Assembly: GCA_965208755.1 (NCBI GenBank)
Contig: OZ242353.1
Location: forward strand, 4,974,714 to 5,038,713
DNA length: 64,000 nt
Direction: 5' to 3'
DNA from: Candidatus Multivorans sp.
GTDB lineage: Bacteria; Acidobacteriota; Thermoanaerobaculia; Multivoradales; Multivoraceae
Shown here: piece by piece, positions 1-64,000 of the stretch
How positions within the stretch are numbered: the first letter of the stretch is position 1
Layout of the letters: each line of letters starts with the position of its first letter
Made by a program: the position numbers and the translations under genes
The notes under the pieces: model-generated
What the model was told of the DNA's origin: nothing
The model's database searches: none
Seen by the model: the letters and a program-made list of their open reading frames with translations, nothing else

Positions 1-236
1 TATGGCGAAAGCGGCTTCCACGCGCTTGAGGTCAAGAGGTCGAGCGTCGTCCACCCCCGCGACCTGAGCGGCCTTCGCGCCTTCGCTGCGGACTATCCGG
101 AGGCCACGCCGGTGCTCCTCTACGGCGGTCGTCGGACGCTTGCGAACGGCATCCTCTGCCTGCCGTACGAGGGCTTCCTTCGCGACCTCGTTCCCGGCCG
201 CTCCTTCGACGAGATTCTGGCCGCGGTCGGCGGCTA
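1..236 (+). CDS. 3' end of a gene running off the window start. Possible ATPase C-terminal region (DUF4143-like); partial.
   Basis: Frame 1 is open from nt 1 to the TAG at 234-236 (…LEVKRSSVVHPRDLSGLRAFAADYPEATPVLLYGGRRTLANGILCLPYEGFLRDL…). It resembles C-termini of AAA-ATPase/DUF4143 proteins. No start is visible in the window. Confidence 0.35.
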
Positions 237-1382
237 GCAGCCCGTGGCCAGGCCGGCGCCGGTCTCCGACACCAGGAGATCGACGACTTCCCGCAGGGCC
301 TCCTCCTTGCTCGCTCCCTCGACGAGTCGCAACCGGTAGAGGTCGAGCTGCCGGTCGGCGCTCGAGCCTTCGCGCACGATCGTCAGGCAGTGCCGTAGCT
401 CCCGCTCGCAGCCGAGGGCGCTGGCGTCTTCGGCGAGTTCGTCGACGAGTTCCTGCAGTTCGTCGGCGATGTCGATGCGGCCTCCGCGCCGGGTGTCGCC
501 CAGGAAGGCCAGCATGCCGTAGCGCTGCGCCAGCCACTTGTTCTCGACGATGATCTCGGTCGGCGGTTCGGGAGGAAGGGCGCCCTCCCGGTCACGCCGC
601 GCCAGCGTCCGGATGAGGGACGCGTAGAGGGCGACGATGCACATCGCGTCCTCGATCGCCGGACAGGTGTCGCAGATTCGGAGTTCCACTGTCGGGAACT
701 TGTGGGACGGACGGATGTCCCACCAGATCTCGCTGCCGTCCGTGATGAAGGCCATGCGCTGGTACTCGCCGAGAAGCGCTTCGTAGTCGGCTTGGGAGTT
801 GAGCGGCCCGGGAATGCTGGTCCGGGGCATCGCCTCGAAGAGATTCAGCCGGTTGCACTTGAATCCGGACTCGCGGCCCTCGCCGAACGGCGACGAGGCG
901 GAGAGCCCGATGAACAGGGGCAGGTAGCGGCGGAGCGCCGTCATCACCCGGACCCGGGTGTCGAAGTCGCCGAAGCCGGCGTGGACGTGCATGCCGCAGA
1001 TGACCAGGCGCCGGACCGTCTCCTGGTAGGTCGAGGCGAACTGGCGGTAGCGGTCCCTCGGCGTCGGGAGCTGGGCCTCCCAGGCCGCGAACGGATGGGT
1101 TGAGGCGCCGATCACCGCCGCGCCGTGGGCTTGCGCCGCCTCGACGACGAGCCGGCGGGCCGCTCTCAGACCCTCGCGCACTCCGGCGACGGAGTCGTGG
1201 ACGGCGGTGTTCGTTTCGATCTGGGAGCGAAGGAACTCGTGGACGATCTTCTGGCCGCCGCCGGCAGCGTCGCAGGCTTCGAAGATCCCGGGGTCGGGGT
1301 CGTTCAGGAGATCGCGCGAGTCGGGGTCGACGAGGAACAGTTCCTCCTCGACCCCGAGGGTGATCGTGACGTCGTCCGCCAC
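234..1382 (-). CDS. Carboxylate-amine ligase, YbdK / glutamate-cysteine ligase family 2
   Basis: 382-aa ORF. Begins MADDVTITLGVEEELFLVDP…, which matches the GCS2/YbdK N-terminal EEE(F/L)xLVD signature. Full length is typical for the family. Confidence 0.8.
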   Translation of the reverse strand: MADDVTITLGVEEELFLVDPDSRDLLNDPDPGIFEACDAAGGGQKIVHEFLRSQIETNTAVHDSVAGVREGLRAARRLVVEAAQAHGAAVIGASTHPFAAWEAQLPTPRDRYRQFASTYQETVRRLVICGMHVHAGFGDFDTRVRVMTALRRYLPLFIGLSASSPFGEGRESGFKCNRLNLFEAMPRTSIPGPLNSQADYEALLGEYQRMAFITDGSEIWWDIRPSHKFPTVELRICDTCPAIEDAMCIVALYASLIRTLARRDREGALPPEPPTEIIVENKWLAQRYGMLAFLGDTRRGGRIDIADELQELVDELAEDASALGCERELRHCLTIVREGSSADRQLDLYRLRLVEGASKEEALREVVDLLVSETGAGLATGC

Positions 1383-1383
1383 T

Positions 1384-2601
1384 TCAGTAGTTGAGCTCTT
1401 CGCCTTCGGATTTCGCGATGACGGCGGCGCCGACTGAGTCGGAGGTGATGTTGACCATCGTCCGGAACATGTCGAGCGGGCGGTCGACGCTGAGCATCAG
1501 GCCGGCGAGGGCGTATGCCTCGGGCGTGGTCAGGTCGATCGCTTCGAGCACGATGAAGATCATGACCAGGCCGGCCGACGGAATCGCGGCAGCGCCGACC
1601 GAGGCCAGCAGCGCGGTCAGCACGACGACCAACTGCGTGTACAGCGAGAGTTCGACCCCGAGGGCCTGGGCGATGAAGAGCGCGCCGACGATCTCCAGCA
1701 GGGCCGTGCCGTCCATGTTGACCGTCGCGCCCATGGGCGCGACGAAGCTCGTCACCCGATTCGAGGCCCCGACCTTCTCGCGCAGGCACTTCATCGTCAT
1801 CGGCAGGGTGGCCGCCGACGAACTGGTCGAGAACGCCATCGCCATGGCCGATGCCATCGCCCGGTAGTGGTGGATGGGGTTCTTCCGGGCCAGCAGGCTG
1901 AACAGCAGCGGCAGCACGACGAAGACGTGCAGCGTCAGACCGACCGCGATCGTCAACACGTACTTGCCGACCTGCTGGAAGACATCGAGGCCCATCTGGC
2001 TCACCGCGCGGGCGAGCAGGGCGAAGACGCCGATCGGCAGCAGACGGATGACCCACGTCGTCACCTTCATCATCGCTTCGAAGCCGGCGCTGAAGCCATC
2101 CCGGAGCAGGTCGCCCGTCTTGCCGGTCATCACGCCGATCGCGGCGCCGAGCACGATCGAGAAGAAGATGAGCCCCAGGATGTCGCCGCCGGCGGCCGCG
2201 CCCACCGGGTTGTCCGGGACCAGCCGCTGGATGATGTCGGCCATCGAGCTGGGGGTCTGCAGATCCTCCGGAGTGAGGGGCTCCACGCCTTCCGGCATGA
2301 CGAGACCCCGGCCGGGTCGTATGCTGTTGGCCAGCGTGAGTCCGACCAGGATGGCCATGAAACTGCTGAGCGCGTACCAGAGGAGGGTCTTGCCGCCAAG
2401 CCTCCCGATCGATCTGCCATCACCGATGCCGGACACGCCATGGACGATCGAAGTGAAGATCAGGGGCACGATGACCATCCTGAGCAGGCGCATGAAGAGG
2501 TCGGCGATCCAACCGATCCAGCCCACTTCGCCGAAGACCAGGGCGAAGCCGAGCCCCAATGCCATTCCGATCAGTACCTGCCAGTGAAGTGCGAGTTTCA
2601 T
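1384..2601 (-). CDS. Dicarboxylate/amino acid:cation symporter (DAACS family, GltP-like)
   Basis: Polytopic membrane protein with DAACS signature-like segments (…SSSAATLPMTM…, …NMDGTALLE…). Start taken at MKLALHW. Located 2 nt downstream of the ligase gene on the same strand. Confidence 0.8.
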   Translation of the reverse strand: MKLALHWQVLIGMALGLGFALVFGEVGWIGWIADLFMRLLRMVIVPLIFTSIVHGVSGIGDGRSIGRLGGKTLLWYALSSFMAILVGLTLANSIRPGRGLVMPEGVEPLTPEDLQTPSSMADIIQRLVPDNPVGAAAGGDILGLIFFSIVLGAAIGVMTGKTGDLLRDGFSAGFEAMMKVTTWVIRLLPIGVFALLARAVSQMGLDVFQQVGKYVLTIAVGLTLHVFVVLPLLFSLLARKNPIHHYRAMASAMAMAFSTSSSAATLPMTMKCLREKVGASNRVTSFVAPMGATVNMDGTALLEIVGALFIAQALGVELSLYTQLVVVLTALLASVGAAAIPSAGLVMIFIVLEAIDLTTPEAYALAGLMLSVDRPLDMFRTMVNITSDSVGAAVIAKSEGEELNY

Positions 2602-3772
2602 GAGTCGGCAGGGTAGCACGCGAAAACGGAGGGCTCGCAGTCCGTTTCGACGCCTCCCGCGCGTTCTTGCGCTGGCTGCAGCCGTCGTGCTGGCGGCGCT
2701 CGTGGCGAGCTGCGGCAGCGTCCGCTACTACACCCAGGCGGTCTGGGGCGGAGCCGATGTCCTGGTGAAGCGGAAGCCGATCGACCGCCTGCTCGAACCG
2801 GGCCGGGCGCAGGTTCTGGCTGCCGCGACGCGGGAACGGCTGCGGCTGAGCCAGGAGATCCGCGACTTCGCCAGCCGGGAGCTCGGACTCCCGGACAACC
2901 GGAGCTATCGCAGCTACGCCGACCTGGGCCGGCCCTACGCGGTCTGGAACGTGGTCGCCGCTCCCCGGCTCAGCCTGGAACCGAAGACCTGGTGCTACCC
3001 GTTCGCCGGTTGCGCCGCCTATCGCGGCTACTTCAGCGAGCGCGCGGCGCGGCGCCACGGCGACCGGCTGACCGCCGACGGCTACGACGTGCGCGTCGGC
3101 GGCGTGGCGGCGTACTCGACCCTGGGCTGGTTCGCGGATCCGGTGCTCAACACCTTTCTCGACTACGCCGAGGCGGACCTCGCGGCCCTGATCTTCCACG
3201 AACTCGCCCACCAGGTCGTCTACGTCAAGGACGACAGCGCGTTCAACGAGTCCTTCGCGACCGCGGTCGAGGTCGAAGGCGTGCGCCGGTGGCTGCGTTC
3301 GCTCGGCCGCGACGAGGAACTCGCCGCCTTCGAGAGCGCCCGGCGGCGCCGGCGCGACCTGAACCGCTTTCTTCTCGAGGCGCGAGCGGAACTCGAGTCG
3401 ATCTACGGGAGCGACGACAGCGACGAGCGGAAGCTGGGCTGGAAGGCGGAGTTGTTCCGGTCCCTGCCCTCGCGCTACCGGCGTGAACTCGTTCCGGCCT
3501 GGCGCGCGGCGGGCGACGATGCCGGCGGCGAATCGAACCTTGGCGAGTGGCTGTCGCGGCTCAACAACGCGGACCTCGTCGCGGTCGCCACCTACAACGA
3601 TCTCGTGCCGGCGTTCCGGGCCCTGCTGGAGGCGTCAGGAGACAGCTTCCCCGCGTTCTACGGGGAAGTGGAGCGGCTGGCGGGGCTGGAACCGGAGGAC
3701 CGGCGCCGCGCCCTCGACGTGCTGGCTACCGGCGGTCCAGAACCGCCCGCGCCCGGTCCGGGTAGTCGGTGA
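2600..3772 (+). CDS. Putative zinc aminopeptidase (Aminopep-like), lipoprotein
   Basis: N-terminal signal with lipobox-like LVASCGS. HELAH zinc-binding motif (FHELAHQVVY). 390 aa. Confidence 0.55.
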   Translation: MSRQGSTRKRRARSPFRRLPRVLALAAAVVLAALVASCGSVRYYTQAVWGGADVLVKRKPIDRLLEPGRAQVLAAATRERLRLSQEIRDFASRELGLPDNRSYRSYADLGRPYAVWNVVAAPRLSLEPKTWCYPFAGCAAYRGYFSERAARRHGDRLTADGYDVRVGGVAAYSTLGWFADPVLNTFLDYAEADLAALIFHELAHQVVYVKDDSAFNESFATAVEVEGVRRWLRSLGRDEELAAFESARRRRRDLNRFLLEARAELESIYGSDDSDERKLGWKAELFRSLPSRYRRELVPAWRAAGDDAGGESNLGEWLSRLNNADLVAVATYNDLVPAFRALLEASGDSFPAFYGEVERLAGLEPEDRRRALDVLATGGPEPPAPGPGSR

Positions 3773-4721
3773 ACACGCCGTCGACGCCGAGTTCGAACAG
3801 GTAGCGCTCAAGCTCGGCTTCGTGGCTGCCATGACGGTCCGGCACCTGGTCGGCGCGGAACGTGTAGGGATGGACGGTCAGGCCGGCGTCGCGCGCCCAG
3901 CCGATCAGCTCTGGCTGCCGCTCCAGCATCGTCTTGGCCGGGCCGATGCCGTCGGCGAACGCGACGACGCTGGCGATGCCCTCTGGACTGAGGAAGCGCT
4001 GGTACTGCTCGACCTCTGCCATCAGGAGGACCTGGGGCAGCTTCGAACCCAGCGCCCGCAGGCGTTGGAGACTCTCCGGCTCGAAGCTCTGGACGAAGAC
4101 CGGCGCGCCGGGCTTTCGGTAGCCGTAGCGCTCGAGAAGCTCAAGTAGCGCCGCCTCCATCGGCAGCCCTTGGGCGCGGTGCCAGGCGGGCGCCTTGATC
4201 TCGGGATAGATGCCGACCGTTCGGCCGGTGCGCTCGTTCAGGCCCTGGACGAGCTCGATCATCTCGGCGAAGGAGGGGACGGCGAAGCGGCTGCTGCCCC
4301 TGGGGAAGCGGTCGCGCAGCCGCTCCTCGGCCTCGAGTCTCCGAATCTCCGCGAGCGAAAAGTCGGCGGCGTACCAGCGGCCGTCCTCGCGGGCGCGGTC
4401 GGGGAAGACCTGCTCGACGTTCGTCGTCGCCTGCAGATGGATGTCGTGCAGGCAGATCAGATGCCCATCCCGGGTCAGGACGAGGTCAGGCTCGATGTAG
4501 TCGGCACCCATGCCGTGGGCGAGGGCGTAGGCCGCCAGGGTGTGCTCGGGAAGGTAGCCGCTGGCGCCGCGGTGGGCAATGACGATCTTGGCGGGTGGCG
4601 ACACGGCATCCTCCGTGTCCCCGTCGTCGCCGGCGAGCGTGGCGGCGGGCAGCGCGGTACTGCACGCCAGCGCGGCGGCAAGGAGCGGGACTCGGGCTCG
4701 CGACTCCACTTTGTGGCTCAC
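3726..4721 (-). CDS. glpQ: Glycerophosphodiester phosphodiesterase (periplasmic GlpQ-like)
   Basis: Signal peptide followed by IVIAHRGASGYLPEHTLAAY…DYIEPDLVLTRDG, the GP-PDE catalytic signature. GTG start at 4721 overlaps the upstream gene's TGA (GTGA). Confidence 0.8.
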   Translation of the reverse strand: MSHKVESRARVPLLAAALACSTALPAATLAGDDGDTEDAVSPPAKIVIAHRGASGYLPEHTLAAYALAHGMGADYIEPDLVLTRDGHLICLHDIHLQATTNVEQVFPDRAREDGRWYAADFSLAEIRRLEAEERLRDRFPRGSSRFAVPSFAEMIELVQGLNERTGRTVGIYPEIKAPAWHRAQGLPMEAALLELLERYGYRKPGAPVFVQSFEPESLQRLRALGSKLPQVLLMAEVEQYQRFLSPEGIASVVAFADGIGPAKTMLERQPELIGWARDAGLTVHPYTFRADQVPDRHGSHEAELERYLFELGVDGVFTDYPDRARAVLDRR

Positions 4722-6760
4722 TCCGACAGCGGCTCGACCTCGACCCGGGCGTCGTTGAAGCAGGCGCCCGCTCCGATGTCGGTCAGGGTGTCCGGCGCGA
4801 GGGCACAGGCGTTGTTCCCGGACTCCGTGCTCCGGCCCCAGACCCCCTTGGGCAGCAGGGCGACTCCGGGCTTGAGGTCGGAGTTGAGCCGGACGCGGCA
4901 GCGGACCTCGCCGTAGTCGTTGAACACGCGCACGCGCGGCTTGTCGCCGCCCAACCCGCGCGCCGCGGCGTCGTCCGGGTGCATCTCGAGCGGCACCTGG
5001 CCGCGGCGCAACTGGCCGAAGGTGGAACTCACCGTCTGCGGCACGGAGGGAGAGATGAGCGCCAGCGGGTACCGCCCGCCGTCCGGCTCGGAGTGGAAAG
5101 CGTAGAGCCCGCGGCTCGACTCGGCTTCGAGGGACGGCGGGCAGAGATGGACCTTGCGGTCGGCCGTGTGGGGGAAGACGTCGACGAACTGGACCGGCCG
5201 GCGACCGGTCTCCGGCAGCACCAGGCCCTCGTCCGCGAGCCGCCGTTGTCGTTCGCCGCCGAGCACCGCCTGCCGCCATTCCGCCCCCGTGCGCGGGTCA
5301 TCGTCGCGCAGGAGTCCGAGTCGGTCCGCCAGTGCGCCGAACACGCGGAGGTTGGAACGGGCCTCGCCGACCGGCTGCGCCACCGGCTTCGTGTCGTGGA
5401 GCACCATCGCTCCGTAGCCCATCGCCAGGTCGTCGTGTTCGAGGAAGGTCGTCGCCGGCAGCACCAGGTCGGCCCAGGCGGCGGTGTCCGTCATCACCTG
5501 GTCGAAGACGACGGTGAACAGGTCCTCCCGCTTCAGACCGCGGCGGACGAGCTCCTGGTTCGGCAGCGTCGCGAGCGGATTCGCGTTGTAGACGAAGAGG
5601 ACCTGGACGGGTGGTCCGGAGTTGGCGTCCGGGTCGGTCAGCACCCTGCCGACGTGGTTCATGTTCACGATCCGCGTGCCCGGCGACGGCTCGCGCCGGC
5701 CCACGTCGCGGAAGGCGGCGCCGTTGCTCATCGTGTAGCCGCCGGCGCGAACCTTGAACTTGCCGGCCACGGCGGGCAGGGCGAGGACCGCCGCGACCGC
5801 CGATCCGCCGTTCCGGTTGCGCTCGACGCCCCAGCCGCAACGGATGACCGCCGGCGAGGACGTGCTGTACCAGTCGTAGCAGCGGGCGATGTCGGGCGCC
5901 GGCACGCCAGTGACTTCGGCGGCGCGTTCGAAGGTCCACCGCTCAGCCCGCCGCCGGAGCTCGTCGACACCGGTCGCGTGTTCGGCCAGGAATTCGAGGT
6001 CCGCGTCGCCACGGCGGAACAGTTCGCGGTGAAGCGCCAGGGCGAGGCACAGGTCCGTGCCCGGCCGCGGCTGAAGGTGGAGGTCGGCCTGCTTCGCCAG
6101 TGGCGTGCGCCGCGGATCGACGACGACGAGCTTGCCGCCGCGGGCCCGGGCGGCGCGCAGGATCGGCACCAGGTGGATGCCGGTGGAGGAGGGATTGGCG
6201 CCCCACACGATCGCGAGTTGAGCGTGTTCGTAGTCCTCGAGGGCGACGCCGGCCATCTTGCCGTAGAGGCCGAGCGCGGCGGCGGTGCTGGGCGCCGCGC
6301 ACACGGTGCGCGCGAGCTGGGAGGCGCCGAAGCGACGGAACAGGATCGCGTCCGCTGTGTCCTGTGTGAGCAGGCCGTTCGAGCCGCCGTAGCTGAGCGG
6401 CAGCACGGATTCGCCTCCGAAGGTCCTCTTCGCCTCGGCCATCCGTTCGACGATCAGGTCGAGGGCGTCGTCCCAGGAGATCCGCCGGAAGCCGCCGTCG
6501 CCCCGGGCGCCGTCTCGCAGTGCCGGGTGGAGCAGGCGATCCTCGCCGTACAGGTGGCGCGAGATCCGTCCGACCTTCGAGCAGATGAAGCCGCTGGTCA
6601 GTGGATGGGCGACTTCCGGCGGCGCCGCCCGCACCTTGGCGACGCGGCCGTCCTCGACCTCGACCTCGAGCGAGCAGGAGTCGGGGCAGTCCAGCGTGCA
6701 GGCGGTGTGGTGAACAGCCGTGCTGTCCACCGCAGCCGGCGCGGGATCCGCGATCGTCAT
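4718..6760 (-). CDS. Molybdopterin-dependent oxidoreductase (MopB superfamily) with N-terminal 4Fe-4S CxxCxxxC motif
   Basis: 680 aa. HHTACTLDCPDSCSL supplies the cluster cysteines. Molybdopterin oxidoreductase-like body. Translationally coupled to glpQ. Confidence 0.75.
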   Translation of the reverse strand: MTIADPAPAAVDSTAVHHTACTLDCPDSCSLEVEVEDGRVAKVRAAPPEVAHPLTSGFICSKVGRISRHLYGEDRLLHPALRDGARGDGGFRRISWDDALDLIVERMAEAKRTFGGESVLPLSYGGSNGLLTQDTADAILFRRFGASQLARTVCAAPSTAAALGLYGKMAGVALEDYEHAQLAIVWGANPSSTGIHLVPILRAARARGGKLVVVDPRRTPLAKQADLHLQPRPGTDLCLALALHRELFRRGDADLEFLAEHATGVDELRRRAERWTFERAAEVTGVPAPDIARCYDWYSTSSPAVIRCGWGVERNRNGGSAVAAVLALPAVAGKFKVRAGGYTMSNGAAFRDVGRREPSPGTRIVNMNHVGRVLTDPDANSGPPVQVLFVYNANPLATLPNQELVRRGLKREDLFTVVFDQVMTDTAAWADLVLPATTFLEHDDLAMGYGAMVLHDTKPVAQPVGEARSNLRVFGALADRLGLLRDDDPRTGAEWRQAVLGGERQRRLADEGLVLPETGRRPVQFVDVFPHTADRKVHLCPPSLEAESSRGLYAFHSEPDGGRYPLALISPSVPQTVSSTFGQLRRGQVPLEMHPDDAAARGLGGDKPRVRVFNDYGEVRCRVRLNSDLKPGVALLPKGVWGRSTESGNNACALAPDTLTDIGAGACFNDARVEVEPLSE

Positions 6761-6816
6761 GCGTTGAAGCGTACACCGCTGAATGTCGGTACGATTCGCG
6801 CTCCCGGACTTCCACC

Positions 6817-7953
6817 ATGACCCTGACGCTCGATCGACAGTCCTCCGCGCAGCAGGCGCTGAACCAGCGGGTCTTCAACTTCTCGCCGGGTCCGGCGGTG
6901 TTGCCGCTGCCGGTCCTTCAGGAGATCCAGCGCGATCTGCTGGCGCTGCCGGGCGCGGGAAGCTCCGTGCTGGAGATCAGTCACCGTTCGCCGGCCTTCG
7001 ACGCGATTCTGGATGAGGCGGAATCCAACCTGCGCGAACTGCTCGCCATCCCGGCCGGCTACCGGGTGCTTTTCCTGCAGGGTGGCGCCTCGTTGCAGTT
7101 CTCCATGGTCCCGATCAACCTGCTGCGCGGTCAGAGCCTGCCGGCGACCTACATCCTGACCGGGTCCTGGGGCGGCAAGGCCGCGGTCGAAGCGCGGCGC
7201 GAGGGCGAGGTCCACGTCGCATGGGACGGAAACGCCGACAACTTCGTGCGGGTGCCGAGCGACGGGGACCTCGATCTGCCGCCGGCCTCGGCCTACGTCT
7301 ACTACACGTCGAACGAGACGATCCAGGGCGTCCAGTTCCGCCGTCCGCCCGCGGTCGGCGCCGTGCCCCTGGTGTGCGACGCGTCGTCGGACTTTCTCTC
7401 GGCCCCGGTCGACGTGAGTAAGTTCGGTCTGCTCTACGCCTGCGCCCAGAAGAACGCCGGTCCCTCGGGGCTGACCGTGGTCATCGTCTCGGACCAGGTT
7501 CTCGAACGGTGCGGCGACGACGTGCACTCCATGCTCAGCTTCCGGCGCCAGGCGGAGAAGGGCTCGCGCCTCAACACCCCGAACGTCTTCGGCGTCTACG
7601 TCTTCCTGCTCGTCACGCGTTGGTTGCGGGACGAGGTTGGCGGCCTGGAGGCCGCGGCCGAGCGGGCGGCGGCGAAGAGCGCGCTGATGTACGACGTGCT
7701 GGACCGGGACGGCGGCGAGTTCTTCATCGCCCATGCCGAGCGCGCTTGCCGTTCGCGCATGAACGTGACCTTCAGGCTGCGACGTGGCGATCTGGAAGAG
7801 GCGTTCGTCGCCGGTGCGGCCGAACTGGATCTCGTCTCGATCAAGGGCCACCGTTCAGTGGGCGGCTTCCGTATCTCCGCCTACAACGCGATGCCCGTCG
7901 AGGGCGTCGAACGCCTGCGCGACTACATGCTGGACTTCCGCGCCAGCCACTGA
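6817..7953 (+). CDS. serC: Phosphoserine aminotransferase
   Basis: Begins MTLTLDRQ…VFNFSPGPAVLP, the typical SerC N-terminus. 378 aa with class-V aminotransferase architecture. Confidence 0.85.
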   Translation: MTLTLDRQSSAQQALNQRVFNFSPGPAVLPLPVLQEIQRDLLALPGAGSSVLEISHRSPAFDAILDEAESNLRELLAIPAGYRVLFLQGGASLQFSMVPINLLRGQSLPATYILTGSWGGKAAVEARREGEVHVAWDGNADNFVRVPSDGDLDLPPASAYVYYTSNETIQGVQFRRPPAVGAVPLVCDASSDFLSAPVDVSKFGLLYACAQKNAGPSGLTVVIVSDQVLERCGDDVHSMLSFRRQAEKGSRLNTPNVFGVYVFLLVTRWLRDEVGGLEAAAERAAAKSALMYDVLDRDGGEFFIAHAERACRSRMNVTFRLRRGDLEEAFVAGAAELDLVSIKGHRSVGGFRISAYNAMPVEGVERLRDYMLDFRASH

Positions 7954-7958
7954 GCGGG

Positions 7959-9041
7959 TCATCGCCGGCTCGTCAGCAGCGCCGATCCCACGATTGCCAG
8001 CAGCAGCAACACGCCGCCGCCCCAGAGCAGGATCGGCGAGGCTCCGGTCTCGTCGTACGTGACCACGTCGTCCCTCGGCTCGTCGAAGAGCGAGTCGTAG
8101 GTTGCCGCCGCTGCTCGGGCCGCGGTCGCCGCCGCCGCCATCGCCGCCTCGTCTTCCGGCTGGCCCAGGCCGTCCTCGGCGATGATCCTCTCGACGGTGT
8201 GGACGAGATCCCAGAGCTCGTCCCGGCTGTAGGCGTCGCGATAACCCGGCATCGCCGTGCCGTCCATGCCGAGATAGAGGCGGCTGTAGATGTCGGCGCT
8301 GCGGTTGCCGCCCTTGAAGACCCCGCCGACGATGTTGGTCGGCAGGGTGTGGTTGCCCTCGAAATCCGGCATCGGGTCGTTGCGAAGCCGCCTGCCGTTC
8401 GGGCCGTGGCAGGAAGCGCAGGCCTCCAGGTAGATCCGTTCGCCCCGGGTGCGTCGTTCGTCGTCGAAGGGAGGCTCGGGCGGTATCTCGATCGCCCGCC
8501 CCGGCGTCGTTCGCCTCGCGAACTCCGCGTCGGCGTCCTCGGCGCTCAACTCGCCTGCGGCGACCTCCCGATCGAGTTCGCTCCGGATGGCGTCCAGACT
8601 GAAACTGCGCGTGTAGCGAGCCATCGCCGCGATCTCGGCGTCGGGAACCTGGCCCCAGGCCGACATTCCGGTGCCGGGCATGCCGCGCCGGATCGTCTCT
8701 TCCAGATCGCGGTCCGACGGGATCGAGTTCTCGGTCGTGGCCAGCTTGAACCGGCCCGACTGGAAGCTGCGGGGCCGCTCACCGGTGGTGTAGCTGAACT
8801 TGCCCAGGCCGTCGCCGTCTTCGCCGTGGCACTCGCGGCAGTAGCGGAGGAAGGCTTGCCTGCCTAGGTCGTCGGCATTCACGGCGGAGGTTGGGGGATC
8901 ATCGGCCGTGGTGCCCTGCGCCTTCAAGGTCGGCGGGCCGACAAGCAGAGCTGTCGCGCACAGCACGGCTGCGAGGTTCCATCTGTACGGTTGCGAGAGG
9001 CTCCGCGCCTGGACCGAGCATGACACGATGAAGGGCGTCAC
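7959..9041 (-). CDS. Diheme c-type cytochrome, membrane anchored
   Basis: Two CxxCH motifs (CRECHG and CASCHG). N-terminal signal peptide and a C-terminal hydrophobic helix (ILLWGGGVLLLLAIVGSALL). Confidence 0.7.
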   Translation of the reverse strand: MTPFIVSCSVQARSLSQPYRWNLAAVLCATALLVGPPTLKAQGTTADDPPTSAVNADDLGRQAFLRYCRECHGEDGDGLGKFSYTTGERPRSFQSGRFKLATTENSIPSDRDLEETIRRGMPGTGMSAWGQVPDAEIAAMARYTRSFSLDAIRSELDREVAAGELSAEDADAEFARRTTPGRAIEIPPEPPFDDERRTRGERIYLEACASCHGPNGRRLRNDPMPDFEGNHTLPTNIVGGVFKGGNRSADIYSRLYLGMDGTAMPGYRDAYSRDELWDLVHTVERIIAEDGLGQPEDEAAMAAAATAARAAAATYDSLFDEPRDDVVTYDETGASPILLWGGGVLLLLAIVGSALLTSRR

Positions 9042-9364
9042 TCCGGGGATACCGCGCTAGTGGTTCGAGAACATCGATAGTTGGACCCGATACAACGGCA
9101 GCGGCTTCACCGGGCCTCGGTGCCGGTCCATCGCTACTGGCACCCTTTCGACCGCACCTCAGTCCGCTGGCGCCGCCGAGTCTATGTCCGCGGCCGGATG
9201 GGTTCCGGGAGTGGACTCGAGATTCATGAAGATGTTGGCGGCAAGCACGCCGTCCGGTCGAGCGCCCGCGGTACGCGACCGTCCTGGGGACTGGGCACAA
9301 GTCGGGAGTCGTCAGCCCGGTGGTCGTGACAAGAGCGACGTAGCACGATACAACGGCACGTTGA

Positions 9365-11391
9365 TGAGATACGACGTCAGTCGAGCGCTGGCACTGCTCC
9401 GATCTGGTACGGGGCTTCCAGATTCCGCTTTCCGAGCCGGTCAGGAGGAAGCGGTGCGACACGTAGTCCAAGGCCGGGGACGGCTGCTGGTCGTCCAGCG
9501 TACTGGCTGGGGAAAGAGCTTCGTGTACTTCATCGCGGCGAAGCTCCTGCGAGAAGCCGAGATGGGTCCTGCACTGCTTGTGTCGCCACTACTGGCGCTA
9601 ATGCGGAACCAGCTTCTCGCCGCGGAACGGATGGGAGTCCGTGCCGAGAGGATTGACTCGTCGAATCAGGAGGACTGGGAGCGAGTCGAAGGGGCCGTCG
9701 TTGACGGAGCGGTCGACATCTTGCTGATTTCACCTGAGCGGTTGGGCAATCAGCGGTTCGTCGAACGCGTACTCTCCGCAGTCAGTGCCCACATCTCGCT
9801 ACTTGTGATTGATGAGGCGCATTGCATCTCTGATTGGGGGCACGACTTTCGGCCGGATTATCGCCGGATCGGCCGGATCTTGGAGGCCTTGCCACCTTCG
9901 CTTCGTCTGCTGGGCACGACGGCAACAGCGAACAACCGCGTCGTTCACGATCTCCAAGCGGTGCTGGGCCCGAATCTTGCCGTTTCGCGCGGCGACCTGG
10001 CAAGGCCGTCCTTGTCATTGCAGACAATCCGCCTGCGCAGCCAAGCGGAACGCCTCGCGTGGTTGGCGGAGCAGGTACCGGCGATGCAGGGCAGCGGCAT
10101 CATCTACGCGTTGACGGTGCGCGACGCCGAGCAGGTGGCTGAGTGGCTTCGTAGCCGCAGTCTCGCGGTGGAGGCCTACACGGGAGAGACCGCCGATCGC
10201 CCGACACTCGAGCAGGCGCTCCTCGACAACGACTTGAAGGCTCTGGTCGCGACGTCGGCGCTGGGCATGGGCTTCGACAAGCCCGATCTCGGCTTCGTCG
10301 TTCACTACCAGGCACCCGGCTCGGTGGTGACCTACTATCAGCAGGTGGGCCGCGCTGGCCGGGCGCTCGAATCCGCTTACGGCGTGCTTCTGAGCGGCGA
10401 GGAGGAAGAGGACATTACCGACTTCTTCATCGACACGGCGTTCCCGAGCCGCGAGCAGGTCGACACGGTCATTGCGGCACTTGAAGCGACGCCGGGCGGA
10501 CTGTCGAAGCCCATGCTTCTGGAACGCGTGAACATGCGGTCCGGCCGGTTTGATCGTCTTATGAAGATCCTCGCCCTGGAATCGCCGGCGCCCGTCGTCA
10601 AGGAGGGCCCCAGGTGGCAACTGACCGCCGCGACCCTGAGCGACCAGTTCTGGCAGCGGGTGGAGCGCTTGACTGCGCTGCGCCGGCAAGAACAGCAGGA
10701 GATGCAGCGCTACGTCGCCCTGGAGTCGGGGCACATGGAGTTCCTGATTCGGGCACTGGACGGAGATCCGGGCGACGGTGCCGTCGCTCCGCAGGCCGCC
10801 CTTCCAGTAGCGGCCAGCCACCACATGGTGTTGGAGGCGATCGCCTTCCTCAAGGGCGCATTCCAAGAGATCGAGCCTCGAAAAAGGGGGCCGAAGAAGA
10901 TCACTGCGGGACACCGGGCGGAAACTGGGAGGGCGCTGTGCCACTGGCAAGATGCCGGGTGGGGAGAGCTCGTCAGGAGGGGAAAGTACGAGATGGAGCG
11001 CTTTCCGGACGAACTCGTCGATGCCTGCCTCGATCTGGTGCGGACGTGGAATCCGAATCCGGCACCGCGTTGGGTAACCTGCATACCGTCACTACGGCAT
11101 CCCGGTCTGGTTCCCGATTTCGCTGAACGGCTCGCTGTGGCGATGGGGCTGCCCTTCCGGCCGCTATTGGTGAAGACGGAGAACCGCCCCGAGCAGAAGA
11201 CGATGGAGAACAGCGCCCAACAGGTAGCGAACGTCTGGGGCTCGCTTGAGCTGAGCGGTCCACCCTCGGCCGCGCCGGTGCTGCTGGTAGATGACATCGT
11301 CGATTCCCGCTGGACGTTCACGACGGCCGCGTGGCTGTTGAGAAGCGAGGGCAGCGGCGAGGTTTGGCCGTTGGCGCTCGCCCAGGCCTGA
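9365..11391 (+). CDS. RecQ-family DNA helicase fused to a C-terminal ComF-like phosphoribosyltransferase (PRTase) domain
   Basis: Walker A (TGWGKS), RecQ DEAH box (LLVIDEAHCISDWGHDFRPDYRR) and helicase-C (LVATSALGMGFDKPDLGFVVHYQAPGSVVTYYQQVGRAGRA). The C-terminal ~150 aa (…CIPSLRHPGL…FAERLAVAMGLPFRPLLVKT…APVLLVDDIVDSRWTFTTAAWLL) follow the ComF/PRTase PRPP-loop pattern. An alternative upstream start exists at 9184. Confidence 0.75.
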
Positions 11392-11399
11392 ATGCGAAG

Positions 11400-12983
11400 A
11401 TGAGCGAGTCGCTTTCGCAGAACACCAAGGCCATCCTGCTGCTGACGGCTCCGCTCATCGTTGGCCGCGGGGTAGCCAGGGATCGGACCGTGAGGCCGCT
11501 CTCGCTGAGACGCGAGTACTCCGAACTGGCGAGTCGCCTGCGCGAGGTCGGGCGCGAGCCAGCGGACCTGATCGGCGTGGACGATGTCGCTGTGCTCGAC
11601 GAGTGTCTCACGGGCGGCGAGCCTCGAATCGACCGTCAGCGGGTCGAGTCTCTGTTGGCGCGGGGGGTCCAGTTGAGTCTCGCAGTGGAACGGTGGCAGA
11701 CCCGAGCGATCTGGGTCGTAAGCCGAGCCGACCACGACTATCCCAGGCGGCTGAAGGCGCGGCTTCGCGAGAAGGCGCCTCCCGTTCTCTATGGCTGCGG
11801 CGACCGGTCATTGGTGGATAGGGGCGGTTTGGCAGTCGTTGGCCCTCGTGACGTCGGAACAGACCTGATCGACTATGCGCAGGAGGTCGGTGTCCTTGCC
11901 GCGCGGTCAGGCCGCGCCTTGATCTCAGGGGCTGCCAGAGGGGTCGACCGCGCGGCGATGACCGGTGCGCTCACCGCCGGAGGCTGGGCGGTGGGAGTCC
12001 TCGCAAACGACCTCGCCCGGGCCTCAACACAACGAGGGAACAGGGATGCTCTCCTCGATGGGAGACTCGTGCTGGTTTCGCCGTACGATCCCGCAGCGCG
12101 GTTCTTCGCCGGCCACGCGATGGAAAGAAACCACTCCGTCTATAGCCTCGCCGACGCATCGCTGGTCGTCGAGGCGCTGGTCGGCCGGGGAGGCACCTGG
12201 GCTGGTGCCACGGCGCAACTCGACAGGCACCTAGTCTCGCCGGTCTATGTGCGGGCGACCTTGGGTCACTCCGAAGGGCTTGCGGCATTGAGGGCTCGAG
12301 GGGCTCTTCCATGGCCGAATCCTCAGGACCCCGACGAGTTCGCAGCGGCTCTCGATCAGCGCATGGCCGGGACGGTGTTTCCCGGGGAGCAGCGGGCCTT
12401 GAACGCGGAGCTTGAGCCGTCGACTCTCGCAGAACCTCGTCGGGCCGGCGCCGCTGGTCTGTCGGGTGACTCGGTAGAAGCGGAGGATGCCGGCAAGGGC
12501 CCGGGCCTTGCAGATGAGCTCTGGCAAGCGGTTCGCGTAGCGGCCTGGAGAATCTGCCGTGAAGCGACACCGCTGAAGGCTGTCGCTTCAGGATTTGGCT
12601 CAACGGAGCCACAGGCCAAGGAGTGGTCCGGCAGGCTCGTTGCCGAGCGCGTACTACGTCTTGAGCAGAGGCCCGTGAGCTATGTGGCGGGCGAGGTTCC
12701 TCGAGAGTGGGAAGTCAGGAACGAGGCGTGCCAGGTCAAGCCGGTGACTCCAGGCGACGAACTATGGTGCGTGATTCGGGAGCTACTGGTGCGGCTGCTT
12801 GACGAGCCGAGGAGTAGCGAGGAGGTTGCTGGCGAGCTTCGGCTTACGCCCAGGCAGGCGCAACTCTGGCTGAAGCGACTTGCCGATGACGGTGTCTTGG
12901 AGAGGAGCGAGCGTCCAGTCCGCTACGTGGCGCGGACGGCCAACCTCCTGGAGGATGTAGGACCGCTACCCAGCGGCAACTGA
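11400..12983 (+). CDS. DprA/Smf-like DNA-processing protein with C-terminal winged-helix
   Basis: Rossmann-like DprA core (PPVLYGCGDRSLV…GLAVVGPRDVG…ALISGAARGVDRAAMTGALTAGGWAVGVLANDL…LVLVSPYDPAARFFAGHAMERNHSVY). C-terminal wHTH-like segment (SSEEVAGELRLTPRQAQLWLKRLADDGVL). Starts 8 nt after the helicase stop. Confidence 0.7.
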   Translation: MSESLSQNTKAILLLTAPLIVGRGVARDRTVRPLSLRREYSELASRLREVGREPADLIGVDDVAVLDECLTGGEPRIDRQRVESLLARGVQLSLAVERWQTRAIWVVSRADHDYPRRLKARLREKAPPVLYGCGDRSLVDRGGLAVVGPRDVGTDLIDYAQEVGVLAARSGRALISGAARGVDRAAMTGALTAGGWAVGVLANDLARASTQRGNRDALLDGRLVLVSPYDPAARFFAGHAMERNHSVYSLADASLVVEALVGRGGTWAGATAQLDRHLVSPVYVRATLGHSEGLAALRARGALPWPNPQDPDEFAAALDQRMAGTVFPGEQRALNAELEPSTLAEPRRAGAAGLSGDSVEAEDAGKGPGLADELWQAVRVAAWRICREATPLKAVASGFGSTEPQAKEWSGRLVAERVLRLEQRPVSYVAGEVPREWEVRNEACQVKPVTPGDELWCVIRELLVRLLDEPRSSEEVAGELRLTPRQAQLWLKRLADDGVLERSERPVRYVARTANLLEDVGPLPSGN

Positions 12984-13024
12984 TCTCCAAACCCCGAGGT
13001 TCTCGTGGAGACGCGGCACCAAAC

Positions 13025-14602
13025 CTACTCTCCGCCGACCCGCTCCAGGTACACCGCTTCCAGCAGGTCGAGCCTGTCCTTGATCACGCCCGGCGTTGCG
13101 TTGGGCTCCGGCGCGTCGAGCACCATCCAGGTGTCGCTTTCCGCGTCGTACTCCGGCCACTCCGGAGCGCCGTCGCCGTTCGGGTCGCCGGTGGCTGCGA
13201 AACGGGTCCAGTAGGCAGCCATCGCGTCGGCGAGGGCGGCGCCGTCCGCGCCGGGGTAGCGCTCGGCGTCGGGGTCGCCCGTGTCGCCGAAGGCGTAGGC
13301 GACCTCGGAACCGTGGGGGGCGCCGGGGAACGCCTCGCGCTGCGCCTCGGGGACGAACTGGAAGTAGTAGGCGCGCCCCGGCGAGGAGACGGTCTTCATC
13401 TGCTCCGCGAGGTAGCGGGCCGAGATGACGTAGCGCTGGTCGCCGAACAGGGTGGCGGCGGCGACCCGCTCGGCGTCGGCGTCGGATTTGCCGTCCGCTC
13501 CGTAGAGGGAGCGGGCCTGCCCCTCGCGCTTGCCGAAGGTGGCGAAGTGGTCGTTGGGTGTCGTCGCGAAGGCCCGGAAGATGGTCCCCTCGAAACTGTT
13601 GCCGCCGGTGATGTAGGGCACGTCGTGCTGCTCGCCTCGGGCGAACACGATGCCGGGCTCGTCCGGGAGCACGGTCCCCGTGATCGGCACCCAGAAGCCG
13701 GTGCCGAGGTGGATGAGTTCGTCGGACGGAAGCGCGCGCAGGTCGGCGGCCGAGGGCTCGTCTCCGAGATCGAAGGCGTCGGCGATCAGCGCCGACCCCT
13801 GGTCGCGCGCCGAAGGCAGCCCCCAGCGCGCCTCGCTGAGGTGGGGCAACCGCCAGGTGCCGTAGCCGCTCTGGGCGATCGCCCGGTGGAACAGGCCGGC
13901 GGACGCGGGCGTGCTCATCAGCGTGTTCACGGCCATCCCGCCGGCCGAGACGCCGAAGATCGTCACGCGGTCCGGATCGCCGCCGAAGGCCGCGGCGTTG
14001 CGCTGCACCCATTCGAGGGCGGCGATCATGTCGAGCACGCCGTGGCTGCCCTCGGGCTGCCCGGAAGCCGCGGCTTCGGCGGCCAGGGCGGGATGGGCGA
14101 AGAAGCCGAGGGCGCCCAGGCGGTACTGGATGCTGACGATGACGACGCCACGGCCTGCGAGGCCGGCGCCGCGGCCCGTCGCTGGAGCTTCGCCAAGCCG
14201 GCCGTTTCCGGTCCGGAAGCCGCCGCCGTGGATCCAGACCATGACCGGCATCGCGTCCGAGTCGGAGCGCTCGGCCGACGTCCAGACGTTCAGGTACAGG
14301 CAATTCTCGCTCTGGGGGAGCTGGGCGCGGCCCTGCGGGCAGATGGGACGGTACTCGTTGGCCTGGAGAGGCTCCGTCCAGGGCTCAACGGCTACGGGCG
14401 GCCGCCAGCGCAGGTGGCCCTCGGGGGCCTGCGCGAAGGGGATGCCGAGAAAGGCCGCGACATCGCTGGCGCCCTCGGGCGCGAAGCCCTGGACGGGGCC
14501 GGCGTCGCTCTGGACCAGGAAGGGGTCGGACGGTTCGGCGGCGCAGGCGAGGAGGAGAGGGAGGACGAGGGCGAGGAGGGGGGTGGATCGGGTCTTCATC
14601 AT
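13025..14602 (-). CDS. Carboxylesterase type B (secreted)
   Basis: Signal peptide. VMVWIHGGGF oxyanion-hole motif and GVSAGG nucleophile elbow (GxSxG). 525 aa. Confidence 0.8.
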   Translation of the reverse strand: MMKTRSTPLLALVLPLLLACAAEPSDPFLVQSDAGPVQGFAPEGASDVAAFLGIPFAQAPEGHLRWRPPVAVEPWTEPLQANEYRPICPQGRAQLPQSENCLYLNVWTSAERSDSDAMPVMVWIHGGGFRTGNGRLGEAPATGRGAGLAGRGVVIVSIQYRLGALGFFAHPALAAEAAASGQPEGSHGVLDMIAALEWVQRNAAAFGGDPDRVTIFGVSAGGMAVNTLMSTPASAGLFHRAIAQSGYGTWRLPHLSEARWGLPSARDQGSALIADAFDLGDEPSAADLRALPSDELIHLGTGFWVPITGTVLPDEPGIVFARGEQHDVPYITGGNSFEGTIFRAFATTPNDHFATFGKREGQARSLYGADGKSDADAERVAAATLFGDQRYVISARYLAEQMKTVSSPGRAYYFQFVPEAQREAFPGAPHGSEVAYAFGDTGDPDAERYPGADGAALADAMAAYWTRFAATGDPNGDGAPEWPEYDAESDTWMVLDAPEPNATPGVIKDRLDLLEAVYLERVGGE

Positions 14603-14605
14603 GGT

Positions 14606-16075
14606 TCAGTCCTGGCCGCCGGCGGTCGGCGTGAAGGCGCTTGGCCCGGTCCTGCGCCGGTCGGGCGCGACGGCGATCGTCTCGAGGAGGTCGAGCATCG
14701 TGCGCCAACCGCGTTCGACGTTCTGGACCGAGATCCGCTCGTTGTTGCCATGGACGCCGCCCTGGTCGGCGCCCGTGAGGACGGCGGGCGAGAAGCCGTA
14801 GGCGACGATTCCGCGGTCGCGGAAGAAGCGGCTGTCGGTGAAGCCGGCGGTCACGGCCGGGATGACGGTGGAGCCGGGGAAGCGGCGCGCGGTGACGGAC
14901 TCAATGGCCCGGTAGAGGTCGGTATCCGTCGAGGACACGGCCGGCGTGAACGAAAGCAGGACCTCGATCGAGATGGACGGCTGAGCGATCCGCTTCCGTA
15001 GTTCGTGGATGAAGGCCCGCGGCGCCTGGTCGGGAAGCAGCCGGCAGTCAAGTTCCGCCCACGCGGCGGGCGCGACGACGTTGATCGTGCTCGACGCGTT
15101 GAGCCTCGTGACGGCGCAGGTGTTGCGGGTGAGCGCGTGCAGCGTTGGGTTCGACCGGTGCAGGGCGGCGAGACGTTCGGGCGCCGCGATCAGGCGCTCC
15201 GGGTCGGCGAGGTCGCCGGCGCCGGAATGGAGCGCGGCCAGGTCCCGGAAGAAGTCGCCCACCTCCGGCACGATGCGGGGGGCGAACGGATCCTGGCGGA
15301 GACGTTCGAGCGCTTCGATCAGGTCGAGCACGGCGCTGCGGGGCGACGGGCTGGAGCCGTGGCCGCCGGGCCCGACCGCGTTCAGCCGGAGCCACATCGG
15401 CACCTTCTGCGTCACCTCGACGCTGAAGACGACCCGGTTGCCGCGAACGCCTCCGCTGCCGCCCTCGTTGAGCACCATTCCGACACCCTCCAGCCAGTCC
15501 GGCCGGTTGCGGACGATCCAGCCGACGCCGAGCCGGCCGCCTGCCTCCTCGTCCGCCGTGGCCAGGAAGATGACGTCGCGCTCGAGCGGTTGGCCGGAGC
15601 GGGCGAGGGCGAGGAAGGCCTCCAGGTGCATGATGCCCAGGCCCTTCGTGTCGAGGGCCCCGCGGCCGTTGAGGTAGCCGTTATCGTAGGTTCCGGACAG
15701 CGGGTCGTGCTTCCAGAACCGCGGATCGGCGGGCACGACGTCGATGTGGTGGAGCAGGATGAGCCCCGAGGCAGAGCCCCCTTCGAGCCGTGCCCGGATG
15801 CTGCCGCGGCCCGGCTCGGGCTCCACGGTTTCGTAGGCAATGCCCTCGCGCTCGAAGATGTCCGCGAAGAACGCGACCGCCTCGCTCTCGTTGCCCGGCG
15901 GGTTCGTCGTGTCGATGCGGATGTACTGCTGGAGTCGCCGCGAGGCCTCCGGCAGCCGCGGATCGCCGGAACCGTCCTGACTCACGCCCGGCGCCGGCGC
16001 CAGAGCCAGGAGCGCAGCCATCGCCGGAACGATCAGGGGGGCGATGCGCGTCGGGTTGGTGGCGGTGCGCATCGG
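14606..16075 (-). CDS. M20-family peptidase (ArgE/DapE/CPG2-like), secreted
   Basis: LLHHIDVVPAD and GRGALDTKG metal-binding motifs. Start taken at MRTATNP (signal peptide). The ORF is open upstream to 16210. Confidence 0.75.
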   Translation of the reverse strand, partial: PMRTATNPTRIAPLIVPAMAALLALAPAPGVSQDGSGDPRLPEASRRLQQYIRIDTTNPPGNESEAVAFFADIFEREGIAYETVEPEPGRGSIRARLEGGSASGLILLHHIDVVPADPRFWKHDPLSGTYDNGYLNGRGALDTKGLGIMHLEAFLALARSGQPLERDVIFLATADEEAGGRLGVGWIVRNRPDWLEGVGMVLNEGGSGGVRGNRVVFSVEVTQKVPMWLRLNAVGPGGHGSSPSPRSAVLDLIEALERLRQDPFAPRIVPEVGDFFRDLAALHSGAGDLADPERLIAAPERLAALHRSNPTLHALTRNTCAVTRLNASSTINVVAPAAWAELDCRLLPDQAPRAFIHELRKRIAQPSISIEVLLSFTPAVSSTDTDLYRAIESVTARRFPGSTVIPAVTAGFTDSRFFRDRGIVAYGFSPAVLTGADQGGVHGNNERISVQNVERGWRTMLDLLETIAVAPDRRRTGPSAFTPTAGGQD

Positions 16076-16313
16076 GTTGGTCGTTGAGGCGTCCGAACGG
16101 TCGGTCGGTGAAGGGCAAGCATATGGCACGAACTCGCGGCGTTCGTTGCCGTACAGAAGATGGGCGGCCGTTGTGTGGCTTGCCGCCGGTATGATCGCGC
16201 GGCCGCGCAACGACTGAGGATCACAAGCGGATGCCGGCCGGAAGGCCGGCGCACCGGCACTCGGACATACGAGCCGACACCGAGGACGACGGAAGGACTG
16301 AAGGAGAGGCCCT

Positions 16314-18296
16314 TTGACCAGATCACAACGAAGACTCGCGACGTCGATGCTGATGCCGGCGTTGCTGGCCCTCGCTTCGGCCGCGGCCTGGGCGCAGCAC
16401 GGCGCCGGTGCCGGCGACTGGCCTTCCTACGGCGGCGACTATGGCAGCACGAAGTACACCGCGCTCGACCAGATCGACGGGGACAACGTCGCCGACCTCG
16501 AGGTGGCCTGGCGCTGGGAGTCCCCCGACAACACGGAAGCGGCAGACCGGGCCCGGTTCCTCAGGCCCGGGCCCTACAAGGTGACGCCGCTCATGGTCGG
16601 CGGCACGCTTTACGTGTCGACCTCCTTCGGCCAGGTGGCCGCGGTCGACGGGGCGACCGGCGAGCAGAAGTGGGTCTTCGACACGGAGGACTGGCGCACG
16701 AGTCGACCGACGAACCTCGGCTACAACCACCGGGGCGTCGGCTACTGGACCGACGGCGAGCAGGCGCGGATCCTGATGCCGACGAACCAGGCCTGGCTCT
16801 GGGCGATCGATGCCCATACCGGCGAGCCGGTCGGCGGCTTCGGCGAGGGAGGCAAGGTCGACCTTACCCAGGGTCTCGGGCGGCCGGTGCAGCGTCGCAT
16901 CTACTCGGTCATCTCCGCGCCGATGATCATCGGCGACACCGTGGTCGTCGGTTCTTCCATCTTCGACGGGCCGACACGCAAGGAGATGCCGCCCGGCCAC
17001 GTGCGCGGTTTCGACATCCGCACCGGGGAGCAGAAGTGGATCTTCCACACCATTCCCCAGGGCGACGAACCGGGCGTCGAGACCTGGGAAGACGAGTCCT
17101 GGACCTACAGCGGCAACACGAACGTCTGGTCGCTGATGAGCGGCGATGCGGAACTGGGCTACGTCTACCTGCCGACGGGTACGCCGACGAACGACTGGTA
17201 CGGCGGCCACCGCCTGGGAGACAACCTCTACGCCGAGAGCCTGGTCTGCCTCGACGCCGACACCGGTGAGAAGGTGTGGCACTTCCAGTTCGTGCACCAC
17301 GGGCTCTGGGACTATGACGTGCCGGCGGCGCCGAACCTGGTCGACATCACGGTCGACGGCAAGGAGATCAAGGCGGTCGCCCAGATCACGAAGCAGGGCT
17401 TCATCTACGTCTTCGACCGCGCGACCGGGGAGCATGTGTGGCCGATCGAGGAGCGGCCGGTGCCGCAGACGGACGTCCCCGGCGAGCGGACGTCGCCGAC
17501 CCAGCCGTTCCCGACCAGGCCGGCGCCCTACGAACACCAGGGCTTCGAGAGCGATGACATGCTCATTTCGTTCACTCCCGAACTCCACGAAGCGGCGAAG
17601 GCGATTCGCGACAAGTGGGTTGCCGGACCGCTGTTCACGCCGCCGTCGCTGCAGGGGACCCTGCTGCTGCCGGGCTGGGGCGGCGGCGCGAACTGGTACG
17701 GCGCCGCGGTCGATCCGGAGACAGCGACCATCTACATCCCGTCCTTCACCATGCCGATGGTGGTCAGGCTGGTCGAGCCGGACGGCGCCCGTTCGAACTT
17801 CCGCTACGTGCGCGGGATGAGCGGCATCGAGAGCCTCTTCCTGCAGGGTCCCGAGGGCCTGCCCCTGACCAGGCCGCCCTACGGCCGGATGACGGCGATC
17901 AATCTGAACACGGGCGAGCACGCCTGGATGAGACCGCTGGGCGATGGACCGCGGCAGCAGGTGATCGAGATGACAGGTGAGGATCCGGGTCCACTCGGCG
18001 GTCCGCCGGCGGCCGGGCCGCTGGTGACGAAGACGTTGCTCTTCCAGGCCCAGGGCGGCGCCCCGGGATTGACCGGCGGCCCTGGCGGCGGCGAGGTCTC
18101 CGTCCTCCGGGCGCACGACAAGAAAACCGGCGAGGTGATCCACGAGATCGAGCTCGACGCGTCCCCGAGCGGGACGCCGATGTCCTACGCGATCGGCGGG
18201 CGCCAGTACATCGCGCTCGCAGTCGGAGGAGCCGAGAGGGCCGAGGTCATCGCCCTGGCGTTGCCGGGGGCCGTTGCGGAGGAAGCCGGTCCATGA
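16314..18296 (+). CDS. PQQ-dependent dehydrogenase (quinoprotein alcohol/glucose dehydrogenase family)
   Basis: Signal peptide. Repeated W-containing PQQ beta-propeller motifs (…DNVADLEVAWRW…). 660 aa. Confidence 0.8.
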   Translation: MTRSQRRLATSMLMPALLALASAAAWAQHGAGAGDWPSYGGDYGSTKYTALDQIDGDNVADLEVAWRWESPDNTEAADRARFLRPGPYKVTPLMVGGTLYVSTSFGQVAAVDGATGEQKWVFDTEDWRTSRPTNLGYNHRGVGYWTDGEQARILMPTNQAWLWAIDAHTGEPVGGFGEGGKVDLTQGLGRPVQRRIYSVISAPMIIGDTVVVGSSIFDGPTRKEMPPGHVRGFDIRTGEQKWIFHTIPQGDEPGVETWEDESWTYSGNTNVWSLMSGDAELGYVYLPTGTPTNDWYGGHRLGDNLYAESLVCLDADTGEKVWHFQFVHHGLWDYDVPAAPNLVDITVDGKEIKAVAQITKQGFIYVFDRATGEHVWPIEERPVPQTDVPGERTSPTQPFPTRPAPYEHQGFESDDMLISFTPELHEAAKAIRDKWVAGPLFTPPSLQGTLLLPGWGGGANWYGAAVDPETATIYIPSFTMPMVVRLVEPDGARSNFRYVRGMSGIESLFLQGPEGLPLTRPPYGRMTAINLNTGEHAWMRPLGDGPRQQVIEMTGEDPGPLGGPPAAGPLVTKTLLFQAQGGAPGLTGGPGGGEVSVLRAHDKKTGEVIHEIELDASPSGTPMSYAIGGRQYIALAVGGAERAEVIALALPGAVAEEAGP

Positions 18297-19153
18297 AGCT
18301 CCTTTCCCTGCTACGCGATGGCCGGTCCGCGATCGGCGTGCTCGCGAACGAGGAGACGGTCGTCGATCTGAGCGCGGCCGCGCCGGAACTGCCACGCGGC
18401 ATGTGCCGGTTCCTGGCGGCCGGTGATGAGGCGATGGCCGCGGCCCGCCGTGCCGTCGACTCCGGCGCCGGCCGCGTGCCGTTCGCCGATCAGACGTTGC
18501 TGGCGCCGGTGCCGAAGCCGCGGAAGTTCTTCGCCATCGGGCTCAACTACGCCGACCACGCGGCCGAGACCGGACAGCAGCTCCCCGAGTTCCCGACCGT
18601 CTTCAACAAGCAGGTCACCTGCGTCAACCGGCCGGGCGGAGCGATTCACATCCCGCGCGCGTCCTCCGCCGTCGACTACGAGGGCGAGTTCGCCTTCGTC
18701 ATCGGCAAGCGTTGCCGGGGCGTCGCGGCGGAGGATGCTGGCGGCGTGATCGGGGGCTACACGATCGTCAACGACGTGTCCGTCCGCGACTGGCAGCGTC
18801 GTTCGCCGACGATGATCCTCGGCAAGGGCTGGGACACCCACGGTCCGATGGGGCCGTACCTGGTGACCGCCGACGAGGTCGAGGATCCCAACGCGCTCGG
18901 CATCCGCACCTGGGTCAACGACGAACTGCGCCAGGACTCGAACACCCGGGAGCTCGTCTTCGATTGTCCGAAGCTGGTCGAGACGATCTCGACCATGTGC
19001 ACGCTCGAACCCGGCGACGTGGTGAGCACGGGAACGCCCGCCGGAGTGGGCGCGGCCTGTGATCCGCCGAAGTTCCTGGTTGCCGGCGACACGGTGCGGA
19101 TCGAGATCGACGGCCTGGGGACGCTCCAGAACCCGGTCGTCGCCGAGCGCTGA
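18293..19153 (+). CDS. Fumarylacetoacetate hydrolase (FAH) family protein
   Basis: FAH-fold motifs (FFAIGLNYADHAAE…DYEGEFAFVIGK…PGDVVSTGTPAGVG). ATGA overlap with the preceding PQQ dehydrogenase gene. Confidence 0.8.
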   Translation: MKLLSLLRDGRSAIGVLANEETVVDLSAAAPELPRGMCRFLAAGDEAMAAARRAVDSGAGRVPFADQTLLAPVPKPRKFFAIGLNYADHAAETGQQLPEFPTVFNKQVTCVNRPGGAIHIPRASSAVDYEGEFAFVIGKRCRGVAAEDAGGVIGGYTIVNDVSVRDWQRRSPTMILGKGWDTHGPMGPYLVTADEVEDPNALGIRTWVNDELRQDSNTRELVFDCPKLVETISTMCTLEPGDVVSTGTPAGVGAACDPPKFLVAGDTVRIEIDGLGTLQNPVVAER

Positions 19154-19217
19154 GACTGTATTCCGCTTCATGCGCTCGCCGGGCGTGGTGTCGATTCGCC
19201 GCTCCGTTGGACGCCCT

Positions 19218-19733
19218 TCAATCGCGGCTGGCGGAGGCGTTCGCCGATGGCCAGTCGCCCGCCTGGCAGGGGAAGGCCTGGATGTCGGCTTCGCCCAGCA
19301 GGGCTTCCTCGCCGTCGAATCGCTTCGACCGGTCCGTGGGCACATGCTTCACGGCGACTGTGAACGGTTGGTCGGTCGCCGTGCCGATGTAGACCCACCA
19401 GTGGCCGTTGTACCAGCAGCCGTTCAGCACCTTGATCAGAAGCTCCGGGTTCGTCGGGCTGTAGGCGAACATGAGCCCTGCCTCGTCGGTTCCCGGGAGC
19501 AGCACGCCCGTGGTCGGCACATCGCCCAGGTTGGCCCAGACGTTGAACTTTCCGCCCTGCAGGCAGAGTGGAGCGCGGCACTCTCCCGCGGTCACGGTCT
19601 CGCCGGCCAACGCCGGGGCGCGGGGCGCCTTGGCTCGGGCGCCCTCGCCGGCCGGAAGGGAATTCTGGGCCGCCGCGGGAAGCGCGGCGAGAACCAGGGC
19701 CGCGATACGGCTTCCTCGCATGAGTGTGTTCAT
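19218..19733 (-). CDS. Small secreted protein: a stand-alone, diverged copy of the C-terminal domain of the downstream tandem family
   Basis: Signal peptide (MNTLMRGSRIAALVLAALPAAAQ). Its body aligns to the array's C-domain: CLQGGKFNV…GVLLPGTDEAGLMFAYSPTNPELLIKVLNGCWYNGHWWVYIGTATDQPFTVAVKHV…EADIQAFPC versus CLRDSRFAVEVEW…VVHAGTNDSALFSFFDRANWEVLAKVLDGCAVNGSFWVFAASTTDLEFTIRVTD…DTEAFPGAC. Confidence 0.6.
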   Translation of the reverse strand: MNTLMRGSRIAALVLAALPAAAQNSLPAGEGARAKAPRAPALAGETVTAGECRAPLCLQGGKFNVWANLGDVPTTGVLLPGTDEAGLMFAYSPTNPELLIKVLNGCWYNGHWWVYIGTATDQPFTVAVKHVPTDRSKRFDGEEALLGEADIQAFPCQAGDWPSANASASRD

Positions 19734-19892
19734 CCGACTCCTCGCTGCTCTTGAACTGAACCTGGACAGGCCGGCGCCTTGAACTTCCCCCGGCTCCTTT
19801 CCGGGCGAGGCGCGGATACTATCGAGTACGCCATGTTCCCCGCCCCGGAACGGTTTGTTCGTCATCTTCGTGGCACGGTCGGGCCGGTCTCG

Positions 19893-21179
19893 ATGGCGCC
19901 GTTCTTCCTTGCGCTCGTTGCCGTTTCGGCGATGGGGCATGCCGCCGTTTCGGCGGCGGAATGCGAGAGCGCCTTCGCCCCGACGCCGCTGAGCGTGCCG
20001 GTGACATCGGTGCCCATCGTCGTCCCTTCGACGGCGGGAGACTACTTCGTTCTCTACGTGTCGCACGGGGAGCGGACTCTCCCCGTGTCAGTGACGCGGG
20101 GAAGGGAAGGCGCCACGCCGCTTGCGTGGCCGGTGGAGGGACTGCCGCCCGGACGGTACCGCGTGGAGAAGTACCCGATCTCCGAACCGGGGGACGTGGA
20201 CGGCGACTGCATCGATGATCTCACCGATCCCAACCCGGTGAACCCGGCTGGAGAGATCGCCTTCACGGACGGACTGACCTTGCTGTCGAGTTCCGCGCAG
20301 TGGCGGGCGATCGCTTTCGACGCGCTGCGCGACGGCTGCTCGATGTGCGAGGTCCCTGGCTCCGGAACGGACTGGCTGAAGCTCTCGGTGGACCGCCGGA
20401 ATCCGGTCCGGCCCGGCGTCTACTTCATCAACGCTCCGACCCATTGGGGCCACCCCCACTTCGCGTTCGCTTTGGGTCTGCCGCTGGATCTGATCTCTCT
20501 CGAACTCGACCGGGCCACCGGACTCCCCGGCTTCGCCCCCGACTCGACAACCTACTTCTTCTGGTTTTCCAACCCCGCGGACGCGCTGGATCTTGCCGGG
20601 ATGGTGCCGCTGCTTCACAGCGCGATCGGCGCCAGCATGCCGATCATGCGGGCGGAGGCCGCCGAATCGCGGCTTGCCTACTACGTTCCCGACACGGTCT
20701 GGAACAGAAGGTACTTCGAAGCGATCAGTCCCTGGCTTCCGAGCTACGAGGAGGCCGGGATCAGGGTTCTGGTCGATGGGTCCTTCGTCGACGATGCTCC
20801 CGAGGGCGCCTGCGAGAGCGACGAGACGAGGCGCTGCCTGCGGGATTCCCGTTTCGCGGTCGAGGTGGAGTGGACGGGTCCGGGCGGGACCGCCGGCGCC
20901 GCTCGGGTGGTCCACGCGGGCACGAACGACTCGGCGCTGTTCTCGTTCTTCGACCGGGCGAACTGGGAGGTTCTGGCGAAGGTTCTGGACGGTTGTGCGG
21001 TGAACGGGAGCTTCTGGGTGTTCGCGGCTTCGACGACGGACCTGGAGTTCACGATTCGGGTGACGGACACGGCGACCGGGGTTTCCCGCGCGTACTCGAA
21101 CGAGGCGGGCGCCGCCGCTCCCGCCGTCGCCGACACCGAGGCCTTCCCGGGCGCCTGCGGGAACGGCCGGGGCCGATGA
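19893..21179 (+). CDS. Array gene A. Secreted modular protein, shortest form: signal peptide + conserved N-domain + Cys-flanked C-domain; no linker or PKD.
   Basis: Start taken at MAPFFLALVAVSAMGHA; an upstream alternative exists at 19779. N-domain motifs YFVLYV, RYRVEKY, DVDGDCIDDLTDPNPVNP, INAPTHWGHP, LVPLLHSAI. C-domain CLRDSRFAVEVEW…AFPGACGNGRGR. Its stop overlaps the next ATG (ATGA). Confidence 0.7.
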   Translation: MAPFFLALVAVSAMGHAAVSAAECESAFAPTPLSVPVTSVPIVVPSTAGDYFVLYVSHGERTLPVSVTRGREGATPLAWPVEGLPPGRYRVEKYPISEPGDVDGDCIDDLTDPNPVNPAGEIAFTDGLTLLSSSAQWRAIAFDALRDGCSMCEVPGSGTDWLKLSVDRRNPVRPGVYFINAPTHWGHPHFAFALGLPLDLISLELDRATGLPGFAPDSTTYFFWFSNPADALDLAGMVPLLHSAIGASMPIMRAEAAESRLAYYVPDTVWNRRYFEAISPWLPSYEEAGIRVLVDGSFVDDAPEGACESDETRRCLRDSRFAVEVEWTGPGGTAGAARVVHAGTNDSALFSFFDRANWEVLAKVLDGCAVNGSFWVFAASTTDLEFTIRVTDTATGVSRAYSNEAGAAAPAVADTEAFPGACGNGRGR

Positions 21180-23359
21180 GAGGCGAACGGGCGGCGGGGT
21201 TGCGCGCGGGCCGGCTTCTCCCTTGGGCGCTGGCGACGGCGACGGCCGCCTTCGCCGCCGCCGGCGAGGGCCTGCGGGCGTCGGAATGCGAGGGCGACGG
21301 AACGACTCCGCCGACGCCGACCGCCGTCGCCGTGGAGTCCGTGCCCATCACGGTCCCTTCGACGGCGGCGGAGTACTTCGTGCTCTACGTGACCCACGAC
21401 CTGGGCGACGGCGATGTCCGCGAGGTTCCGGTGTCGGTGACCCGGGGGGAGGAGGGCGCGACGGCGCTCGAGTGGAACCTGTCCGGGCTTCCCGCGTCGA
21501 GGTACCGGGTCGAGAAGTACCGGATCGACGATCCGGGAGACGTGGACGGCGACTGCCGCGACGACCTGACGGACCCGAATCCGGTCAGCCCGGCCCGGGA
21601 GCTCGAATTCTCGGACGGCCTGAATCTGCTGTCGTCGTCCGAGCAGTGGGACGAGATCTACTTCGACGCCGTTCGCGACGGTTGCCCGGAGTGCGAGTTC
21701 TTTGGGCCGGGAACGCGGTACCTGAAGCTGCACGTCGCCCGCCCGGCCTCGCGGCCGCCGGCAATCTACGTCATCAACGCGCGGACCCACTGGGCGCACC
21801 CCATTTTCCGCAGTGCCGTGGGACTGCGAAGCGGCCTGTCGCTCGAGTTGGACAGGGAGACCGGGTTGGCCGGGACCGGGCCGGAGGTGGACACCTACTA
21901 CTGGTGGTTCTCGACCGGGGAGGATGCGGTCGAGTCCGCCGGTCTGGTGCCGTGGCTGCACAGCGCGGTCGCCGCCAGCCTTCCGATCATGCCGGCCGAG
22001 GCGTCGGAGTGGCGGCTTGCCTACTACATCCCGGACATCAAGTGGGACGAGCCGTTCGTCGAGGCGCTCCTGCCCCGGTTGGCCGGCTACGAGGGCGCGG
22101 GGGTTCCCGTTCTGCGCGACCGCTCGTTCAGGGCCGACCTGCCGAACATCTCGGTCTTGAGCGATCAGGAGTCCGTGACGGAGGGGCGGGACGCGACGTT
22201 CACGTTGACGGCGGATCCGCCGCCTCGGGAGGCCCTTGATGTCCTGTTGCAGGTTGTGGAGTCCAGCGGCAGCGACTTCCTGCACCCCGGTCGCAACCGG
22301 GGCTGCGTGGACATCCTGGGCCCCTCGGTCAACTCGGGCTACTGCTGGGTCAAGTTCGAGGCCGATGCCGCGTCCGCCGTCCTGACGATATCGATCGCGG
22401 ACGACGAGGTGAACGGTTCGGACGGTGTCGGGATCGTTTCCGTCGCGAAGTCGTCCGGCTACCTGCTTGGCATACCTCGTTCGGCGCGGGTCTCGGTGGT
22501 CGACAACGATGACGCTCCACCTCCTCCTCCGCCGCCGCCACCGCCGGAATCCGATCCACCGCCTCCTCCTCCTCCTCCTCCTACTACTCCTCCGCCTCCT
22601 ACTCCTCCGCCTCCTCCGGAATCCGATCCGCCGCCGCCCGCCGGTCCGCCGCCCGGGCCGCCGGCGCCCAATCCGGCGCCGGAACCCGAGCCTGAGCCCG
22701 AGCCCGAGCCGGCCGGTCCGCTGAAGGCGGACTTCACGGTGGACGCGGACTGCTCCTCGGATCCGTGCCGGCTGCGGACGGGCGTTCGCGTGGTGTTCTC
22801 GGATTCGAGCGGCGGCCGCGTCGTCGGCCGGCGCTGGAGCTTCGGGGACGGGTCGACGTCCCGCGGGCTGTCGCCGGCGCACGAGTACCGTTCGCCCGGC
22901 TTCTACGAGGTGTCGTTGACGGTGAGCGACGGGACGGAGGAATCGGTGGCGGCCCGCGTCTTCCTGGTGGAGGCCGGCGAGCCCGCCGGCGCCTGCGTGG
23001 GCGGCGCGTCCACCCGCTGCCTGCGGGATTCCCGGTTCGCGGTCGAGGTGGAGTGGACGGGTCCGGGCGGGGCCGCCGGCGCCGCTCGGGTGGTCCACGC
23101 CGGCACGAACGATTCGGCTCTGTTCTCGTTCTTCGACCGGGCGAACTGGGAGGTTCTGGCGAAGGTTCTGGACGGTTGTGCGGTGAACGGGAGCTTCTGG
23201 GTGTTCGCGGCTTCGACGACGGACCTGGAGTTCACGATCCGGGTGATCGACACGGTGACCGGGCGTTCTCGCGCGTACTCGAACGAGGCGGGCGCCGCTC
23301 CCGCCGTCGCCGACACCGAGGCCTTCCCGGGCGCCTGCGGGAACGGCCGGGGCCGATGA
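21176..23359 (+). CDS. Array gene B. Secreted modular protein: N-domain + ~125-aa insert (SDQESVTEGRDATFTLTADPPPREAL…VSVVDNDD) + Pro/PE linker + PKD + C-domain.
   Basis: Begins MRGERAAGLRAGRLLPWALATA (signal). Coupled ATGA junction at both ends. The ORF table extends the frame upstream to 20300, but the conserved start is at 21176. Confidence 0.75.
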   Translation: MRGERAAGLRAGRLLPWALATATAAFAAAGEGLRASECEGDGTTPPTPTAVAVESVPITVPSTAAEYFVLYVTHDLGDGDVREVPVSVTRGEEGATALEWNLSGLPASRYRVEKYRIDDPGDVDGDCRDDLTDPNPVSPARELEFSDGLNLLSSSEQWDEIYFDAVRDGCPECEFFGPGTRYLKLHVARPASRPPAIYVINARTHWAHPIFRSAVGLRSGLSLELDRETGLAGTGPEVDTYYWWFSTGEDAVESAGLVPWLHSAVAASLPIMPAEASEWRLAYYIPDIKWDEPFVEALLPRLAGYEGAGVPVLRDRSFRADLPNISVLSDQESVTEGRDATFTLTADPPPREALDVLLQVVESSGSDFLHPGRNRGCVDILGPSVNSGYCWVKFEADAASAVLTISIADDEVNGSDGVGIVSVAKSSGYLLGIPRSARVSVVDNDDAPPPPPPPPPPESDPPPPPPPPPTTPPPPTPPPPPESDPPPPAGPPPGPPAPNPAPEPEPEPEPEPAGPLKADFTVDADCSSDPCRLRTGVRVVFSDSSGGRVVGRRWSFGDGSTSRGLSPAHEYRSPGFYEVSLTVSDGTEESVAARVFLVEAGEPAGACVGGASTRCLRDSRFAVEVEWTGPGGAAGAARVVHAGTNDSALFSFFDRANWEVLAKVLDGCAVNGSFWVFAASTTDLEFTIRVIDTVTGRSRAYSNEAGAAPAVADTEAFPGACGNGRGR
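22516..22716 (+). repeat. Low-complexity coding repeat in gene B: poly-Pro / ESDPPPP / (PE)n linker. Analogous tracts lie near 25275-25466, 27723-27918, 30181-30425, 32355-32500, 34475-34585, 37120-37320, 39300-39545 and 40745-40830.
   Basis: The ccgcc/cctcc and gagccc/gaaccc triplet repeats are read directly in the sequence. Lengths differ between paralogs. Confidence 0.85.
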
Positions 23360-26112
23360 GAGGCGAACGGGCGGCGGGGTTTCGCGCGGGCCGGCTTCTC
23401 CCTTCGGCGCTGGCGGCGGCGACGGCGATGGCCTTCGCCTCCGCCGGCGTGGGCCTGCGGGCGTCGGAGTGCGAGGACGACGAAACGACTCCGCCGACGC
23501 CGACCGCCGTCGCCGTGGAGTCCGTGCCCGTCACGGTCGCTTCGACGGCGGCGGACTACTTCGTGCTCTACGTGAAGAACGACGTGGGCAACGGCGTTGT
23601 ACGCGAGGTTCCGGTTTCGGTGACCCGGGGAGAGGAGGGCGCGACGACGCTCGAGTGGAACCTGTCCGGGCTTCCCGCGTCGAGATACCGGGTGGAGAAG
23701 TACGGGATCGACGATCCGGGAGACGTGGACGGGGACTGCCGGGACGACCTGGCGGACCCGAATCCGGTGAATCCGGCCCGGGAGCTCGAACTCAGCGACG
23801 GCCTGAATCTGCTGTCGACGTCCGAGCAGTGGAACGCGCTGTACTTCGACACCGTTCGTGACGGTTGCCCGGAGTGCGAGTTCTTCGGGCCGGGAACGCG
23901 GTACCTCAAGCTGCACGTGGCCCGCCCGGCCTCGCGGCCGCCGGCAATCTACGTCATCAACGCGCGGACCCATTGGGCGCACTTCGAGTTCCGCGTTGCC
24001 TTGGGGCTCAAGAGGGACCTGTCGCTCGAGTTGGACAGGGAGACCGGGTTGACCGGGACCGGGCCGGAGGTGGACACCTACTACTGGTGGTTCTCTGATG
24101 CCAAGGATGCGGTCGCCTCCGCCGGTCTGGTGCCGTGGCTGCACGGCGCGATCGCCGCCAACCTTCCGATCATGCCGGCCGAGGCGTCGGAGTGGCGGCT
24201 TGCCTACTACATTCCGGACAGGACGTGGAGGAAGCGCTACATCGATCGGATAACGCCCCGGATAGCCGGTTACGAGCAGGCCGGGGTGCCGGTTTTGCGC
24301 GACGAGTCGTGGGTCGTCGACGTTTCCCTCGAGATGGAGACGGCCGTCGTGGACGAAGGCGGTACGGCGTCTCTTCTGGCGCGGTTGGCGAAGCCGCTGT
24401 CTTCCTCGGTCACCGTGCCGCTGATCGTGGTGGGGGCGGGGACGGCGAACGCCGTGCCCGCTAGCGTCAGGATCAGCGCCGGGATGACGGAGGCGTCGAC
24501 GAGCTTCGCGACGGCGGTCGACGGGGACACGGAGGACGAGATCGTGACCATCGGTTTCGGCGACCTTCCCTGGCAGGTCTCGCCCGGCAGCCCCGCCAGC
24601 GTGACCCTGGCGGTCAGGGACCTGACGCCGGCGGCGACGCTGGCGGTGAAGACCGACTCCTTGGAGGAGGGTTCGTCGACCGAAGTCGAGGTGCTTCTGA
24701 CCAGGGCCTGGACGAGTCCGCTCCTGATTCCCCTGACGACGTCCGGCACGGTGGAGAGCGGCGATTTCACGGTGCCGGCGAGCGTGACGATCGCGGCGGG
24801 GCGGAAGTCGGGAACCGCCGCCGTTTCCGCGGCGCGCGATGCGGACGCGGATGACGAGACGCTGACGGTGTCGCTGGGGACGCTGCCGGAGGAGGTCGCG
24901 CGCGCTTCGCCGGCCGCGGTCGACATCGTGATCCGCGACAGGAATACGGAGGTCACCCTGTCGGCGGCGCCTTCGACGGTGGAGGAGGGTGAGAGCGCGA
25001 CCGTCACCGCGAGCCTGAGCCGGGCGCGGTCCACCGCCGTGGCGATCCCGCTGCTCGTGAACGACGTGGACGCCGAGCCGGGCGACTACGCGGCGCCGTC
25101 GTTCATCGAAGTTGCGCCGAACGCCGTGACGGGCGCCGCGGCCCTTCTGACCGTGGATGACGGGGACCTGGACGACGAGACCTTCACCGTGTCGCTGGGC
25201 GCCGACCTGCCCGAGGGCATGGTCGCCGGCACGCCGGACGCCGTACTCGTGACCATCCGGGACGACGATTCGGCGCCTCCTCCCCCTCCGGAATCCGATC
25301 CGCCGCCGCCGCCACCTCCACCTCCGCCCGCCGATCCTCCTCCGCCCGCCGGCCCGGCGCCGCCGGAGTCCGATCCGCCGCCGCCCGCGCCTCCGCCCGC
25401 CGGCCCGCCGCCTGCTCCTCCCGAATCCGATCCGGCGCCCGAGCCGGAACCCGAGCCCGAACCGGCGGGTCCGCTGAAGGCTGACTTCACGGTGGACGCG
25501 GACTGCTCCTCGGCGCCGTGCCGGCTGCGGACGGGCGTTCGCGTGGTGTTCTCGGATTCGAGCGGCGGCCGCGTCGTCGGCCGGCGCTGGAGCTTCGGGG
25601 ACGGGTCGACGTCCCGCGGGCTGTCGCCGGCGCACGAGTACCGTTCGCCCGGCTTCTACGAGGTGTCGTTGACGGTGAGCGACGGGACGGAGGAATCGGT
25701 GGCGACTCGCGTCTTCCTGGTGGAGGCCGGCGAGCCCGCCGGCGCCTGCGTGGGCGGCGCGTCCGTCCGCTGCCTGCGGGATTCCCGGTTCGCGGTCGAG
25801 GTGGAGTGGACGGGTCCGGGCGGGGCCGCCGGCGCCGCTCGGGTGGTCCACGCCGGCACGAACGATTCGGCTCTGTTCTCGTTCTTCGACCGGGCGAACT
25901 GGGAGGTTCTGGCGAAGGTTCTGGACGGTTGTGCGGTGAACGGGAGCTTCTGGGTGTTCGCGGCTTCGACGACGGACCTGGAGTTCACGATCCGGGTGAC
26001 GGACACGGCGACCGGGGTTTCCCGCGCGTACTCGAACGAGGCGGGCGCCGCTCCCGCCGTCGCCGACGCGGAGGCGTTTCCGGGCGCCTGCGGGCGCCGC
26101 CGGGGCCGATGA
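23356..26112 (+). CDS. Array gene C. Long form: N-domain + 4 Calx-beta-like repeats + Pro/PE linker + PKD + C-domain.
   Basis: Conserved MRGERAAGFRAGRLLP start at the ATGA junction. Calx-beta-like segments end in …VTLAVRDL, …VDIVIRD and …VLVTIRDDD. Confidence 0.75.
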   Translation: MRGERAAGFRAGRLLPSALAAATAMAFASAGVGLRASECEDDETTPPTPTAVAVESVPVTVASTAADYFVLYVKNDVGNGVVREVPVSVTRGEEGATTLEWNLSGLPASRYRVEKYGIDDPGDVDGDCRDDLADPNPVNPARELELSDGLNLLSTSEQWNALYFDTVRDGCPECEFFGPGTRYLKLHVARPASRPPAIYVINARTHWAHFEFRVALGLKRDLSLELDRETGLTGTGPEVDTYYWWFSDAKDAVASAGLVPWLHGAIAANLPIMPAEASEWRLAYYIPDRTWRKRYIDRITPRIAGYEQAGVPVLRDESWVVDVSLEMETAVVDEGGTASLLARLAKPLSSSVTVPLIVVGAGTANAVPASVRISAGMTEASTSFATAVDGDTEDEIVTIGFGDLPWQVSPGSPASVTLAVRDLTPAATLAVKTDSLEEGSSTEVEVLLTRAWTSPLLIPLTTSGTVESGDFTVPASVTIAAGRKSGTAAVSAARDADADDETLTVSLGTLPEEVARASPAAVDIVIRDRNTEVTLSAAPSTVEEGESATVTASLSRARSTAVAIPLLVNDVDAEPGDYAAPSFIEVAPNAVTGAAALLTVDDGDLDDETFTVSLGADLPEGMVAGTPDAVLVTIRDDDSAPPPPPESDPPPPPPPPPPADPPPPAGPAPPESDPPPPAPPPAGPPPAPPESDPAPEPEPEPEPAGPLKADFTVDADCSSAPCRLRTGVRVVFSDSSGGRVVGRRWSFGDGSTSRGLSPAHEYRSPGFYEVSLTVSDGTEESVATRVFLVEAGEPAGACVGGASVRCLRDSRFAVEVEWTGPGGAAGAARVVHAGTNDSALFSFFDRANWEVLAKVLDGCAVNGSFWVFAASTTDLEFTIRVTDTATGVSRAYSNEAGAAPAVADAEAFPGACGRRRGR

Positions 26113-28565
26113 GAGGCGAACGGGCGGCCGGGTTGGGCGGGGGCCGGCTTCTCCCTTCGGCGCTGGCGGCGGCGGCGATGGCGGCCGCCACCGCCGGCGT
26201 GGGCCTGCGGGCGTCGGAGTGCGAGGACGACGGAACGACTCCTCCGACTCCGGTGGCCGTCGCCGTGGAGTCCGTGCCCATCACGGTCCCTTCGACGGCG
26301 GCGGAGTACTTCGTGCTCTACGTGACCCACGACCTGGGCGACGGCGATGTCCGCGAGGTTCCGGTTTCGGTGACCCGGGGGGAGGAGGGCGCGACGGCGC
26401 TCGAGTGGAACCTGTCCGGGCTTCCCGCGTCGCGATACCGGGTGGAGAAGTACCGGATCGACGATCCGGGAGACGTGGACGGCGACTGCCGCGACGACCT
26501 GACGGACCCGAATCCGGTCAATCCGGCCCGGGAGATCGAACTCGCGGACGGTCTGAATCTGCTGTCGACGTCCGAGCAGTGGAACGAAATCTACTTCGAC
26601 ACCGTTCGCGATCGTTGCCCGGGTTGCTTCTTCCACGGGCCCGGAACGAGATATCTCAAGTTGCACGGCGACCGCTCGGCCGCGCAGCCCCCGGCAACCT
26701 ACTTCATCAACGCGTCGACCCACTGGGCGCACGCTTTCTTCCGTGTCGCCGTTGGGCTGGAACGCGACTTGTCGCTCGGTCTCGACAGGGAGACCGGGTT
26801 GGGCGACACCGGGTCGGAGTTGGACACCTACTTCTGGTGGTTCACATGGTCCTCGGACGCGGTCGAGTACGCTCATCTGGTGCCCTGGCTGCACAGCGCG
26901 ATCGCCGCCAGCCTTCCGATCATGCCGGCCGATGCGTCCGAGTGGCGGCTTGCCTACTATGTCCCCGACAGGAAGTGGAACAAGAGCGACATCGACCAGA
27001 TCGCGGCCCGGATACCCGGTTACGAGCAGGCGGGGGTGCCGGTTCTGCGCGATGAGGCGTGGGTCGTCGACGTTTCCCTCGAGATGGAGACGGCCATCGT
27101 GGACGAAGGCGGTACGGCGTCCTTCCTGACGCGGCTCGCGAAGCCGCTGTCTTCCTCGGTCACCGTGCCGCTGATCGTGGTGGGGGCGGGGACGGCGAAC
27201 GCCGTGCCCGCTAGCGTCAGGATCAGCGCCGGGATGACGGAGGCGTCGACGAGCTTCGCGACGGCGGTGCACGCGGACGCGGAGGATGAAATCGTGACCA
27301 TCGCTTTCGGCGAGCTTCCCTGGCAGGTCTCGCCCGGCAGCCCCGCCAGCGTGACCTTGACGGTCAGGGACCTGACGCCGATCGGGGAAGCGACTCAGGA
27401 GGTCACCCTGTCGGTGGCGCCTTCGACGGTGGAGGAGGGCGCGGGCGCGACCGTCACCGCGAGCCTGAGCCGGGCGCGATTCACCGCGGTGGCGATTCCG
27501 CTGCTCGTGACCGACGTGGACGCCGAGCCGGGCGACTACGCGGCGCCGTCGTTCATCGAAGTTGCGCCGGACGCCGTGACGGGCGCCGCGGCCCTTCTGA
27601 CCGTGGATGACGGGGACCTGGACGACGAGACCTTCACCGTGTCGCTGGGCGCCGACCTGCCCGAGGGCATGGTCGCCGGCACGCCGGACGCCGTACTCGT
27701 GACCATCCGGGACGACGATTCGGCGCCTCCTCCCCCTCCGGAATCCGATCCGCCGCCGCCGCCACCTCCACCTCCGCCCGCCGATCCTCCTCCGCCCGCC
27801 GGCCCGGCGCCGCCGGAGTCCGATCCGCCGCCGCCCGCGCCTCCGCCCGCCGGCCCGCCGCCTGCTCCTCCCGAATCCGATCCGGCGCCCGAGCCGGAAC
27901 CCGAGCCCGAGCCGGCGGGTCCGCTGAAGGCGGACTTCACGGTGGACGCGGACTGCTCCTCGGCGCCGTGCCGGCTGCGGACGGGCGTTCGCGTGGTGTT
28001 CTCGGATTCGAGCGGCGGCCGCGTCGTCGGCCGGCGCTGGAGCTTCGGGGACGGGTCGACGTCCCGCGGGCTGTCGCCGGCGCACGAGTACCGTTCGCCC
28101 GGCTTCTACGAGGTGTCGTTGACGGTGAGCGACGGGACGGAGGAATCGGTGGCGGCCCGGGTCTTCCTGGTGGAGGCCGGCGAGCCCGCCGGCGCCTGCG
28201 TGGGCGGCGCGTCCACCCGCTGCCTGCGGGATTCCCGGTTCGCGGTCGAGGTGGAGTGGACGGGTCCGGGCGGGGCCGCCGGCGCCGCCCGGGTGGTCCA
28301 CGCCGGCACGAACGATTCGGCTCTGTTCTCGTTCTTCGACCGGGCGAACTGGGAGGTTCTGGCGAAGGTTCTGGACGGTTGTGCGGTGAACGGGAGCTTC
28401 TGGGTGTTCGCGGCTTCGACGACGGACCTGGAGTTCACGATCCGGGTGACGGACACGGCGACCGGGGTTTCCCGCGCGTACTCGAACGAGGCGGGCGCCG
28501 CCGCTCCCGCCGTCACCGACACGGAGGCGTTCCCGGGCGCCTGCGGGCGCCGCCGGGGCCGATGA
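26109..28565 (+). CDS. Array gene D. Long form with Calx-beta-like repeats, Pro/PE linker, PKD and C-domain.
   Basis: Same architecture and same ATGA junctions. The N-domain loop is CPGCFFHGPG, where B and C have CPECEFFGPG. Confidence 0.75.
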   Translation: MRGERAAGLGGGRLLPSALAAAAMAAATAGVGLRASECEDDGTTPPTPVAVAVESVPITVPSTAAEYFVLYVTHDLGDGDVREVPVSVTRGEEGATALEWNLSGLPASRYRVEKYRIDDPGDVDGDCRDDLTDPNPVNPAREIELADGLNLLSTSEQWNEIYFDTVRDRCPGCFFHGPGTRYLKLHGDRSAAQPPATYFINASTHWAHAFFRVAVGLERDLSLGLDRETGLGDTGSELDTYFWWFTWSSDAVEYAHLVPWLHSAIAASLPIMPADASEWRLAYYVPDRKWNKSDIDQIAARIPGYEQAGVPVLRDEAWVVDVSLEMETAIVDEGGTASFLTRLAKPLSSSVTVPLIVVGAGTANAVPASVRISAGMTEASTSFATAVHADAEDEIVTIAFGELPWQVSPGSPASVTLTVRDLTPIGEATQEVTLSVAPSTVEEGAGATVTASLSRARFTAVAIPLLVTDVDAEPGDYAAPSFIEVAPDAVTGAAALLTVDDGDLDDETFTVSLGADLPEGMVAGTPDAVLVTIRDDDSAPPPPPESDPPPPPPPPPPADPPPPAGPAPPESDPPPPAPPPAGPPPAPPESDPAPEPEPEPEPAGPLKADFTVDADCSSAPCRLRTGVRVVFSDSSGGRVVGRRWSFGDGSTSRGLSPAHEYRSPGFYEVSLTVSDGTEESVAARVFLVEAGEPAGACVGGASTRCLRDSRFAVEVEWTGPGGAAGAARVVHAGTNDSALFSFFDRANWEVLAKVLDGCAVNGSFWVFAASTTDLEFTIRVTDTATGVSRAYSNEAGAAAPAVTDTEAFPGACGRRRGR

Positions 28566-31072
28566 GAGACGAACGGGCGGTTGGGTTTCGCGCCGGCGGG
28601 CTTCTTCCTTCGGCGCTGGCGGCGGCGACGGCGATGGCCTTCGCCTCCGCCGGCGTGGGCCTGCGGGCGTCGGAGTGCGAGGACGACGAAACGACTCCGC
28701 CGACGCCGACCGCCGTCGCCGTGGAGTCCGTGCCCATCACGGTCCCTTCGACGGCGGCGGAGTACTTCGTGCTCTACGTGACCCACGACCTGGGCGACGG
28801 CGATGTCCGCGAGGTTCCGGTGTCGGTGACCCGGGGGGAGGAGGGCGCGACGACGCTCGAGTGGAACCTGTCCGGGCTTCCCGCGTCGAGGTACCGGGTC
28901 GAGAAGTACCGGATCGACGATCCGGGAGACGTGGACGGCGACTGCCGCGACGACCTGACGGACCCGAATCCGGTCAACCCGGCCCGGGAGATCGAACTCG
29001 TGAACGGTCTGAATCTGCTGTCGACGTTTGAGCAGTGGGACGAGCTCTACTTCGACACCGTTCGCGATCGTTGCTCGGAGTGCTTCTTTCACGGGCCCGG
29101 AACGAGATATCTCAAGCTGTTCGGCAATCGCTCGGGCTCGCGGCCGCCGGCAATCTACTTCATCAACGCGCCGACCCACTGGGGGCACCCTGCCTTTCGG
29201 ACCAGAATGAAACTGCAGGCCGGCTGGAACCTGGAGCTGGACAGGGAAACCGGGTTGGGCGACACAGGGCCGGAGGTGGACACCTACTACTGGTGGTTCT
29301 CCTTCCCACAGTACGCGGACGAGTACGCCCATCTGGTGCCCTGGCTGCACAGCGCGATCGCCGCCAACCTGCCGATCATGCGGGCGGATGCGTCCGAATG
29401 GCGGCTTGCCTACTACATCCCCGACAAGACGTGGGATTGGTACAACCTCGACCCGATCACGTCCCGGATAGCCGGTTACGAGCAGGCGGGGGTGCCGGTT
29501 CTGCGCGATGAGGCGTGGGTCGTCGACGTTTCCCTCGAGATGGAGACCGCCATCGTGGACGAAGGCGGTACGGCGTCTCTTCTGACGCGGTTGGCGAAGC
29601 CGCTGTCTTCCTCGGTCACCGTGCCGCTGCTTGTGGCGGGGCGGGACACGTCGACCGCGGTGCCCGCGAGCGTCGAGATCGCCGCCGGAAGCACGGAGGC
29701 GTCGACAAGCTTCTCGACGGCGGTCGACGGGGACACGGAGGACGAGATCGTGACCATCGGTTTCGGCGAGCTTCCCTGGCAGGTCTCGCCCGGCAGCGCC
29801 GCCAGCGTGACCTTGACGGTCAGGGACCTGACACCGATCGGGGAAGCGACTCAGGAGGTCACCCTGTCGGTGGCGCCTTCGACGGTGGAGGAGGGTGCGG
29901 GCGCGACCGTTACCGCGAGCCTGAGCCGGGCGCGATCCACCGCGGTGACGATCCCGCTGCTCGTGAACGACGTGGACGCCGAACCGGGCGACTACACGGC
30001 GCCGTCGTTCATCGGAGTAGCGCGGGGCGCCGTGACGGGCGCGGCGGCCCTTCAGGCCGTGGATGACGGCGACCTGGACGACGAGACCCTCACCGTGTCG
30101 CTGGGCGCCGCCCTGCCCGAGGGCATGGTCGCCGGGACGCCGGACGCCGTACTCGTGACCATCCGGGACGACGATTCGGCGCCTCCTCCTCCGGAATCCG
30201 ATCCTCCTCCTCCTCCTCCTCCTCCTCCTCCTCCTCCTCCTCCGCCGCCGCCCACGCCGCCGGAATCCGATCCTCCGCCTCCTCCTCCTCCGCCCACGCC
30301 GCCGCCCTCGGGTCCGCCGCCCGCGCCGCCGGCGCCCGATCCGGCGCCTGAACCCGAGCCTGAGCCCGCGCCCGAGCCCGAGCCGGAACCCGAGCCTGAA
30401 CCCGAGCCCGAGCCGGCGCCGGCCGGTCCGCTGAAGGCGGACTTCACGGTGGACGCGGACTGCTCCTCGGCGCCGTGCCGGCTGCGGACGGGCGTTCGCG
30501 TGGTGTTCTCGGATTCGAGCGGCGGCCGCGTCGTCGGCCGGCGCTGGAGCTTCGGGGACGGGTCGACGTCCCGCGGGCTGTCGCCGGCGCACGAGTACCG
30601 TTCGCCCGGCTTCTACGAGGTGTCGTTGACGGTGAGCGACGGGACGGAGGAATCGGTGGCGGCCCGGGTCTTCCTGGTGGAGGCGGGGGAGCCCGCGGGC
30701 GCCTGCGTGGGCGGCGCGTCCGTCCGCTGTCTGCGGGATTCCCGTTTCGCGGTCGAGGTGGAGTGGACGGGTCCGGGCGGGGCCGCCGGCGCCGCTCGGG
30801 TGGTCCACGCGGGCACGAACGACTCGGCGCTGTTCTCGTTCTTCGACCGGGCGAACTGGGAGGTTCTGGCGAAGGTTCTGGACGGTTGTGCGGTGAACGG
30901 GAGCTTCTGGGTGTTCGCGGCTTCGACGACGGACCTGGAGTTCACGATTCGGGTGACGGACACGGCGACCGGGGTTTCCCGCGCGTACTCGAACGAGGCG
31001 GGCGCCGCCGCTCCCGCCGTCGCCGACACCGAGGCCTTCCCGGGCGCCTGCGGGAACGGCCGGGGCCGATGA
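28562..31072 (+). CDS. Array gene E. Long form carrying the longest Pro/(PEPA)n linker.
   Basis: Starts MRDERAVGFRAGGLLP. The linker (PPPPPPPPPPPPPPPPPTPPESDPPPPPPPPTPPPSGPPPAPPAPDPAPEPEPEPAPEPEPEPEPEPEPEPAPAGP) is followed by the PKD and C-domains. Confidence 0.75.
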   Translation: MRDERAVGFRAGGLLPSALAAATAMAFASAGVGLRASECEDDETTPPTPTAVAVESVPITVPSTAAEYFVLYVTHDLGDGDVREVPVSVTRGEEGATTLEWNLSGLPASRYRVEKYRIDDPGDVDGDCRDDLTDPNPVNPAREIELVNGLNLLSTFEQWDELYFDTVRDRCSECFFHGPGTRYLKLFGNRSGSRPPAIYFINAPTHWGHPAFRTRMKLQAGWNLELDRETGLGDTGPEVDTYYWWFSFPQYADEYAHLVPWLHSAIAANLPIMRADASEWRLAYYIPDKTWDWYNLDPITSRIAGYEQAGVPVLRDEAWVVDVSLEMETAIVDEGGTASLLTRLAKPLSSSVTVPLLVAGRDTSTAVPASVEIAAGSTEASTSFSTAVDGDTEDEIVTIGFGELPWQVSPGSAASVTLTVRDLTPIGEATQEVTLSVAPSTVEEGAGATVTASLSRARSTAVTIPLLVNDVDAEPGDYTAPSFIGVARGAVTGAAALQAVDDGDLDDETLTVSLGAALPEGMVAGTPDAVLVTIRDDDSAPPPPESDPPPPPPPPPPPPPPPPPTPPESDPPPPPPPPTPPPSGPPPAPPAPDPAPEPEPEPAPEPEPEPEPEPEPEPAPAGPLKADFTVDADCSSAPCRLRTGVRVVFSDSSGGRVVGRRWSFGDGSTSRGLSPAHEYRSPGFYEVSLTVSDGTEESVAARVFLVEAGEPAGACVGGASVRCLRDSRFAVEVEWTGPGGAAGAARVVHAGTNDSALFSFFDRANWEVLAKVLDGCAVNGSFWVFAASTTDLEFTIRVTDTATGVSRAYSNEAGAAAPAVADTEAFPGACGNGRGR

Positions 31073-33144
31073 GAGGCGAACGGGCGGCGGGGTTGCGCGC
31101 GGGCCGGCTTCTCCCTTGGGCGCTGGCGACGGCGATTGCCTTGGCCGCCGCCGCCGGCGATCTGTGGGCGTCGGAATGCGAGGACGACGGAACGACTCCG
31201 CCGACGCCGACCGCCGTCGCCGTGGAGTCCGTGCCCATCACGGTCCCTTCGACGGCGGCGGAGTACTTCGTGCTCTACGTGACCCACGACCTGGGCGACG
31301 GCGATGTCCGCGAGGTTCCGGTGTCGGTGACCCGGGGGGAGGAGGGCGCGACGACGCTCGAGTGGAACCTGTCCGGGCTTCCCGCGTCGCGATACCGGGT
31401 GGAGAAGTACGAGGTCGACGATCCGGGAGACGTGGACGGCGACTGCCGCGACGACCTGACGGACCCGAATCCGGTCAATCCGGCCCGGGAGCTCGAATTC
31501 TCGGACGGTCTGAATCTGCTGTCGACGTCCGAGCAGTGGGACGAGATCTACTTCGACACCGTTCGCGATCGTTGCGGGGCGTGCGAGTTCTTCGGGCCGG
31601 GAACGCGATACCTGAAGCTGCACGTTTCCCGCTCGGACTCGAAGCCGCCGCAGATCTACGTCATCAACTCGCGGACACACTGGGGGCATCCCTGGTTCCG
31701 CAACGCCGTGGGGCTGGAAAAGGACCTGCCGATCGAGTTGGACCGGGGCGCCGGGGTGGGCGACACCGGGTCGGAGGTGGAGACCTACTACTGGTGGTTC
31801 TCCGATGCCAAGGATGCGGTCGCCTCCGCCGGTCTGGTGCCCTGGCTGCACAGTGCGATCGCGGCCAGCCTTCCGATCATGCCGGCCGAGTCCGAGGAGT
31901 GGCGGCTCGCCTACTACATTCCGGACACCAAGTGGGATGCGCCGGCTGTCGAGGCGCTCCCGCCCTGGATTGCCGGCTACGAGGGCGCGGGGGTCCCCGT
32001 TCTGCGCGACCGCTCGTTCGCCCCCGACGCGCCCATCGTCTCGGTCTCGAGCGACCAGGAAACCGTGACGGAGGGGCAGGACGCAAGTTTCACGTTCACG
32101 GCGGATCGGTTTGCCCAGGAGGCCTTTGCGGTCGGATTCAGCGTCGTCGAGAGACCGCGGTTCGCCGGCACCCGGAGGGCAGGAGAAGTCAGGTTCGAGG
32201 CTGGCGCCGCGTCCGCCGTCCTGACGTTGCCGACCGAAGACGACGGCGTGGCCGGAAGAGAGCGTGTGGCGATCGTCCACCTCGAGACGGGGGCCGGCTA
32301 TCTGCCCGGTCCGCGGCGCTCGGCGCGGGTCACGGTGGTCGACAACGATGACGCCTCTCCTCCTCCGCCGCCGCCCTCCGATCCTCCTCCTCCTTCGCCT
32401 CCTCCTCCTTCGCCTCCTCCTCCTTCGCCTCCGCCGCCCGCGCCTCCGGCGCCCGATCCGGCGCCGGAACCCGAGCCCGAACCCGAGCCCGAGCCGGCGG
32501 GTCCGCTGAAGGCGGACTTCACGGTGGACGCGGACTGCTCCTCGGCGCCGTGCCGGCTGCGGACGGGCGTTCGCGTGGTGTTCTCGGATTCGAGCGGCGG
32601 CCGCGTCGTCGGCCGGCGCTGGAGCTTCGGGGACGGGTCGACGTCCCGCGGGCTGTCGCCGGCGCACGAGTACCGTTCGCCCGGCTTCTACGAGGTGTCG
32701 TTGACGGTGAGCGACGGGACGGAGGAATCGGTGGCGACTCGCGTCTTCCTGGTGGAGGCCGGCGAGCCCGCCGGCGCCTGCGTGGGCGGCGCGTCCGTCC
32801 GCTGCCTGCGGGATTCCCGGTTCGCGGTCGAGGTGGAGTGGACGGGTCCGGGCGGGGCCGCCGGCGCCGCCCGGGTGGTCCACGCCGGCACGAACGATTC
32901 GGCTCTGTTCTCGTTCTTCGACCGGGCGAACTGGGAGGTTCTGGCGAAGGTTCTGGACGGTTGTGCGGTGAACGGGAGCTTCTGGGTGTTCGCGGCTTCG
33001 ACGACGGACCTGGAGTTCACGATCCGGGTGACGGACACGGCGACCGGGGTTTCCCGCGCGTACTCGAACGAGGCGGGCGCCGCCGCCGCCGTCGCCGACA
33101 CGGAGGCGTTCCCGGGCGTCTGCGGGAACGGCCGGGGCCGATGA
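31069..33144 (+). CDS. Array gene F. Medium form: N-domain + one insert domain + Pro/PE linker + PKD + C-domain.
   Basis: Conserved start and junctions. The insert domain is a diverged variant (SDQETVTEGQDASFTFTADRFAQEAF…). Confidence 0.75.
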   Translation: MRGERAAGLRAGRLLPWALATAIALAAAAGDLWASECEDDGTTPPTPTAVAVESVPITVPSTAAEYFVLYVTHDLGDGDVREVPVSVTRGEEGATTLEWNLSGLPASRYRVEKYEVDDPGDVDGDCRDDLTDPNPVNPARELEFSDGLNLLSTSEQWDEIYFDTVRDRCGACEFFGPGTRYLKLHVSRSDSKPPQIYVINSRTHWGHPWFRNAVGLEKDLPIELDRGAGVGDTGSEVETYYWWFSDAKDAVASAGLVPWLHSAIAASLPIMPAESEEWRLAYYIPDTKWDAPAVEALPPWIAGYEGAGVPVLRDRSFAPDAPIVSVSSDQETVTEGQDASFTFTADRFAQEAFAVGFSVVERPRFAGTRRAGEVRFEAGAASAVLTLPTEDDGVAGRERVAIVHLETGAGYLPGPRRSARVTVVDNDDASPPPPPPSDPPPPSPPPPSPPPPSPPPPAPPAPDPAPEPEPEPEPEPAGPLKADFTVDADCSSAPCRLRTGVRVVFSDSSGGRVVGRRWSFGDGSTSRGLSPAHEYRSPGFYEVSLTVSDGTEESVATRVFLVEAGEPAGACVGGASVRCLRDSRFAVEVEWTGPGGAAGAARVVHAGTNDSALFSFFDRANWEVLAKVLDGCAVNGSFWVFAASTTDLEFTIRVTDTATGVSRAYSNEAGAAAAVADTEAFPGVCGNGRGR

Positions 33145-35231
33145 GAAACGAACGGGCGGCGGGGTTGCGCGCGGGGCGGCCTCTCCCTTGGGCGCTGGCG
33201 GCGGCGATGGCCGCCTTCGCCGGCGGCCCGTGGGCGGTGGAGTCCGACGACGACGAAACGACTCCGCCGACGCCGACCGCCGTCGCCGTGGAGTCCGTGC
33301 CCATCACGGTCCCTTCGACGGCGGCGGAGTACTTCGTGCTCTACGTGACCCACGACCTGGGCGACGGCGATGTCCGCGAGGTTCCGGTGTCGGTGACCCG
33401 GGGGGAGGAGGGCGCGACGACGCTCGAGTGGAACCTGTCCGGGCTTCCCGCGTCGCGATACCGGGTGGAGAAGTACGAGGTCGACGATCCGGGAGACGTG
33501 GACGGCGACTGCCGCGACGACCTGACGGACCCGAATCCGGTCAACCCGGCCCGGGAGCTCGAATTCTCGGACGGCCTGAATCTGCTGTCGACGTCCGAGC
33601 AGTGGGACGAGATCTACTTTGACGCCGTTCGCAGTCGTTGCGGGGCGTGCGAGTTCTTCGGGCCGGGAACGCGGTACCTGAAGCTGCACGTCGCCCGCTC
33701 GGCCTCGCGGCCCCCGGCGGCCTACTTCATCAACGCGCGGACCCACTTGGTGCACTTCTTGTTCCGCCGCGCCGTGGGGCTGGAAAAGGACCTGTCGCTC
33801 GAGCTGGACAGGGAGACCGGGTTGGCCGGGACCGGGTCGGAGGTGGACACCTACTACTGGTGGTTCTCCGATGCCAGGGATGCGGTCGAATCCGCCGGTC
33901 TGGTGCCCTGGCTGCACAGCGCGATCGCGGCCAGCCTTCCGATCATGCCGGCCGATGCGTCGGAGTGGCGGCTCGCCTACTACATCCCGGACACCAGGTG
34001 GCAGGAGCTGGCCGTCGAGGCGCTGCTGCCCCGGTTGGCCGGCTACGAGAGCGCGGGGGTTCCCGTTCTGCGGGACCGTTCGTTCGACGCCGACCTGCCG
34101 AACATCTCGGTCTCGAGCGATCGGGAGTCCGTGACGGAGGGGCGGGAGGCGACTTTCACGTTCACCGCGGATCCGCCGCCTCGGGAGGCCCTTGAAGTCC
34201 TGTTCCAGGTTGTGGAATCCAGCGGCAGCGACTTCCTGCGCCCCGGTCTCAACCAGGTCTGCGACGACTTCCCGGGCACCCTGGGCAACGCGGGCTACTG
34301 CTGGCTCAGGTTCGAGGCCGATGCCGCGTCCGCCGTCCTGACGATACCGACCGTGGACGACGACGTGGACGGATCGGACGGTGTCGGGACCGTCTCCGTC
34401 GCGAGGTCGTCCCGCTACCTGCTCGGCATGCCTCGTTCGGCGCGGGTCTCGGTGGTCGACAACGATGACGCTCCTCTTTCTCCTCTTCCTCCGCCTCCTC
34501 CTCCTCCTCCTTCGCCTCCGCCGCCCGCGCCTCCGGCGCCCGATCCGGCGCCGGAACCCGAGCCCGAACCCGAGCCCGAGCCGGCGGGTCCGCTGAAGGC
34601 GGACTTCACGGTGAAGGCGGACTGCTCCTCGGATCCGTGCCGGCTGCGGACGGGCGTTCGCGTGGTGTTCTCGGATTCGAGCGGCGGCCGCGTTGTCGGC
34701 CGGCGCTGGAACTTCGGGGACGGGTCGACGTCCCGCGGGCTGTCGCCGGCGCACGAGTACCGTTCGCCCGGCTTCTACGAGGTGTCGTTGACGGTGAGCG
34801 ACGGGACGGAGGAATCGGTGGCGGCCCGGGTCTTCCTGGTGGAGGCCGGCGAGCCCGCCGGCGCCTGCGTGGGCGGCGCGTCCACCCGCTGCCTGCAAGA
34901 TTCCCGGTTCGCGGTCGAGGTGGAGTGGACGGGTCCGGGCGGGGCCGCCGGCGCCGCTCGGGTGGTCCACGCCGGCACGGACGATTCGGCGCTGTTCTCG
35001 TTCTTCGACCGGGCGAACTGGGAGGTTCTGGCGAAGGTTCTGGACGGTTGTGCGGTGAACGGGAGCTTCTGGGTGTTCGCGGCGGCGACGACGGACCTGG
35101 AGTTCACGATCCGGGTGACGGACACGGCGACCGGGGTTTCCCGCGCGTACTCGAACGAGGCGGGCGCCGCCGCCGCCGTCGCCGACACCGAGGCCTTCCC
35201 GGGCGCCTGCGGGAACGGCCGGGGCCGATGA
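33141..35231 (+). CDS. Array gene G. Medium form.
   Basis: Starts MRNERAAGLRAGRPLPWALAAAMAAFAGGPWAVESDDDETTPPTPTAVAVESVPITV. Same domain order as B, F and I. Confidence 0.75.
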   Translation: MRNERAAGLRAGRPLPWALAAAMAAFAGGPWAVESDDDETTPPTPTAVAVESVPITVPSTAAEYFVLYVTHDLGDGDVREVPVSVTRGEEGATTLEWNLSGLPASRYRVEKYEVDDPGDVDGDCRDDLTDPNPVNPARELEFSDGLNLLSTSEQWDEIYFDAVRSRCGACEFFGPGTRYLKLHVARSASRPPAAYFINARTHLVHFLFRRAVGLEKDLSLELDRETGLAGTGSEVDTYYWWFSDARDAVESAGLVPWLHSAIAASLPIMPADASEWRLAYYIPDTRWQELAVEALLPRLAGYESAGVPVLRDRSFDADLPNISVSSDRESVTEGREATFTFTADPPPREALEVLFQVVESSGSDFLRPGLNQVCDDFPGTLGNAGYCWLRFEADAASAVLTIPTVDDDVDGSDGVGTVSVARSSRYLLGMPRSARVSVVDNDDAPLSPLPPPPPPPPSPPPPAPPAPDPAPEPEPEPEPEPAGPLKADFTVKADCSSDPCRLRTGVRVVFSDSSGGRVVGRRWNFGDGSTSRGLSPAHEYRSPGFYEVSLTVSDGTEESVAARVFLVEAGEPAGACVGGASTRCLQDSRFAVEVEWTGPGGAAGAARVVHAGTDDSALFSFFDRANWEVLAKVLDGCAVNGSFWVFAAATTDLEFTIRVTDTATGVSRAYSNEAGAAAAVADTEAFPGACGNGRGR

Positions 35232-37966
35232 GAGGCGAACGGGCGGCGGGGTTGCGCGCGGGGCGGCCTCTCCCTTGGGCGCTGGCGGCGGCGATGGCCG
35301 CCTTCGCCGGCGGCCCGTGGGCGGTGGAGTCCGACGACGACGAAACGACTCCGCCGACGCCGACCGCCGTCGCCGTGGAGTCCGTGCCCATCACGGTCTC
35401 TTCGACGGCGGCGGACTACTTCGTGCTCTACGTGAAGAACGACGTGGGCAACGGCGTTGTACGCGAGGTTCCGGTTTCGGTGACCCGGGGGGAGGAGGGC
35501 TCGACGACGCTCGAGTGGAACCTGTCCGGGCTTCCCGCGTCGAGATACCGGGTCGAGAAGTACCGGATCGACGATCCGGGAGACGTGGACGGCGACGGCC
35601 GGGACGACCTGACGGACCCGAACCCGGTGAACCCGGCCCGGGAGCTCGCGCTCGGCGACGGTCTGAATCTGCTGTCGACGTCCGAGCAGTGGAACGCGCT
35701 GTACTTCGACACCCTTCGCGACGATTGCAAACCGTGCTTCTTCCACGGGCCCGGAACGAGATATCTCAAGCTGCTCGTAGACGGCTCGGAGGCGCCGGCA
35801 ACCTACTTCATCAACGCGCCGACCCACTGGGGGCACCCCTTCTTCCGGATCAGAATGAAATTGGCGTCCGGCGTTTACCTGGAGTTGGACAGGGAAACCG
35901 GGTTGGTCGGGACCGGGTCTGAGATGGACACCTACTTCTGGTGGTTCTCCTATGCGACCGACGCGGTCGCGTACGCTCATCTGGTGCCCTGGCTGCACAG
36001 TGTGGTCGCCGCCAACCTTCCGATCATGCCGGCCGAGGCGTCGGAGTGGCGGCTTGCCTACTACATCCCGGACAGGACGTGGCCGATGCGCTACATCGAC
36101 CGGATCACGCCCCGGATAGCCGGTTACGAGCAGGCTGGGGTGCCGGTTCTGCGCGACGAGTCGTGGGTCGTCGACGTTTCCCTCGAGATGGAGACGACCA
36201 TCGTGGACGAAGGCGGTACGGCGTCCTTCGTGACGCGGCTCGCGAAGCCGCTGTCTTCCTCGGTCACCGTGCCGTTGCTTGTGGCGGGGGCGGGGACGGC
36301 GCCCGCGAGGGTCGAGATCGCCGCCGGGAGCACGGAGGCGTCGGCGAGCTTCGCGACGGCGGTCGACGGGGACACCGAGGACGAGATCGTGACCATCGGT
36401 TTCGGCGAGCTTCCCTGGCAGGTCTCGCCCGGCAGCGCCGCCAGCGTGACCCTGGCGGTCAGGGACCTGACGCCGGCGGCGACGCTGGCGGTGAAGACCG
36501 ACTCCTTGGAGGAGGGTTCGTCGACCGAGGTCGAGGTGCTTCTGACCAGGGCCTGGAGGAGTCCGCTCCTGATTCCCCTGACGACGTCCGGCTCGGCGGA
36601 GAGCGGCGATTTCACGGCCCCGGCGAGCGTGACGATCGCGGCGGGGCGGAAGTCGGGAACGGCTACGATCGCCGCGATGCGCGATCCGGACGCGGACGAC
36701 GAGACCCTGATGGTGTCGCTGGGGACGCTGCCGGAGGAGGTCGCGCGCGGTTCGCCGGCCGCGGTCGAGATCGTGATCCGCGACACGAATCCGGAGGTCA
36801 CCCTGTCGGTGGCGCCTTCGACGGTGGGGGAGGGTGAGAGCGCGACCGTCACCGCGAGCCTGAGCCGGACGCGGTCCACCGCCGTGGCGATTCCGCTGCT
36901 CGTGACCGACGTGGACGCCGAACCGGGCGACTACACGGCGCCGTCGTTCATCGGGGTAGCGCCGAACGTCGTGACGGGCGCCGCGGCCCTTCTGACCGTC
37001 GATGACGGCGACCTGGACGACGAGACCCTCACCGTGTCGCTGGGCGCCGCCCTGCCCGAGGGCATGGTCGCCGGGACGCCGGACGCCGTACTCGTGACCA
37101 TCCGGGACGACGATTCGGCGCCTCCTCCTCCGGAATCCGATCCACCGCCTCCTCCTCCTCCTACTCCTCCGCCTCCTCCGGAATCCGATCCGCCGCCGCC
37201 CGCCGGTCCGCCGCCCGGGCCGCCGGCGCCCAATCCGGCGCCGGAACCCGAGCCTGAGCCCGAGCCTGAACCTGAACCCGAGCTTGAACCCGAGCCCGAT
37301 CCCGAGCCCGAGCCGGCCGGTCCGCTGAAGGCGGACTTCACGGTGGAGGCGGACTGCTCCTCGGATCCGTGCCGGCTGCGGACGGGCGTTCGCGTGGTGT
37401 TCTCGGATTCGAGCGGCGGCCGCGTCGTCGGCCGGCGCTGGAGCTTCGGGGACGGGTCGACGTCCCGCGGGCTGTCGCCGACGCACGAGTACCGTTCGCC
37501 CGGCTTCTACGAGGTGTCGTTGACGGTGAGCGACGGGACGGAGGAATCGGTGGCGGCCCGGGTCTTCCTGGTGGAGGCGGGGGAGCCCGCGGGCGCCTGC
37601 GTGGGCGGCGCGTCCATCCGCTGCCTGCGGGATTCCCGGTTCGCGGTCGAGGTGGAGTGGACGGGTCCGGGCGGGGCCGCCGGCGCCGCTCGGGTGGTCC
37701 ACGCCGGCACGAACGATTCGGCTCTGTTCTCGTTCTTCGACCGGGCGAACTGGGAGGTTCTGGCGAAGGTTCTGGACGGTTGTGCGGTGAACGGGAGCTT
37801 CTGGGTGTTCGCGGCTTCGACGACGGACCTGGAGTTCACGATCCGGGTGACGGACACGGCGACCGGGGTTTCCCGCGCGTACTCGAACGAGGCGGGCGCC
37901 GCCGCCGCCGCCGTCGCCGACGCCGAGGCGTTTCCGGGCGCCTGCGGGAACGGCCGGGGCCGATGA
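35228..37966 (+). CDS. Array gene H. Long form with Calx-beta-like repeats.
   Basis: N-terminus near-identical to gene G. The body resembles C, D and E. Its N-domain variant lacks the central Cys pair (CKPCFFHGPG…DGDGRDD). Confidence 0.75.
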   Translation: MRGERAAGLRAGRPLPWALAAAMAAFAGGPWAVESDDDETTPPTPTAVAVESVPITVSSTAADYFVLYVKNDVGNGVVREVPVSVTRGEEGSTTLEWNLSGLPASRYRVEKYRIDDPGDVDGDGRDDLTDPNPVNPARELALGDGLNLLSTSEQWNALYFDTLRDDCKPCFFHGPGTRYLKLLVDGSEAPATYFINAPTHWGHPFFRIRMKLASGVYLELDRETGLVGTGSEMDTYFWWFSYATDAVAYAHLVPWLHSVVAANLPIMPAEASEWRLAYYIPDRTWPMRYIDRITPRIAGYEQAGVPVLRDESWVVDVSLEMETTIVDEGGTASFVTRLAKPLSSSVTVPLLVAGAGTAPARVEIAAGSTEASASFATAVDGDTEDEIVTIGFGELPWQVSPGSAASVTLAVRDLTPAATLAVKTDSLEEGSSTEVEVLLTRAWRSPLLIPLTTSGSAESGDFTAPASVTIAAGRKSGTATIAAMRDPDADDETLMVSLGTLPEEVARGSPAAVEIVIRDTNPEVTLSVAPSTVGEGESATVTASLSRTRSTAVAIPLLVTDVDAEPGDYTAPSFIGVAPNVVTGAAALLTVDDGDLDDETLTVSLGAALPEGMVAGTPDAVLVTIRDDDSAPPPPESDPPPPPPPTPPPPPESDPPPPAGPPPGPPAPNPAPEPEPEPEPEPEPELEPEPDPEPEPAGPLKADFTVEADCSSDPCRLRTGVRVVFSDSSGGRVVGRRWSFGDGSTSRGLSPTHEYRSPGFYEVSLTVSDGTEESVAARVFLVEAGEPAGACVGGASIRCLRDSRFAVEVEWTGPGGAAGAARVVHAGTNDSALFSFFDRANWEVLAKVLDGCAVNGSFWVFAASTTDLEFTIRVTDTATGVSRAYSNEAGAAAAAVADAEAFPGACGNGRGR

Positions 37967-40209
37967 GAGGCGAACGGGCGGTTGGGTTGGGCGGGGGCCG
38001 GCTTCTCCCTTGGGCGCTGGCGGTGGCGGCGATGGCGGCCGCCACCGGCAATTTGTGGGGGGGGGGGGAATGTGAGGACGACGGCTCGACTCCGCCGACG
38101 CCGACCGCCGTCGCCGTGGAGTCCGTGCCCATCACGGTCTCTTCGACGGCGGCGGAGTACTTCGTGCTCTACGTGACCCACGACCTGGGCGACGGCGATG
38201 TCCGCGAGGTTCCGGTGTCGGTGACCCGCGGGGGGGAGGGCGAGACGACGCTTGAGTGGAGCCTGTCCGGGCTTCCGGCGTCGAGATACCGGGTCGAGAA
38301 GTACCGGATCGACGATCCGGGAGACGTGGACGGCGACTGCCGCGACGACCTGACGGACCCGAATCCGGTCAATCCGGCCCGGGAGATTGAACTCGCGGAC
38401 GGCCTGAATCTGCTGTCGACGTCCGAGCAGTGGAACGAGATCTACTTCGACGCCGCTCGCGATCGTTGCGGGGGGTGCGAGTTCTTCGGGCCGGGAACGC
38501 GGTACCTCAAGGTGCACGTCGCCCGCTCGGCCTCGCGGCCGCCTGCGATCTACTTCATCAACGCGGGGACTCACGCGCTGCACATCAAGTTCCGGGGCGC
38601 CGTGGGGCTGGGAAGCGGCGTTTCGCTCGAGCTGGACAGGGAGACCGGGTTGGCCGGGACCGGCCCGGAGGTGGACACCTACTACTGGTGGTTCTCGCGT
38701 CCTCAGGAGGCGGTCGCGTCCGCCGGTCTGGTGCCCTGGCTGCACAGCGCGGTCGCCGCCAGCCTGCCGATCATGGCGGCCGATGCGTCGGAGTGGCGGC
38801 TCGCCTACTACATCCCGGACACCAGGTGGCAGGAGCCGACCGTCGAGGCGCTCCTGCCCCGGTTGGCCGGCTACGAGGGAGCGGGGGTTCCCGTTCTGCG
38901 GGACCGTTCGTTCGACGCCGACCTGCCGAACATCTCGGTTTCGAGCGATCGGGAGTCCGTGACGGAGGGGCGGGAGGCGACTTTCACGTTCACCGCGGAT
39001 CCGCCGCCTCGGGAGGCCCTTGAAGTCCTGTTCCAGGTCGTGGAATCCAGCGGCAGCGACTTCCTGCGCCCCGGTCGCAACCAGGTCTGCGACGACTTCC
39101 TGGGCGCCGAGCGCAACGCGGGCTACTGCTGGCTCAGGTTCGAGGCCGATGCCGCGTCCGCCGTCCTGACGATACCGACCGTGGACGACGACGTGGACGG
39201 ATCGGACGGTGTCGGGATCGTCTCCGTCGCGAAGTCGTCCGGCTACCTGCTCGGCATGCCTCGTTCGGCGCGGGTCTCGGTGGTCGACAACGATGACGCT
39301 CCTCTTCCTCCACCTCCTCCTCCGCCGCCGCCGGAATCCGATCCTCCTCCGCCGCCGCCACCGCCGGAATCCGATCCACCGCCTCCTCCTCCTCCTCCTC
39401 CTCCGCCTCCTCCGGAATCCGATCCGCCGCCGCCCGCCGGTCCGCCGCCCGGGCCGCCGGCGCCCAATCCGGCGCCGGAACCCGAGCCTGAGCCCGAGCC
39501 TGAACCTGAACCCGAGCCTGAACCCGAGCCCGAGCCGGCCGGTCCGCTGAAGGCGGACTTCACGGTGGAGGCGGACTGCTCCTCGGATCCGTGCCGGCTG
39601 CGGACGGGCGTTCGCGTGGTGTTCTCGGATTCGAGCGGCGGCCGCGTCGTCGGCCGGCGCTGGAGCTTCGGGGACGGGTCGACGTCCCGCGGGCTGTCGC
39701 CGGCGCACGAGTACCGTTCGCCCGGCTTCTACGAGGTGTCGTTGACGGTGAGCGACGGGACGGAGGAATCGGTGGCGACTCGCGTCTTCCTGGTGGAGGC
39801 CGGCGAGCCCGCCGGCGCCTGCGTGGGCGGCGCGTCCGTCCGCTGCCTGCGGGATTCCCGGTTCGCGGTCGAGGTGGAGTGGACGGGTCCGGGCGGGGCC
39901 GCCGGCGCCGCTCGGGTGGTCCACGCCGGCACGAACGATTCGGCTCTGTTCTCGTTCTTCGACCGGGCGAACTGGGAGGTTCTGGCGAAGGTTCTGGACG
40001 GTTGTGCGGTGAACGGGAGCTTCTGGGTGTTCGCGGCTTCGACGACGGACCTGGAGTTCACGATCCGGGTGACGGACACGGCGACCGGGGTTTCCCGCGC
40101 GTACTCGAACGAGGCGGGCGCCGCCGCCGCCGTCACCGACACGGAGGCCTTCCCGGGCGCCTGTGCCGTTCGGCGAAACCAGGCGCTCGGGCAGGGAGCA
40201 GGCCCCTGA
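37963..40209 (+). CDS. Array gene I. Medium form; last canonical member.
   Basis: Same architecture. The C-terminus ends …AFPGACAVRRNQALGQGAGP rather than GNGRGR, because no coupled gene follows. Confidence 0.75.
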   Translation: MRGERAVGLGGGRLLPWALAVAAMAAATGNLWGGGECEDDGSTPPTPTAVAVESVPITVSSTAAEYFVLYVTHDLGDGDVREVPVSVTRGGEGETTLEWSLSGLPASRYRVEKYRIDDPGDVDGDCRDDLTDPNPVNPAREIELADGLNLLSTSEQWNEIYFDAARDRCGGCEFFGPGTRYLKVHVARSASRPPAIYFINAGTHALHIKFRGAVGLGSGVSLELDRETGLAGTGPEVDTYYWWFSRPQEAVASAGLVPWLHSAVAASLPIMAADASEWRLAYYIPDTRWQEPTVEALLPRLAGYEGAGVPVLRDRSFDADLPNISVSSDRESVTEGREATFTFTADPPPREALEVLFQVVESSGSDFLRPGRNQVCDDFLGAERNAGYCWLRFEADAASAVLTIPTVDDDVDGSDGVGIVSVAKSSGYLLGMPRSARVSVVDNDDAPLPPPPPPPPPESDPPPPPPPPESDPPPPPPPPPPPPPESDPPPPAGPPPGPPAPNPAPEPEPEPEPEPEPEPEPEPEPAGPLKADFTVEADCSSDPCRLRTGVRVVFSDSSGGRVVGRRWSFGDGSTSRGLSPAHEYRSPGFYEVSLTVSDGTEESVATRVFLVEAGEPAGACVGGASVRCLRDSRFAVEVEWTGPGGAAGAARVVHAGTNDSALFSFFDRANWEVLAKVLDGCAVNGSFWVFAASTTDLEFTIRVTDTATGVSRAYSNEAGAAAAVTDTEAFPGACAVRRNQALGQGAGP

Positions 40210-40315
40210 CGGGAGCGCGATGGAGCGCGGGCAGTGTAAGATGCGGCCGGGAGAGAGCCCTCGGGCGGATGGCGCCGTGCAGATCGTTGATGACAGTTCT
40301 TTCGGCCGCCAGGAC

Positions 40316-41470
40316 ATGAGGGCCGGCGATCCCGGATGGAGAGGCGGGAGGGCCGCGGGTCTGCTGTGCGCTCTGGCGCTGGTTGTCGTTCCGGCCGATG
40401 GCCAGCGGTCCGCGATAGAGGTCTTCGGCGGCGGCGCGGTCACGGAAGGGATGCCCGCCGTGTTCACGGTGACCGCCAATCCCGCCCCGGTTTCGGACCT
40501 CGCCGTGACCGTCTTCGTCAATGACGATTTCACGAGCGACTTCGTTGCCGAGAGCGACGAGGGCATGAAGGTGCTCACGATTCGTGCCGGCGAATCGGCG
40601 GCGGTCTGGTCCGTGCCGACCGTCGACGACGCCGAGGAGGAAGCGGACGGCATCGTGGAACTGTTTCCCTGGCCGGGTGGAGGCGACTACGACCTGGGGC
40701 CGACGCACGAGGCCAGCATTGTCGTGAGGGACAACGATTCACCAGGGGGTGTGCCTCCTCCTCCTCCTCCTCCTCCTCCTCCTCCGCCCGAGCCGGAGCC
40801 CGAGCCGGAGCCCGAGCCCGAGCCGGTCGGTCCGCTGGAGGCGGACTTCGCGGTGGAGGGCGCCGACTGTTCCTCGGATCCGTGCCGGCTGCTGACGGGC
40901 GTTCGCGTGGCCTTTTCCGACTTGAGCAGCGGCGGCGTCATCGATTGGCTCTGGAGCTTCGGGGACGGGGAGACGTCCCGGAGGTCGTCGCCGGTTTACG
41001 AGTATCGTTCGCCGGGCTTCTACGAGGTGTCGTTGACGGTGAGCGACGGGACCGAGGAATCGGTGGCGACCCGCGTCTTTCTGGTGGATCCCGGCGAGCC
41101 CGAGGGCGTTTGCGCGGGCGACGCGGCCACCCGCTGTCTGCGGAACTCCCGGTTCGCGGTCGAGGTGGAGTGGAGGGGGCCGGACGGAACCGTCGGCGAC
41201 GGGCGGGTGGTCCACGCCGGCACGAACGATTCGGCGCTGTTCTCGTTCTTCGACCCGACGAACTGGGAGGTGCTGGTCAAGGTTCTGGACGGTTGCCGGG
41301 TGAACCGCGGCTTCTGGGTGTTCGCCGCGTCGACGACGGACCTGGAGTTCACGATCCGGGTGACCGATACGGTGACCGGGTTTTCTCGCGCGTACTCGAA
41401 CGAGGCGGGCGTCGCCGCCCCCGCCGTCACCGACACCGAAGCCTTCCTGAGAGCCTGTGCCAGCCGCTAG
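40316..41470 (+). CDS. Array gene J. Diverged member without the N-domain: signal peptide + Calx-beta-like domain + P/PE linker + PKD + C-domain.
   Basis: Start taken at MRAGDPGWRGGRAAGLLCALALVVVPA; the ORF is open upstream to 40163. C-domain is CLRNSRFAVEVEWRGPDG…AFLRACASR, about 80% identical to the canonical copies. Confidence 0.65.
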   Translation: MRAGDPGWRGGRAAGLLCALALVVVPADGQRSAIEVFGGGAVTEGMPAVFTVTANPAPVSDLAVTVFVNDDFTSDFVAESDEGMKVLTIRAGESAAVWSVPTVDDAEEEADGIVELFPWPGGGDYDLGPTHEASIVVRDNDSPGGVPPPPPPPPPPPPEPEPEPEPEPEPVGPLEADFAVEGADCSSDPCRLLTGVRVAFSDLSSGGVIDWLWSFGDGETSRRSSPVYEYRSPGFYEVSLTVSDGTEESVATRVFLVDPGEPEGVCAGDAATRCLRNSRFAVEVEWRGPDGTVGDGRVVHAGTNDSALFSFFDPTNWEVLVKVLDGCRVNRGFWVFAASTTDLEFTIRVTDTVTGFSRAYSNEAGVAAPAVTDTEAFLRACASR

Positions 41471-44144
41471 GACGCGTCGACCGAGCTTGAGCGCGGCCCG
41501 CGGCCGCGGCCTTCTGCTGCTTGCGGCGGGCCTTGCGGCCGCGCCGGCCGTCGGCGAGCCCGAGGCCTGTCCGACGCCGGGCGGCGCGCCGGCGCCCGAG
41601 GCGGTCCCGGTCACGGCGACGCCTATCCGGGTCGCTTCGGCGCCGACGGACTACTTCGTCCTCTACGCCGGCCACGAGGTCTCGGGCGAAGAGCGCGAGG
41701 TTCCGGTCGCGGTCGTCCGCGGGCAGGCCGGCACGACGACGCTTGGAGAGAACGTCGCCGCGCTGCCGGTCTCGCGCTATCGTGTGGAGAAGTACCGGGT
41801 TGGCGATCCGGCGGACGTGGATGGCGACTGCATCGACGATCTCGCCGACTCCAACCCGGTCAACGCCGCGCCCCCGATCGACCCGGTCGACGGCGCCGTG
41901 CTGCTCGAGGACGCCGCCAGCTTCGAGGCCCTGGCCTTCGATCACCCCCAGACCGGCAACTCGTACCTCAAGCTGCTGGTGTTCGACTGGGAAACCGATC
42001 GCCCCGGCGTCTACTTTCAGAACGCGAAGACCCATCCCGGCCACTTCACGTTCGCGGCGAAGATAGGGCGATCGCTGAACGAGATCATCGCCTTCGAACT
42101 GGACTACGACCCGAATCTCGTCGCCCCGGACGGAACCCGCGGCGTCTACTACTACTACTGGTCCCTTCTTCAGGACGCGCGGTTCGCCGATCTCGTTCCC
42201 TGGTTCCACACCGTGCTCGCGGCCAGCATGCCGTTGATCGACGACAACCTGGCCTTCTACGTTCCGAACTCGCTGCTTCCGCACGTGCAGCCCTGGCTGT
42301 CGGCCTGGAGCGCTTCCCGAGTGCGGCTTCTGTTCGAGGACGACCTGTCAGGCCCCGACGCCGACTTCGTCGCGCTGAATCCGGGCGTTGGGCTGGGCCT
42401 GCTGCGCGCGCTGGAACCGGACGAACGGCCCCATCCTCGCGATATCGGGCTCTACGAGACGCTGCCCAACGAGCTGCCGCGGCTGGCTGGCATCATCAGC
42501 GCGACGCCGCAGACGCCCTTGTCCCATGTCAATCTCAGGGCCATTCAGAGCGGCATTCCCAATGCCTACGTTCGCGGCGCGCTGGAGGACCCGGACATCG
42601 ACTCGCTGCTCGACAGCTACGTCCGCTACACGGTTACCGCGGACGGCTGGTCGCTGCGCGAGGCGACGGTCGAAGAGGTGCTCGACCACTACGCCGACTC
42701 CCGTCCGCCGGCGCCGCAAACGCCCGAAAGGGATCTGTCGGTTCGGGAGATCGCGCCACTCCGCCGCGTGTCCTTCGACGACTGGGATGCGTTCGGCGTC
42801 AAGGCCGCGAACGTCGCGGAACTGGGCCGGCTCGGCTTTCCGCCCGGGACGGTCCCCGAGGGGTTCGCCATTCCCTTCGCGTTCTACGACGAGTTCATGA
42901 AGGCGAACGGCCTGTACGACGAGGTCCGGGAGATGTTGGCGGAACCCGGATTCAGCGGCGACTTCGATCTCCAGGAGAAGCGCCTGAAGGACCTCCGTTC
43001 GAGAATCCGGAAAGCCGAGACGGCGGAGTGGATGATCGAGGCGCTGCGGGAGATGCACGCTTCCTGGCCGGACAGCGACCAGTCTCTGCGCTATCGGTCG
43101 AGTACGAACAACGAGGACCTTCCCGGCTTCAATGGCGCCGGGCTCTACGATTCCTACACGCAGCACCCGGAGGAGACGGTCGAAGACGGGATCGACAAAT
43201 CGCTCAAGCAGGTGTTCTCGAGTCTCTGGAACTTCCGCGCGTTCACGGAGCGCGAGTTCTTCCGCATCGATCATCTGGAGGCGGCGATGGGGGTGCTGGT
43301 CCACCCCAACTTCGAGGACGAACGGGCGAACGGGGTGGCCGTCAGTTTCGATCCATTCTTCGGGCGGCCCACTCACTACTACGTGAACACGCAGCTCGGA
43401 GAGGATCTCGTCACGAATCCGGAAGCGCGTTCGGTGCCCGAGGAACTTCTCCTGTCGAAGACGGGAACGGGCGACGATCTCTTCGTCGTCCTGGCCCTCT
43501 CCAACCTGGCGCCGCCCGGGGAGCTTCTGATGAGCGAGAGCCAGCTCGATCAGTTGCGCCGGCACCTCTCGACGATTCACGACCACTTCCAAAGTCTCTA
43601 CGGTCCTGCTCCAGGCGAGCGCTTCGCCATGGAGATCGAATTCAAGATCACGAAGGACGACGTTCTCTCGATCAAGCAGGCGCGTCCCTGGGTCTTCGGG
43701 ACCGGGGTTGACGGCGAGCCGCCGCCGCCGGACGGCGCCTGCGTGGCCGACGACGTGACGCTCTGTCTCCTGAACTCCCGTTTCGCGGTCACGGTGGAAT
43801 GGTCGAACCCGGAAGGCCGGCAGGGGCCGGGCTTTGCCGTTCATGAAGGAACCGGCGATTCCGGCCTGTTCCGGTTCTTCGACTCCGAGAACTGGGAAGT
43901 GCTGATCAAGGTGCTCGACGGCTGCGAGGCGAACGGACGAGCGTGGGTGTTCGCGGCATCGACGACGGATCTCGGCCTCGTGATTCGCGTCGAGGACACG
44001 GCGCCGGGTTCGACGGATCCTCCCCGGGAGTACGCGAGCCGGCCGGGAACCGCGGCGCCGGCGATCACGGACACCGCCGCTTTCCGGGATGTTTGCCGTG
44101 GGCGCGACGAGCTCGGACAGGTCGTCGCCGCCGCCGGACACTGA
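41457..44144 (+). CDS. Array gene K. Chimeric secreted protein: family N-domain (diverged) + PEP-utilizer mobile-domain-like segment + PPDK_N-like (PEP/pyruvate-binding, ATP-grasp) domain + family C-domain (diverged).
   Basis: N-domain motifs retained (YFVLYAGHEV, RYRVEKYRVGDPADVDGDCIDDLADSNPVN, YLKLLVFDW, LVPWFHTVLAASMPL). LPRLAGIISATPQTPLSHVNLRAIQSGIPNAYVRGA resembles the PEP-utilizers swivel domain. LRYRSSTNNEDLPGFNGAGLYDSY matches the PPDK_N VRSSATAEDLP motif. C-terminus is CLLNSRFAVTVEWSNPEG…WEVLIKVLDGC…AFRDVC. Confidence 0.7.
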   Translation: MPAARTRRPSLSAARGRGLLLLAAGLAAAPAVGEPEACPTPGGAPAPEAVPVTATPIRVASAPTDYFVLYAGHEVSGEEREVPVAVVRGQAGTTTLGENVAALPVSRYRVEKYRVGDPADVDGDCIDDLADSNPVNAAPPIDPVDGAVLLEDAASFEALAFDHPQTGNSYLKLLVFDWETDRPGVYFQNAKTHPGHFTFAAKIGRSLNEIIAFELDYDPNLVAPDGTRGVYYYYWSLLQDARFADLVPWFHTVLAASMPLIDDNLAFYVPNSLLPHVQPWLSAWSASRVRLLFEDDLSGPDADFVALNPGVGLGLLRALEPDERPHPRDIGLYETLPNELPRLAGIISATPQTPLSHVNLRAIQSGIPNAYVRGALEDPDIDSLLDSYVRYTVTADGWSLREATVEEVLDHYADSRPPAPQTPERDLSVREIAPLRRVSFDDWDAFGVKAANVAELGRLGFPPGTVPEGFAIPFAFYDEFMKANGLYDEVREMLAEPGFSGDFDLQEKRLKDLRSRIRKAETAEWMIEALREMHASWPDSDQSLRYRSSTNNEDLPGFNGAGLYDSYTQHPEETVEDGIDKSLKQVFSSLWNFRAFTEREFFRIDHLEAAMGVLVHPNFEDERANGVAVSFDPFFGRPTHYYVNTQLGEDLVTNPEARSVPEELLLSKTGTGDDLFVVLALSNLAPPGELLMSESQLDQLRRHLSTIHDHFQSLYGPAPGERFAMEIEFKITKDDVLSIKQARPWVFGTGVDGEPPPPDGACVADDVTLCLLNSRFAVTVEWSNPEGRQGPGFAVHEGTGDSGLFRFFDSENWEVLIKVLDGCEANGRAWVFAASTTDLGLVIRVEDTAPGSTDPPREYASRPGTAAPAITDTAAFRDVCRGRDELGQVVAAAGH

Positions 44145-44187
44145 TCGGCCCGGAACTTCCGCGCCGCGAGGTGGAACCTGGCGCCGG

Positions 44188-47100
44188 TCAGCCGCGGCCG
44201 CGGCCGACGGTCATCCGCACTTCGCGATCGTTCCGCTCGTCCCGCGGTTCCACCTTGATGGCCTGCACCTCGCGGGGAGTCAACGGCTCGCTCGTGGAGT
44301 AGCCGAGCATGTACTGGCTGCGCAGTTCCTCGCCGATGTGCCCGTAGGCCCGGAACACGGCCTCCATGCTCGCGACGTAGTAAACGCGACCGCCGCTCGC
44401 CTTCGTGATCGCTTCCAGGTCCAGCTTGCGGGGACCGCGCGCCCCGGGGACTTCGGGCTGGCTCATCGAGATGACGTAGATCGGCACGCCGGTGTTCCCG
44501 GCCGTCCGGAAGGTCCGGCGGTAGCCGCTCTGGCTTCCCTGGTCGTCGCCGTCGGTCAGCACGACCAGGGCGCGACGCCCCTGATCCCGGGCGAGGTGCA
44601 CCAGGCTGAACTGGATGGCGTCGTAGAGGGCTGTGAAACCGTCTGCCTGGATCTTCCCGAGGGTGCCGATCAGTTCGGCGACGTCGGCGGTGGTGTCGGA
44701 GAGCAGGCGCGGACGGGAGTCGAAGTCGACGACGAACGCCTGGTCGATCCGGGTCAGGGTGTTGCCGAGGAAGCGGGCCGCCGCCTGCCGGGTGTCCGGC
44801 ATCAGGGCCCACATGCTCTGGGAACTGTCGACCGCCAGGCCGAGCACCAGGGGCACGTCCTCGGCAACCGCGAAGCGCTCGATCGGGATCTCTCTTCGAC
44901 CCGCTCGCAGCACGAAGTCGTCAGGCTCGAGGGTCGTGATCGGCTTGCCCTCGGCGTCGTTGACGACGACGTAGACCTCGACCAGGTTGACCACCGTCTC
45001 GGCCATGGGCGTGTCGGCCGAGAGAAACTCCACGTCTTCGATGATCGTGCCGTCGTCCAGGTAGACCGCGACCCGGGCGAAGTCGGCGCCGGGCAGCGCG
45101 GGACCCGGCAGAACGGTGCGGAACGGAGGCCGCGTCAGGGTGGCCGCGAGACGGTCGTTGCGGTAGAACTCGACCCGGTCGAGAACGCGGCCGCCGGCCA
45201 ACTCGACCTGGGCTTCGACGGCGTAGCGGCCCCCGGGCCCCTCTTCCACTGCCGCGATGCCGACTCCGGCCCGTGTTCGGTGCTCGTTGATCGTCAGTTC
45301 GTCCTCGCTCAGCCATCGGTCCGACCGGTCGTAGGCGACGATCCGGATCGTGTGAGGCACCGCCTCCGGTCCCAGGTCGATCGTGGTCTGGAAGGGCTTG
45401 CGTCGATCGTCAAAGACCTGCTCGCCATCGAGGTAGAACTCCACCCGCCGCACCACGTCGCTCGTGGTCACCGTACTGAAGGACTTCCTGCCGCTGAGTC
45501 CCGACCGCTCGCCGCGAGGCGGGATCAGACGGACCAGACTGGAGCCGGGGCCGGGGTCCAGGAGGTTCGCGCGGCGGGGACCACGGGAGCCGCCGGTCCA
45601 GCCGGCCCGGCGTGCCGCGGCCCTGGCAGCCTGGAGGATCTCGGCCTCGGTCGGTGTGGCCGCAAGCGAACCGGCGCCGGTTTCCGGCACGAGCAGCTCG
45701 ACGTCGCCGCGGTCGTCGAGAGGGTTTGACGCTGTTTCGAGGAACTCGACCCGCCAGCGGTCGTTGCGAAGGTCCTCGACCATCAGGACGAGTTCGTCGA
45801 TGGCCACCGGCAGGTCGAAGAGGGTGCGGAACCGCCATGCGCCTCCCCTGAGCCGGGTTCCGTTTCCCGCGCGGTGAAGCAGGAAAGCCGGTGAATCGAG
45901 GCCGCGGCCGTAGACCGTGAGCCGGAGGGCGTCGCTCGACGGCGGGGGATCGGTGACGGTGGCGAGGCCGTCGAGCGTGACGAACTCGGCGGGCGCGCCC
46001 TCGGTGGCCGACTGGATGCCCTGGGGCAGGAGAACGCCGCGGATCGCGAGTTGGCCGTTGCCTGCGAGGCTGGACCGGTCGCCGTCCCGGCTCAAGGCGT
46101 CGAGGGCGCGGCTGGCGCGCAGGGCGGCGAGGTCAGCCGGCGCCGCGACCGTGGCCCAGCGGCGCGCGGCGACCTCGGGCGGAGGTTCGCCGGACCCGGC
46201 GGTGGAGGCGATGCGCACGTCGATTGGATAAGCGGCCCCGTCGCGAGTGCCGGACGAACGGTAGCGGATCCGCCAGGACGCCTGCAGCCGCTCGATCGCC
46301 GCGGCGAGCTCAGCGCCGTCGGCGAGCGCCTCGCCGCCGGCGGCGTGCGCGAACGCCTCGGCCGACTCAAGCCGTCCGGGCAGGAGACCGTCAACCTCCT
46401 GGGCTGCGGGCGCAAGCTGAAGGGAGTAGACGCGCCATCCGAGCGCCGCGACGGTGCGCGTCAGGCTGCGCTGCCGTCGCTGCTCGCTCAGGGCCGCGCG
46501 TTCGAAAGCCGGCGTGGGCTCGCCGAGGAGCTCCTGGGCGAACGCGTCCGCGTTCAGGTCGGTCGCGTCTCGCACGAGGAACAGGGCCCGCGGCGGCCCG
46601 TCGGCCCAGGTTGCGCCCTCGATCGACTCGAGCAGGTTGGCCCGCTGCCAGCGCAGTGTGTCGAGTTCCAGCAGGACTCCCTCGAGCAGGTCGGCGGTGC
46701 GTAGCGCGTCCGCGTCCGGGTCGCCCGAGCGTGCGTCGGCGGCTGCCCGCAGGTCCCGGCGTCTGTCCAGCAGGACGCCCGCCGCGCCGGCCCGCGTGGC
46801 GACGGCCGCGGCGGCGGTCCGTACCGCTCCGGCATTCGCGGTCGGGGCGAGTTCGACCTCTGCGATCCGGTCGGCAACGATCATCTCGACGTCGCCGAGA
46901 GCCACCAGAGCCTCGGCGGCGTCGCCTACCGCCCCTGCCGCCGCCTCGATGCCCTCGGGCGTCGAGCCCGGCAAGTCGAAGTAGATGACGATTCGCCACC
47001 GCTCCGCCACCGGTTCGACCGACAGAATCTTCCTGCTCGCGCCGTTCTCCAGGAGCTCGACGCTGCCGGCGTCGAGCTGCCGGAGCGGGCCCGGGGCGGG

Positions 47101-47220
47101 GATTTGGAGGATGATCTCGGACTCGCGGTCCCACGTCTGCGCCGCCGCGGCGGGGCAGAGGACAGCGAGTAGCGCGACAACGGTGCCCTGCAGACCGTGC
47201 CGCGAGCAGGTGGAGGTCAT
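44188..47220 (-). CDS. Large secreted von Willebrand factor A (VWA) domain protein
   Basis: 1010 aa. Signal peptide. C-terminal VWA/MIDAS-like region (LVLGLAVDSSQSM…ALVVLTDGDDQGS…). Confidence 0.65.
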   Translation of the reverse strand: MTSTCSRHGLQGTVVALLAVLCPAAAAQTWDRESEIILQIPAPGPLRQLDAGSVELLENGASRKILSVEPVAERWRIVIYFDLPGSTPEGIEAAAGAVGDAAEALVALGDVEMIVADRIAEVELAPTANAGAVRTAAAAVATRAGAAGVLLDRRRDLRAAADARSGDPDADALRTADLLEGVLLELDTLRWQRANLLESIEGATWADGPPRALFLVRDATDLNADAFAQELLGEPTPAFERAALSEQRRQRSLTRTVAALGWRVYSLQLAPAAQEVDGLLPGRLESAEAFAHAAGGEALADGAELAAAIERLQASWRIRYRSSGTRDGAAYPIDVRIASTAGSGEPPPEVAARRWATVAAPADLAALRASRALDALSRDGDRSSLAGNGQLAIRGVLLPQGIQSATEGAPAEFVTLDGLATVTDPPPSSDALRLTVYGRGLDSPAFLLHRAGNGTRLRGGAWRFRTLFDLPVAIDELVLMVEDLRNDRWRVEFLETASNPLDDRGDVELLVPETGAGSLAATPTEAEILQAARAAARRAGWTGGSRGPRRANLLDPGPGSSLVRLIPPRGERSGLSGRKSFSTVTTSDVVRRVEFYLDGEQVFDDRRKPFQTTIDLGPEAVPHTIRIVAYDRSDRWLSEDELTINEHRTRAGVGIAAVEEGPGGRYAVEAQVELAGGRVLDRVEFYRNDRLAATLTRPPFRTVLPGPALPGADFARVAVYLDDGTIIEDVEFLSADTPMAETVVNLVEVYVVVNDAEGKPITTLEPDDFVLRAGRREIPIERFAVAEDVPLVLGLAVDSSQSMWALMPDTRQAAARFLGNTLTRIDQAFVVDFDSRPRLLSDTTADVAELIGTLGKIQADGFTALYDAIQFSLVHLARDQGRRALVVLTDGDDQGSQSGYRRTFRTAGNTGVPIYVISMSQPEVPGARGPRKLDLEAITKASGGRVYYVASMEAVFRAYGHIGEELRSQYMLGYSTSEPLTPREVQAIKVEPRDERNDREVRMTVGRGRG

Positions 47221-47226
47221 CCCCGC

Positions 47227-50193
47227 CTACCTTACCTCCCGCCCCTCGATCGTTCGGGCCACCACACCGGTACGGTCGAGTTCCACGTTGACCTCCCGCC
47301 AGTTGGGACCACCCGGCTCCTCGTTCGGGTAGTAGGTCAGGAGGTAGTGGCTGCGGAGTTCGCGGCTGATCGAGTCGAAGATCGGTTCCAGGTCCTGGTC
47401 GTGGCGCACGTAGTAGACGCGCCCGCCCCCGGCTCTCGCCATTCGCTCGAGCTTGCTGACGAAGGTGCGGGTGCTGAAGCTCCGGCCGTCGGTGCGGGCC
47501 GCTTCGTCGTTCATCAGTACGAGGTAGACCGGCACCCTGGCGCGTCGCGCCTGCTCGAGGCTCTGGCGGAAGGCGGCGTCGGAGTCCTCGTCGTCGCCGT
47601 CGTAGAAGACGACCAGCGCCTTGCGGCCGCGCAGACCCTCGAGCTGGTCCAGGGCCAGCGACAGCGCGCCCCAGACGGCGGTGCGTCCGCGCGGTCTGAG
47701 CGCGCCGATGCCGCCGCGCACCGAGCTCAGGTTGTAGGTGGCGGCCCGGACCAGTCGCGGTTCGGTGCCGAAGCCGACCAGGAACGCGCGGTCGCGCGTC
47801 GGCTCGAGCGAATCGAGGAACTCCACTGCGGCCCGCTTCACGTCGGGCATGCGCAGGAACAGGCTGCTCGAGGTGTCGATCGCCAGCCCCAGCGTGAGCG
47901 GCAGGTCGAAGGCGATCCGGAAGGACTCGAGTTCCTGGGCGCGGTCGTCCTCGAAGACGGAGAAGTCACCGGCCGTCAGGTCTCTAACGGGTTGTCCCGA
48001 ACGGTCCGTGGCGACGACGTAGAGCTGGACGAGTTCGACCCCGATGCGGGCGGAGAGGCCCGGACGGCTCAGGAACAGGACGTCCTCGGCGATCCGCCCG
48101 TCCGTCAACTGGGCCTCGACCCGCAGGTACGACTCGGGATCGCCCACCGGCACCAGCACTTCGTGGCGAAACGGCGCCTCGGTTGCCGTCCCCGCCAGCC
48201 GGTCCTTGACGAAGAAGCGCATCTCGAGCAGGCGTCCGCCTCGCGGCAGCTTGAGCTCGGCGGCGACGCCCACCGGCCCGGCCAGCAGCCCCTCCTCGGG
48301 CTCGGTGATGCGGACCCAGAAGGCGTGCGGCGGCTGGTTGACCAGGAGTTCGTGGCGGTCGAGCTCCCGGTCCTCGGCGTCGAAGGCGACCGCCTCGACC
48401 CGGCCGAGTCGGTCGCCGCGGCCGAGGTCGATCCGCGCCCGGTACGGCGCCCGATTACGGGCCGCGACTCGCCGGCCGTTGAAGTAGAAGACGACCCGCT
48501 CGACCTGGTCGGTGAACGGGTCGAGGACCTCGGCCATGAAGGTCGCCCGGCCGCGCCGGTTCATGGGGTCCTCCGGCCTGAGGCTGATCGCCCGGGTGCG
48601 GGTCGCCGTGCCGGAATCCACGGCCTGTTCCACCAGATCGAGGAAGTCGACCACGGCGTAGCCCCAGCGTCCATCGCGGAGATTCTCGGCCAGGACGATC
48701 GCCGAATCCGTTCCAGGAGGAAGCTGGAGCGGTCGCTCGAACGAGAGGTTCTCCGCTTCGGGGCCGGCGAACGGAACGCCGTGGCTGGTGAGGACGCTGC
48801 CGTCCTCGCGGTGGAGGCCGGTGCTGACCCTCCACGTCGAAGCGTCGGCCGGCGGCGAGCCGGCGGGCGGCACCATCGTGCTTGTCAGCCGGCCGACAAC
48901 CCGCTCGGGCGAGGCCGACTCGATCCGGATCGAGGCCACGACCTCGACTCCGGCGTCGCCGCCTTCGAACTCGCTGTCAAGCTCGCCCTCGAAGGCGCGG
49001 CGCAGTCGTACCTCGGCCACGTCATCCGGTGAACCCGCTCCGGGAGTGACGGTGGGGGCGTTGATCTCGCGCTCGCCCGCGGCGTCGCTCAGGCCGAAGG
49101 CGCCGGCGGCCGCGCTCCCGTCCGGCAGTTCGAAACTCGCCTCGAAGCGGCGGGGGAGCCGCTCGATCCAGTCCGCGATGGCGACTTCGTTCAGAAGCAC
49201 CTCGCCGCCCGTGGCGTCGGCGGCCACCGTCCAGCCGGACGGCTGCACGAAGAGGCCCAGTTCCTCCTCGACCGTCTGCGAAGCCCCGGAGCGCGGCCGG
49301 TTGAAGCGGAGCGTGAAGCCGACGGTCACATCGTTCGAGCGGACTCGAACGCCGTCGCCGTCCTCGCTCGCGGCAAAGGCCACCGGCGCCGCCGTCCAGC
49401 CGAACGCCGCCGCGGCGCGGGCGACTCCGCCGAGATCGGGAATCGTCGCCGCCTCGACGGCGAGGGAACCGGCGGTCGGCACGAGTTCGAGGTAGTAGCT
49501 CAACGGATCGGTGACCAGCCCGTCGGCCAGCAGGATGAGGTGTCGGCGGGTGGACTGCGTTGCGCTTGGCGCGTCGCGCCTCAGGTCCTCGCGCGCCGCC
49601 AGGAACGAAACGATCTCATCGATCTGGCTGCGCCGCATCGCCGCCTCCTCGCGGATCGCGTCCCTCGCCATCTGCTCCAGCACGACCTCCAGTTCGGTCA
49701 GGCGGTCGCGGCTTCCCGCCGCGGCCTGCTGCCGGGCTCTCGAGAACTCGATGTCCCGTTCGCTGGTGAACAGACGTCGCCTGTCGACCAGCGCGCTGGC
49801 CGCTTCCTCAGCCGTGGCGAGGCGGTTCAGCGCCGCCTCCGCCAGGTCGCGGTCCCGAGTCGGCGGCAGAATCGTCCGCGCCTGCGGGTTGGCCACCACG
49901 ATCTCCAGGCTGCCGACCTCAAGCAGTGGATCGAGCTGCTCCAGCAGCACCTCGGCGAGTTGAAACACCGGCCCCGGCGTGGTCAGCGCGAGATCGACAT
50001 AGACCAGCGTCTGCCAGCCGCTCTCCGCCCGTGCGACGCCCTCGATCTCGACGTTCTCCCCGTCGATCCGAAGCTCCAGTTCTCCACGCAGGTCCCGCTC
50101 CGAAGCGCCATCGGCCTCGAACGTCACCGTCTGCTGGCCTGGCACCGCACTCGCTGCGCAGGCCCACAAGGCGACCGACGCGCTCCAACGCAC
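47227..50193 (-). CDS. Large secreted VWA-domain protein, paralog of the preceding gene
   Basis: The C-terminal region is collinear with the neighbour (LTLGLAIDTSSSL…ALVVFYDGDDEDS…RVYYVRHDQ). Start is uncertain; candidate GTG/TTG codons lie at 50193 and 50199. The ORF is open to 50307 but would then overlap the next gene. Confidence 0.6.
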   Translation of the reverse strand: MRWSASVALWACAASAVPGQQTVTFEADGASERDLRGELELRIDGENVEIEGVARAESGWQTLVYVDLALTTPGPVFQLAEVLLEQLDPLLEVGSLEIVVANPQARTILPPTRDRDLAEAALNRLATAEEAASALVDRRRLFTSERDIEFSRARQQAAAGSRDRLTELEVVLEQMARDAIREEAAMRRSQIDEIVSFLAAREDLRRDAPSATQSTRRHLILLADGLVTDPLSYYLELVPTAGSLAVEAATIPDLGGVARAAAAFGWTAAPVAFAASEDGDGVRVRSNDVTVGFTLRFNRPRSGASQTVEEELGLFVQPSGWTVAADATGGEVLLNEVAIADWIERLPRRFEASFELPDGSAAAGAFGLSDAAGEREINAPTVTPGAGSPDDVAEVRLRRAFEGELDSEFEGGDAGVEVVASIRIESASPERVVGRLTSTMVPPAGSPPADASTWRVSTGLHREDGSVLTSHGVPFAGPEAENLSFERPLQLPPGTDSAIVLAENLRDGRWGYAVVDFLDLVEQAVDSGTATRTRAISLRPEDPMNRRGRATFMAEVLDPFTDQVERVVFYFNGRRVAARNRAPYRARIDLGRGDRLGRVEAVAFDAEDRELDRHELLVNQPPHAFWVRITEPEEGLLAGPVGVAAELKLPRGGRLLEMRFFVKDRLAGTATEAPFRHEVLVPVGDPESYLRVEAQLTDGRIAEDVLFLSRPGLSARIGVELVQLYVVATDRSGQPVRDLTAGDFSVFEDDRAQELESFRIAFDLPLTLGLAIDTSSSLFLRMPDVKRAAVEFLDSLEPTRDRAFLVGFGTEPRLVRAATYNLSSVRGGIGALRPRGRTAVWGALSLALDQLEGLRGRKALVVFYDGDDEDSDAAFRQSLEQARRARVPVYLVLMNDEAARTDGRSFSTRTFVSKLERMARAGGGRVYYVRHDQDLEPIFDSISRELRSHYLLTYYPNEEPGGPNWREVNVELDRTGVVARTIEGREVR

Positions 50194-50206
50194 AGGCAAA
50201 CGGCCG

Positions 50207-51685
50207 TCAGGCGACGATCTGGTGGATCGGTTCCGCGCCCTCGACGCCGACCAGCTTCTGGTCGAGGCCGGCGTGGAAGTAGGACAGCGCGTTCGGGTCG
50301 AGGCCAAGTTGCTGCAGCACCGTGGCGTGCAGGTTCTTGACGTGGAAGCGGTCGACCTCGGCGCGGTTGCCGAGTTCGTCCGTCTCGCCGACGCTGGTAC
50401 CGCCCTTGATCCCTCCGCCGGCCATCCACATCGTGAAGCCGTAGGCGTTGTGGTCGCGGCCGGTGCCCTCGGCGTACTCGGCCGTGGGCTGACGCCCGAA
50501 CTCGCCGCCCCAGATGACCAGCGTGCTGTCGAGCAGCCCGCGCTGCTTCAGGTCGCGCAGCAGGCCGGCGATCGGCTTGTCGGTGCCGCCGGCGTGATAC
50601 TCGTGGTTCTTGACCAGATCGCCGTGGGCGTCCCAGTTGTTGTCGTTGTGATTGCCGCCCGAGTAGACCTGAATGAAGCGGACGCCGCGTTCGACCAGGC
50701 GGCGCGCCAGGAGGCAGCGACGCCCGAAGTCCTTCGTGCGATCCTGGTCCAGGCCGTAGAGGCGGCGGGTCTCGTCCGACTCGCCGGAGAGCTCGACCGC
50801 CTCGGGCGCATGCTGCTGCATCCGGTAGGCCAGCTCGTAGCTGGCGATGCGGGCGGCCAGCTCGCTGTTCTCGGAGCGGGTTTCGGCGTGCTCCTCGTTG
50901 TACTCCCTCAGGCGGTCGAGCAGCCGGCGCTGCGCCTGGCGCGACATGCCCGGCGGCGGGTCGAGGGACAGGATCGGCGTCCCGCTCGAACGGATCACGG
51001 TGCCCTGGTAGCTGGCCGGCATGTAGCCGCTCGACCAGTTCTTGGCGCCGCTGATCGGCCCGCCGGTGGGGTCGAGCATGACGACGAAGCCGGGCAGGTT
51101 CTCGTTCTCGGTGCCGAGGCCGTAGTTCACCCAGGAACCGAGAGCGGGGCTGCCGGAGAGGATGCGGCCGCTGTTCATCTGCAGCATCGCCGAGCCGTGA
51201 AGCGGAGCGTCCGCGGTCATCGAGTGGATGAAGGCGATGTCGTCGACGCAGCCCCCGAGGTGCGGGAACAGGTCGGAGACCCACTTGCCGCATTCGCCGT
51301 ACTGCTTGAACTGCCATTTCGGCCCGACGACGCGGCCCTGGTTGCGCGTGCCGCCGCGGCCCTTCGTGTTGATCTCGATCGTCTTGCCGTCGAGCGGGTA
51401 GAGATCGGGCTTGTAGTCGAAGGTGTCGACCTGGCTCGGTCCGCCGTACATGAAGAGGAAGATGACCGCCTTGGCCGGACCGTCGAAGTGGGGCGGCTTG
51501 GCGGCGAGCGGGTTCTTCCACGCGGTCACACCGTCGGCGGCGACGGTCTGCGCGCCCAGGAAGTCGTCGGTGCTCAGCATGCCGGCAAGGGCGACGGAAG
51601 TGAAGGCGCCGCCGGCTTCCCAGAGGAACTCGCGCCGGGTGCGGCCGCAGAAGGTGTTGCGGGGGCGTTCGCTGTCGTGGTTCAT
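50207..51685 (-). CDS. DUF1501 domain protein (sulfatase-like fold), Tat signal
   Basis: N-terminal RREFLW twin-arginine motif. Conserved DUF1501 body (…YGGPSQVDTFDYKP…HNAYGFTMWMAGGGIKGG…). Confidence 0.8.
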   Translation of the reverse strand: MNHDSERPRNTFCGRTRREFLWEAGGAFTSVALAGMLSTDDFLGAQTVAADGVTAWKNPLAAKPPHFDGPAKAVIFLFMYGGPSQVDTFDYKPDLYPLDGKTIEINTKGRGGTRNQGRVVGPKWQFKQYGECGKWVSDLFPHLGGCVDDIAFIHSMTADAPLHGSAMLQMNSGRILSGSPALGSWVNYGLGTENENLPGFVVMLDPTGGPISGAKNWSSGYMPASYQGTVIRSSGTPILSLDPPPGMSRQAQRRLLDRLREYNEEHAETRSENSELAARIASYELAYRMQQHAPEAVELSGESDETRRLYGLDQDRTKDFGRRCLLARRLVERGVRFIQVYSGGNHNDNNWDAHGDLVKNHEYHAGGTDKPIAGLLRDLKQRGLLDSTLVIWGGEFGRQPTAEYAEGTGRDHNAYGFTMWMAGGGIKGGTSVGETDELGNRAEVDRFHVKNLHATVLQQLGLDPNALSYFHAGLDQKLVGVEGAEPIHQIVA

Positions 51686-51722
51686 CGTTCTGCTCCTTCG
51701 ACTCCTAGTCGAGGCGGGTCTC

Positions 51723-54119
51723 CTAGTCCAGATAGGCGAACTCGTTCAGATTCAATAACAGAAGGGAGTAGCTGGCAAATGCGGCGGAGGCGTCGAAGCC
51801 CTCCTCCCGTTGCAGTTCCTCGATCAGGCCGACGCCTCGGGCGACTTCGACCGGATGGGCCCGTCTCGCCAGCACGGCCTCGAGCGCTTCGGTCACGCGA
51901 TCCTCAACCGTACCGTCGGCGCCTTCGATCCGGTCCGTGAGCGCCCTGGCCTGCTCGCTCATGAAGTCGCCGTTCAGCATCATCAGCGCCTGCGTCGGCT
52001 GGGTCGTGGTGAAGCGGACCGGGCAGGTCGAGTCGGTGTCGGCCAGGTCGAGACTCTCCAGCAGCGGGTGCAGCAGGGAGCGCTTGACGTGGATGTAGAT
52101 GCTTCGCCGCGCCGCCTCGTCGGGGGTCGCCTCGCCCCAGGCCTTGTCGGGCTGGGACGCCGTGGCCAGCACCTCCGCCGGCATCGGCGGATAGACGCTC
52201 GGGCCGCCGATTTCGAGGTTCAGCGTGCCGGTCGCCGCCAGCACCGAGTCCCGGATCTCCTCGGCCGCCAGACGCCTCATGTTGAAGCGGCTGAACAGGT
52301 CGTTGCCGGGATCGACCTCCAGCGCGCCCTCGGGCGGCCGCGAGGACATCTGGTAGGCGCGGCTGGTCATGAGCAGCCGGTGCATCGACTTCAGGCTCCA
52401 GTCGCGCTCCGTGAACTCCGTCGCCAGCCAGTCGAGGAGTTCCGGGTGCGTCGCCTCCTGACCGAAACGGCCCAGATCGTTGGGAGTCGGCGACAGGCCG
52501 CGGCCGAAGTGATACTGCCAGAGGCGGTTCGCCATCACCCGGGAGGTGCGCAGATTGCCGTCGTCGGCGATCCAGCGGGCCAGGGCGAGCCGGCGGCCGG
52601 TCGTGGGGGAGGCGGGAGCCTGGGGCTCCAGCCCGGGGTCCGCGTCGCCGAGGATGAGCGGGAACCCGGGTTCGACCCGCTCGGCCGGCGCATGCGGATT
52701 GCCGCGGATCAGGACGTGGGTCGGCGGCGCCTCCGGCCCGATCTCCTTGACCCGCAGCACCTCGATGAGGTTCGCCGGCGGACCTTCCACGGGAGGGCCG
52801 CCGGCGTCCGCCGTTCCGAGATCGGCCGGGATCCAGTCCGTGTAGTTCTCCGGGGTCGGCTCGTTGCCGCCGCCGACCTTGTAAGGCGCGATGCCGCGGA
52901 AGAACGACAGCATCCGGTAGTAGTCGGTCTGGGGGATCGGGTCGCCGCGGTGGTTGTGGCAGCGCGCGCAGCCGATCGACATGCCGAGCATCACCCGGGA
53001 GGTCACATCGAGGACCGAGTCCAGATCGTCATACTGGGCGAGCGCCGTGTCCGTCGGCTCGTCGTCCCAGATCCCGAGCCGCAGGTAGCCCGTGGCGATG
53101 ACCGAGGCCGCGGTCGGGTTGTCGAGTTCGTCGCCGGCGAGCTGATGGGTCAGGAACTCGTCATACGGCATGTCCGCGTTCAGCGCGTCGACAACCCAGT
53201 CGCGATAGCGCCAGGCGGAGGGCTTCTTGCGGTCGCGCTCGTAGCCGTCCGTTTCCGCGTAGCGGACGAGGTCGAGCCAGTGCCGGCCCCAGCGCTCGCC
53301 GTAGTGAGGCGACGCGAGCAGGCGGTCGATCAGGCGTTCCCAGGCGTCGGGACGCTGGTCCCGCTCGAAGGCCTCGACTTCCTCGAGCGTCGGCGGGAGT
53401 CCGGTCAGGTCGTAGCTCGCGCGCCGGATCAGGGCGCGGCGATCGGCGGTCGGCGGCGGTTCGAGGCCGGCCGCCTCGATCTTCGCGAGCAGGAAGTTGT
53501 CGACCGGGTTGAGCGGCCAGTCCGGGTCCGCGACGGCGGGGACGTCGGGGCGCCCGAGCGGCCGCACGGACCACCATTCCCGGTCGGCGTCGGTGATCTC
53601 GAACGCGTCCTCGGCTGGTGCGACTTCCGTGAGTCCGTCCTCATCGCCGCCGAACGGTGCGCCGAGAAGCACCCACTGCCGGATGACCTCGAGGTCCGCC
53701 TCGGCCAGCCGGCCCGAGGGCGGCATCTGCAACTGCTCGTCGCCGTACCCGACCGCGTGGAGGAGCAGGCTCAGGGCCGGCTCGGAGGTCGAGATCGCCG
53801 GTCCCCGTTCGCCTCCGCGCAGGAGTCCGGCCCTGGTGGTCAGGAGGAGGCCGTTCTCGGCCCGTTCCGGGTCCGAGTGGCACATGTGGCAGTTCGCCTC
53901 CAGAACGGGCCGGACGTTCTCTTCGAACAGCTTGATGCCGTCGGCCGGTGTCTGGGCGGTCTGGCCGTAGGCGACCGCTGAGGCAAGGGTCAGCAGAACC
54001 GCCAGAGTGGAACCGGCCTGGCGGCCGGTGCGCTTTCCCGGCCGCCTCCGGCGGCAGCGGGTCAGAAGACCCGCGCACCCAGTCCAGCGCGGTGGCCACG
54101 CTGCGGACACTTCGAGCAT
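51723..54119 (-). CDS. PSCyt1/DUF1549/DUF1553 domain protein
   Basis: N-terminal CHMCHS heme-binding-like PSCyt motif. DUF1549 and DUF1553 regions. Canonical partner of DUF1501 proteins. The exact start is uncertain. Confidence 0.75.
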   Translation of the reverse strand: MLEVSAAWPPRWTGCAGLLTRCRRRRPGKRTGRQAGSTLAVLLTLASAVAYGQTAQTPADGIKLFEENVRPVLEANCHMCHSDPERAENGLLLTTRAGLLRGGERGPAISTSEPALSLLLHAVGYGDEQLQMPPSGRLAEADLEVIRQWVLLGAPFGGDEDGLTEVAPAEDAFEITDADREWWSVRPLGRPDVPAVADPDWPLNPVDNFLLAKIEAAGLEPPPTADRRALIRRASYDLTGLPPTLEEVEAFERDQRPDAWERLIDRLLASPHYGERWGRHWLDLVRYAETDGYERDRKKPSAWRYRDWVVDALNADMPYDEFLTHQLAGDELDNPTAASVIATGYLRLGIWDDEPTDTALAQYDDLDSVLDVTSRVMLGMSIGCARCHNHRGDPIPQTDYYRMLSFFRGIAPYKVGGGNEPTPENYTDWIPADLGTADAGGPPVEGPPANLIEVLRVKEIGPEAPPTHVLIRGNPHAPAERVEPGFPLILGDADPGLEPQAPASPTTGRRLALARWIADDGNLRTSRVMANRLWQYHFGRGLSPTPNDLGRFGQEATHPELLDWLATEFTERDWSLKSMHRLLMTSRAYQMSSRPPEGALEVDPGNDLFSRFNMRRLAAEEIRDSVLAATGTLNLEIGGPSVYPPMPAEVLATASQPDKAWGEATPDEAARRSIYIHVKRSLLHPLLESLDLADTDSTCPVRFTTTQPTQALMMLNGDFMSEQARALTDRIEGADGTVEDRVTEALEAVLARRAHPVEVARGVGLIEELQREEGFDASAAFASYSLLLLNLNEFAYLD

Positions 54120-54158
54120 GGTGTGGCGATCCTATCGCGGCGTTAGACTTCCGGCCTC

Positions 54159-55052
54159 TTGGTCGAACACAGGCATGGCGCGCGGACAGTGTCGCACGAC
54201 GTTACGGCGACCCTGCTGCTGAGTTGCGACGACGCGATCGGCATCATCGCGACCGTCACGGGCTTCGTGAACGAGCACGGAGGCATCATCTGCTCGTCCG
54301 AGACCCACCGGGACGAGGAACTCGGCAAGTTCTTCCAGCGGCTCGAGTTCGAGGTCGACCACTTCGATCTGGACCGGGAGACGATCAAGCCGCTGCTCGA
54401 ATGGGCAATCGGGGACCACTTCTCGGTCAGGAGCCGCATCGCCTTTTCGGACCAGGAGCAGCGGGTGGGCGTGCTGGCCTCGAAGCCGGCCCACTGCCTG
54501 CACGACCTGCTGTCCCGCTGGCGGCTGGGCGAGCTGCCCGGGCGCCCGGTCTGCATCATCAGCAACCATCCCGACCACGCGGCGGAGGCCGAGTACAACG
54601 GGCTGCCGTACCACCACCTGCCGGTGACGCCGGAGACGCGCAGCGAGCAGGAAGAGCGGATGATCCGGATCCTCGAGGAGGCGCGAGTCGACCTCGTCGT
54701 GCTCGCCCGCTACATGCAGATCCTCACGCCTCGCTTCCTGGAGTGCTTCCCGAACCGGGTGATCAACATCCATCACTCGTTCCTGCCGGCCTTTCCCGGA
54801 GGCAGTCCCTACCGCCAGGCCTACCTGCGCGGCGTCAAGGTCGTCGGCGCCACCGCCCACTACGCGACGGCGGAACTCGACCAGGGACCGATCATCGAGC
54901 AGGACGTGACGCGGGTCAGCCACCGCGACTCGGTAACCACCCTGGTGCGTCGCGGCAGGGACCTCGAACGCGTCGTCCTCGCCCGCGCCGTCCAGGCCCA
55001 CCTGGAGCACCGCGTCCTCGTCGTCGACAACCGCGCGATCGTCTTCGGGTAG
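54159..55052 (+). CDS. purU: Formyltetrahydrofolate deformylase
   Basis: N-terminal ACT-like segment (LLLSCDDAIGIIATVTGFV). Formyl-transferase core (…HHSFLPAFPGGSPYRQAY…HYATAELDQGPIIEQDV). TTG start inferred. Confidence 0.8.
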   Translation: MVEHRHGARTVSHDVTATLLLSCDDAIGIIATVTGFVNEHGGIICSSETHRDEELGKFFQRLEFEVDHFDLDRETIKPLLEWAIGDHFSVRSRIAFSDQEQRVGVLASKPAHCLHDLLSRWRLGELPGRPVCIISNHPDHAAEAEYNGLPYHHLPVTPETRSEQEERMIRILEEARVDLVVLARYMQILTPRFLECFPNRVINIHHSFLPAFPGGSPYRQAYLRGVKVVGATAHYATAELDQGPIIEQDVTRVSHRDSVTTLVRRGRDLERVVLARAVQAHLEHRVLVVDNRAIVFG

Positions 55053-56864
55053 CTAGCGGTTCGCGCAGGCGGCGCGCAGTTGCTGCGATGCCTGGGCGAA
55101 GACCGGATCGTTCGCGGCGAAGCGGCTGCCATCGTCGAGGAGCGTGATGGCTTCCTCGCAGCGGTCGGTCTGAGCGAGGATGGCGGCGAGGCGGAGGCGG
55201 GCCAATGTGAGGTCGGGACGGACGGCGAGCGCGGCGGCGAAGGCGCGGGCCGCCTCCTCGGGGCGTCGGAGGTCCAGGAGGACCATGCCGAGGACGAAAC
55301 TGGTCTGGGGTTCCGCCGGATCGAGCTGTTGCGCTGCGCCGAGTTCCCGGGCGGCGTCGCGGAGACGCCCGTCGATGGCCAGGATGCCGCCGAGTTCGGT
55401 GCGCAGCCTGGCTTCGTCGGCGGGCGCGAAGTCAACCGAGCGGAGGCTCCTCTCCAGCGCGGTGCGGGCTTCTTGCAGCCGGTTCTCCTGCCGGAGCACG
55501 ACGCTCAGCGCCTGCACCGCGGCGGCGTCCGCGGGGACGTTGGCGACTCGTGTGCGCAGGATCTCGAGCGCTTCCTCCGGCCGTCCCGACGATGCGAGCG
55601 CGGCGGCGCGCCGGGTCCTTGCCTCGGCATAGTCGGGGTCGAGCGCCAGTACACGGTCATAGCGCTCCAGCGCTTCCGCGGGGCGGCCCGCTCGATCGAG
55701 GAGCAGGGCGAGCTGGTAGTGGGCCTGCTTGTAGTCGGGAGCCAGCCCGGTCGCCCGGGTCAGGTGCGCGATCGCTTCGGTCGCCCGGCCGCGGTTGGCC
55801 AGAAGCTGGGCGAGTTCGAAGTGCGCCGGCGCGTGGTCGGGGGCGAGCGCCAGGAGTTCTTCCCAGGCGTTTTCGGCCCGCTCGAACTGGCCGGCGTCGA
55901 CGTGGGCCAGCGCCAGGTGCTTGCGTGCCTCCAGGTTCGTCGGATCCGCCTCGATGGCGCGGGCGAAGACCGTCGCGGCGGCGGCGAACTCGCCGGCCTG
56001 TACCGCGATCAGGCCCTGCTGGACCAGCGCGGCGCTGCCGGCCGGCAGGTAGGCGAGTTCCCGGACCAGAGGGTCGTCGAACGGGAAGTCGGTGTGGCTT
56101 GCCTGCGCGAAGTGCCGGGCCGCGCGGTCTTCATCGCCGCGGCGGCGCCAGGCCATGGCGAGGGAGTAGTGTCCGCGGCCGGCTCCCGGTTCGGCGGCGA
56201 CTGCGCGCTTGAGGTAGTCGGTCGCGGTCTCCGTGTCGCCGCGCACCAGAGCGAGGGTTCCGAGCCCGTGGAGGGCGGGCGGAAACTCGGGCTGCAGTTC
56301 CAGCGCACGGTTCCACAGAGCGGCGGCTTCGTCGGGCCGGCCGCGCTCCACCTCCGATTGGGCGAGGCGCTGGATCGCCGGCACCAGGTCGGGCTCGGTC
56401 GCCAATGCGGCGCGGTAGGAGGCGGCCGCCGCCTCGTGGTCGCCGCGGGTCTCTTCGACAAAGCCGCGGAGGTAGGGCCAGCGGTGGTCGGATGGGTCGA
56501 GTCGCTGAGCTTCCCGGTAGCAGGCTTCGGCCGCCTCGAGCGCGGCGAAAGCGTGGGTATCGAGCAGTTGCACGCCGTGGTAGAGCCTGCCGAGCTCGCC
56601 GACCGCGGCCGCCAGCTCGGGGCCGGCTGCGCCGGCGTCTTCCAGCGAGCGGACATCGCGTTCCAGGCTGGCGATCTGGCCGCGGACCGCCGGATCGTGG
56701 GCTTCGTAGCCAGAGGGAAGCGGCAGGCGCTCGGCGGCGCCGCAGGCGATGAGGGTGGCGACGACAAGAAAGCGTGGCGTGAACGAACGGACTGCAAGTC
56801 CGGCTTCGATCGGAAACGGATGCCGGCCAGAAGGCCGGCGCACCGGCACTGGCACGGCGGTCAC
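55053..56864 (-). CDS. Tetratricopeptide-repeat (TPR) protein
   Basis: 603 aa of repeated A/L-rich 34-residue units. Signal peptide. GTG start overlapping the upstream gene's TGA. Confidence 0.7.
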   Translation of the reverse strand: MTAVPVPVRRPSGRHPFPIEAGLAVRSFTPRFLVVATLIACGAAERLPLPSGYEAHDPAVRGQIASLERDVRSLEDAGAAGPELAAAVGELGRLYHGVQLLDTHAFAALEAAEACYREAQRLDPSDHRWPYLRGFVEETRGDHEAAAASYRAALATEPDLVPAIQRLAQSEVERGRPDEAAALWNRALELQPEFPPALHGLGTLALVRGDTETATDYLKRAVAAEPGAGRGHYSLAMAWRRRGDEDRAARHFAQASHTDFPFDDPLVRELAYLPAGSAALVQQGLIAVQAGEFAAAATVFARAIEADPTNLEARKHLALAHVDAGQFERAENAWEELLALAPDHAPAHFELAQLLANRGRATEAIAHLTRATGLAPDYKQAHYQLALLLDRAGRPAEALERYDRVLALDPDYAEARTRRAAALASSGRPEEALEILRTRVANVPADAAAVQALSVVLRQENRLQEARTALERSLRSVDFAPADEARLRTELGGILAIDGRLRDAARELGAAQQLDPAEPQTSFVLGMVLLDLRRPEEAARAFAAALAVRPDLTLARLRLAAILAQTDRCEEAITLLDDGSRFAANDPVFAQASQQLRAACANR

Positions 56865-58672
56865 GGCTGTCCCCGGGCTCTGCCCTGGCCTTCGCGGAGT
56901 TGGTGGTACTCGCCTGGATTGAGCGTTCCGAAGGACTCCTCGGCGCCGCCGAGCCAGTCGACGCGGATGTCCTCGATGGTGGCGTCGCCGAGGCCGACAA
57001 GGACGCGCGGATCGCTTGAGGATGCGTAGCTCATCGCCGCGCGGACCCTGCGCGTGATCGTCCGGCCGTCGGTGAGCCGGACCCGGACCAGGCTTCCGAC
57101 GGCGTCTCGCCCGCCGTCCGCGGTGACCAGGCGGAGGCCGATCCAGCCGTTGTCCTGACCGGTCAGGTTGAGCAGCAGCCGTGCCGGTCCGTTGTTGTTC
57201 GTGATGAGAACGTCCGTGTCTCCGTCGTTGTCGACGTCGCCGAAGGCGGCGCCGCGGGAGACCTCGTAGGCCGTGAAGGCCGGTCCGCCGAGTGCGGATA
57301 CGTCCTCGAAGCGGCCGTCGCCGAGGTTGCGGAAGATCTGGTTCGGTTGGCCGAAGCGACGCTCGTGTTCGCTGCCCGCGGCCGCGCGCGCGGCTGCCGG
57401 GTCGCCCGAGCGGGCGCGGTCCAGGCGCCGCACGGCGCCGTTCACCGCCAGCAGGTCGAGGTCGCCGTCGTTGTCGAAATCGAACCAGCCGGTGCCGAAA
57501 CCGGTCATCGGCAGGCTGGGGGTGTCCAGGCCGGCCGGCATGCCGGCGTCGGTGAACAGGCCGTCGCCGTCGTTCAGGTAGAGGGTGCTCGTCTCGTTCG
57601 TGATGTGGGTCACGTAGAGATCCTCGTCGCCGTCTCCGTCCAGGTCACCGGCGTCGACACCCATGCCCGCCTCGGCCTCGCCGCGGCGATTGACCGCCGA
57701 GCCGCCGAACAGGGCCCGGTTCTCGAAGCGGCCGCCACCGCGGTTCATCCACATCTGGTTCGGCGTACCGTCGTTGGCGACGTAGAGGTCGAGGCGGCCG
57801 TCGAGGTCGAGGTCGGCCGGCACGGCGCCGAGGCCGTTGCCGAACTCGGTGGCGAGGCCGGCGCGCTCCGTCGTCTGTTCGAAGCGTCCGTCCCCGAGGT
57901 TGCGGAACAGGCGGTCCGGCTCGGCCCGGTAGGTCTTCGGGCTGCAGTAGTCCGGCTCGCCGCTGCCGAAGGTGCAGAGCGTGTGGCTGCCGAGGTTGAA
58001 GTCGACGTAGTTGGCGACGAACAGGTCGAGCATGCCGTCGCCGTCGTAGTCGAAGAAAGTGGCGGGCACGCTCCATCTGGGATCGTCGGCCTCGGCAGCC
58101 GCCGCCACGTCCTCGAAGCGGCCGTTGCCGAGATTCCGCCAGAGCCGGTTGGAGCCCAGGTTCGTCACGTAGAGGTCGACGCGGCCGTCCCCGTCGAAGT
58201 CCCCGGCGGCGACGCCCATGCCGTAGCCGGTGGAACCGATGCCGGACTCTTCGGTGACGTCGACGAAGCGCAGTTCGCCGGTCTCGACCAGTTCATTGCG
58301 GAACAGGCGGTCACGGGCGGGAGAGCCGGCCGCTCCGTCGGCCGGCTCCAGGTCGGCTCCCTGGACCAGGTAGGCGTCCAGATCGCCGTCGCCGTCGGCG
58401 TCGAACAGCGCCGCGCCCGAACCCATGATCTCGGGCAGCAGGTAGCGGCCCCGGGCGCCGTTTCGGTGGCGGAAGACGAGGCCTGTTTCGGTGGCTCGTT
58501 CCTCGAAGGCGACAGGCGTCTCCGGCGCTGCGGCTACTCTCGATGCGGTCGGTTCCGTACCGTCCGCGGTCTGAGGTTGCCTGGAACATGCAGCGATCCC
58601 GGCCGTGCCGATGAGAACCCCGGCAAGAGCGAGCGGAAGGAGTGCATGGCGATGCTTCACCGCCGGATACAC
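56861..58672 (-). CDS. CRTAC1/ASPIC-UnbV family protein (FG-GAP repeats), probable lipoprotein
   Basis: Multiple FG-GAP-like D-x-D-G-D-G repeats (DADGDGDLD, DFDGDGRVDLYVTN, DYDGDGMLDLFVAN). C-terminal UnbV_ASPIC-like region. Confidence 0.75.
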   Translation of the reverse strand: MYPAVKHRHALLPLALAGVLIGTAGIAACSRQPQTADGTEPTASRVAAAPETPVAFEERATETGLVFRHRNGARGRYLLPEIMGSGAALFDADGDGDLDAYLVQGADLEPADGAAGSPARDRLFRNELVETGELRFVDVTEESGIGSTGYGMGVAAGDFDGDGRVDLYVTNLGSNRLWRNLGNGRFEDVAAAAEADDPRWSVPATFFDYDGDGMLDLFVANYVDFNLGSHTLCTFGSGEPDYCSPKTYRAEPDRLFRNLGDGRFEQTTERAGLATEFGNGLGAVPADLDLDGRLDLYVANDGTPNQMWMNRGGGRFENRALFGGSAVNRRGEAEAGMGVDAGDLDGDGDEDLYVTHITNETSTLYLNDGDGLFTDAGMPAGLDTPSLPMTGFGTGWFDFDNDGDLDLLAVNGAVRRLDRARSGDPAAARAAAGSEHERRFGQPNQIFRNLGDGRFEDVSALGGPAFTAYEVSRGAAFGDVDNDGDTDVLITNNNGPARLLLNLTGQDNGWIGLRLVTADGGRDAVGSLVRVRLTDGRTITRRVRAAMSYASSSDPRVLVGLGDATIEDIRVDWLGGAEESFGTLNPGEYHQLREGQGRARGQP

Positions 58673-58678
58673 CCGTGG

Positions 58679-59107
58679 TTACGGCCGGACCACGGTGAGA
58701 AACGGGAAGCGCCGGAAGTCCGTATCGCGGGTGCGGATCCGTCCGATCCCGTGTTCGCGCATGAGAACCGCGGTGTGCAGGTCGTGGCAGAGATTGCCTC
58801 GCGTTTCGGGCAGTTCGTCGAGGGTCTGCTCAAGCACGAGTTCGTGACGGGAGGTCGCGACGAGCACTTCGATTCCCGGCGCCGCCAGGATCTCCCGGAT
58901 GAAGCTCATGGCGTCTTGCGCGGCCCATGGCGTTGGCAGGACGCGCGGGTGGGTGACGACGCGAAGGAACTCGTAGCAGATGCTCCATGTCAGGAACGTC
59001 GGCGAGGGATCGCGCCGCGCCCGGTTCAACGCCTCCCGGCATACGTGGTGGAACTGCGACGTTCTGTTGGCGGCATCGACCAGCACGTTCGTGTCGATGA
59101 CCTCCAA
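58679..59107 (-). CDS. vapC: PIN-domain ribonuclease toxin (VapC-like)
   Basis: MEVIDTNVLVDA… start is typical of PIN domains. Acidic PIN residues are present. TTG start abuts the upstream antitoxin stop. Confidence 0.75.
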   Translation of the reverse strand: MEVIDTNVLVDAANRTSQFHHVCREALNRARRDPSPTFLTWSICYEFLRVVTHPRVLPTPWAAQDAMSFIREILAAPGIEVLVATSRHELVLEQTLDELPETRGNLCHDLHTAVLMREHGIGRIRTRDTDFRRFPFLTVVRP

Positions 59108-59350
59108 TTACCGCTCCTCTTCCATCGCCCGGTATAGCTCCTCCCGATCGGCGATGTCCACGCGTGGCAGCCCCCCATCCCAACTGGGAAGGGGCTTGAG
59201 GTCGGCGCCCCCTGCGCTCGGTCCCGGATCGGCGGCCAGGACGCGCCTGAGCCCGGCTTCGACCAGAGCGGACATCGTCGTGCCGCGCGCCGCCGCGGTT
59301 TCCTTGAGCCTCTGCATGACCGTGTCGTCGATGCTCAATGTCGTCTTCAT
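59108..59350 (-). CDS. vapB: Antitoxin, VapB-type (ribbon-helix-helix-like)
   Basis: ~80 aa beginning MKTTLSIDDTVMQRLKETAAARGTTMSALVEAGLRRVL. Immediately upstream of the PIN gene. Confidence 0.65.
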   Translation of the reverse strand: MKTTLSIDDTVMQRLKETAAARGTTMSALVEAGLRRVLAADPGPSAGGADLKPLPSWDGGLPRVDIADREELYRAMEEER

Positions 59351-59427
59351 ATGGAAAACCATACCTGGCCTGTCCCGGTGGCGTCAATGCGTTCCCCATC
59401 GAATGGCCGCGCGGGCCGGGACGGAAC

Positions 59428-60441
59428 TCAACGCTTGCGCTTTCGGCGTCTTTCCATGAGGCGGAGGAAGTCCGTTGCGCTCGCGCACCGGAGAGCCGCG
59501 CGCATGAGTTCGACCTCGTCGAGGTCGCCGGTGGCGCTCAGCGCCGCGCTCAACTCCGGCGTGACGGCTATTCCTCGTTCCTCGAGGACGGCGATTGCGC
59601 TGGCCGCTCTTGCTTGAGCCCTGCCCTCGATTCTCCCTTCGGCCCGGCCTTCGTCGCGGCCTTCGTCGCGGTGACGCCGCAGCCAGGGATCGGCGTCCGG
59701 TCCGGCGCCGGCGACTGCCGCCAACGCCATTCCCACGCGGTGAAGGGCCTCGACCGTGCCGTGTGACCTCGCGGGTTCGTTGAGCGCCGCGTGGATCTCC
59801 TCCGCCTTCCAAGCGGGGAACGCGCGGCTGCCGGCCGCCTCGCGGAAGCGCCCGCCTTCGAGAACGTGAATCGTGAGGCCTGATTTCCGGGATTTCGGAC
59901 GCCCCTCCCAGTGGGCCTCCGGCACGTCGACCCACACCTCGGGGAAGCCCCAGGCTTCGTAGAGCGGCACCTTCCAGCCCCGTACGTCGGTGGAGTAGTC
60001 GACTTCGAGGACGACGTCGGGTTTGTCGTCCACTTCCACGTCGACCCTCCGTTTCAACTCTCCGGCAGCCGGCGGGTTGAGAAAGACGATCTGGTCCGCC
60101 TGCAGCAACTGGAGAATCCTGCCGCTGCGTCCGAACCGAGCCAGATCGGCGGTCCCGAACGTCTCGATGGGCGCACCCCTGGAAGCGGCGATCAGGTGCG
60201 CGAGGCCGGCCAACCGCTGCGAGGGCTGTTCGTGGTAGGTGCTCGTCGGCTCGCTGACGACCATCGCCGTCGCGGTGCGCGCTTCCCAGTACTCCACGCG
60301 GCCTTCGTAGTCCTCGATCTGCTCGGGCGGGATGTGGATGGCCTCGCAGCCGGGGAAGTCCGCCCGGTCGAGCGGCGCGGCCGCCAAGTCGTGGTCTTCG
60401 TGCTTCGGCGCCGCTGTCGCGGCGTGCATGGGCTCCGCCAT
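59428..60441 (-). CDS. Uma2-family (DUF820) PD-(D/E)xK endonuclease with an Rpn/YhgA-like C-terminal tail
   Basis: Restriction-endonuclease-like Uma2 body. C-terminal DEGRDEGRAEGRIEGR… followed by IAVLEERGIAVTPELSAA…, which resembles the Rpn (transposase_31) C-terminal repeat/helix. Confidence 0.6.
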   Translation of the reverse strand: MAEPMHAATAAPKHEDHDLAAAPLDRADFPGCEAIHIPPEQIEDYEGRVEYWEARTATAMVVSEPTSTYHEQPSQRLAGLAHLIAASRGAPIETFGTADLARFGRSGRILQLLQADQIVFLNPPAAGELKRRVDVEVDDKPDVVLEVDYSTDVRGWKVPLYEAWGFPEVWVDVPEAHWEGRPKSRKSGLTIHVLEGGRFREAAGSRAFPAWKAEEIHAALNEPARSHGTVEALHRVGMALAAVAGAGPDADPWLRRHRDEGRDEGRAEGRIEGRAQARAASAIAVLEERGIAVTPELSAALSATGDLDEVELMRAALRCASATDFLRLMERRRKRKR

Positions 60442-60606
60442 GAGCGGATCCTATAGTGCCGGACGCTGCTTTCAGGCCAAGCGGGTCTCAGGTCCTCCTG
60501 GCCATCTTGTAGCGTAAGTCTTCGGCGAGGCGCGAGAAGGCGAGTCCACACGTCCCTCAATGGGCTGCGCCGGCTGCCGATCCCAACGTCAATGAGAGAC
60601 AGGAAA

Positions 60607-60634
60607 GGGGGAGAGAGCCGATGCCCTCTCCCCC
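60607..60634. terminator. Perfect 9-bp inverted repeat (gggggagag…ctctccccc, 10-nt loop) between convergent/divergent genes. Probable intrinsic terminator for the TonB-receptor gene on the minus strand.
   Basis: The palindrome is read directly in the sequence. A pyrimidine/T-rich tract follows on both strands. It lies 48 nt downstream of the receptor's stop codon. Confidence 0.4.
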
Positions 60635-60682
60635 TTGATTCTCTGATCCGGTGACCGGGAGGTCCGGATCGTGTGACCCGAT

Positions 60683-63600
60683 CTAGAACCGAATCTTGAA
60701 GTTCGCGCGGATAGTCCGTGGGCGCTGGAAGAACCGGCGCACGGGAAGAACCTCGCCGCTGCTGTTCCACGAGCGCCGGCGCTGTTGGTTCGTCACGTTC
60801 AGCACCTCGACCTGCAGTTCGCCGCGCGTTTCGCGGAAACCCAGGGGGAAGCCCCAGGCACCGCTCATGTTGACCGTGTACTCGTCCGCGGTCCGCCGTC
60901 CTTCCGTGCCCGACGGGTGGAGGGGGAAGCCGACGCCCGTGTTCGAAGTTCCGGGGCGCTGGTTGGCGTTCGCGTCCGTGACGTCGACGGGCAGGCAGAT
61001 CGGGATGTTCGCCGGGATGCCGGGGGGCCGCGGACCGCAGGGGCGTTCGTAGCCGGCGCCGGAGGTCGTGTTCCAGGGCGTTCCGGTCTGGAACGTCAGG
61101 TGGCCGCCCAGGGTCAGGTCGTTGCTGCCCAGGCGCCAGGTCTTGAACCCGAAGCTGTTCCAGATCCACTCGCGGTCGGTGGTGCCGTTGGCGCCGCGCC
61201 GGTTGATCATGCTCGCCGGGTATCCCAGCCAGTCCGTCAGACGGGCGACGCAGTCCTCTGGATAGAGCGGCGTCCTGCCGGTACGACGATCCGGCCTCGT
61301 CTGTGCCGCCTGGCAACTGTCGATGTTCTGCTGGTTCAGAACCACATGGGCCGCTTCGAGGTAGCTGCTGTTCGTGTTGTTCCACCAGGCGCCGGCGCCG
61401 GTTGTGTCCGTACTGGCCCAGGCCATGTTGTTGTACAGCGCCCAACCGTCCGCGAAGCGGCGGTTCAACTGGAGTTGAACCCCCTTGAACGAGTTCTTCG
61501 CCGGATCGGCCCTCTCCAGGGCTTCACGGTTCAGTTGCGCGGGCCGTTCTGCCGGGTCGTAGCCCTGCGCGGCCCAGGTCGCGGCCCGCGCGTCGTCGAA
61601 TGCGACCAGGATGTCGAACAGATCGTGGTAGTTCTCGGTGACGCCGATGTTTCGTCCGAGATGGTCGAGCTGGTTGTTGGAGAACATCATGTCCTGCAAC
61701 TGCCAGTCGATGTACTTGACGTCGAGCGCCCAGTTCGGCCGGAACTGCCACTCGAGGCCGAGAATCGCCTCCTGCTTGTAGTACGTCTGGACGTCGTAGT
61801 CCAGAACGCCTGCCTGAACGGCGTCCCACATGCGGCCCGGCGTCGTCAGCTCCCAGGAGAGGTTGTAGCCGGGCAGCGGCGCGCCGACCGTTCCGTTGTG
61901 GAGCGAGTCTCTCCGCTGCGGAACGCGGCAGCCGTAGTTCGTCAGGCCGACAGCCTGCAGGAAGTCGAACGTCGCTATGTCCGCCGGGTCGCAGAAGAGG
62001 AAGACCTCGTGCCCTTCGTAGCCGTTCCACAGGTCGTGCAGGCTGGGGACGTCCGAGTCTCCGCCCGAGACCCACGCCTGGTTCAGCATCGCGTGGTACT
62101 GGCCCCAGCTCGCGTTGAGCAACAGGGCGCCGTCGCCCTTGATGTCGTAGGTGATGTTCAGCCGCGGGTCGACGTAGCTGTCGTCGATGACCTGGCGCCG
62201 AACGTCGTTCCAGGCTTCCTGGGTCTCGGCCCGGAGGCCCATGTTGACCGTCCAGTGATCGCCGATCGTGAAGCGGTCGCGGACGTAGTAGCCGAGGTTG
62301 CGGACCTCGCTGTCGCCGCTGCCGCGTCCGACGCAGGTGCCGACGGTGCGGACCGTCTCGCCGTTGATGTGCTCGACCGTGGTCGGCCGGTGAGGCATTC
62401 CGTCGGGCGCGTTGCCCTCGCAGGTCAGGAAGGTCGAGTTGTGATCGGTGAAGTAGCAGGTCCGGCCCCGGATGGCCGAAGTCCCGGTGCGGGTGAACGG
62501 CGTGGCGCAGGTGTCGTCGGCGATCGTGCCGGCGCCCAGGTAACCGAACGGGTTCGTCGGATCGAAGCCCCAGCCCTGGAGCAGGGGCACGCGGGCATTC
62601 TCGCCCTCCCACTTCGTGTCCTGGTAGTCGAATCCGTACTTCAGCTCGTGGTTCGCGCCCGCGAAGTGGGTCAGGCCGACGTTCGCCTGTTCGCGCGGGA
62701 ACGCGTTGAAGCCGAAGCCGTCGGAGAGGATCCAGCCGTTATGCCAGGAGGAGAGGTTCTCGCCGTCCCGGTAGACGTTGTAGTTGTTGCCGGGGTAGAA
62801 GATGCCCTTGCTCGGATCGAACGGGAAGCGCAGCGGGTAGCTGGTGTCGCCGCCCGACGTGTTCGTCGCCGTGTGGCCGGCGACCGGACCGCGGTCGAGC
62901 GACTTCGCCTGCAGGCAGGTCTCGACCATGCGCGCCGGCGTGTCGCGGTAGTTGTCCTGGGACAACCACTCCAGGATCGGAATGCCGTCCACCGCCTGGG
63001 CGGCCGGGTTCTCCTGCTCGAGCATGTCGTGGCAGGCGAGGAACTTGTTCTCCTGCGTCTCCTGGTCGGCGATCTTCGCTTCCATGAACCAGTTGCTGGA
63101 GAGGGCCCAGTTCCAACTGACGGTGGAGAGGACGCTGTCGTTCTCGTGCGGCGTCGGCGTCCAGTAGTCGTAGGACTGCCAGTTGAAGTAGTTCCTGAAC
63201 GCCGGGGTGTCGATCCAGGAGGCGGCGAACGAGTGCGGCGCCGACGGCTGCATGTTCAGCTTGAGGATGCGGGCGTCGGCGAACAGGCTGACGTCGTACG
63301 GGTCGCCGCCGAGCAGGCGCTCGGAGTAGGCGTCGTCGAACTCGGAGGCGCCGAGGAAGAACCAGAACTTGTCCCGCCGCAGCGGGCCGCCGGTCGAGAA
63401 CTCGTAGCCGTCGCTGGAGCCGGCCCACTCGTCGCTGCCCGGCAGGCAGGCGTCGCGGTTGATCGTCGAGACCTCCTCGACGATGCTGGGCGGAATCTGG
63501 CCGCGGCCCTGGTCCCGTTCGTCGCCGTGGCAGCGCTTGAACCAATCGACCGGGTAAGGCCGGTTCCGCCGTTCCGCCAGCGAGGGCTGGTCCTTGTAGT

Positions 63601-64000
63601 CGGCGCTCCAGTCGACGCGCTGGTGGTTCCAGAGGACGTCCGCGTGCCACCGGTTCGTGCCCGACTTGACGATCACGTTGGTCGAGGATCCGATGTAGCG
63701 GCCGTACTCGGCGGAGGAGCCGCCGGCCTCCATCGACACCTCGGTCAGCGCCGTGGTGGGCAGGAAGACGCGGCTGCCGCCGAACTTGGCGAACGTCGTG
63801 TCGACGCCGTCTACGTAGACGCCCTGGTCGGCGAAGTGGGTGCCGTTGACGGAAGGCCGCGTCTGCTGGATGTCGTCGTTCTCCGCGTCGGAGGTGACCC
63901 CAGGCAAGGCGTTGATCACGCCGTAGTACGTCCTCGTCGTGCCGGCGGTCCGCTCGCCGATCTCGGAGGTGACGGTGCTGCCGGCGGTGACGTTGAACTT
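60683..64000 (-). CDS. TonB-dependent outer-membrane receptor; 5' end lies beyond the window
   Basis: The frame is open to the window end. C-terminus …FQRPRTIRANFKIRF ends in a terminal aromatic residue, typical of TBDR beta-barrels. Large beta-rich, Gly/Tyr/Asn-rich body. Confidence 0.6.
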   Translation of the reverse strand, partial: KFNVTAGSTVTSEIGERTAGTTRTYYGVINALPGVTSDAENDDIQQTRPSVNGTHFADQGVYVDGVDTTFAKFGGSRVFLPTTALTEVSMEAGGSSAEYGRYIGSSTNVIVKSGTNRWHADVLWNHQRVDWSADYKDQPSLAERRNRPYPVDWFKRCHGDERDQGRGQIPPSIVEEVSTINRDACLPGSDEWAGSSDGYEFSTGGPLRRDKFWFFLGASEFDDAYSERLLGGDPYDVSLFADARILKLNMQPSAPHSFAASWIDTPAFRNYFNWQSYDYWTPTPHENDSVLSTVSWNWALSSNWFMEAKIADQETQENKFLACHDMLEQENPAAQAVDGIPILEWLSQDNYRDTPARMVETCLQAKSLDRGPVAGHTATNTSGGDTSYPLRFPFDPSKGIFYPGNNYNVYRDGENLSSWHNGWILSDGFGFNAFPREQANVGLTHFAGANHELKYGFDYQDTKWEGENARVPLLQGWGFDPTNPFGYLGAGTIADDTCATPFTRTGTSAIRGRTCYFTDHNSTFLTCEGNAPDGMPHRPTTVEHINGETVRTVGTCVGRGSGDSEVRNLGYYVRDRFTIGDHWTVNMGLRAETQEAWNDVRRQVIDDSYVDPRLNITYDIKGDGALLLNASWGQYHAMLNQAWVSGGDSDVPSLHDLWNGYEGHEVFLFCDPADIATFDFLQAVGLTNYGCRVPQRRDSLHNGTVGAPLPGYNLSWELTTPGRMWDAVQAGVLDYDVQTYYKQEAILGLEWQFRPNWALDVKYIDWQLQDMMFSNNQLDHLGRNIGVTENYHDLFDILVAFDDARAATWAAQGYDPAERPAQLNREALERADPAKNSFKGVQLQLNRRFADGWALYNNMAWASTDTTGAGAWWNNTNSSYLEAAHVVLNQQNIDSCQAAQTRPDRRTGRTPLYPEDCVARLTDWLGYPASMINRRGANGTTDREWIWNSFGFKTWRLGSNDLTLGGHLTFQTGTPWNTTSGAGYERPCGPRPPGIPANIPICLPVDVTDANANQRPGTSNTGVGFPLHPSGTEGRRTADEYTVNMSGAWGFPLGFRETRGELQVEVLNVTNQQRRRSWNSSGEVLPVRRFFQRPRTIRANFKIRF

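Follow-up and report, generated by a model that had tools for sequence, protein, structure and literature searches.

The window analysed here is a 64,000-nucleotide stretch of Candidatus Multivorans sp., an acidobacterium of the class Thermoanaerobaculia. It contains two consecutive genes, psyrT (rqlH) and psyrA (rqlI), between a cytochrome c gene and an esterase gene (Table 1); the original prediction had named both neighbours correctly, as Pfam confirmed. The first gene of the pair is real, but its coordinate had been given as 9365, one nucleotide off, since its ATG lies at 9364. A TTG at 9361 is also in frame, and the frame is open back to 9184; this extension has no counterpart in the relatives, which start at the equivalent of 9364. 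The gene ends with a TGA (11389–11391), and the ATG of psyrA follows exactly 8 nt past this stop, at 11400.

Table 1. Features of the psyrTA locus and its surroundings (positions within the window).
Feature	Position	Strand	Basis
Dihaem cytochrome c	7959–9041	-	Pfam
Cytochrome c–psyrT intergenic region, presumed promoter/regulatory	9042–9363	+	Position
psyrT (rqlH), 675-aa toxin/effector, RecQ-like SF2 helicase + PRTase	9364–11391	+	PADLOC PsyrT, E. coli RqlH identity
Helicase core, residues 22–343	9427–10392	+	Pfam, NCBIfam, PDB RecQ chains, motifs
RqlH-specific linker and degenerate zinc-domain region, residues 344–504	10393–10875	+	Alignment, Cys count
C-terminal type-I PRTase (ComF-like), residues 505–675	10876–11388	+	Profile vs PDB, AF2, Foldseek
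psyrA (rqlI), 527-aa DprA-like antitoxin/partner	11400–12983	+	PADLOC PsyrA, E. coli RqlI identity
N-terminal helical (SAM-like) domain of PsyrA	11400–11702	+	AF2 model
DprA-type Rossmann/SLOG domain of PsyrA, ~residues 104–320	11709–12359	+	Pfam, AF2, Foldseek
Two tandem winged-helix domains of PsyrA	12507–12932	+	AF2 model, internal repeat
Carboxylesterase	13025–14602	-	Pfam

The N-terminal part of PsyrT resembles a RecQ helicase. Pfam recognised DEAD (8.6e-23) and Helicase_C (2.1e-13), the NCBIfam family recQ_fam scored 225 bits, above its cut-off of 219.8, and RecQ chains in the PDB matched the helicase core with an E-value of 4e-51. The translation contains motif 0 (AFRAGQ), GWGKS with the Walker A lysine K51 (codon at 9514–9516), a DEAH box at residues 150–153 (9811–9822) followed by CISDWGHDFRPDY, the RecQ aromatic loop, and motif VI (QQVGRAGR). 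Membership of canonical RecQ, judged on curated cut-offs like the memberships of DprA, DpdF and ShosTA discussed below, was rejected: the cut-off of TIGR01389 is 640 bits, whereas the match reached 254 and covered residues 21–368 only. Pfam RQC and HRDC did not match this gene.

Pfam also gave no match in the linker and zinc-domain region (residues 344–504). PsyrT has 4 cysteines in total and none within residues 155–525; all four zinc-binding cysteines of RecQ and RqlH are missing, and the CGKCSSC of E. coli RqlH is aligned to a gap. With the founding member of the family, RqlH of M. smegmatis, PsyrT shares the ATPase domain, the RqlH-specific linker, the ComF-like PRTase and the lack of an HRDC domain (PMC3378886). 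However, RqlH of both E. coli and M. smegmatis has the four cysteines, which in M. smegmatis form a tetracysteine zinc domain at aa 435–499, and the mycobacterial protein has no RqlI partner, whereas the protein studied here has lost the cysteines and has the partner. This loss is common among relatives. CxxCxxC is missing in 34 of 78 full-length relatives, and every one of the 33 complete relatives with 58% identity or more lacks the zinc cysteines, pairs with PsyrA among them. Hence, the missing cysteines mark a subclade and do not exclude the protein from PsyrTA. The RecQ zinc cluster has thus disappeared from a large PsyrT subclade. Since this tetracysteine module belongs to the helicase unit of RqlH as defined by biochemistry, the helicase function of this subclade is putative.

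For the C-terminal domain, a single-sequence Pfam search gave a sub-threshold match (Pribosyltran, E 0.038). A profile of the family searched against the PDB, the kind of check that had been proposed for this domain, returned PRTase-fold proteins in 30 out of 30 matches, with PRPP synthetase on top (E 0.0019). This is further supported by the AF2 model (pLDDT 80.5), for which all 28 Foldseek matches at E ≤ 0.001 were PRTases, among them APRT (3.9e-5), H. pylori ComF (7p0h, 1.7e-4), PurF and ShosT (8zvd, TMq 0.58, rmsd 3.2). The PRPP-binding loop VLLVDDIVDSRWT occupies residues 639–651 (11278–11316) and is almost invariant in 120 homologues; its DDIVD (643–647) aligns with the DDIVD of E. coli RqlH. 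A RecQ-like helicase joined to a ComF-like PRTase, as originally proposed for this gene, is therefore borne out by Pfam and NCBIfam, by the PDB profile search and by the structural model.

The second gene was predicted to be DprA/Smf-like with a winged helix, and here too the assignment stands, although there are two winged-helix domains rather than one. Pfam matched DNA_processg_A at 4.4e-30, above the cut-off, and the SLOG family LDcluster4 at 1.9e-9. The PsyrA model resembled DprA of S. pneumoniae most (1.4e-12), then ShosA (8zva, 1.5e-11), followed by MoCo-carrier and LOG proteins. A true DprA was rejected, with TIGR00732 at 71.8 bits (cut-off 191) and PRK10736 at 51.8 (cut-off 495). The winged helices (residues 370–430, nt 12507–12689, and residues 451–511, nt 12750–12932) each show the elements H-H-H-beta-beta at pLDDT ~88–92 and share 39% identity (E 7e-10); the second copy also has weak Pfam HTH matches. 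Ahead of them lies a disordered linker of ~45 residues (323–367). This differs from E. coli RqlI (400 aa), which has one HTH, and homologues of PsyrA carry 0, 1 or 2 wHTH domains. Their probable function is DNA binding, which would serve autoregulation or tethering. The zinc-less, double-wHTH form of PsyrTA could be a functionally distinct subtype, although we consider this unlikely.

Membership of the pair in PsyrTA, which is the same system as RqlHI, is clear. PADLOC, one of the checks proposed at the outset, matched both profiles essentially end to end: PsyrT (PDLC03928) with an E-value of 1.2e-263 over residues 3–674, corresponding to positions 3–683 of 689 in the profile, and PsyrA with 3.7e-120 over residues 5–429. 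PsyrT is 47% identical to E. coli RqlH over its full length, and PsyrA 37% identical to E. coli RqlI across residues 4–421. All residues with demonstrated importance in E. coli RqlH are conserved, with K49, D148 and DIVD663 corresponding to the Walker A lysine K51, D150 of the DEAH box and the DDIVD of the PRPP loop. The order of toxin then antitoxin with an 8-nt gap is that of most of 83 loci, where a psyrA homologue lies directly downstream of psyrT, and the same order has been reported for all rqlHI pairs. In addition, the locus shares with RqlH-RqlI of E. coli F11 and PsyrTA of P. syringae the DprA/SLOG plus HTH architecture of the antitoxin and the accessory, defence-island context. It differs in its acidobacterial host.

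The architecture had been considered absent from described systems. This is contradicted by the full-length profile matches together with three lines of published experiments. M. smegmatis RqlH has biochemically demonstrated helicase activity (PMC3378886). In E. coli, RqlH was toxic in a manner that depended on its PRTase, RqlI neutralised this toxicity, and the two proteins interacted physically (PMC4670107). Homologous PsyrTA protected against phages, and its delta-psyrA form was untransformable (Millman et al. 2022, bioRxiv 10.1101/2022.05.11.491447). One study in a native host, E. coli, found PsyrTA protection undetectable against the phages tested. Because the system was described before, the find is genuine but not new; PADLOC or DefenseFinder would label these genes PsyrTA, and the discovery value is small. 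The toxin-antitoxin and anti-phage reading itself was right, in that the locus belongs to a published system of this kind, and we consider it very probable that the locus is a two-gene PsyrTA module acting in this way. That the acidobacterial copy is active is our inference.

The kinship with ShosTA that had been suggested is also real. Millman et al. group PsyrTA and ShosTA together (bioRxiv 10.1101/2022.05.11.491447), and the two have in common a PRTase toxin domain, a DprA-like (SAM plus Rossmann) antitoxin, an anti-phage role and a toxicity that in ShosTA leads to DNA damage and filamentation. PsyrA matches ShosA profiles at 3e-18 and 9e-6, in agreement with the structural matches to ShosT and ShosA given above. 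Yet, assignment to ShosTA itself, or to a new ShosTA-derived system with a newly fused helicase, is extremely improbable. ShosT has no helicase and its PRTase is coupled with pyrophosphatase activity, whereas here a helicase of 500 residues is joined to the PRTase; PsyrT matches a family profile of its own over the full length, and its 25 best PADLOC matches do not include ShosT. For the antitoxin, the PsyrA profile (4e-120) is 100 orders of magnitude better than that of ShosA (3e-18). Nor is the fusion new, since helicase-PRTase proteins were described in 2012 (PMC3378886) and are found in thousands of proteins.

The same trio of helicase, PRTase and DprA-fold domains occurs in ComFA/ComFC with DprA, a parallel that has already been drawn in the literature. 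The locus might accordingly be read as a natural-transformation module that processes incoming ssDNA, and it would suit this reading that H. pylori ComF ranks third among the structural matches to the PRTase domain and DprA first among those to PsyrA. However, ComFA, ComFC and DprA are separate proteins, their helicase is from another family, and they occur among competence genes; none of this applies to the locus. The helicase belongs to the RecQ type and not to that of ComFA, PsyrA scores far under the cut-off of the DprA equivalog, E. coli rqlHI strains gave no transformation, and no competence genes were present in any neighbourhood examined, the neighbours being defence genes or unrelated metabolism. 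We therefore give a transformation module next to no credence. Dpd, represented by its helicase DpdF, was rejected as well: NF041063 scored 152 bits (cut-off 550), PADLOC matches to DpdF were far weaker than those to PsyrT, and the neighbours are cytochrome c and esterase.

PsyrT has more than 8000 homologues, which are 65–93% identical across phyla. Identity remains 60–66% in comparisons that span more than 15 phyla; this implies horizontal transfer. In E. coli the pair is accessory, occurring in 1656 of 5426 genomes (30%), with plasmid-borne cases too. In a phage collection we found partial helicase matches only and no full-length PsyrT, so nothing points to a phage-borne origin. The surroundings of homologous pairs, another check that had been proposed, proved variable and rich in defence genes, with BREX, type I and II R-M, Hma, Zorya ZorD, DRT, Gabija GajB and PD-T4-6 among the nearest neighbours at 30 further loci. 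In other phyla, psyrTA often sits inside an hsdMS-hsdR or a pglX-pglZ operon: it lies between hsdS and hsdR on an E. coli IncF plasmid and in Vibrio furnissii, and between pglX and pglZ in Ca. Accumulibacter. It directly follows brxL in a Spirochaetaceae MAG, a Proteiniborus MAG and the three closest BREX-bearing relatives of the window. The present survey thus adds examples of psyrTA inside BREX and type I R-M operons.

This distribution bears on an explanation without any defence role, in which RqlH would be a housekeeping repair or recombination helicase that substitutes for RecQ and PsyrA a DprA-like partner loading RecA, the two acting together on the DNA of the chromosome. M. smegmatis indeed has RqlH and lacks RecQ (PMC3378886), a beneficial, cooperative role on DNA was suggested by Russell and Mulvey, and the DprA fold of PsyrA would fit. 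Stable inheritance at one site across a clade, described below, is compatible with a housekeeping role too. However, the patchy distribution, the horizontal transfer and the repeated embedding in BREX and R-M operons argue against it, as do the atypical GC3 of the pair and its faster divergence than the flanks. Moreover, the PRTase domain of E. coli RqlH is toxic, delta-rqlHI carries no fitness cost, phage protection has been published, and both the dprA and the recQ equivalog stay far below their cut-offs. We consider a housekeeping role very unlikely, and prefer the PsyrTA defence module.

The pair had also been viewed as an inserted two-gene island. Its GC3 is indeed atypical (0.72–0.76, against 0.84–0.92 in the neighbours), but a recent insertion does not hold: at least seven related contigs from Thermoanaerobaculia carry the pair at the same position, which indicates long residence. 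Among these syntenic relatives are a Ca. Multivorans sp. (L004) and a Thermoanaerobaculia bacterium (L022). Compared with L022, PsyrT and PsyrA are 72% and 71% identical, whereas the flanking proteins at the same site are 81–93% identical. In three close relatives (L001, L003 and L086), BREX lies immediately upstream of the pair. Next to the window copy there is neither R-M nor BREX, and tblastn with the BrxL, PglZ, PglX and SMC-like proteins of L001 and L003 found no BREX remnants to the left of psyrT or in the rest of the window. The pair has long resided at a defence hotspot, and the locus places PsyrTA in the Thermoanaerobaculia (Acidobacteriota), at a conserved site where BREX comes and goes.

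A possible mechanism can be drawn from the homologues. PsyrT would act as a RecQ-like 3'-5' DNA helicase or translocase, with the C-terminal PRPP-binding PRTase domain as its toxic effector. PsyrA, the DprA-fold (Rossmann/SLOG) protein of the same operon, would bind PsyrT and hold the PRTase in check. Infection may upset the balance between the two proteins, either because labile PsyrA is lost after host shut-off or because the helicase meets phage DNA structures. The freed PRTase might then damage DNA or nucleotide metabolism, with SOS induction, filamentation and growth arrest, such that phage replication would not be completed.

An alternative to such a free-standing toxin-antitoxin system might be that PsyrTA serves BREX or type I R-M as a functionally coupled back-up (guard) effector. 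This idea is based on the position of psyrTA beside or inside these systems in unrelated phyla. It would resemble PrrC-EcoprrI, where prrC lies inside the EcoprrI hsd operon, much like several psyrTA pairs inside hsd or BREX operons; PrrC is an anticodon nuclease, however, and unrelated to the PsyrTA proteins. We regard a guard function as unlikely. If it were true, the pair in the window would be left as an orphan, at a hotspot that here lacks BREX.

Scans for regulatory and mobility signals gave little. A consensus scan found no sigma-70-like promoter upstream of psyrT, and the only two terminator-like sites lie inside psyrA, at a frequency no higher than in shuffled sequences. No Rfam family matched, no tRNA gene occurs across the whole window, no integrase marks the pair, and no repeats, direct or inverted, convincingly flank the stretch 9042–13024. 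Within the upstream spacer, an exact 13-nt direct repeat, CGATACAACGGCA, is present at 9088–9100 and 9346–9358. Its 11-mer core occurs 3 times in the window, where 0.55 would be expected, and both copies are roughly kept in L004. In L004 and L022, the upstream space contains an ORF for a Phd/YefM-like antitoxin.

Our results show that this locus is a further member of the known PsyrTA/RqlHI family, PsyrTA and RqlHI being one and the same system. Two ORFs, 8 nt apart, occupy positions 9364-12983 of the + strand. The original prediction had the correct end of this interval but a start one base off; the ATG at 9364 is taken as the start of psyrT, because the genes of relatives begin at the equivalent position. 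The identity of both genes rests on PADLOC profiles, which matched the first as PsyrT over its full length (E 1.2e-263) and the second as PsyrA over residues 5-429 (E 3.7e-120). ShosA came a distant second for PsyrA (3e-18). The earlier observation was confirmed, and its reading of the pair as a PRTase/DprA-type toxin-antitoxin defence module related to ShosTA was right in kind. Its architecture is not undescribed, as had been supposed, since both PADLOC and published work point to PsyrTA/RqlHI.

The database protein identical to this PsyrT (P0001) is annotated as 645 aa, with a start 30 codons downstream of the ATG (skipping 9364-9453). Because relatives 72-93% identical keep the longer N-terminus, the public entry probably has its start too far downstream.

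Coordinates of the features discussed (window positions unless a locus of another genome is named)
Feature	Position	Strand	Remark
psyrT (gene A)	ATG 9364 to stop 11389-11391	+	675 aa
psyrA (gene B)	ATG 11400 to 12983	+	527 aa
Dihaem cytochrome c	7959-9041	-	flanks pair
Carboxylesterase	13025-14602	-	flanks pair
13-nt direct repeat	9088-9100 and 9346-9358		psyrT upstream spacer
Segment missing from relatives	19,150-44,190		~25 kb
Tandem array	20,800-41,900		PKD-domain ORFs
PPDK_N-domain gene	41457-44144		after array
VWA/Big_7 gene	44188-47220
Phd/YefM-like ORF	L004 9546-9835; L022 9779-9910		assigned by eye
Stretch with no gene called	L087 12100-13429		1.3 kb
psyrTA inside or directly beside BREX or type I R-M operons	L017 6501-17808; L055 6712-16665; L085 2685-12764	same strand
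The same, further loci	L026, L008, L043, L025, L083, L001/L003/L086	same strand

The window proteins share 47% identity with RqlH and 37% with RqlI of E. coli, and experimentally important residues are kept (K49 as K51, D148 as D150, and DIVD663 as DDIVD 643-647). RqlH of M. smegmatis has 3'-5' helicase activity and carries a ComF/PRTase domain at its C-terminus (PMC3378886). In E. coli the PRTase domain makes RqlH genotoxic, binding by RqlI keeps RqlH in check, and the gene order is invariably rqlH-rqlI (PMC4670107). The PsyrTA pair gives phage protection, and delta-psyrA was untransformable (Millman et al.).

The N-terminal half of PsyrT is a RecQ-type SF2 helicase. It matched Pfam DEAD and Helicase_C as well as NCBIfam recQ_fam above its cut-off, while the RecQ equivalog fell far below cut-off, and RecQ crystal-structure sequences aligned with residues 7-334 (E 4e-51). 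Direct reading of the translation revealed motif 0, GWGKS (K51), DEAH (150-153), the RecQ aromatic loop and motif VI. VLLVDDIVDSRWT lies in the last 170 residues, the C-terminal domain. As a single sequence this domain matched Pfam Pribosyltran at E 0.038 only. A profile built from 22 homologous C-termini, however, retrieved only PRTase-fold proteins from the PDB, in alignments that included the PRPP loop, and the AlphaFold2 model (pLDDT 80.5) had no matches at E<=0.001 other than type I PRTases, among them H. pylori ComF (TMq 0.52) and ShosT (TMq 0.58, rmsd 3.2). Since both approaches recovered PRTases only, the domain was correctly called ComF-like PRTase from the outset.

PsyrA matched Pfam DNA_processg_A (4.4e-30) and also a SLOG family. 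Its AlphaFold2 model begins with a helical domain at the N-terminus; a DprA Rossmann domain comes next, then ~45 disordered residues as a linker, and finally two winged-helix domains that are 39% identical to each other. The best Foldseek matches were S. pneumoniae DprA, ShosA and R. palustris DprA, followed by MoCo-carrier/LOG proteins.

Two features set the window proteins apart from the described prototypes. PsyrT lacks every one of the four RecQ/RqlH zinc-module cysteines, as do all 33 complete relatives at least 58% identical and 34 of the 78 full-length loci overall; the remaining 44, all at most 54% identical, retain CxxCxxC. The winged-helix (wHTH) tail of PsyrA is doubled, where homologues have zero, one or two copies; the HTH of E. 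coli RqlI is not needed for neutralisation (PMC4670107). Both are subclade-level variations of the known system.

By homology, PsyrT would act as a DNA translocase or helicase bearing a PRPP-dependent effector domain, which PsyrA would hold silent by binding PsyrT. Once infection upsets this balance, the PRTase would probably damage DNA and nucleotides and stop growth, so that phage replication is aborted. For ShosTA, antitoxin instability after host shut-off and poisoning of purine metabolism have been described; for the trigger and the PRTase substrate of PsyrTA these are leads only.

By lineage the window belongs to Thermoanaerobaculia (Acidobacteriota), and its synteny with L004 (Ca. Multivorans sp.) and L022 extends to both sides of the pair. 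At least seven related contigs carry psyrTA at the same site, upstream of esterase, M20, PQQ and FAA-hydrolase genes. Cytochrome c precedes the pair in L004, L022, L087 and L088, as in the window. L001, L003 and L086 have, ~25 nt before psyrT, a BREX cluster whose last genes are pglZ-brxL. The window and L001/L003 lose their homology no more than 20 nt from the start of psyrT, and a homology search of the window found no BREX remnant. GC3 is 0.76 for psyrT and 0.72 for psyrA, against 0.84-0.92 for their neighbours. Flanking proteins of L022 are 81-93% identical to those of the window, against 72% for PsyrT and 71% for PsyrA, the latter without a wHTH tail. Given the shared site, the BREX clusters found there, the GC3 and a divergence above that of the flanks, the pair has long resided in a defence hotspot and evolves fast. 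An inserted two-gene island had been proposed; GC3 is atypical, but the shared site in at least seven contigs argues against a fresh insertion. In L087, whose PsyrT is 78% identical, no gene was called at the expected place of psyrA; this gap may mark an antitoxin gene that has been disrupted.

The family is a very large one, with more than 8000 PsyrT homologues identified, the best 120 of which are at least 65% identical yet come from many phyla. Species-representative genomes yielded at least 595 loci. Among 83 loci, a PsyrA homologue lies directly downstream of psyrT in almost every one that has room for it; the exceptions include two Actinomycetota, in agreement with the published Gram-positive pattern (PMC4670107).

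At 30 loci outside the lineage, the nearest two neighbours per side (families counted at E<=1e-15) included BrxL, BrxC, PglX, PglZ and type I/II R-M subunits, as well as HmaB/C, ZorD, DRT, GajB and PD-T4-6. No competence genes were present in any psyrTA neighbourhood examined. With a PRTase-like C-terminal domain and pairs lacking synteny with competence genes, the defence reading stands.

In about a dozen loci psyrTA lies inside or abuts BREX or type I R-M operons, as in hsdM-hsdS-psyrT-psyrA-hsdR of an E. coli IncF plasmid and Vibrio furnissii, and pglX-psyrTA-pglZ-brxL of Ca. Accumulibacter. Such same-strand arrangements, brxL-psyrTA among them, span unrelated phyla and include one on a conjugative plasmid of E. 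coli. Our search of the literature library found no paper pointing out this recurrent embedding.

The spacer upstream of psyrT contains an exact direct repeat, CGATACAACGGCA; the second copy stops 5 nt short of the ATG. L004 has rough counterparts of both copies, differently spaced, and there the first, within a ~60-nt block common to both genomes, ends a short ORF (...WWFENIDTWTRYNGSDFTGP*). The repeat may be a duplication scar, serve as an operator or have arisen by chance. In the syntenic relatives, the space from cytochrome c to psyrT holds an ORF that, judged by eye, is a Phd/YefM-like antitoxin gene; it is 76 aa long in L004 and truncated in L022. In L004 it is followed by an apparent C-terminal remnant of a VapC-like toxin. 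The corresponding window positions (9121-9330) hold unrelated sequence.

Elsewhere in the window lies a segment that none of the syntenic relatives seen has (L001, L003, L004, L022, L086-L088). It includes ~8-9 tandem units of 2.1-2.7 kb with 86-95% nt identity, encoding ORFs of ~900-1150 aa in overlapping frames, and could be either a surface-protein gene family that has been amplified or an artefact of repeat assembly. In those relatives the VWA/Big_7 gene directly follows the FAA-hydrolase gene.

What the first reader, a model, noticed from the sequence alone, without database searches (positions are those of the whole stretch)
19218..44144. 25-kb head-to-tail array of 11 paralogous secreted modular proteins sharing a conserved N-domain and a Cys-flanked C-domain
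Eleven co-oriented genes (A-K). Each has a signal peptide and a conserved ~300-aa N-module (YFVLYV, RYRVEKY, THWGHP, LVPWLHSAIAA). Variable Calx-beta-like inserts follow: 0, 1 or 4 copies. Then come a hypervariable poly-Pro/(PE)n linker, a PKD domain (RWSFGDGSTSRGLSPAHEYRSPGFYEVSLTVSDG) and a ~115-aa C-terminal domain (CLRDSRFAVEVEW…NWEVLAKVLDGC…AFPGAC). I could not assign the N- or C-domain to any family I know. The N-domain shows localized hypervariation, for example the loop CPECEFFGPG / CPGCFFHGPG / CSMCEVPGSG / CKPCFFHGPG / CGACEFFGPG. The termini are kept near-identical. This is the pattern expected of a diversifying surface or adhesin-like or cargo family with a shared sorting or binding module.
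Basis: seen in the sequence. Interest (0 to 1): 0.85.

Follow-up and report, generated by a model that had tools for sequence, protein, structure and literature searches.

The report
Secreted paralog array derived from dikinase
A real 25-kb tandem array of secreted modular proteins whose "orphan" N-terminal module is the substrate-side domain of a large, uncharacterised family of secreted ATP-dependent dikinases; nine copies have lost the kinase and probably act as diversified binding proteins.

Summary
The array is real, with corrections. Genes A-I (19833-40209, + strand) overlap by ATGA and share a signal peptide, a ~280-aa N-module and a ~120-aa four-Cys C-domain. J lacks the N-module. K has N-module, His domain, PPDK_N ATP-grasp and C-domain, without PKD. 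Insert copies are 0, 1, 2 or 3, not 4. A twelfth gene on the minus strand (19221-19733) is a signal peptide plus a lone C-domain.

The C-domain is a separate module seen mainly in Acidobacteriota, always at the C-terminus and often doubled.

The 5' and 3' ends are homogenised and the gene bodies are mosaic. A second genome has the same layout, so the array is not an assembly artefact. Function is inferred, not shown.

The parts
19221..19733 (-). Divergently oriented small gene (171 aa): signal peptide plus a single divergent C-domain (CLQGGKFNV...LLIKVLNGC...AFPC).
   Evidence: tblastn with the C-domain gives 35% identity, E 1.6e-14. Translation and start codon. No Pfam hit.
19833..21179 (+). 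Gene A (448 aa): signal peptide, N-module, then C-domain directly, with no insert, linker or PKD.
   Evidence: Identical to public protein P0001. N-module DNA is only 62-64% identical to B-I, while the C-domain is 92-97% identical.
21176..23359 (+). Gene B (727 aa): signal peptide; N-module 21293-22150; one type-1 Calx/LapA-like repeat ~22130-22520; 67-aa Pro-rich linker; PKD 22715-22987; C-domain 22973-23356.
   Evidence: AlphaFold models of the N-module (pLDDT 90.2) and C-domain (pLDDT 91.6).
23356..26112 (+). Gene C (918 aa): N-module, three type-2 LapA-like repeats, linker, PKD, C-domain.
   Evidence: PF20579 LapA scores 31.1 bits (cut-off 27) with 3 stretches.
26109..28565 (+). Gene D (818 aa): N-module, two type-2 repeats, linker, PKD, C-domain.
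28562..31072 (+). Gene E (836 aa): N-module, two type-2 repeats, 82-aa linker, PKD, C-domain.
31069..33144 (+). Gene F (691 aa): N-module, one shortened type-1 repeat, linker, PKD, C-domain.
33141..35231 (+). Gene G (696 aa): N-module, one type-1 repeat, 39-aa linker, PKD, C-domain.
35228..37966 (+). Gene H (912 aa): N-module, three type-2 repeats, linker, PKD, C-domain.
37963..40209 (+). Gene I (748 aa): N-module, one type-1 repeat, 81-aa linker, PKD, C-domain with a different C-terminal tail.
40316..41470 (+). Gene J (about 384 aa; start codon uncertain): signal-like N-terminus, one type-1 repeat, 29-aa linker, PKD, C-domain. It has no N-module.
41487..44144 (+). Gene K (885 aa from TTG 41487; an upstream GTG at 41457 is also possible): signal peptide; N-module ~41589-42269; His domain 42357-42776 with candidate catalytic His347 (nt 42525-42527) in QTPLSHVNLRA; PPDK_N ATP-grasp 42777-43736; C-domain 43728-44105. 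This is the canonical member of the dikinase family.
   Evidence: PF01326 scores 92.9 bits. PEP synthase and rifampin phosphotransferase models match partially. PDB PEP synthase ATP-grasp alignment with conserved RSSxxxED...AG. Public protein P0321. Domain coordinates; His position.

Best explanation
Shown. This is a genuine tandem gene family in a high-GC (~70%) bacterium. The closest named relatives of its proteins are Holophagales and Thermoanaerobaculia (Acidobacteriota) MAGs. Genes A-I are packed stop-on-start (ATGA) and probably form one transcription unit.

Shown. The N-module is an Ig-like beta-sandwich, an Asp-rich DVDGDCxDDLxDPNPVNP loop and an alpha/beta subdomain. It is the N-terminal domain of a large family of signal-peptide-bearing enzymes with the layout N-module, ~130-aa His domain, PPDK_N ATP-grasp. 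Gene K, at the 3' end of the array, is such an enzyme.

Inferred. This is the domain order of glucan, water dikinase (acceptor domain, then His domain, then ATP domain). K-type proteins would therefore use ATP to phosphorylate the swivelling His, then pass the phosphate to an acceptor held by the N-module. The acceptor is probably a polymer or glycan.

Inferred. A-I arose by duplication of the N-module without the His and ATP domains. They have replaced residues that are strongly conserved in K-type proteins (R309 to G, D235 to G, E100 to W, D154, G236, G239, S308, D317). They keep a core set (K184, Y198, N201, H208, Y241). I therefore read them as non-catalytic, ligand-binding derivatives. 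Each is held on a stalk of LapA/Calx-like repeats, a 39-82-aa poly-Pro/(PE)n linker and a PKD domain.

The C-domain is a disulfide-type beta-sandwich that is always at the extreme C-terminus. It is shared with hundreds of unrelated secreted proteins, mainly from Acidobacteriota. I infer that it tethers or targets them to a common envelope or matrix component.

Shown. Recombination between copies keeps the 5' third and the PKD and C-domain end nearly identical. It makes the alpha/beta subdomain a mosaic whose most variable residues flank the invariant His208. Inferred: this yields a panel of binding specificities on a constant scaffold.
For: - Gene structure and motifs.
- The N-module profile finds 824 clusters at 50% identity (356 below 1e-30), mostly in 1000-3700-aa proteins.
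- All 7 such proteins tested have the N-module about 130 aa upstream of PPDK_N.
- In about 70 of 78 genome loci the N-module is directly followed by regions 52-69% (His) and 57-73% (ATP-grasp) identical to K.
- Among 182 N-module proteins fetched, 134 carry the kinase. Only 9 are N-module plus C-domain without it, and 5 of those are from this window.
- The K-type core has at least 1570 clusters at 90% identity.
- The His region has invariant QTPLSHVNLRA. Its only Pfam signal is PF22973, the GWD1 phosphohistidine-like domain (E 0.037, 2 of 12 members).
- The GWD domain order comes from PMC13553574.
- The ATP-grasp motifs are intact.
- K-type-conserved residues are lost in A-I while others are kept.
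- LapA repeat hit. Linkers.
- C-domain: 943 hits, on M10 peptidases, fn3, PKD, TolB-like and BNR proteins. The median tail after it is 1 aa, and 40 of 120 hits have two copies.
- Concerted evolution and mosaicism.
- L079, 47-50% identical, has at least 5 tandem N...PKD-C paralogs followed by a K-type gene.
Against: - No biochemical or expression data exist.
- The His-domain assignment rests on position, an invariant His motif and one weak Pfam hit. A profile search of PDB sequences found nothing and PF00391 was not hit.
- An ATP-dependent enzyme behind a signal peptide has no obvious ATP supply outside the cytoplasm.
- The residues kept in A-I could be structural rather than a binding site.
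- dN/dS of 0.4-1.35 does not prove diversifying selection.
- Model coordinates could not be inspected, so the spatial clustering of the variable residues is untested.
Confidence: 0.5

Rival explanations
1. The C-domain is a secretion or sorting signal, analogous to the T9SS C-terminal domain, for a so-far undescribed outer-membrane translocation or attachment pathway in these Acidobacteriota. A-K are simply cargo that share it. The high conservation of the 3' end then reflects recognition by that machinery.
For: The domain is always at the extreme C-terminus, with a median 1-aa tail. It sits on many unrelated cargo types, including M10 peptidases, fn3, TolB-like and BNR proteins. Named hits are mainly diderm Acidobacteriota. 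K-type proteins of Chloroflexota and other phyla showed no C-domain in the tblastn scan and carry fn3, LRR or PKD domains instead. It is usually preceded by a PKD or Ig domain, as many T9SS CTDs are. The proteins have only a Sec signal and need some route across the outer membrane.
Against: There is no hit to any known sorting-domain model in Pfam or NCBIfam, and no structural match to the RgpB CTD. Tandem double copies are frequent, 40 of 120 (P0006, P0009, P0014). A signal-peptide-plus-C-domain-only gene sits next to the array. Both are odd for a pure export tag. The four conserved Cys suggest a stable extracytoplasmic domain. No candidate machinery is encoded in the window.
Confidence: 0.3
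2. A-I are still catalytic parts. They would be alternative acceptor modules that work in trans with the His and ATP-grasp domains of K, as a split dikinase with nine substrate specificities.
For: A K-type gene closes the array in two divergent genomes. K184, Y198, N201, H208 and Y241 are conserved in both A-I and K-type proteins. The genes are packed stop-on-start (A-I) or separated by short gaps (I-J, J-K), which suggests co-expression.
Against: Known swivelling-His dikinases need the acceptor, His and ATP domains in one chain or one tight complex (PMC13553574). A-I have lost eight residues that are 86-98% conserved in K-type proteins, including R309. They carry long stalks typical of displayed binding proteins. 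K has its own N-module.
Confidence: 0.1
3. The array is chiefly a variation system. Recombination among silent-like copies changes an exposed surface protein to evade phage, predators or host recognition. The biochemical ancestry of the N-module would be irrelevant.
For: The nearest-neighbour pattern along the genes is mosaic. The ends are homogenised around a variable core. Variable patches reach dN/dS of about 1-1.35. Linker lengths vary.
Against: All copies are complete ORFs with their own start codon and signal peptide, packed as one unit, rather than one expression site plus silent cassettes. No invertase, recombinase or reverse transcriptase was noticed among the flanking genes tested. 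Divergence is also high at synonymous sites, so the variable core is old rather than hypermutated.
Confidence: 0.12
4. The array is an assembly artefact, a collapsed or expanded repeat.
For: The PKD and C-domain segments are long (about 650 nt) and 92-99.6% identical, so they could mislead short-read assemblers.
Against: The copies differ by 9-19% in the N-module and have four different insert architectures. The proteins are on a 5.07-Mb public contig. An independent assembly of a different organism, L079, has the same layout.
Confidence: 0.02

Closest known systems
Alpha-glucan, water dikinase / phosphoglucan, water dikinase (plant GWD1, PWD; EC 2.7.9.4 and 2.7.9.5)
   Same: K and the about 1570 K-type clusters have the same order of functional domains: acceptor-side domain, then a ~120-130-aa His domain, then a C-terminal PPDK_N ATP-grasp (PMC13553574). 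The only Pfam signal for the His region is the GWD1 phosphohistidine-like domain PF22973 (E 0.037). From my memory of the GWD and PWD sequences, not checked here, their catalytic motif LSHV/LxVRAR resembles the invariant LSHVNLRA.
   Different: There are no CBM45 or CBM20 modules and no homologue of the GWD central domain. The acceptor-side N-module is a different, unmatched fold. These proteins carry signal peptides and surface-type domains (fn3, LRR, PKD, cadherin), whereas plant GWDs are plastidial. The acceptor is unknown.
PEP synthase / pyruvate phosphate dikinase / rifampin phosphotransferase (PEP-utilising swivelling-His enzymes)
   Same: The ATP-grasp domain is homologous (PF01326 92.9 bits; PDB PEP synthases down to 1.7e-15 and rifampin phosphotransferase entries 5fbs/5hv1-5hv3 about 7e-9 with the family profile). 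The conserved RSSxxxED...AG motif is present.
   Different: The domain order is permuted: in those enzymes the ATP-grasp is N-terminal. PF00391 and PEP-utilizers_C do not match. The third domain is unrelated.
LapA / Calx-beta repeat adhesins and other tandem families of modular surface proteins
   Same: A-J carry LapA-type repeats (PF20579, 31.1 bits), Pro-rich spacers and PKD domains. Repeat number varies between paralogs.
   Different: They have Sec signal peptides at the N-terminus and no RTX or T1SS C-terminal signal (sequence inspection). At 450-920 aa they are much smaller than LapA-class adhesins. Their head domain derives from an enzyme family.
T9SS C-terminal sorting domain (Por_Secre_tail) and pre-peptidase C-terminal domains
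   Same: The C-domain is a small all-beta domain at the extreme C-terminus of many different secreted enzymes, in hits mainly from one lineage, often after PKD or Ig domains.
   Different: There is no sequence or structural match. It has four conserved Cys. It often occurs as two tandem copies, and once as a stand-alone secreted protein.

Membership tests
Swivelling-His dikinases (GWD/PWD, PPDK, PEP synthase, rifampin phosphotransferase): applies to gene K | PPDK_N-type ATP-grasp nucleotide-binding domain | tested here: met
   PF01326 at 92.9 bits, against a cut-off of 27, on residues 446-744. Family profile against PDB PEP synthase gives 1.7e-15. The RSSxxxED motif aligns.
Swivelling-His dikinases: applies to gene K | Phosphohistidine (swivel) domain with a catalytic His | tested here: inconclusive
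   A ~130-aa region lies between the N-module and the ATP-grasp and has invariant QTPLSHVNLRA. The only hit is PF22973 GWD1_pHisD at E 0.037, in 2 of 12 members. There is no PF00391 hit and no PDB sequence hit.
Glucan, water dikinase (GWD/PWD) specifically | Domain order acceptor/central domain, then His domain, then C-terminal ATP domain | tested here: met
   Order seen in K and in about 70 of 78 loci. GWD1 order taken from PMC13553574.
Glucan, water dikinase (GWD/PWD) specifically | Starch-binding CBM45/CBM20 modules and the GWD central domain | tested here: not met
   No Pfam hit on the N-module at E up to 5, in 29 members. No PDB sequence or fold match.
Swivelling-His dikinases | ATP to AMP plus Pi plus phospho-acceptor stoichiometry through a phospho-His intermediate | not testable with these tools
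   Needs an enzyme assay.
Swivelling-His dikinases: applies to genes A-I | Presence of His and ATP domains | tested here: not met
   A-I have no His or ATP-grasp region. Eight K-type-conserved N-module residues are replaced.
T9SS C-terminal sorting domain | Match to Por_Secre_tail models (PF18962 / TIGR04183) or fold similarity to the RgpB CTD | tested here: not met
T9SS C-terminal sorting domain | Host genome encodes T9SS machinery (PorU, PorV, Sov and others) | not tested
   Only a 64-kb window is available. None was seen among the flanking genes scanned.
PKD domain | Match above the Pfam gathering score | tested here: met
   PF18911 at 50-52 bits and PF00801 at 39-42 bits in B, C and J. K shows no PKD match in the Pfam scan or in tblastn.
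LapA / Calx-beta-type adhesin repeats (inserts) | Match above the Pfam gathering score | tested here: inconclusive
   The type-2 repeats of C score 31.1 bits on PF20579 LapA, against a cut-off of 27, with 3 stretches. The type-1 repeat of B reaches only E 0.16, and J has no hit. Calx-beta (PF03160) appears only as a 'faint' precomputed hit on homologues in L079.
RTX/T1SS giant adhesins | C-terminal RTX repeats or T1SS signal, and no N-terminal signal peptide | tested here: not met
   By sequence inspection, there are N-terminal Sec-type signals and no GGxGxD nonapeptides.

The most novel reading that the evidence does not exclude
K-type proteins would be a new class of exported glycan or polymer, water dikinases that symbiotic bacteria of marine sponges from at least four phyla share by horizontal transfer. 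They would phosphorylate a host or matrix polymer, or act inside host cells where ATP is available. The A-I array would be a lineage-specific expansion of catalytically dead, lectin-like derivatives that bind the same polymer with diversified specificity. The four-Cys C-domain would be a new envelope-anchoring or sorting module of Acidobacteriota. Together they would form a previously unrecognised host-interaction system built on two folds with no recognisable relative among solved structures.
Probability: 0.2. Interest if true: 0.85.

Novelty: new variant of a known kind. Interest (0 to 1): 0.62.

Why it matters
Three things would follow if the reading holds.

1. A family of at least 1570 protein clusters would be identified as secreted dikinases with a new acceptor domain. 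The family has no name, Pfam model or structure. It is spread over Chloroflexota, Latescibacterota, Acidobacteriota and Actinomycetota MAGs, at about 60-70% identity across phyla. Many of these MAGs belong to sponge-associated lineages. That gives a concrete, testable candidate for a shared symbiosis function.

2. The array shows an enzyme domain being turned into a multi-copy, recombining family of binding proteins, next to its parent enzyme. The arrangement is conserved in two genomes.

3. The C-domain is a candidate new C-terminal anchoring or sorting module for diderm Acidobacteriota, whose protein export to the surface is poorly understood.

Both modules are compact, predicted with high confidence and easy to express, so the open questions can be tested directly.

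Tried and rejected
- Pfam and NCBIfam scans of whole proteins and of isolated N-, C-, His and insert regions found nothing for the N- and C-domains, even at E up to 5-10.
- Profile searches of PDB sequences with the N-, C- and His-region alignments found nothing meaningful.
- The AFDB50 library was unavailable.
- Sigma-70 promoter and intrinsic terminator scans gave no usable signal in this 70% GC DNA.
- The source record could not be retrieved by exact-protein look-up or cluster look-up, so the organism is inferred from relatives only.
- Literature searches for a secreted bacterial water dikinase, or for PPDK_N in sponge symbionts, found nothing relevant.
- I first took the many 130-240-aa C-domain hits as stand-alone proteins. 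On inspection most are gene fragments, so that argument was dropped. The signal-peptide-bearing gene in the window remains.
- Assembly artefact was rejected.
- Clear-cut positive selection was rejected, because dS is also high in the variable half.
- Diversity-generating retroelement mutagenesis was considered, but no scan for a reverse transcriptase or template repeat was run. It is not needed to explain the pattern.

Full report
**1. What is in the sequence**

The window is about 70% GC. On the + strand, eleven long ORFs run head to tail from 19833 to 44144. Genes A-I overlap by the four bases ATGA, so each stop codon sits on the next start codon. J starts after a 106-nt gap. In the public annotation, K starts at a TTG 16 nt after J.

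It also corrects the anatomy:
- A-I have a signal peptide and a ~280-aa N-module.
- A then goes straight into the C-domain.
- B, F, G and I have one "type-1" repeat. D and E have two "type-2" repeats. C and H have three. There are never four.
- B-J then have a 29-82-aa linker that is 58-67% proline and ends in (PE)n. After it come a PKD domain (PF18911, 50-52 bits) and a ~120-aa C-domain with four conserved Cys.
- J has no N-module.
- K has the N-module and the C-domain, but between them lies a PPDK_N ATP-grasp (PF01326, 92.9 bits) preceded by a ~130-aa region.
- A twelfth member lies on the minus strand at 19221-19733, diverging from A. It is a signal peptide plus a divergent stand-alone C-domain.

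**2. How the copies evolve**

- N-module DNA is 81-91% identical among B-I, and only 62-64% between A and the others. PKD is 96-99.6% identical. The C-domain is 92-98% identical, including A's copy. A's N-module and C-domain therefore have very different histories, which is the signature of concerted evolution or module exchange at the 3' end.
- Within the N-module, the first ~130 codons are nearly identical even at synonymous sites (dS about 0-0.15). Codons 160-310 have dS 0.2-0.67, dN 0.1-0.37 and dN/dS 0.4-1.35.
- The most variable columns cluster around the invariant His208 (THWxHxxFRxxxxL), at ~246-251 and at ~284-296, in addition to the CxxC loop.
- The nearest paralog changes along the gene. 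G, for example, is closest to H, then F, then I, then C. The copies are recombinant mosaics.
- The pattern is homogenised ends with an older, mosaic, relaxed core. It is not demonstrable positive selection.

**3. The N-module is not an orphan**

However, several searches link it to a large enzyme family:
- A profile search of 1.84 billion representative proteins finds 824 clusters, 356 below 1e-30, mostly in proteins of 1000-3700 aa.
- All seven such proteins scanned have the N-module about 130 aa upstream of PPDK_N, followed by fn3, LRR or PKD domains.
- In 78 genome loci, about 70 have the N-module directly followed by sequence 52-69% and 57-73% identical to K's middle region and ATP-grasp.
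- Of 182 N-module proteins fetched, 134 carry the kinase. Nine are N-module plus C-domain without kinase, and five of those are from this window.
- A search with K itself gives at least 1570 clusters at 90% identity, about 60% identical over the N-His-ATP core. None carries a name.

K is therefore the canonical form, and A-I are a rare derived form.

**4. What the canonical enzyme looks like**

- The ATP-grasp aligns with PEP synthase and rifampin phosphotransferase, including the RSSxxxED...AG motif.
- The region before it has an invariant QTPLSHVNLRA. Its only Pfam signal is the phosphohistidine-like domain of glucan, water dikinase (PF22973; E 0.037 in 2 of 12 members). That is weak.
- The order acceptor-side domain, then His domain, then ATP domain is the order in potato GWD1: central domain, His domain at residues 931-1050, ATP domain at 1069-1387 (PMC13553574). 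It is the reverse of PEP synthase and the rifampin enzyme.
- I therefore read K-type proteins as swivelling-His dikinases whose acceptor is held by the N-module. They are not GWD family members. They have no CBM45 and no GWD central domain, and the acceptor is unknown.
- They carry signal peptides, which raises an unsolved problem of ATP supply.

**5. What A-I have lost and kept**

The comparison used 120 K-type N-modules.
- A-I keep the sandwich core, the Asp-rich loop, and K184, P195, Y198, N201, H208, Y241, A266/A267 and P270.
- All nine have replaced E100 (W), D154 (S/T), D235 (G in B-I, A in gene A), G236 (P/S), G239 (D; T in A, E in F), S308 (A), R309 (G; 98% conserved in K-type) and D317 (S/A).
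- Losing the His and ATP domains together with these residues fits a non-catalytic derivative that retains the fold and possibly the ligand site.
- The stalk (LapA-type repeats at 31.1 bits; long poly-Pro spacers; PKD) is what displayed binding proteins usually have.

This step is inference.

**6. The C-domain**

- A profile search finds 943 proteins.
- Examples carry it after M10 peptidases, fn3, PKD, proprotein-convertase P domains, TolB-like propellers and BNR repeats.
- It always ends the protein, with a median of 1 residue after it. Forty of 120 hits have two tandem copies.
- Named hits are mostly Holophagales and Thermoanaerobaculia MAGs.
- This distribution fits either an anchoring or binding module, or a sorting signal. 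Tandem copies and the stand-alone gene beside the array favour the former. Strict C-terminal position on diverse cargo, in hits mainly from one diderm lineage, favours the latter. I could not decide between them.

**7. Not an artefact, and conserved**

An independent metagenome contig (L079, 488 kb, 47-50% identity) has at least five tandem N...PKD-C genes followed by a K-type gene with PKD and C-domain. A HicAB pair is inserted in that array. A more distant relative (L080) has a single copy.

**8. Habitat hint**

The genomes carrying K-type genes include Ca. Poriferisodalis, Ca. Poriferisocius, Ca. Aldehydirespirator, Ca. Versatilivorator, Ca. Multivorans and SB06xx_bin MAGs.
- The families of Ca. 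Poriferisodalis and Ca. Aldehydirespirator are described as clades in a sponge-symbiosis study (PMC11706023).
- SB06xx bins are listed among sponge Entoporibacteria (PMC7883664).
- The high identity of the kinase core across four phyla suggests horizontal spread within that habitat.
- This association was not tested statistically, and the source of the present window could not be retrieved.

**9. Verdict**

The interpretation, a diversifying secreted family with a shared C-terminal module, is partly supported. The main addition is that the family derives from, and sits beside, a member of a very large uncharacterised family of secreted dikinases. Function is inferred from architecture only.

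Noticed in passing
window 44188-47220 (-) and 47227-50547 (-): Two adjacent large paralogous proteins (1010 and 1106 aa) with Big_7 Ig-like and C-terminal VWA domains lie immediately downstream of the array on the opposite strand. They may be another secreted or surface pair.
   Followed up: partly
window 50207-54131 (-): A DUF1501 gene lies next to a PSCyt1/DUF1549/DUF1553 gene. I recall this pairing as typical of Planctomycetes-like genomes. Its role here is unknown.
   Followed up: no
L013 10001-19362; also L023, L027, L030, L031, L061, L066: K-type dikinase genes themselves occur as tandem duplicates. There are three in a row in one Dehalococcoidia MAG and two within about 10 kb in several others. 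Local amplification is therefore a general habit of the family.
   Followed up: partly
L001-L078: The His and ATP-grasp core of K is 52-73% identical to homologues in Chloroflexota, Latescibacterota, Actinomycetota and Acidobacteriota MAGs, while the B N-module used as the tblastn query is only 31-46% identical (up to 57% over short partial matches). K's own N-module was not compared. This cross-phylum conservation suggests horizontal transfer among co-habiting bacteria.
   Followed up: partly
L079 5981-6393: A HicA/HicB toxin-antitoxin pair is inserted between two paralogs of the homologous array in the second genome.
   Followed up: no
L053 (Ca. Multivorans sp., OZ244152.1) 306-15186: A K-type gene with PKD and C-domain is surrounded by three further genes with C-domains, two of them PKD plus C-domain, on both strands. 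This looks like a neighbourhood enriched in C-domain proteins.
   Followed up: no
window 21176-40209, upstream reading frames: Each gene's ORF extends about 600 nt upstream, in another frame, through the preceding gene's PKD and C-domain region. These long overlapping ORFs are by-products of high GC and not genes, but they could mislead ORF-based annotation.
   Followed up: yes
P0050, P0053, P0055, P0056: The first ~100 residues of the N-module (Ig-like sandwich plus Asp-rich loop) match on their own in several short proteins that also carry an fn3 Pfam domain. Whether these gene calls are complete was not checked, so independent mobility of this sub-module is only a possibility.
   Followed up: no

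Follow-up and report, generated by a model that had tools for sequence, protein, structure and literature searches.

In clostridial ColG and ColH, a catalytic or adhesive passenger is followed by one or more PKD domains. After these, at the extreme C-terminus, come beta-sandwich binding modules of about 110-120 aa each, one to three of them in tandem. Those modules are the PPC-type collagen-binding domains (CBD, PF04151). A terminal beta domain of another kind, the T9SS CTD (Por_Secre_tail, TIGR04183), is a secretion and sorting signal for outer-membrane export. Then there is the unnamed domain that ends the "PKD domain-containing proteins" of Holophagales, Thermoanaerobaculia and Ca. Multivorans. 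The literature searched on Ca. Multivorans, on Thermoanaerobaculia sponge symbionts and on PKD proteins contained no description of it.

In the 64-kb window (the whole stretch of DNA that was analysed), a six-frame motif scan finds this domain, called here the C-domain, eleven times on the plus strand, within an array of eleven genes, and once on the minus strand, in a small gene that carries little else. I propose, with moderate confidence, that the small gene is functional in its host, a sponge-associated Thermoanaerobaculia bacterium close to Candidatus Multivorans, that its product is an exported, self-folding module of the family, and that targeting or binding is its most likely role. The features on which the argument turns are these:

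19218..19733, minus strand: coding sequence of the small stand-alone gene, 171 aa, stop codon 19218-19220, ATG 19733 (ORF and start-codon scan)
19266..19580, minus strand: beta domain of the small protein, residues 52-156, bounded by the first and the last of the conserved Cys, about 105 aa (BLASTP, alignments, AF2, dN/dS)
19581..19667, minus strand: Ala/Pro/Gly low-complexity linker, residues 23-51 (pLDDT <50; dN/dS)
19668..19733, minus strand: predicted signal peptide MNTLMRGSRIAALVLAALPAAA, residues 1-22, cut before QN (read by eye)
19738..19743, minus strand: putative Shine-Dalgarno sequence GAGGAG, 4 nt 5' of ATG 19733 (by sequence)
19734..19832, no strand: divergent spacer separating array gene 1 from the small gene; its length is 99 bp with a gene 1 start at 19833 and 159 bp with a start at 19893
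19814..19824, no strand: palindrome GGATAcTATCg (GGATA-N-TATC), 11 bp, the sole conserved element of the spacer
19833..21179, plus strand: array gene 1, encoding a signal peptide, an orphan N-domain of about 300 aa and, directly after it, a C-domain (AF2 pLDDT 88; no Pfam or NCBIfam match)
20793..21176, plus strand: C-domain of gene 1 (BLASTP homologue of the small protein; same order of secondary structure)
21176..44144, plus strand: array genes 2-11, each with a C-domain at its end (ORF listing, motif scan)

Within the array, stop and start overlap by 4 nt (ATGA) at the eight junctions checked. In the scanned array members 2, 3 and 10, Pfam places PKD domains (PF00801 / PF18911) directly upstream of the C-domain; in gene 11 it finds PPDK_N. 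Among homologues of the array N-domain, 38 of 43 have no C-domain.

The small gene and its likeness to the array

Four considerations argue that the small ORF is a real, functional gene: its ATG is preceded by GAGGAG, an identical 171-aa protein is on record in NCBI/ENA (P0001), its GC3 is 0.85, and dN/dS, measured among three orthologues, is 0.09-0.13 in the domain, as opposed to 0.36-0.52 in the signal peptide and linker. The domain is thus under strong purifying selection. The N-terminus reads as a Sec-type, type-I signal peptide, with a basic n-region, a hydrophobic h-region, an AxA (A-A-A) site and no lipobox Cys, features that recur in the orthologues P0002 and P0003. Three other starts, ATG 19865, ATG 19940 and GTG 20066, were rejected: each would overlap gene 1, none gives a signal peptide, and the orthologues do not retain them. 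The first-pass annotation had described a secreted protein of 171 aa on the minus strand, made essentially of the C-domain, and this description holds, the ORF consisting of a predicted signal peptide, a linker and one domain. At its far end, folding of the convergent gap 19150-19225 (minus strand) gave no terminator-like stability (z = -0.19). An Rfam scan of 18900-20300 returned only a chance match, to the S4-Bacteroidia leader (E 0.4, below the gathering threshold).

As judged by alignment, the small protein is a homologue of the C-domain that ends all eleven array proteins, and the likeness goes far beyond chance. BLASTP aligns it with the C-domain of gene 1 at 34% identity over 110 aa (E 2e-13) and with gene 11 at 36% identity over 78 aa (E 4e-10), close to the figure of about 30% given beforehand. 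The family profile, which contains the small protein and three of its orthologues, scores it at 184 bits (E 2e-49 database-wide). The motifs named in the first-pass annotation, the flanking Cys and the N-E-L-KVL-GC core, are real: the invariant columns of one alignment (A1) are C-L, F-V-W, G-T, N-E-L-KVL-GC-N, W-V, T-D and the last Cys, and in a second, of 64 sequences (A2), all four Cys are invariant. In the small protein these four stand at residues 52, 57, 106 and 156. Missing from it are the D-S-R after C-L, F-x-F-F, the W of N-W-E, and D-T, all of them at least 90% conserved in the family, and with these residues gone its ligand may differ from theirs in the array.

The predicted structures agree with the alignment. 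AF2 gives the domain of the small protein nine strands and one short helix, with pLDDT of about 90-95 (block means 81-95) and no partner, and gives the C-domain of gene 1 (whole-model pLDDT 88) nine strands and one helix as well. At the level of secondary structure, the two independent models show the same order of strands and helix, at positions that match the BLAST alignment. The domain of the small protein is predicted to be all-beta and braced by cysteines. No known fold came to light. Foldseek searches with the small-protein model against PDB and BFVD and with the gene 1 model against PDB gave nothing below E 0.07, with query-normalised TM of 0.27 or less; in the PDB search with the small protein, the top matches (SPRY, eqolisin, avidin-like) were all non-significant, at E 0.3 or more and TM 0.23 or less. 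When the small protein and the array proteins were scanned against Pfam and NCBIfam, neither the C-domain nor the array N-domain was matched, and the small protein had no PKD match. A Pfam scan of 64 family members at E ≤10 returned PKD matches only, and a sequence-profile search of PDB found matches in the PKD columns and none in the C-domain. No likeness of the domain to a lectin, a CBM or a collagen-binding domain appears in Pfam, NCBIfam, PDB sequences or Foldseek.

Could the small gene be a piece recently broken off the array? It could not: the array copies are more than 90% identical to one another and the small protein is 34% identical to them. With other members of the family, too, its identity does not exceed about 40%, compared with 47-84% within its own group. 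Orthologues of the gene are present in four other contigs, those behind the dN/dS figures coming from sponge metagenomes, and the closest of their products are 76-84% identical. All this points to a branch of the family that is old and has been conserved on its own. The gene keeps its company as well, lying within a few genes of N-domain or C-domain family genes in five loci, in three gene orders. The genome of Ca. Multivorans thiocomprendens, whose M20 peptidase is 94% identical to the one beside the small gene and served to place the host organism, has a small-protein orthologue with an identity of only about 50%; either the function of this orthologue may be changing or a paralogue may have replaced it. 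A scan of genome representatives with the small protein alone as query found no relative, so the genome of the window is not among the species representatives.

The spacer between the divergent genes

The region 19734-19892 had been put forward as a bidirectional control region for both genes. Part of that claim stands. Both the window and its two closest orthologous loci have the two genes in divergent orientation, and the palindrome between them is conserved. The extent of the region needs correction: gene 1 most likely starts at 19833, so the spacer is probably 99 bp long rather than 159. The product on record in NCBI/ENA (P0270, 448 aa) begins at that ATG, and in L004 and L002 the same ATG is conserved beside the palindrome while the internal Met is absent. 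The start at ATG 19893 was rejected, as it is not conserved and gives no basic n-region. Nor does the spacer contain a recognizable sigma-70 promoter, a consensus scan of 19000-20100 having returned no promoter-like site. A terminator scan gave a single match, at 19834 (plus strand), inside the start region of gene 1 and at chance frequency.

The palindrome is what the spacers have in common, their lengths ranging from 23 bp, in one locus, to 125 bp. It occurs once in the window. In L002/L003 and in L004/L005 it sits at the same place, 6-9 nt 5' of the ATG of gene 1, whereas 75 other loci lack it. It also offers a -10-like hexamer on each strand, TACTAT on the plus and TAGTAT on the minus, each matching TATAAT at four of six positions, with no -35. 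Symmetric bidirectional promoters, in which -10 elements overlap on opposite strands, have been described in bacteria (bioRxiv 10.1101/2020.01.31.928960). The palindrome resembles them in having its hexamers on opposite strands, and in L004 the minus-strand hexamer stands 6 nt upstream of the A in the small-gene ATG. It differs from them in the poor match to TATAAT, in the missing -35 and in the negative sigma-70 scan, although promoter rules in Thermoanaerobaculia may differ. An operator for a dimeric regulator would fit the palindrome equally well. The small gene and the array may be co-regulated by way of the spacer they share and the palindrome in it. Relatives farther removed do not have the small gene divergent from an array gene at all.

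The domain family and what the small protein might do

The C-domain family is very large, with 9,873 representative clusters at 50% identity and one to four copies per protein, yet it is uncurated: there is no Pfam or NCBIfam model, no PDB sequence match and no Foldseek match. The best matches among genome representatives are all to Thermoanaerobaculia (Ca. Multivorans) MAGs, several from sponge metagenomes, and one genome of 3.7 Mb carries at least 23 loci with the domain. In 129 of the 148 top representatives the domain stands at the end of the protein, usually within 1-3 residues of the C-terminus. A pair of copies directly after the signal peptide is found in 10-12 of the 148, and in nine the domain is internal only. 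The domains that accompany it are PKD, Calx-beta, fn3, He_PIG, Peptidase_M10, P_proprotein, FG-GAP and cadherin-like. Genes that truly encode just a signal peptide and one domain are rare: of 102 ORFs with the domain in related genomes, about 2 are of this kind. Many family members that look short in the databases owe this to truncated gene calls, with a start placed within a PKD domain.

It had been suggested that the C-domain is an autonomous module rather than merely a cleaved sorting tag. The evidence favors this view: a stand-alone gene with a domain dN/dS of 0.09-0.13, a confident fold predicted for the domain by itself, copies in tandem, at the N-terminus and in the interior of proteins, and passengers that are unrelated to one another. 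That a copy stands free in nature and is kept by purifying selection is the simplest proof of a self-sufficient unit.

I suggest the following course of events. The small protein would be exported by Sec, cut after its AAA site, and tethered to nothing. What is left would be a flexible linker and a single self-folding beta domain of about 105 residues, in which two disulfides are probable because there are four cysteines; both the disulfides and export beyond the inner membrane are presumed from sequence features. In its larger relatives the domain would hold a passenger (adhesin-like repeats, metalloproteases and the like) on a ligand in the matrix, on a glycan or on a cell surface, a role that I infer from architecture. 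The free small protein would then be the version that carries no passenger, bound to the same kind of ligand or to the array proteins themselves.

An alternative view, possible though unlikely, is that a tandem pair has been split between genes. The array proteins would hold only the proximal type of domain, and the small protein, a free copy of the distal type, would bind in trans to their C-domains and so make the pair complete, or else bridge or cap the array proteins. Tandem pairs are common enough, occurring in 50 of 96 domain-bearing ORFs of related genomes, and the two members of a pair can be told apart: the proximal copies prefer the copy1 HMM in 50 cases of 50 and the distal copies the copy2 HMM in 49 of 50, with held-out tests right in 46 of 47 and 33 of 47, although the training set may overlap the test genomes. 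By this measure the array C-domains are of the copy1 type (+9 to +19 bits), whereas the small protein, its orthologues and the one other true stand-alone protein found (in L071) are of the copy2 type (-4 to -11 bits). Distal copies make up 33 of the 60 nearest BLAST neighbors of the small protein, against a background of about 31%, and its gene stays beside genes of the array family. These score differences are small, however, and the small protein is far from both subtypes (67-75 bits, where 150-180 is typical). Moreover, proteins with a single copy may be of either subtype (11 of 45 copy2, 34 of 45 copy1), and neither subtype needs the other in cis. Were the pair nonetheless the unit of the family, the 171-aa protein would be a distal subunit shared by eleven array proteins. 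I hold this to be improbable on balance, worth stating for what it would mean: one small, fast-evolving gene would set the surface behavior of a whole variable array in a sponge symbiont, and the conserved palindrome would couple its expression to that of the array.

It is harder still to regard the C-domain as a C-terminal signal for secretion or sorting across the outer membrane, like the T9SS CTD, with the small protein a substrate devoid of cargo, a decoy or a relic. The strong bias of the domain towards the C-terminus is what one expects of such a signal, and the exported passengers are very diverse, M10 proteases among them. Yet NCBIfam, which includes the T9SS tail model TIGR04183, gave no match at E ≤0.1 to the small protein or to the C-domains of the array. 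With Foldseek, nothing in PDB matched at E ≤0.001, and none of the top matches listed was a secretion-signal domain. A signal of this kind accounts badly for tandem copies, from pairs to quadruplets, for N-terminal pairs after signal peptides, for internal copies and for a stand-alone gene under strong purifying selection, and no secretion-system genes were found among the ORFs of the window that were scanned. Scarcely probable, too, is a role as soluble competitor or regulator, in which the small protein would occupy the ligand of the array C-domains or a receptor in the envelope and so tune how array proteins attach or are released. Having the same predicted fold and no passenger, it has the right form for this, and divergent genes with a shared spacer and a conserved palindrome might be expressed in concert or reciprocally. 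However, with so many near-invariant positions diverged the same ligand is not assured, and more distant relatives do not share the divergent arrangement. The least credible idea by far is that the small ORF is a decaying fragment or a miscalled ORF, left by rearrangements of the array. Spurious long ORFs do abound on both strands of sequence with about 70% GC, and truncated calls account for many short entries of this family. A predicted signal peptide and a Shine-Dalgarno sequence of its own, the GC3, a domain dN/dS of about 0.1, orthologues in four other contigs, and the distance from array copies that hardly differ among themselves all speak against it, and the selection and orthology results effectively refute it.

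To return to the small protein as an exported binding module, the finding by itself is modest: a real, correctly read small gene. It has a practical side. At about 120 residues, the free-standing copy is the easiest construct for determining the structure of the domain and for screening ligands. If the ligand proves to be host matrix or a partner domain, it would offer a handle on how the abundant, uncultured Acidobacteriota of sponges attach their variable exported proteins.

Comparison with known systems

Like the C-domain, the T9SS CTD is a beta domain, about 100 aa long, and forms the very C-terminus of many exported proteins that are not related to one another. The hosts of the C-domain are Acidobacteriota, not Bacteroidota, and the domain is neither strictly C-terminal nor confined to one copy, since it also occurs in tandem, at the N-terminus, internally and alone, without an NCBIfam or structural match.

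With the unnamed domain that ends the PKD proteins, the small protein shares the profile, the four Cys, the motifs and the predicted order of strands. It departs from that domain in standing alone with no PKD domain before it, in the near-invariant residues it has lost and in having a lineage of its own.

ColG and ColH furnish an architectural analogy only. Their CBD is matched by the C-domain neither in Pfam (no PPC match at E ≤10 in 64 members) nor in PDB sequences nor by Foldseek, and the family described here has four conserved Cys. The likeness lies in the plan of the whole protein: an enzyme or adhesin, then PKD, then one or two terminal copies of a small domain. Some members of the family have an M10 metalloprotease in front, and the PKD part of the family profile matches the PKD structures of ColH and ColG.

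The small gene and its product

The small ORF on the minus strand (19218-19733) is a real gene. Its only in-frame start with a Shine-Dalgarno sequence upstream (GAGGAG, 4 nt away) is the ATG at 19733, and the product from there opens with a signal-peptide-like MNTLMRGSRIAALVLAALPAAA followed by QN. That product, 171 aa long, matches letter for letter the NCBI/ENA record P0001, on a contig of 5,074,318 bp. GC contents at the three codon positions are 0.67, 0.55, and 0.85, as real coding sequence shows in a genome of about 70% GC. Extended forms of the ORF (up to 282 aa) were rejected: they run into the beginning of array gene 1 and lack a counterpart in the orthologues. An Rfam match to the S4-Bacteroidia ribosomal leader over the gene's 3' end (19206-19230, plus strand) is taken as chance: it scores 19.1 bits where the gathering threshold is 34.7, with an E-value of 0.4.

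Layout of the small gene and its protein
19218-19220, minus strand: stop codon (ORF scan)
residues 1-22: signal peptide
residues 23-51: Ala/Pro/Gly-rich linker
Cys52 to Cys156: domain
after the domain: short, unconserved tail

Orthologues were found at 84% identity (P0002, on a short contig of a further run), 76% (P0003, on a short contig from a sponge metagenome, by its record name), 58% (the more distant P0004), and about 50% (in a Candidatus Multivorans thiocomprendens MAG, L006 775-1263). Within the closest trio, the window and the divergent loci L002 and L004, the domain is tightly constrained. Purifying selection acts on the domain itself, not merely on the ORF: dN/dS (Nei-Gojobori) comes to 0.09-0.13 in the 105 codons of the domain and to 0.36-0.52 in the signal peptide and linker. 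In the sponge-metagenome orthologue at L002 (2487-3098) the ORF extends 32 codons further (203 aa) and runs about 100 bp into a convergent FAA hydrolase gene, which looks like the result of a lost or shifted stop codon.

Between lineages, the small protein diverges much faster than its neighbors. It is 58% identical where the M20 peptidase is 77%, and about 50% where the adjacent M20 peptidase is 94% (the window against Ca. M. thiocomprendens, L006), with a different local gene order. Episodic change and replacement by a paralogue would both fit. The 94% match of the M20 peptidase to that of Ca. M. thiocomprendens is also what gives the organism its placement. The recurring gene set (carboxylesterase, M20 peptidase, PQQ dehydrogenase, FAA hydrolase, the small gene, and N-domain/C-domain family genes, one of them bearing PPDK_N) stands in three different orders in the window, the contig locus L001, and L006, the last truncated at a contig end, with an incomplete set.

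A diverged copy of the array C-domain

The small protein was first described as a stand-alone, diverged copy of the domain that ends every array protein, and that description holds up. A six-frame scan of the window places 11 copies of the C-domain motif in the plus-strand array and, on the minus strand, only the small gene. BLASTP aligns the small protein with gene 1 at 34% identity across 110 aa (E 2e-13) and with gene 11 at 36% across 78 aa (E 4e-10). Invariant in the alignment with the array are C-L, F-V-W, G-T, N-E-L-KVL-GC-N, W-V, T-D, and the last Cys; all four cysteines are unchanged throughout a 64-sequence family alignment. The small protein is a diverged copy of the array C-domain, with a similarity well above chance.

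The models agree. AlphaFold2 pLDDT is about 90-95 for the small-protein domain (block means 81-95) and 88 for gene 1, and the predicted strands and helix come in the same order in both, those of gene 1 where the BLAST alignment to the small protein predicts them. The probable identity of fold rests on this one-to-one match of elements together with sequence homology.

Predicted secondary structure of the two domains
small protein: strands 56-58, 63-69, 75-78, 85-89, 96-105; helix 106-109; strands 111-118, 124-130, 135-140, 149-155
gene 1: strands 313-316, 321-328, 334-340, 347-351, 360-367; helix 368-371; strands 373-380, 385-392, 398-402, 412-419

The small protein is an old, conserved, stand-alone member of a very large, uncurated family of extracellular domains. 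A nine-sequence profile recovers 9,873 representative clusters (50% identity) when the cutoff is E <= 1e-3 and 8,557 when it is E <= 1e-10. Family proteins carry 1-4 copies. Among the best 148 representatives, 129 end with the domain, 9 have it solely internally, and 10-12 have a domain pair right behind the signal peptide, with FG-GAP or cadherin/Ig-like domains coming next. Recorded partners include PKD, Calx-beta, fn3, He_PIG, Peptidase_M10, P_proprotein, and PPDK_N. Species-representative genomes hold at least 533 confirmed copies; the best 80 of these come from Thermoanaerobaculia, Ca. Multivorans, 'Holophagales' or Acidobacteriota MAGs (one exception is titled only 'uncultured bacterium'), 23 of them from a single 3.7-Mb genome. 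Scans of Pfam and NCBIfam gave no model for the domain, a profile search of PDB sequences gave no relative, Foldseek with both models gave no match in PDB or BFVD (best E-values 0.3, 0.16, 0.07), and literature searches found no paper describing it.

The array and the spacer before it

Genes of and beyond the array
19833/19893 to 44144, plus strand: 11 tandem array genes, all ending in the same ~120-aa domain
19833-41470, plus strand: array genes with a nearly identical N-terminal ~330 aa
19893-20790, plus strand, and paralogues: N-domain (~300 aa), an orphan
41457-44144, plus strand: last array gene, with a signal-peptide-like start, N-domain, PPDK_N ATP-grasp domain, and C-domain
44188-47220 and 47227-50307, minus strand: adjacent paralogous ORFs (about 1,010-1,026 aa) immediately past the array's end, carrying Big_7 and C-terminal VWA domains
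50207-54119, minus strand: DUF1501 gene adjoining a PSCyt1/PSCyt2/PSD1 gene (DUF1549/DUF1553, 'Planctomycete cytochrome C')

Stop and start codons overlap by 4 nt (ATGA) at eight checked junctions (genes 1-6 and 7-9). Genes 2-10 are also nearly identical to one another in their C-terminal part, from the Pro-rich linker through the PKD domain to the C-domain, while in gene 1 the C-domain immediately follows the N-domain; the middles vary in length, some with Calx-beta/LapA-like repeats. All this looks like gene conversion and cassette variation within one long operon. The N-domain (model pLDDT 88) has no Pfam or NCBIfam match and no Foldseek match in PDB. Within it, the acidic sequence D-x-D-x-D-G-D-C-x-D-D (DPGDVDGDCIDDLTDPNPVNPA) resembles a calcium-binding loop. 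The PPDK_N domain of the last gene (Pfam E 3e-26, with weak matches to PEP synthase and rifampicin phosphotransferase) also accompanies the N-domain in an 869-aa gene of L001 and in the proteins P0290, P0291, P0315, and P0316; an ATP-using domain is odd within an apparently exported protein. The DUF1501 and PSCyt1/PSCyt2/PSD1 pair, here in an acidobacterial genome, is typical of Planctomycetota.

The first-pass annotation had the small gene and gene 1 share a likely bidirectional control region of 159 bp (19734-19892), assuming that gene 1 starts at ATG 19893. That Met is not kept in L002 or L004, and the n-region from it would not be basic. The recorded product of 448 aa places the start at ATG 19833, which with the next TT is conserved in both loci, so the spacer is most likely 99 bp (19734-19832). 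It measures 23 bp in L004/L005 and 125 bp in L002/L003 (254 bp by that contig's own gene call); compared with L004, the window has 76 extra bp, which carry the Shine-Dalgarno. The sole conserved block is a palindrome, CGGATA(C/G)TATC, 6-9 nt upstream of the gene 1 ATG, found once in the window and in none of 75 other loci.

Positions of the palindrome GGATA-N-TATC(C/G)
window: 19814-19824
L002: 2367-2377
L004: 1188-1198

The palindrome offers TACTAT and TAGTAT on opposite strands. These -10-like hexamers resemble symmetric bidirectional promoters (bioRxiv 10.1101/2020.01.31.928960), but there is no -35, and a consensus promoter scan around the spacer found none. In L004, TAGTAT lies 6 nt ahead of the A of the small gene's ATG, so its mRNA would be leaderless. 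The palindrome would suit a dimeric regulator's operator just as well. Only for this lineage, then, is it plausible that the two genes share their control. The small gene of L001 and L006 runs in the same direction as an M20 peptidase or sits downstream of an array-type gene.

Module, tag, or half of a pair

Might the small protein supply what the array proteins lack? Proximal and distal copies of tandem C-domain pairs can be told apart. Two thirds of 140 pairs served to train subtype HMMs, which recognize 46 of 47 held-out proximal copies and 33 of 47 distal, and in Thermoanaerobaculia loci 50/50 and 49/50, where overlap with training genomes is possible. By score, array C-domains are proximal (+9 to +19 bits); distal scores (-4 to -11 bits) go to the small protein with its orthologues and to the other true stand-alone. 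Among the 60 BLAST neighbors closest to the small protein, 33 are distal copies, against a background of about 31%, and the protein itself has the Q-x-G after C-L and the N-x-H-x-W that mark distal copies. A split pair, in which the free protein provides the distal copy in trans, would account for these scores, but it is unlikely, given that single-copy proteins of either subtype exist (34 proximal, 11 distal) and that the small protein is far from both consensus types.

The evidence supports the original idea that the C-domain is a self-folding module rather than a cleaved sorting tag. Four observations speak both against a sorting signal and for a module shuffled among exported proteins: the tandem and N-terminal copies, the homologues of the array N-domain, mostly without a C-domain (38/43), the conserved stand-alone gene, and a confident predicted model without a partner. 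Free-standing copies are unusual, however. Of 102 stop-to-stop ORFs that bear the domain, drawn from 74 related loci, just two consist of a true signal peptide plus single domain: the L006 orthologue and an ORF in L071, a related-genome locus. Many 'short' family entries in databases are truncated calls beginning within a PKD domain. The worth of the small protein is chiefly practical: nature provides no smaller construct with which to solve the structure of this domain, present in many copies in sponge-associated Acidobacteriota genomes, and to look for its ligand.

The layout runs from a passenger through PKD to one or two terminal ~115-aa modules, at times with an M10 protease in front. Clostridial collagenases are laid out alike, and the analogy suggests that the C-domain may be a substrate- or surface-targeting module. 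The small protein belongs not to a new kind of system but to the familiar modular accessory domains of exported proteins.
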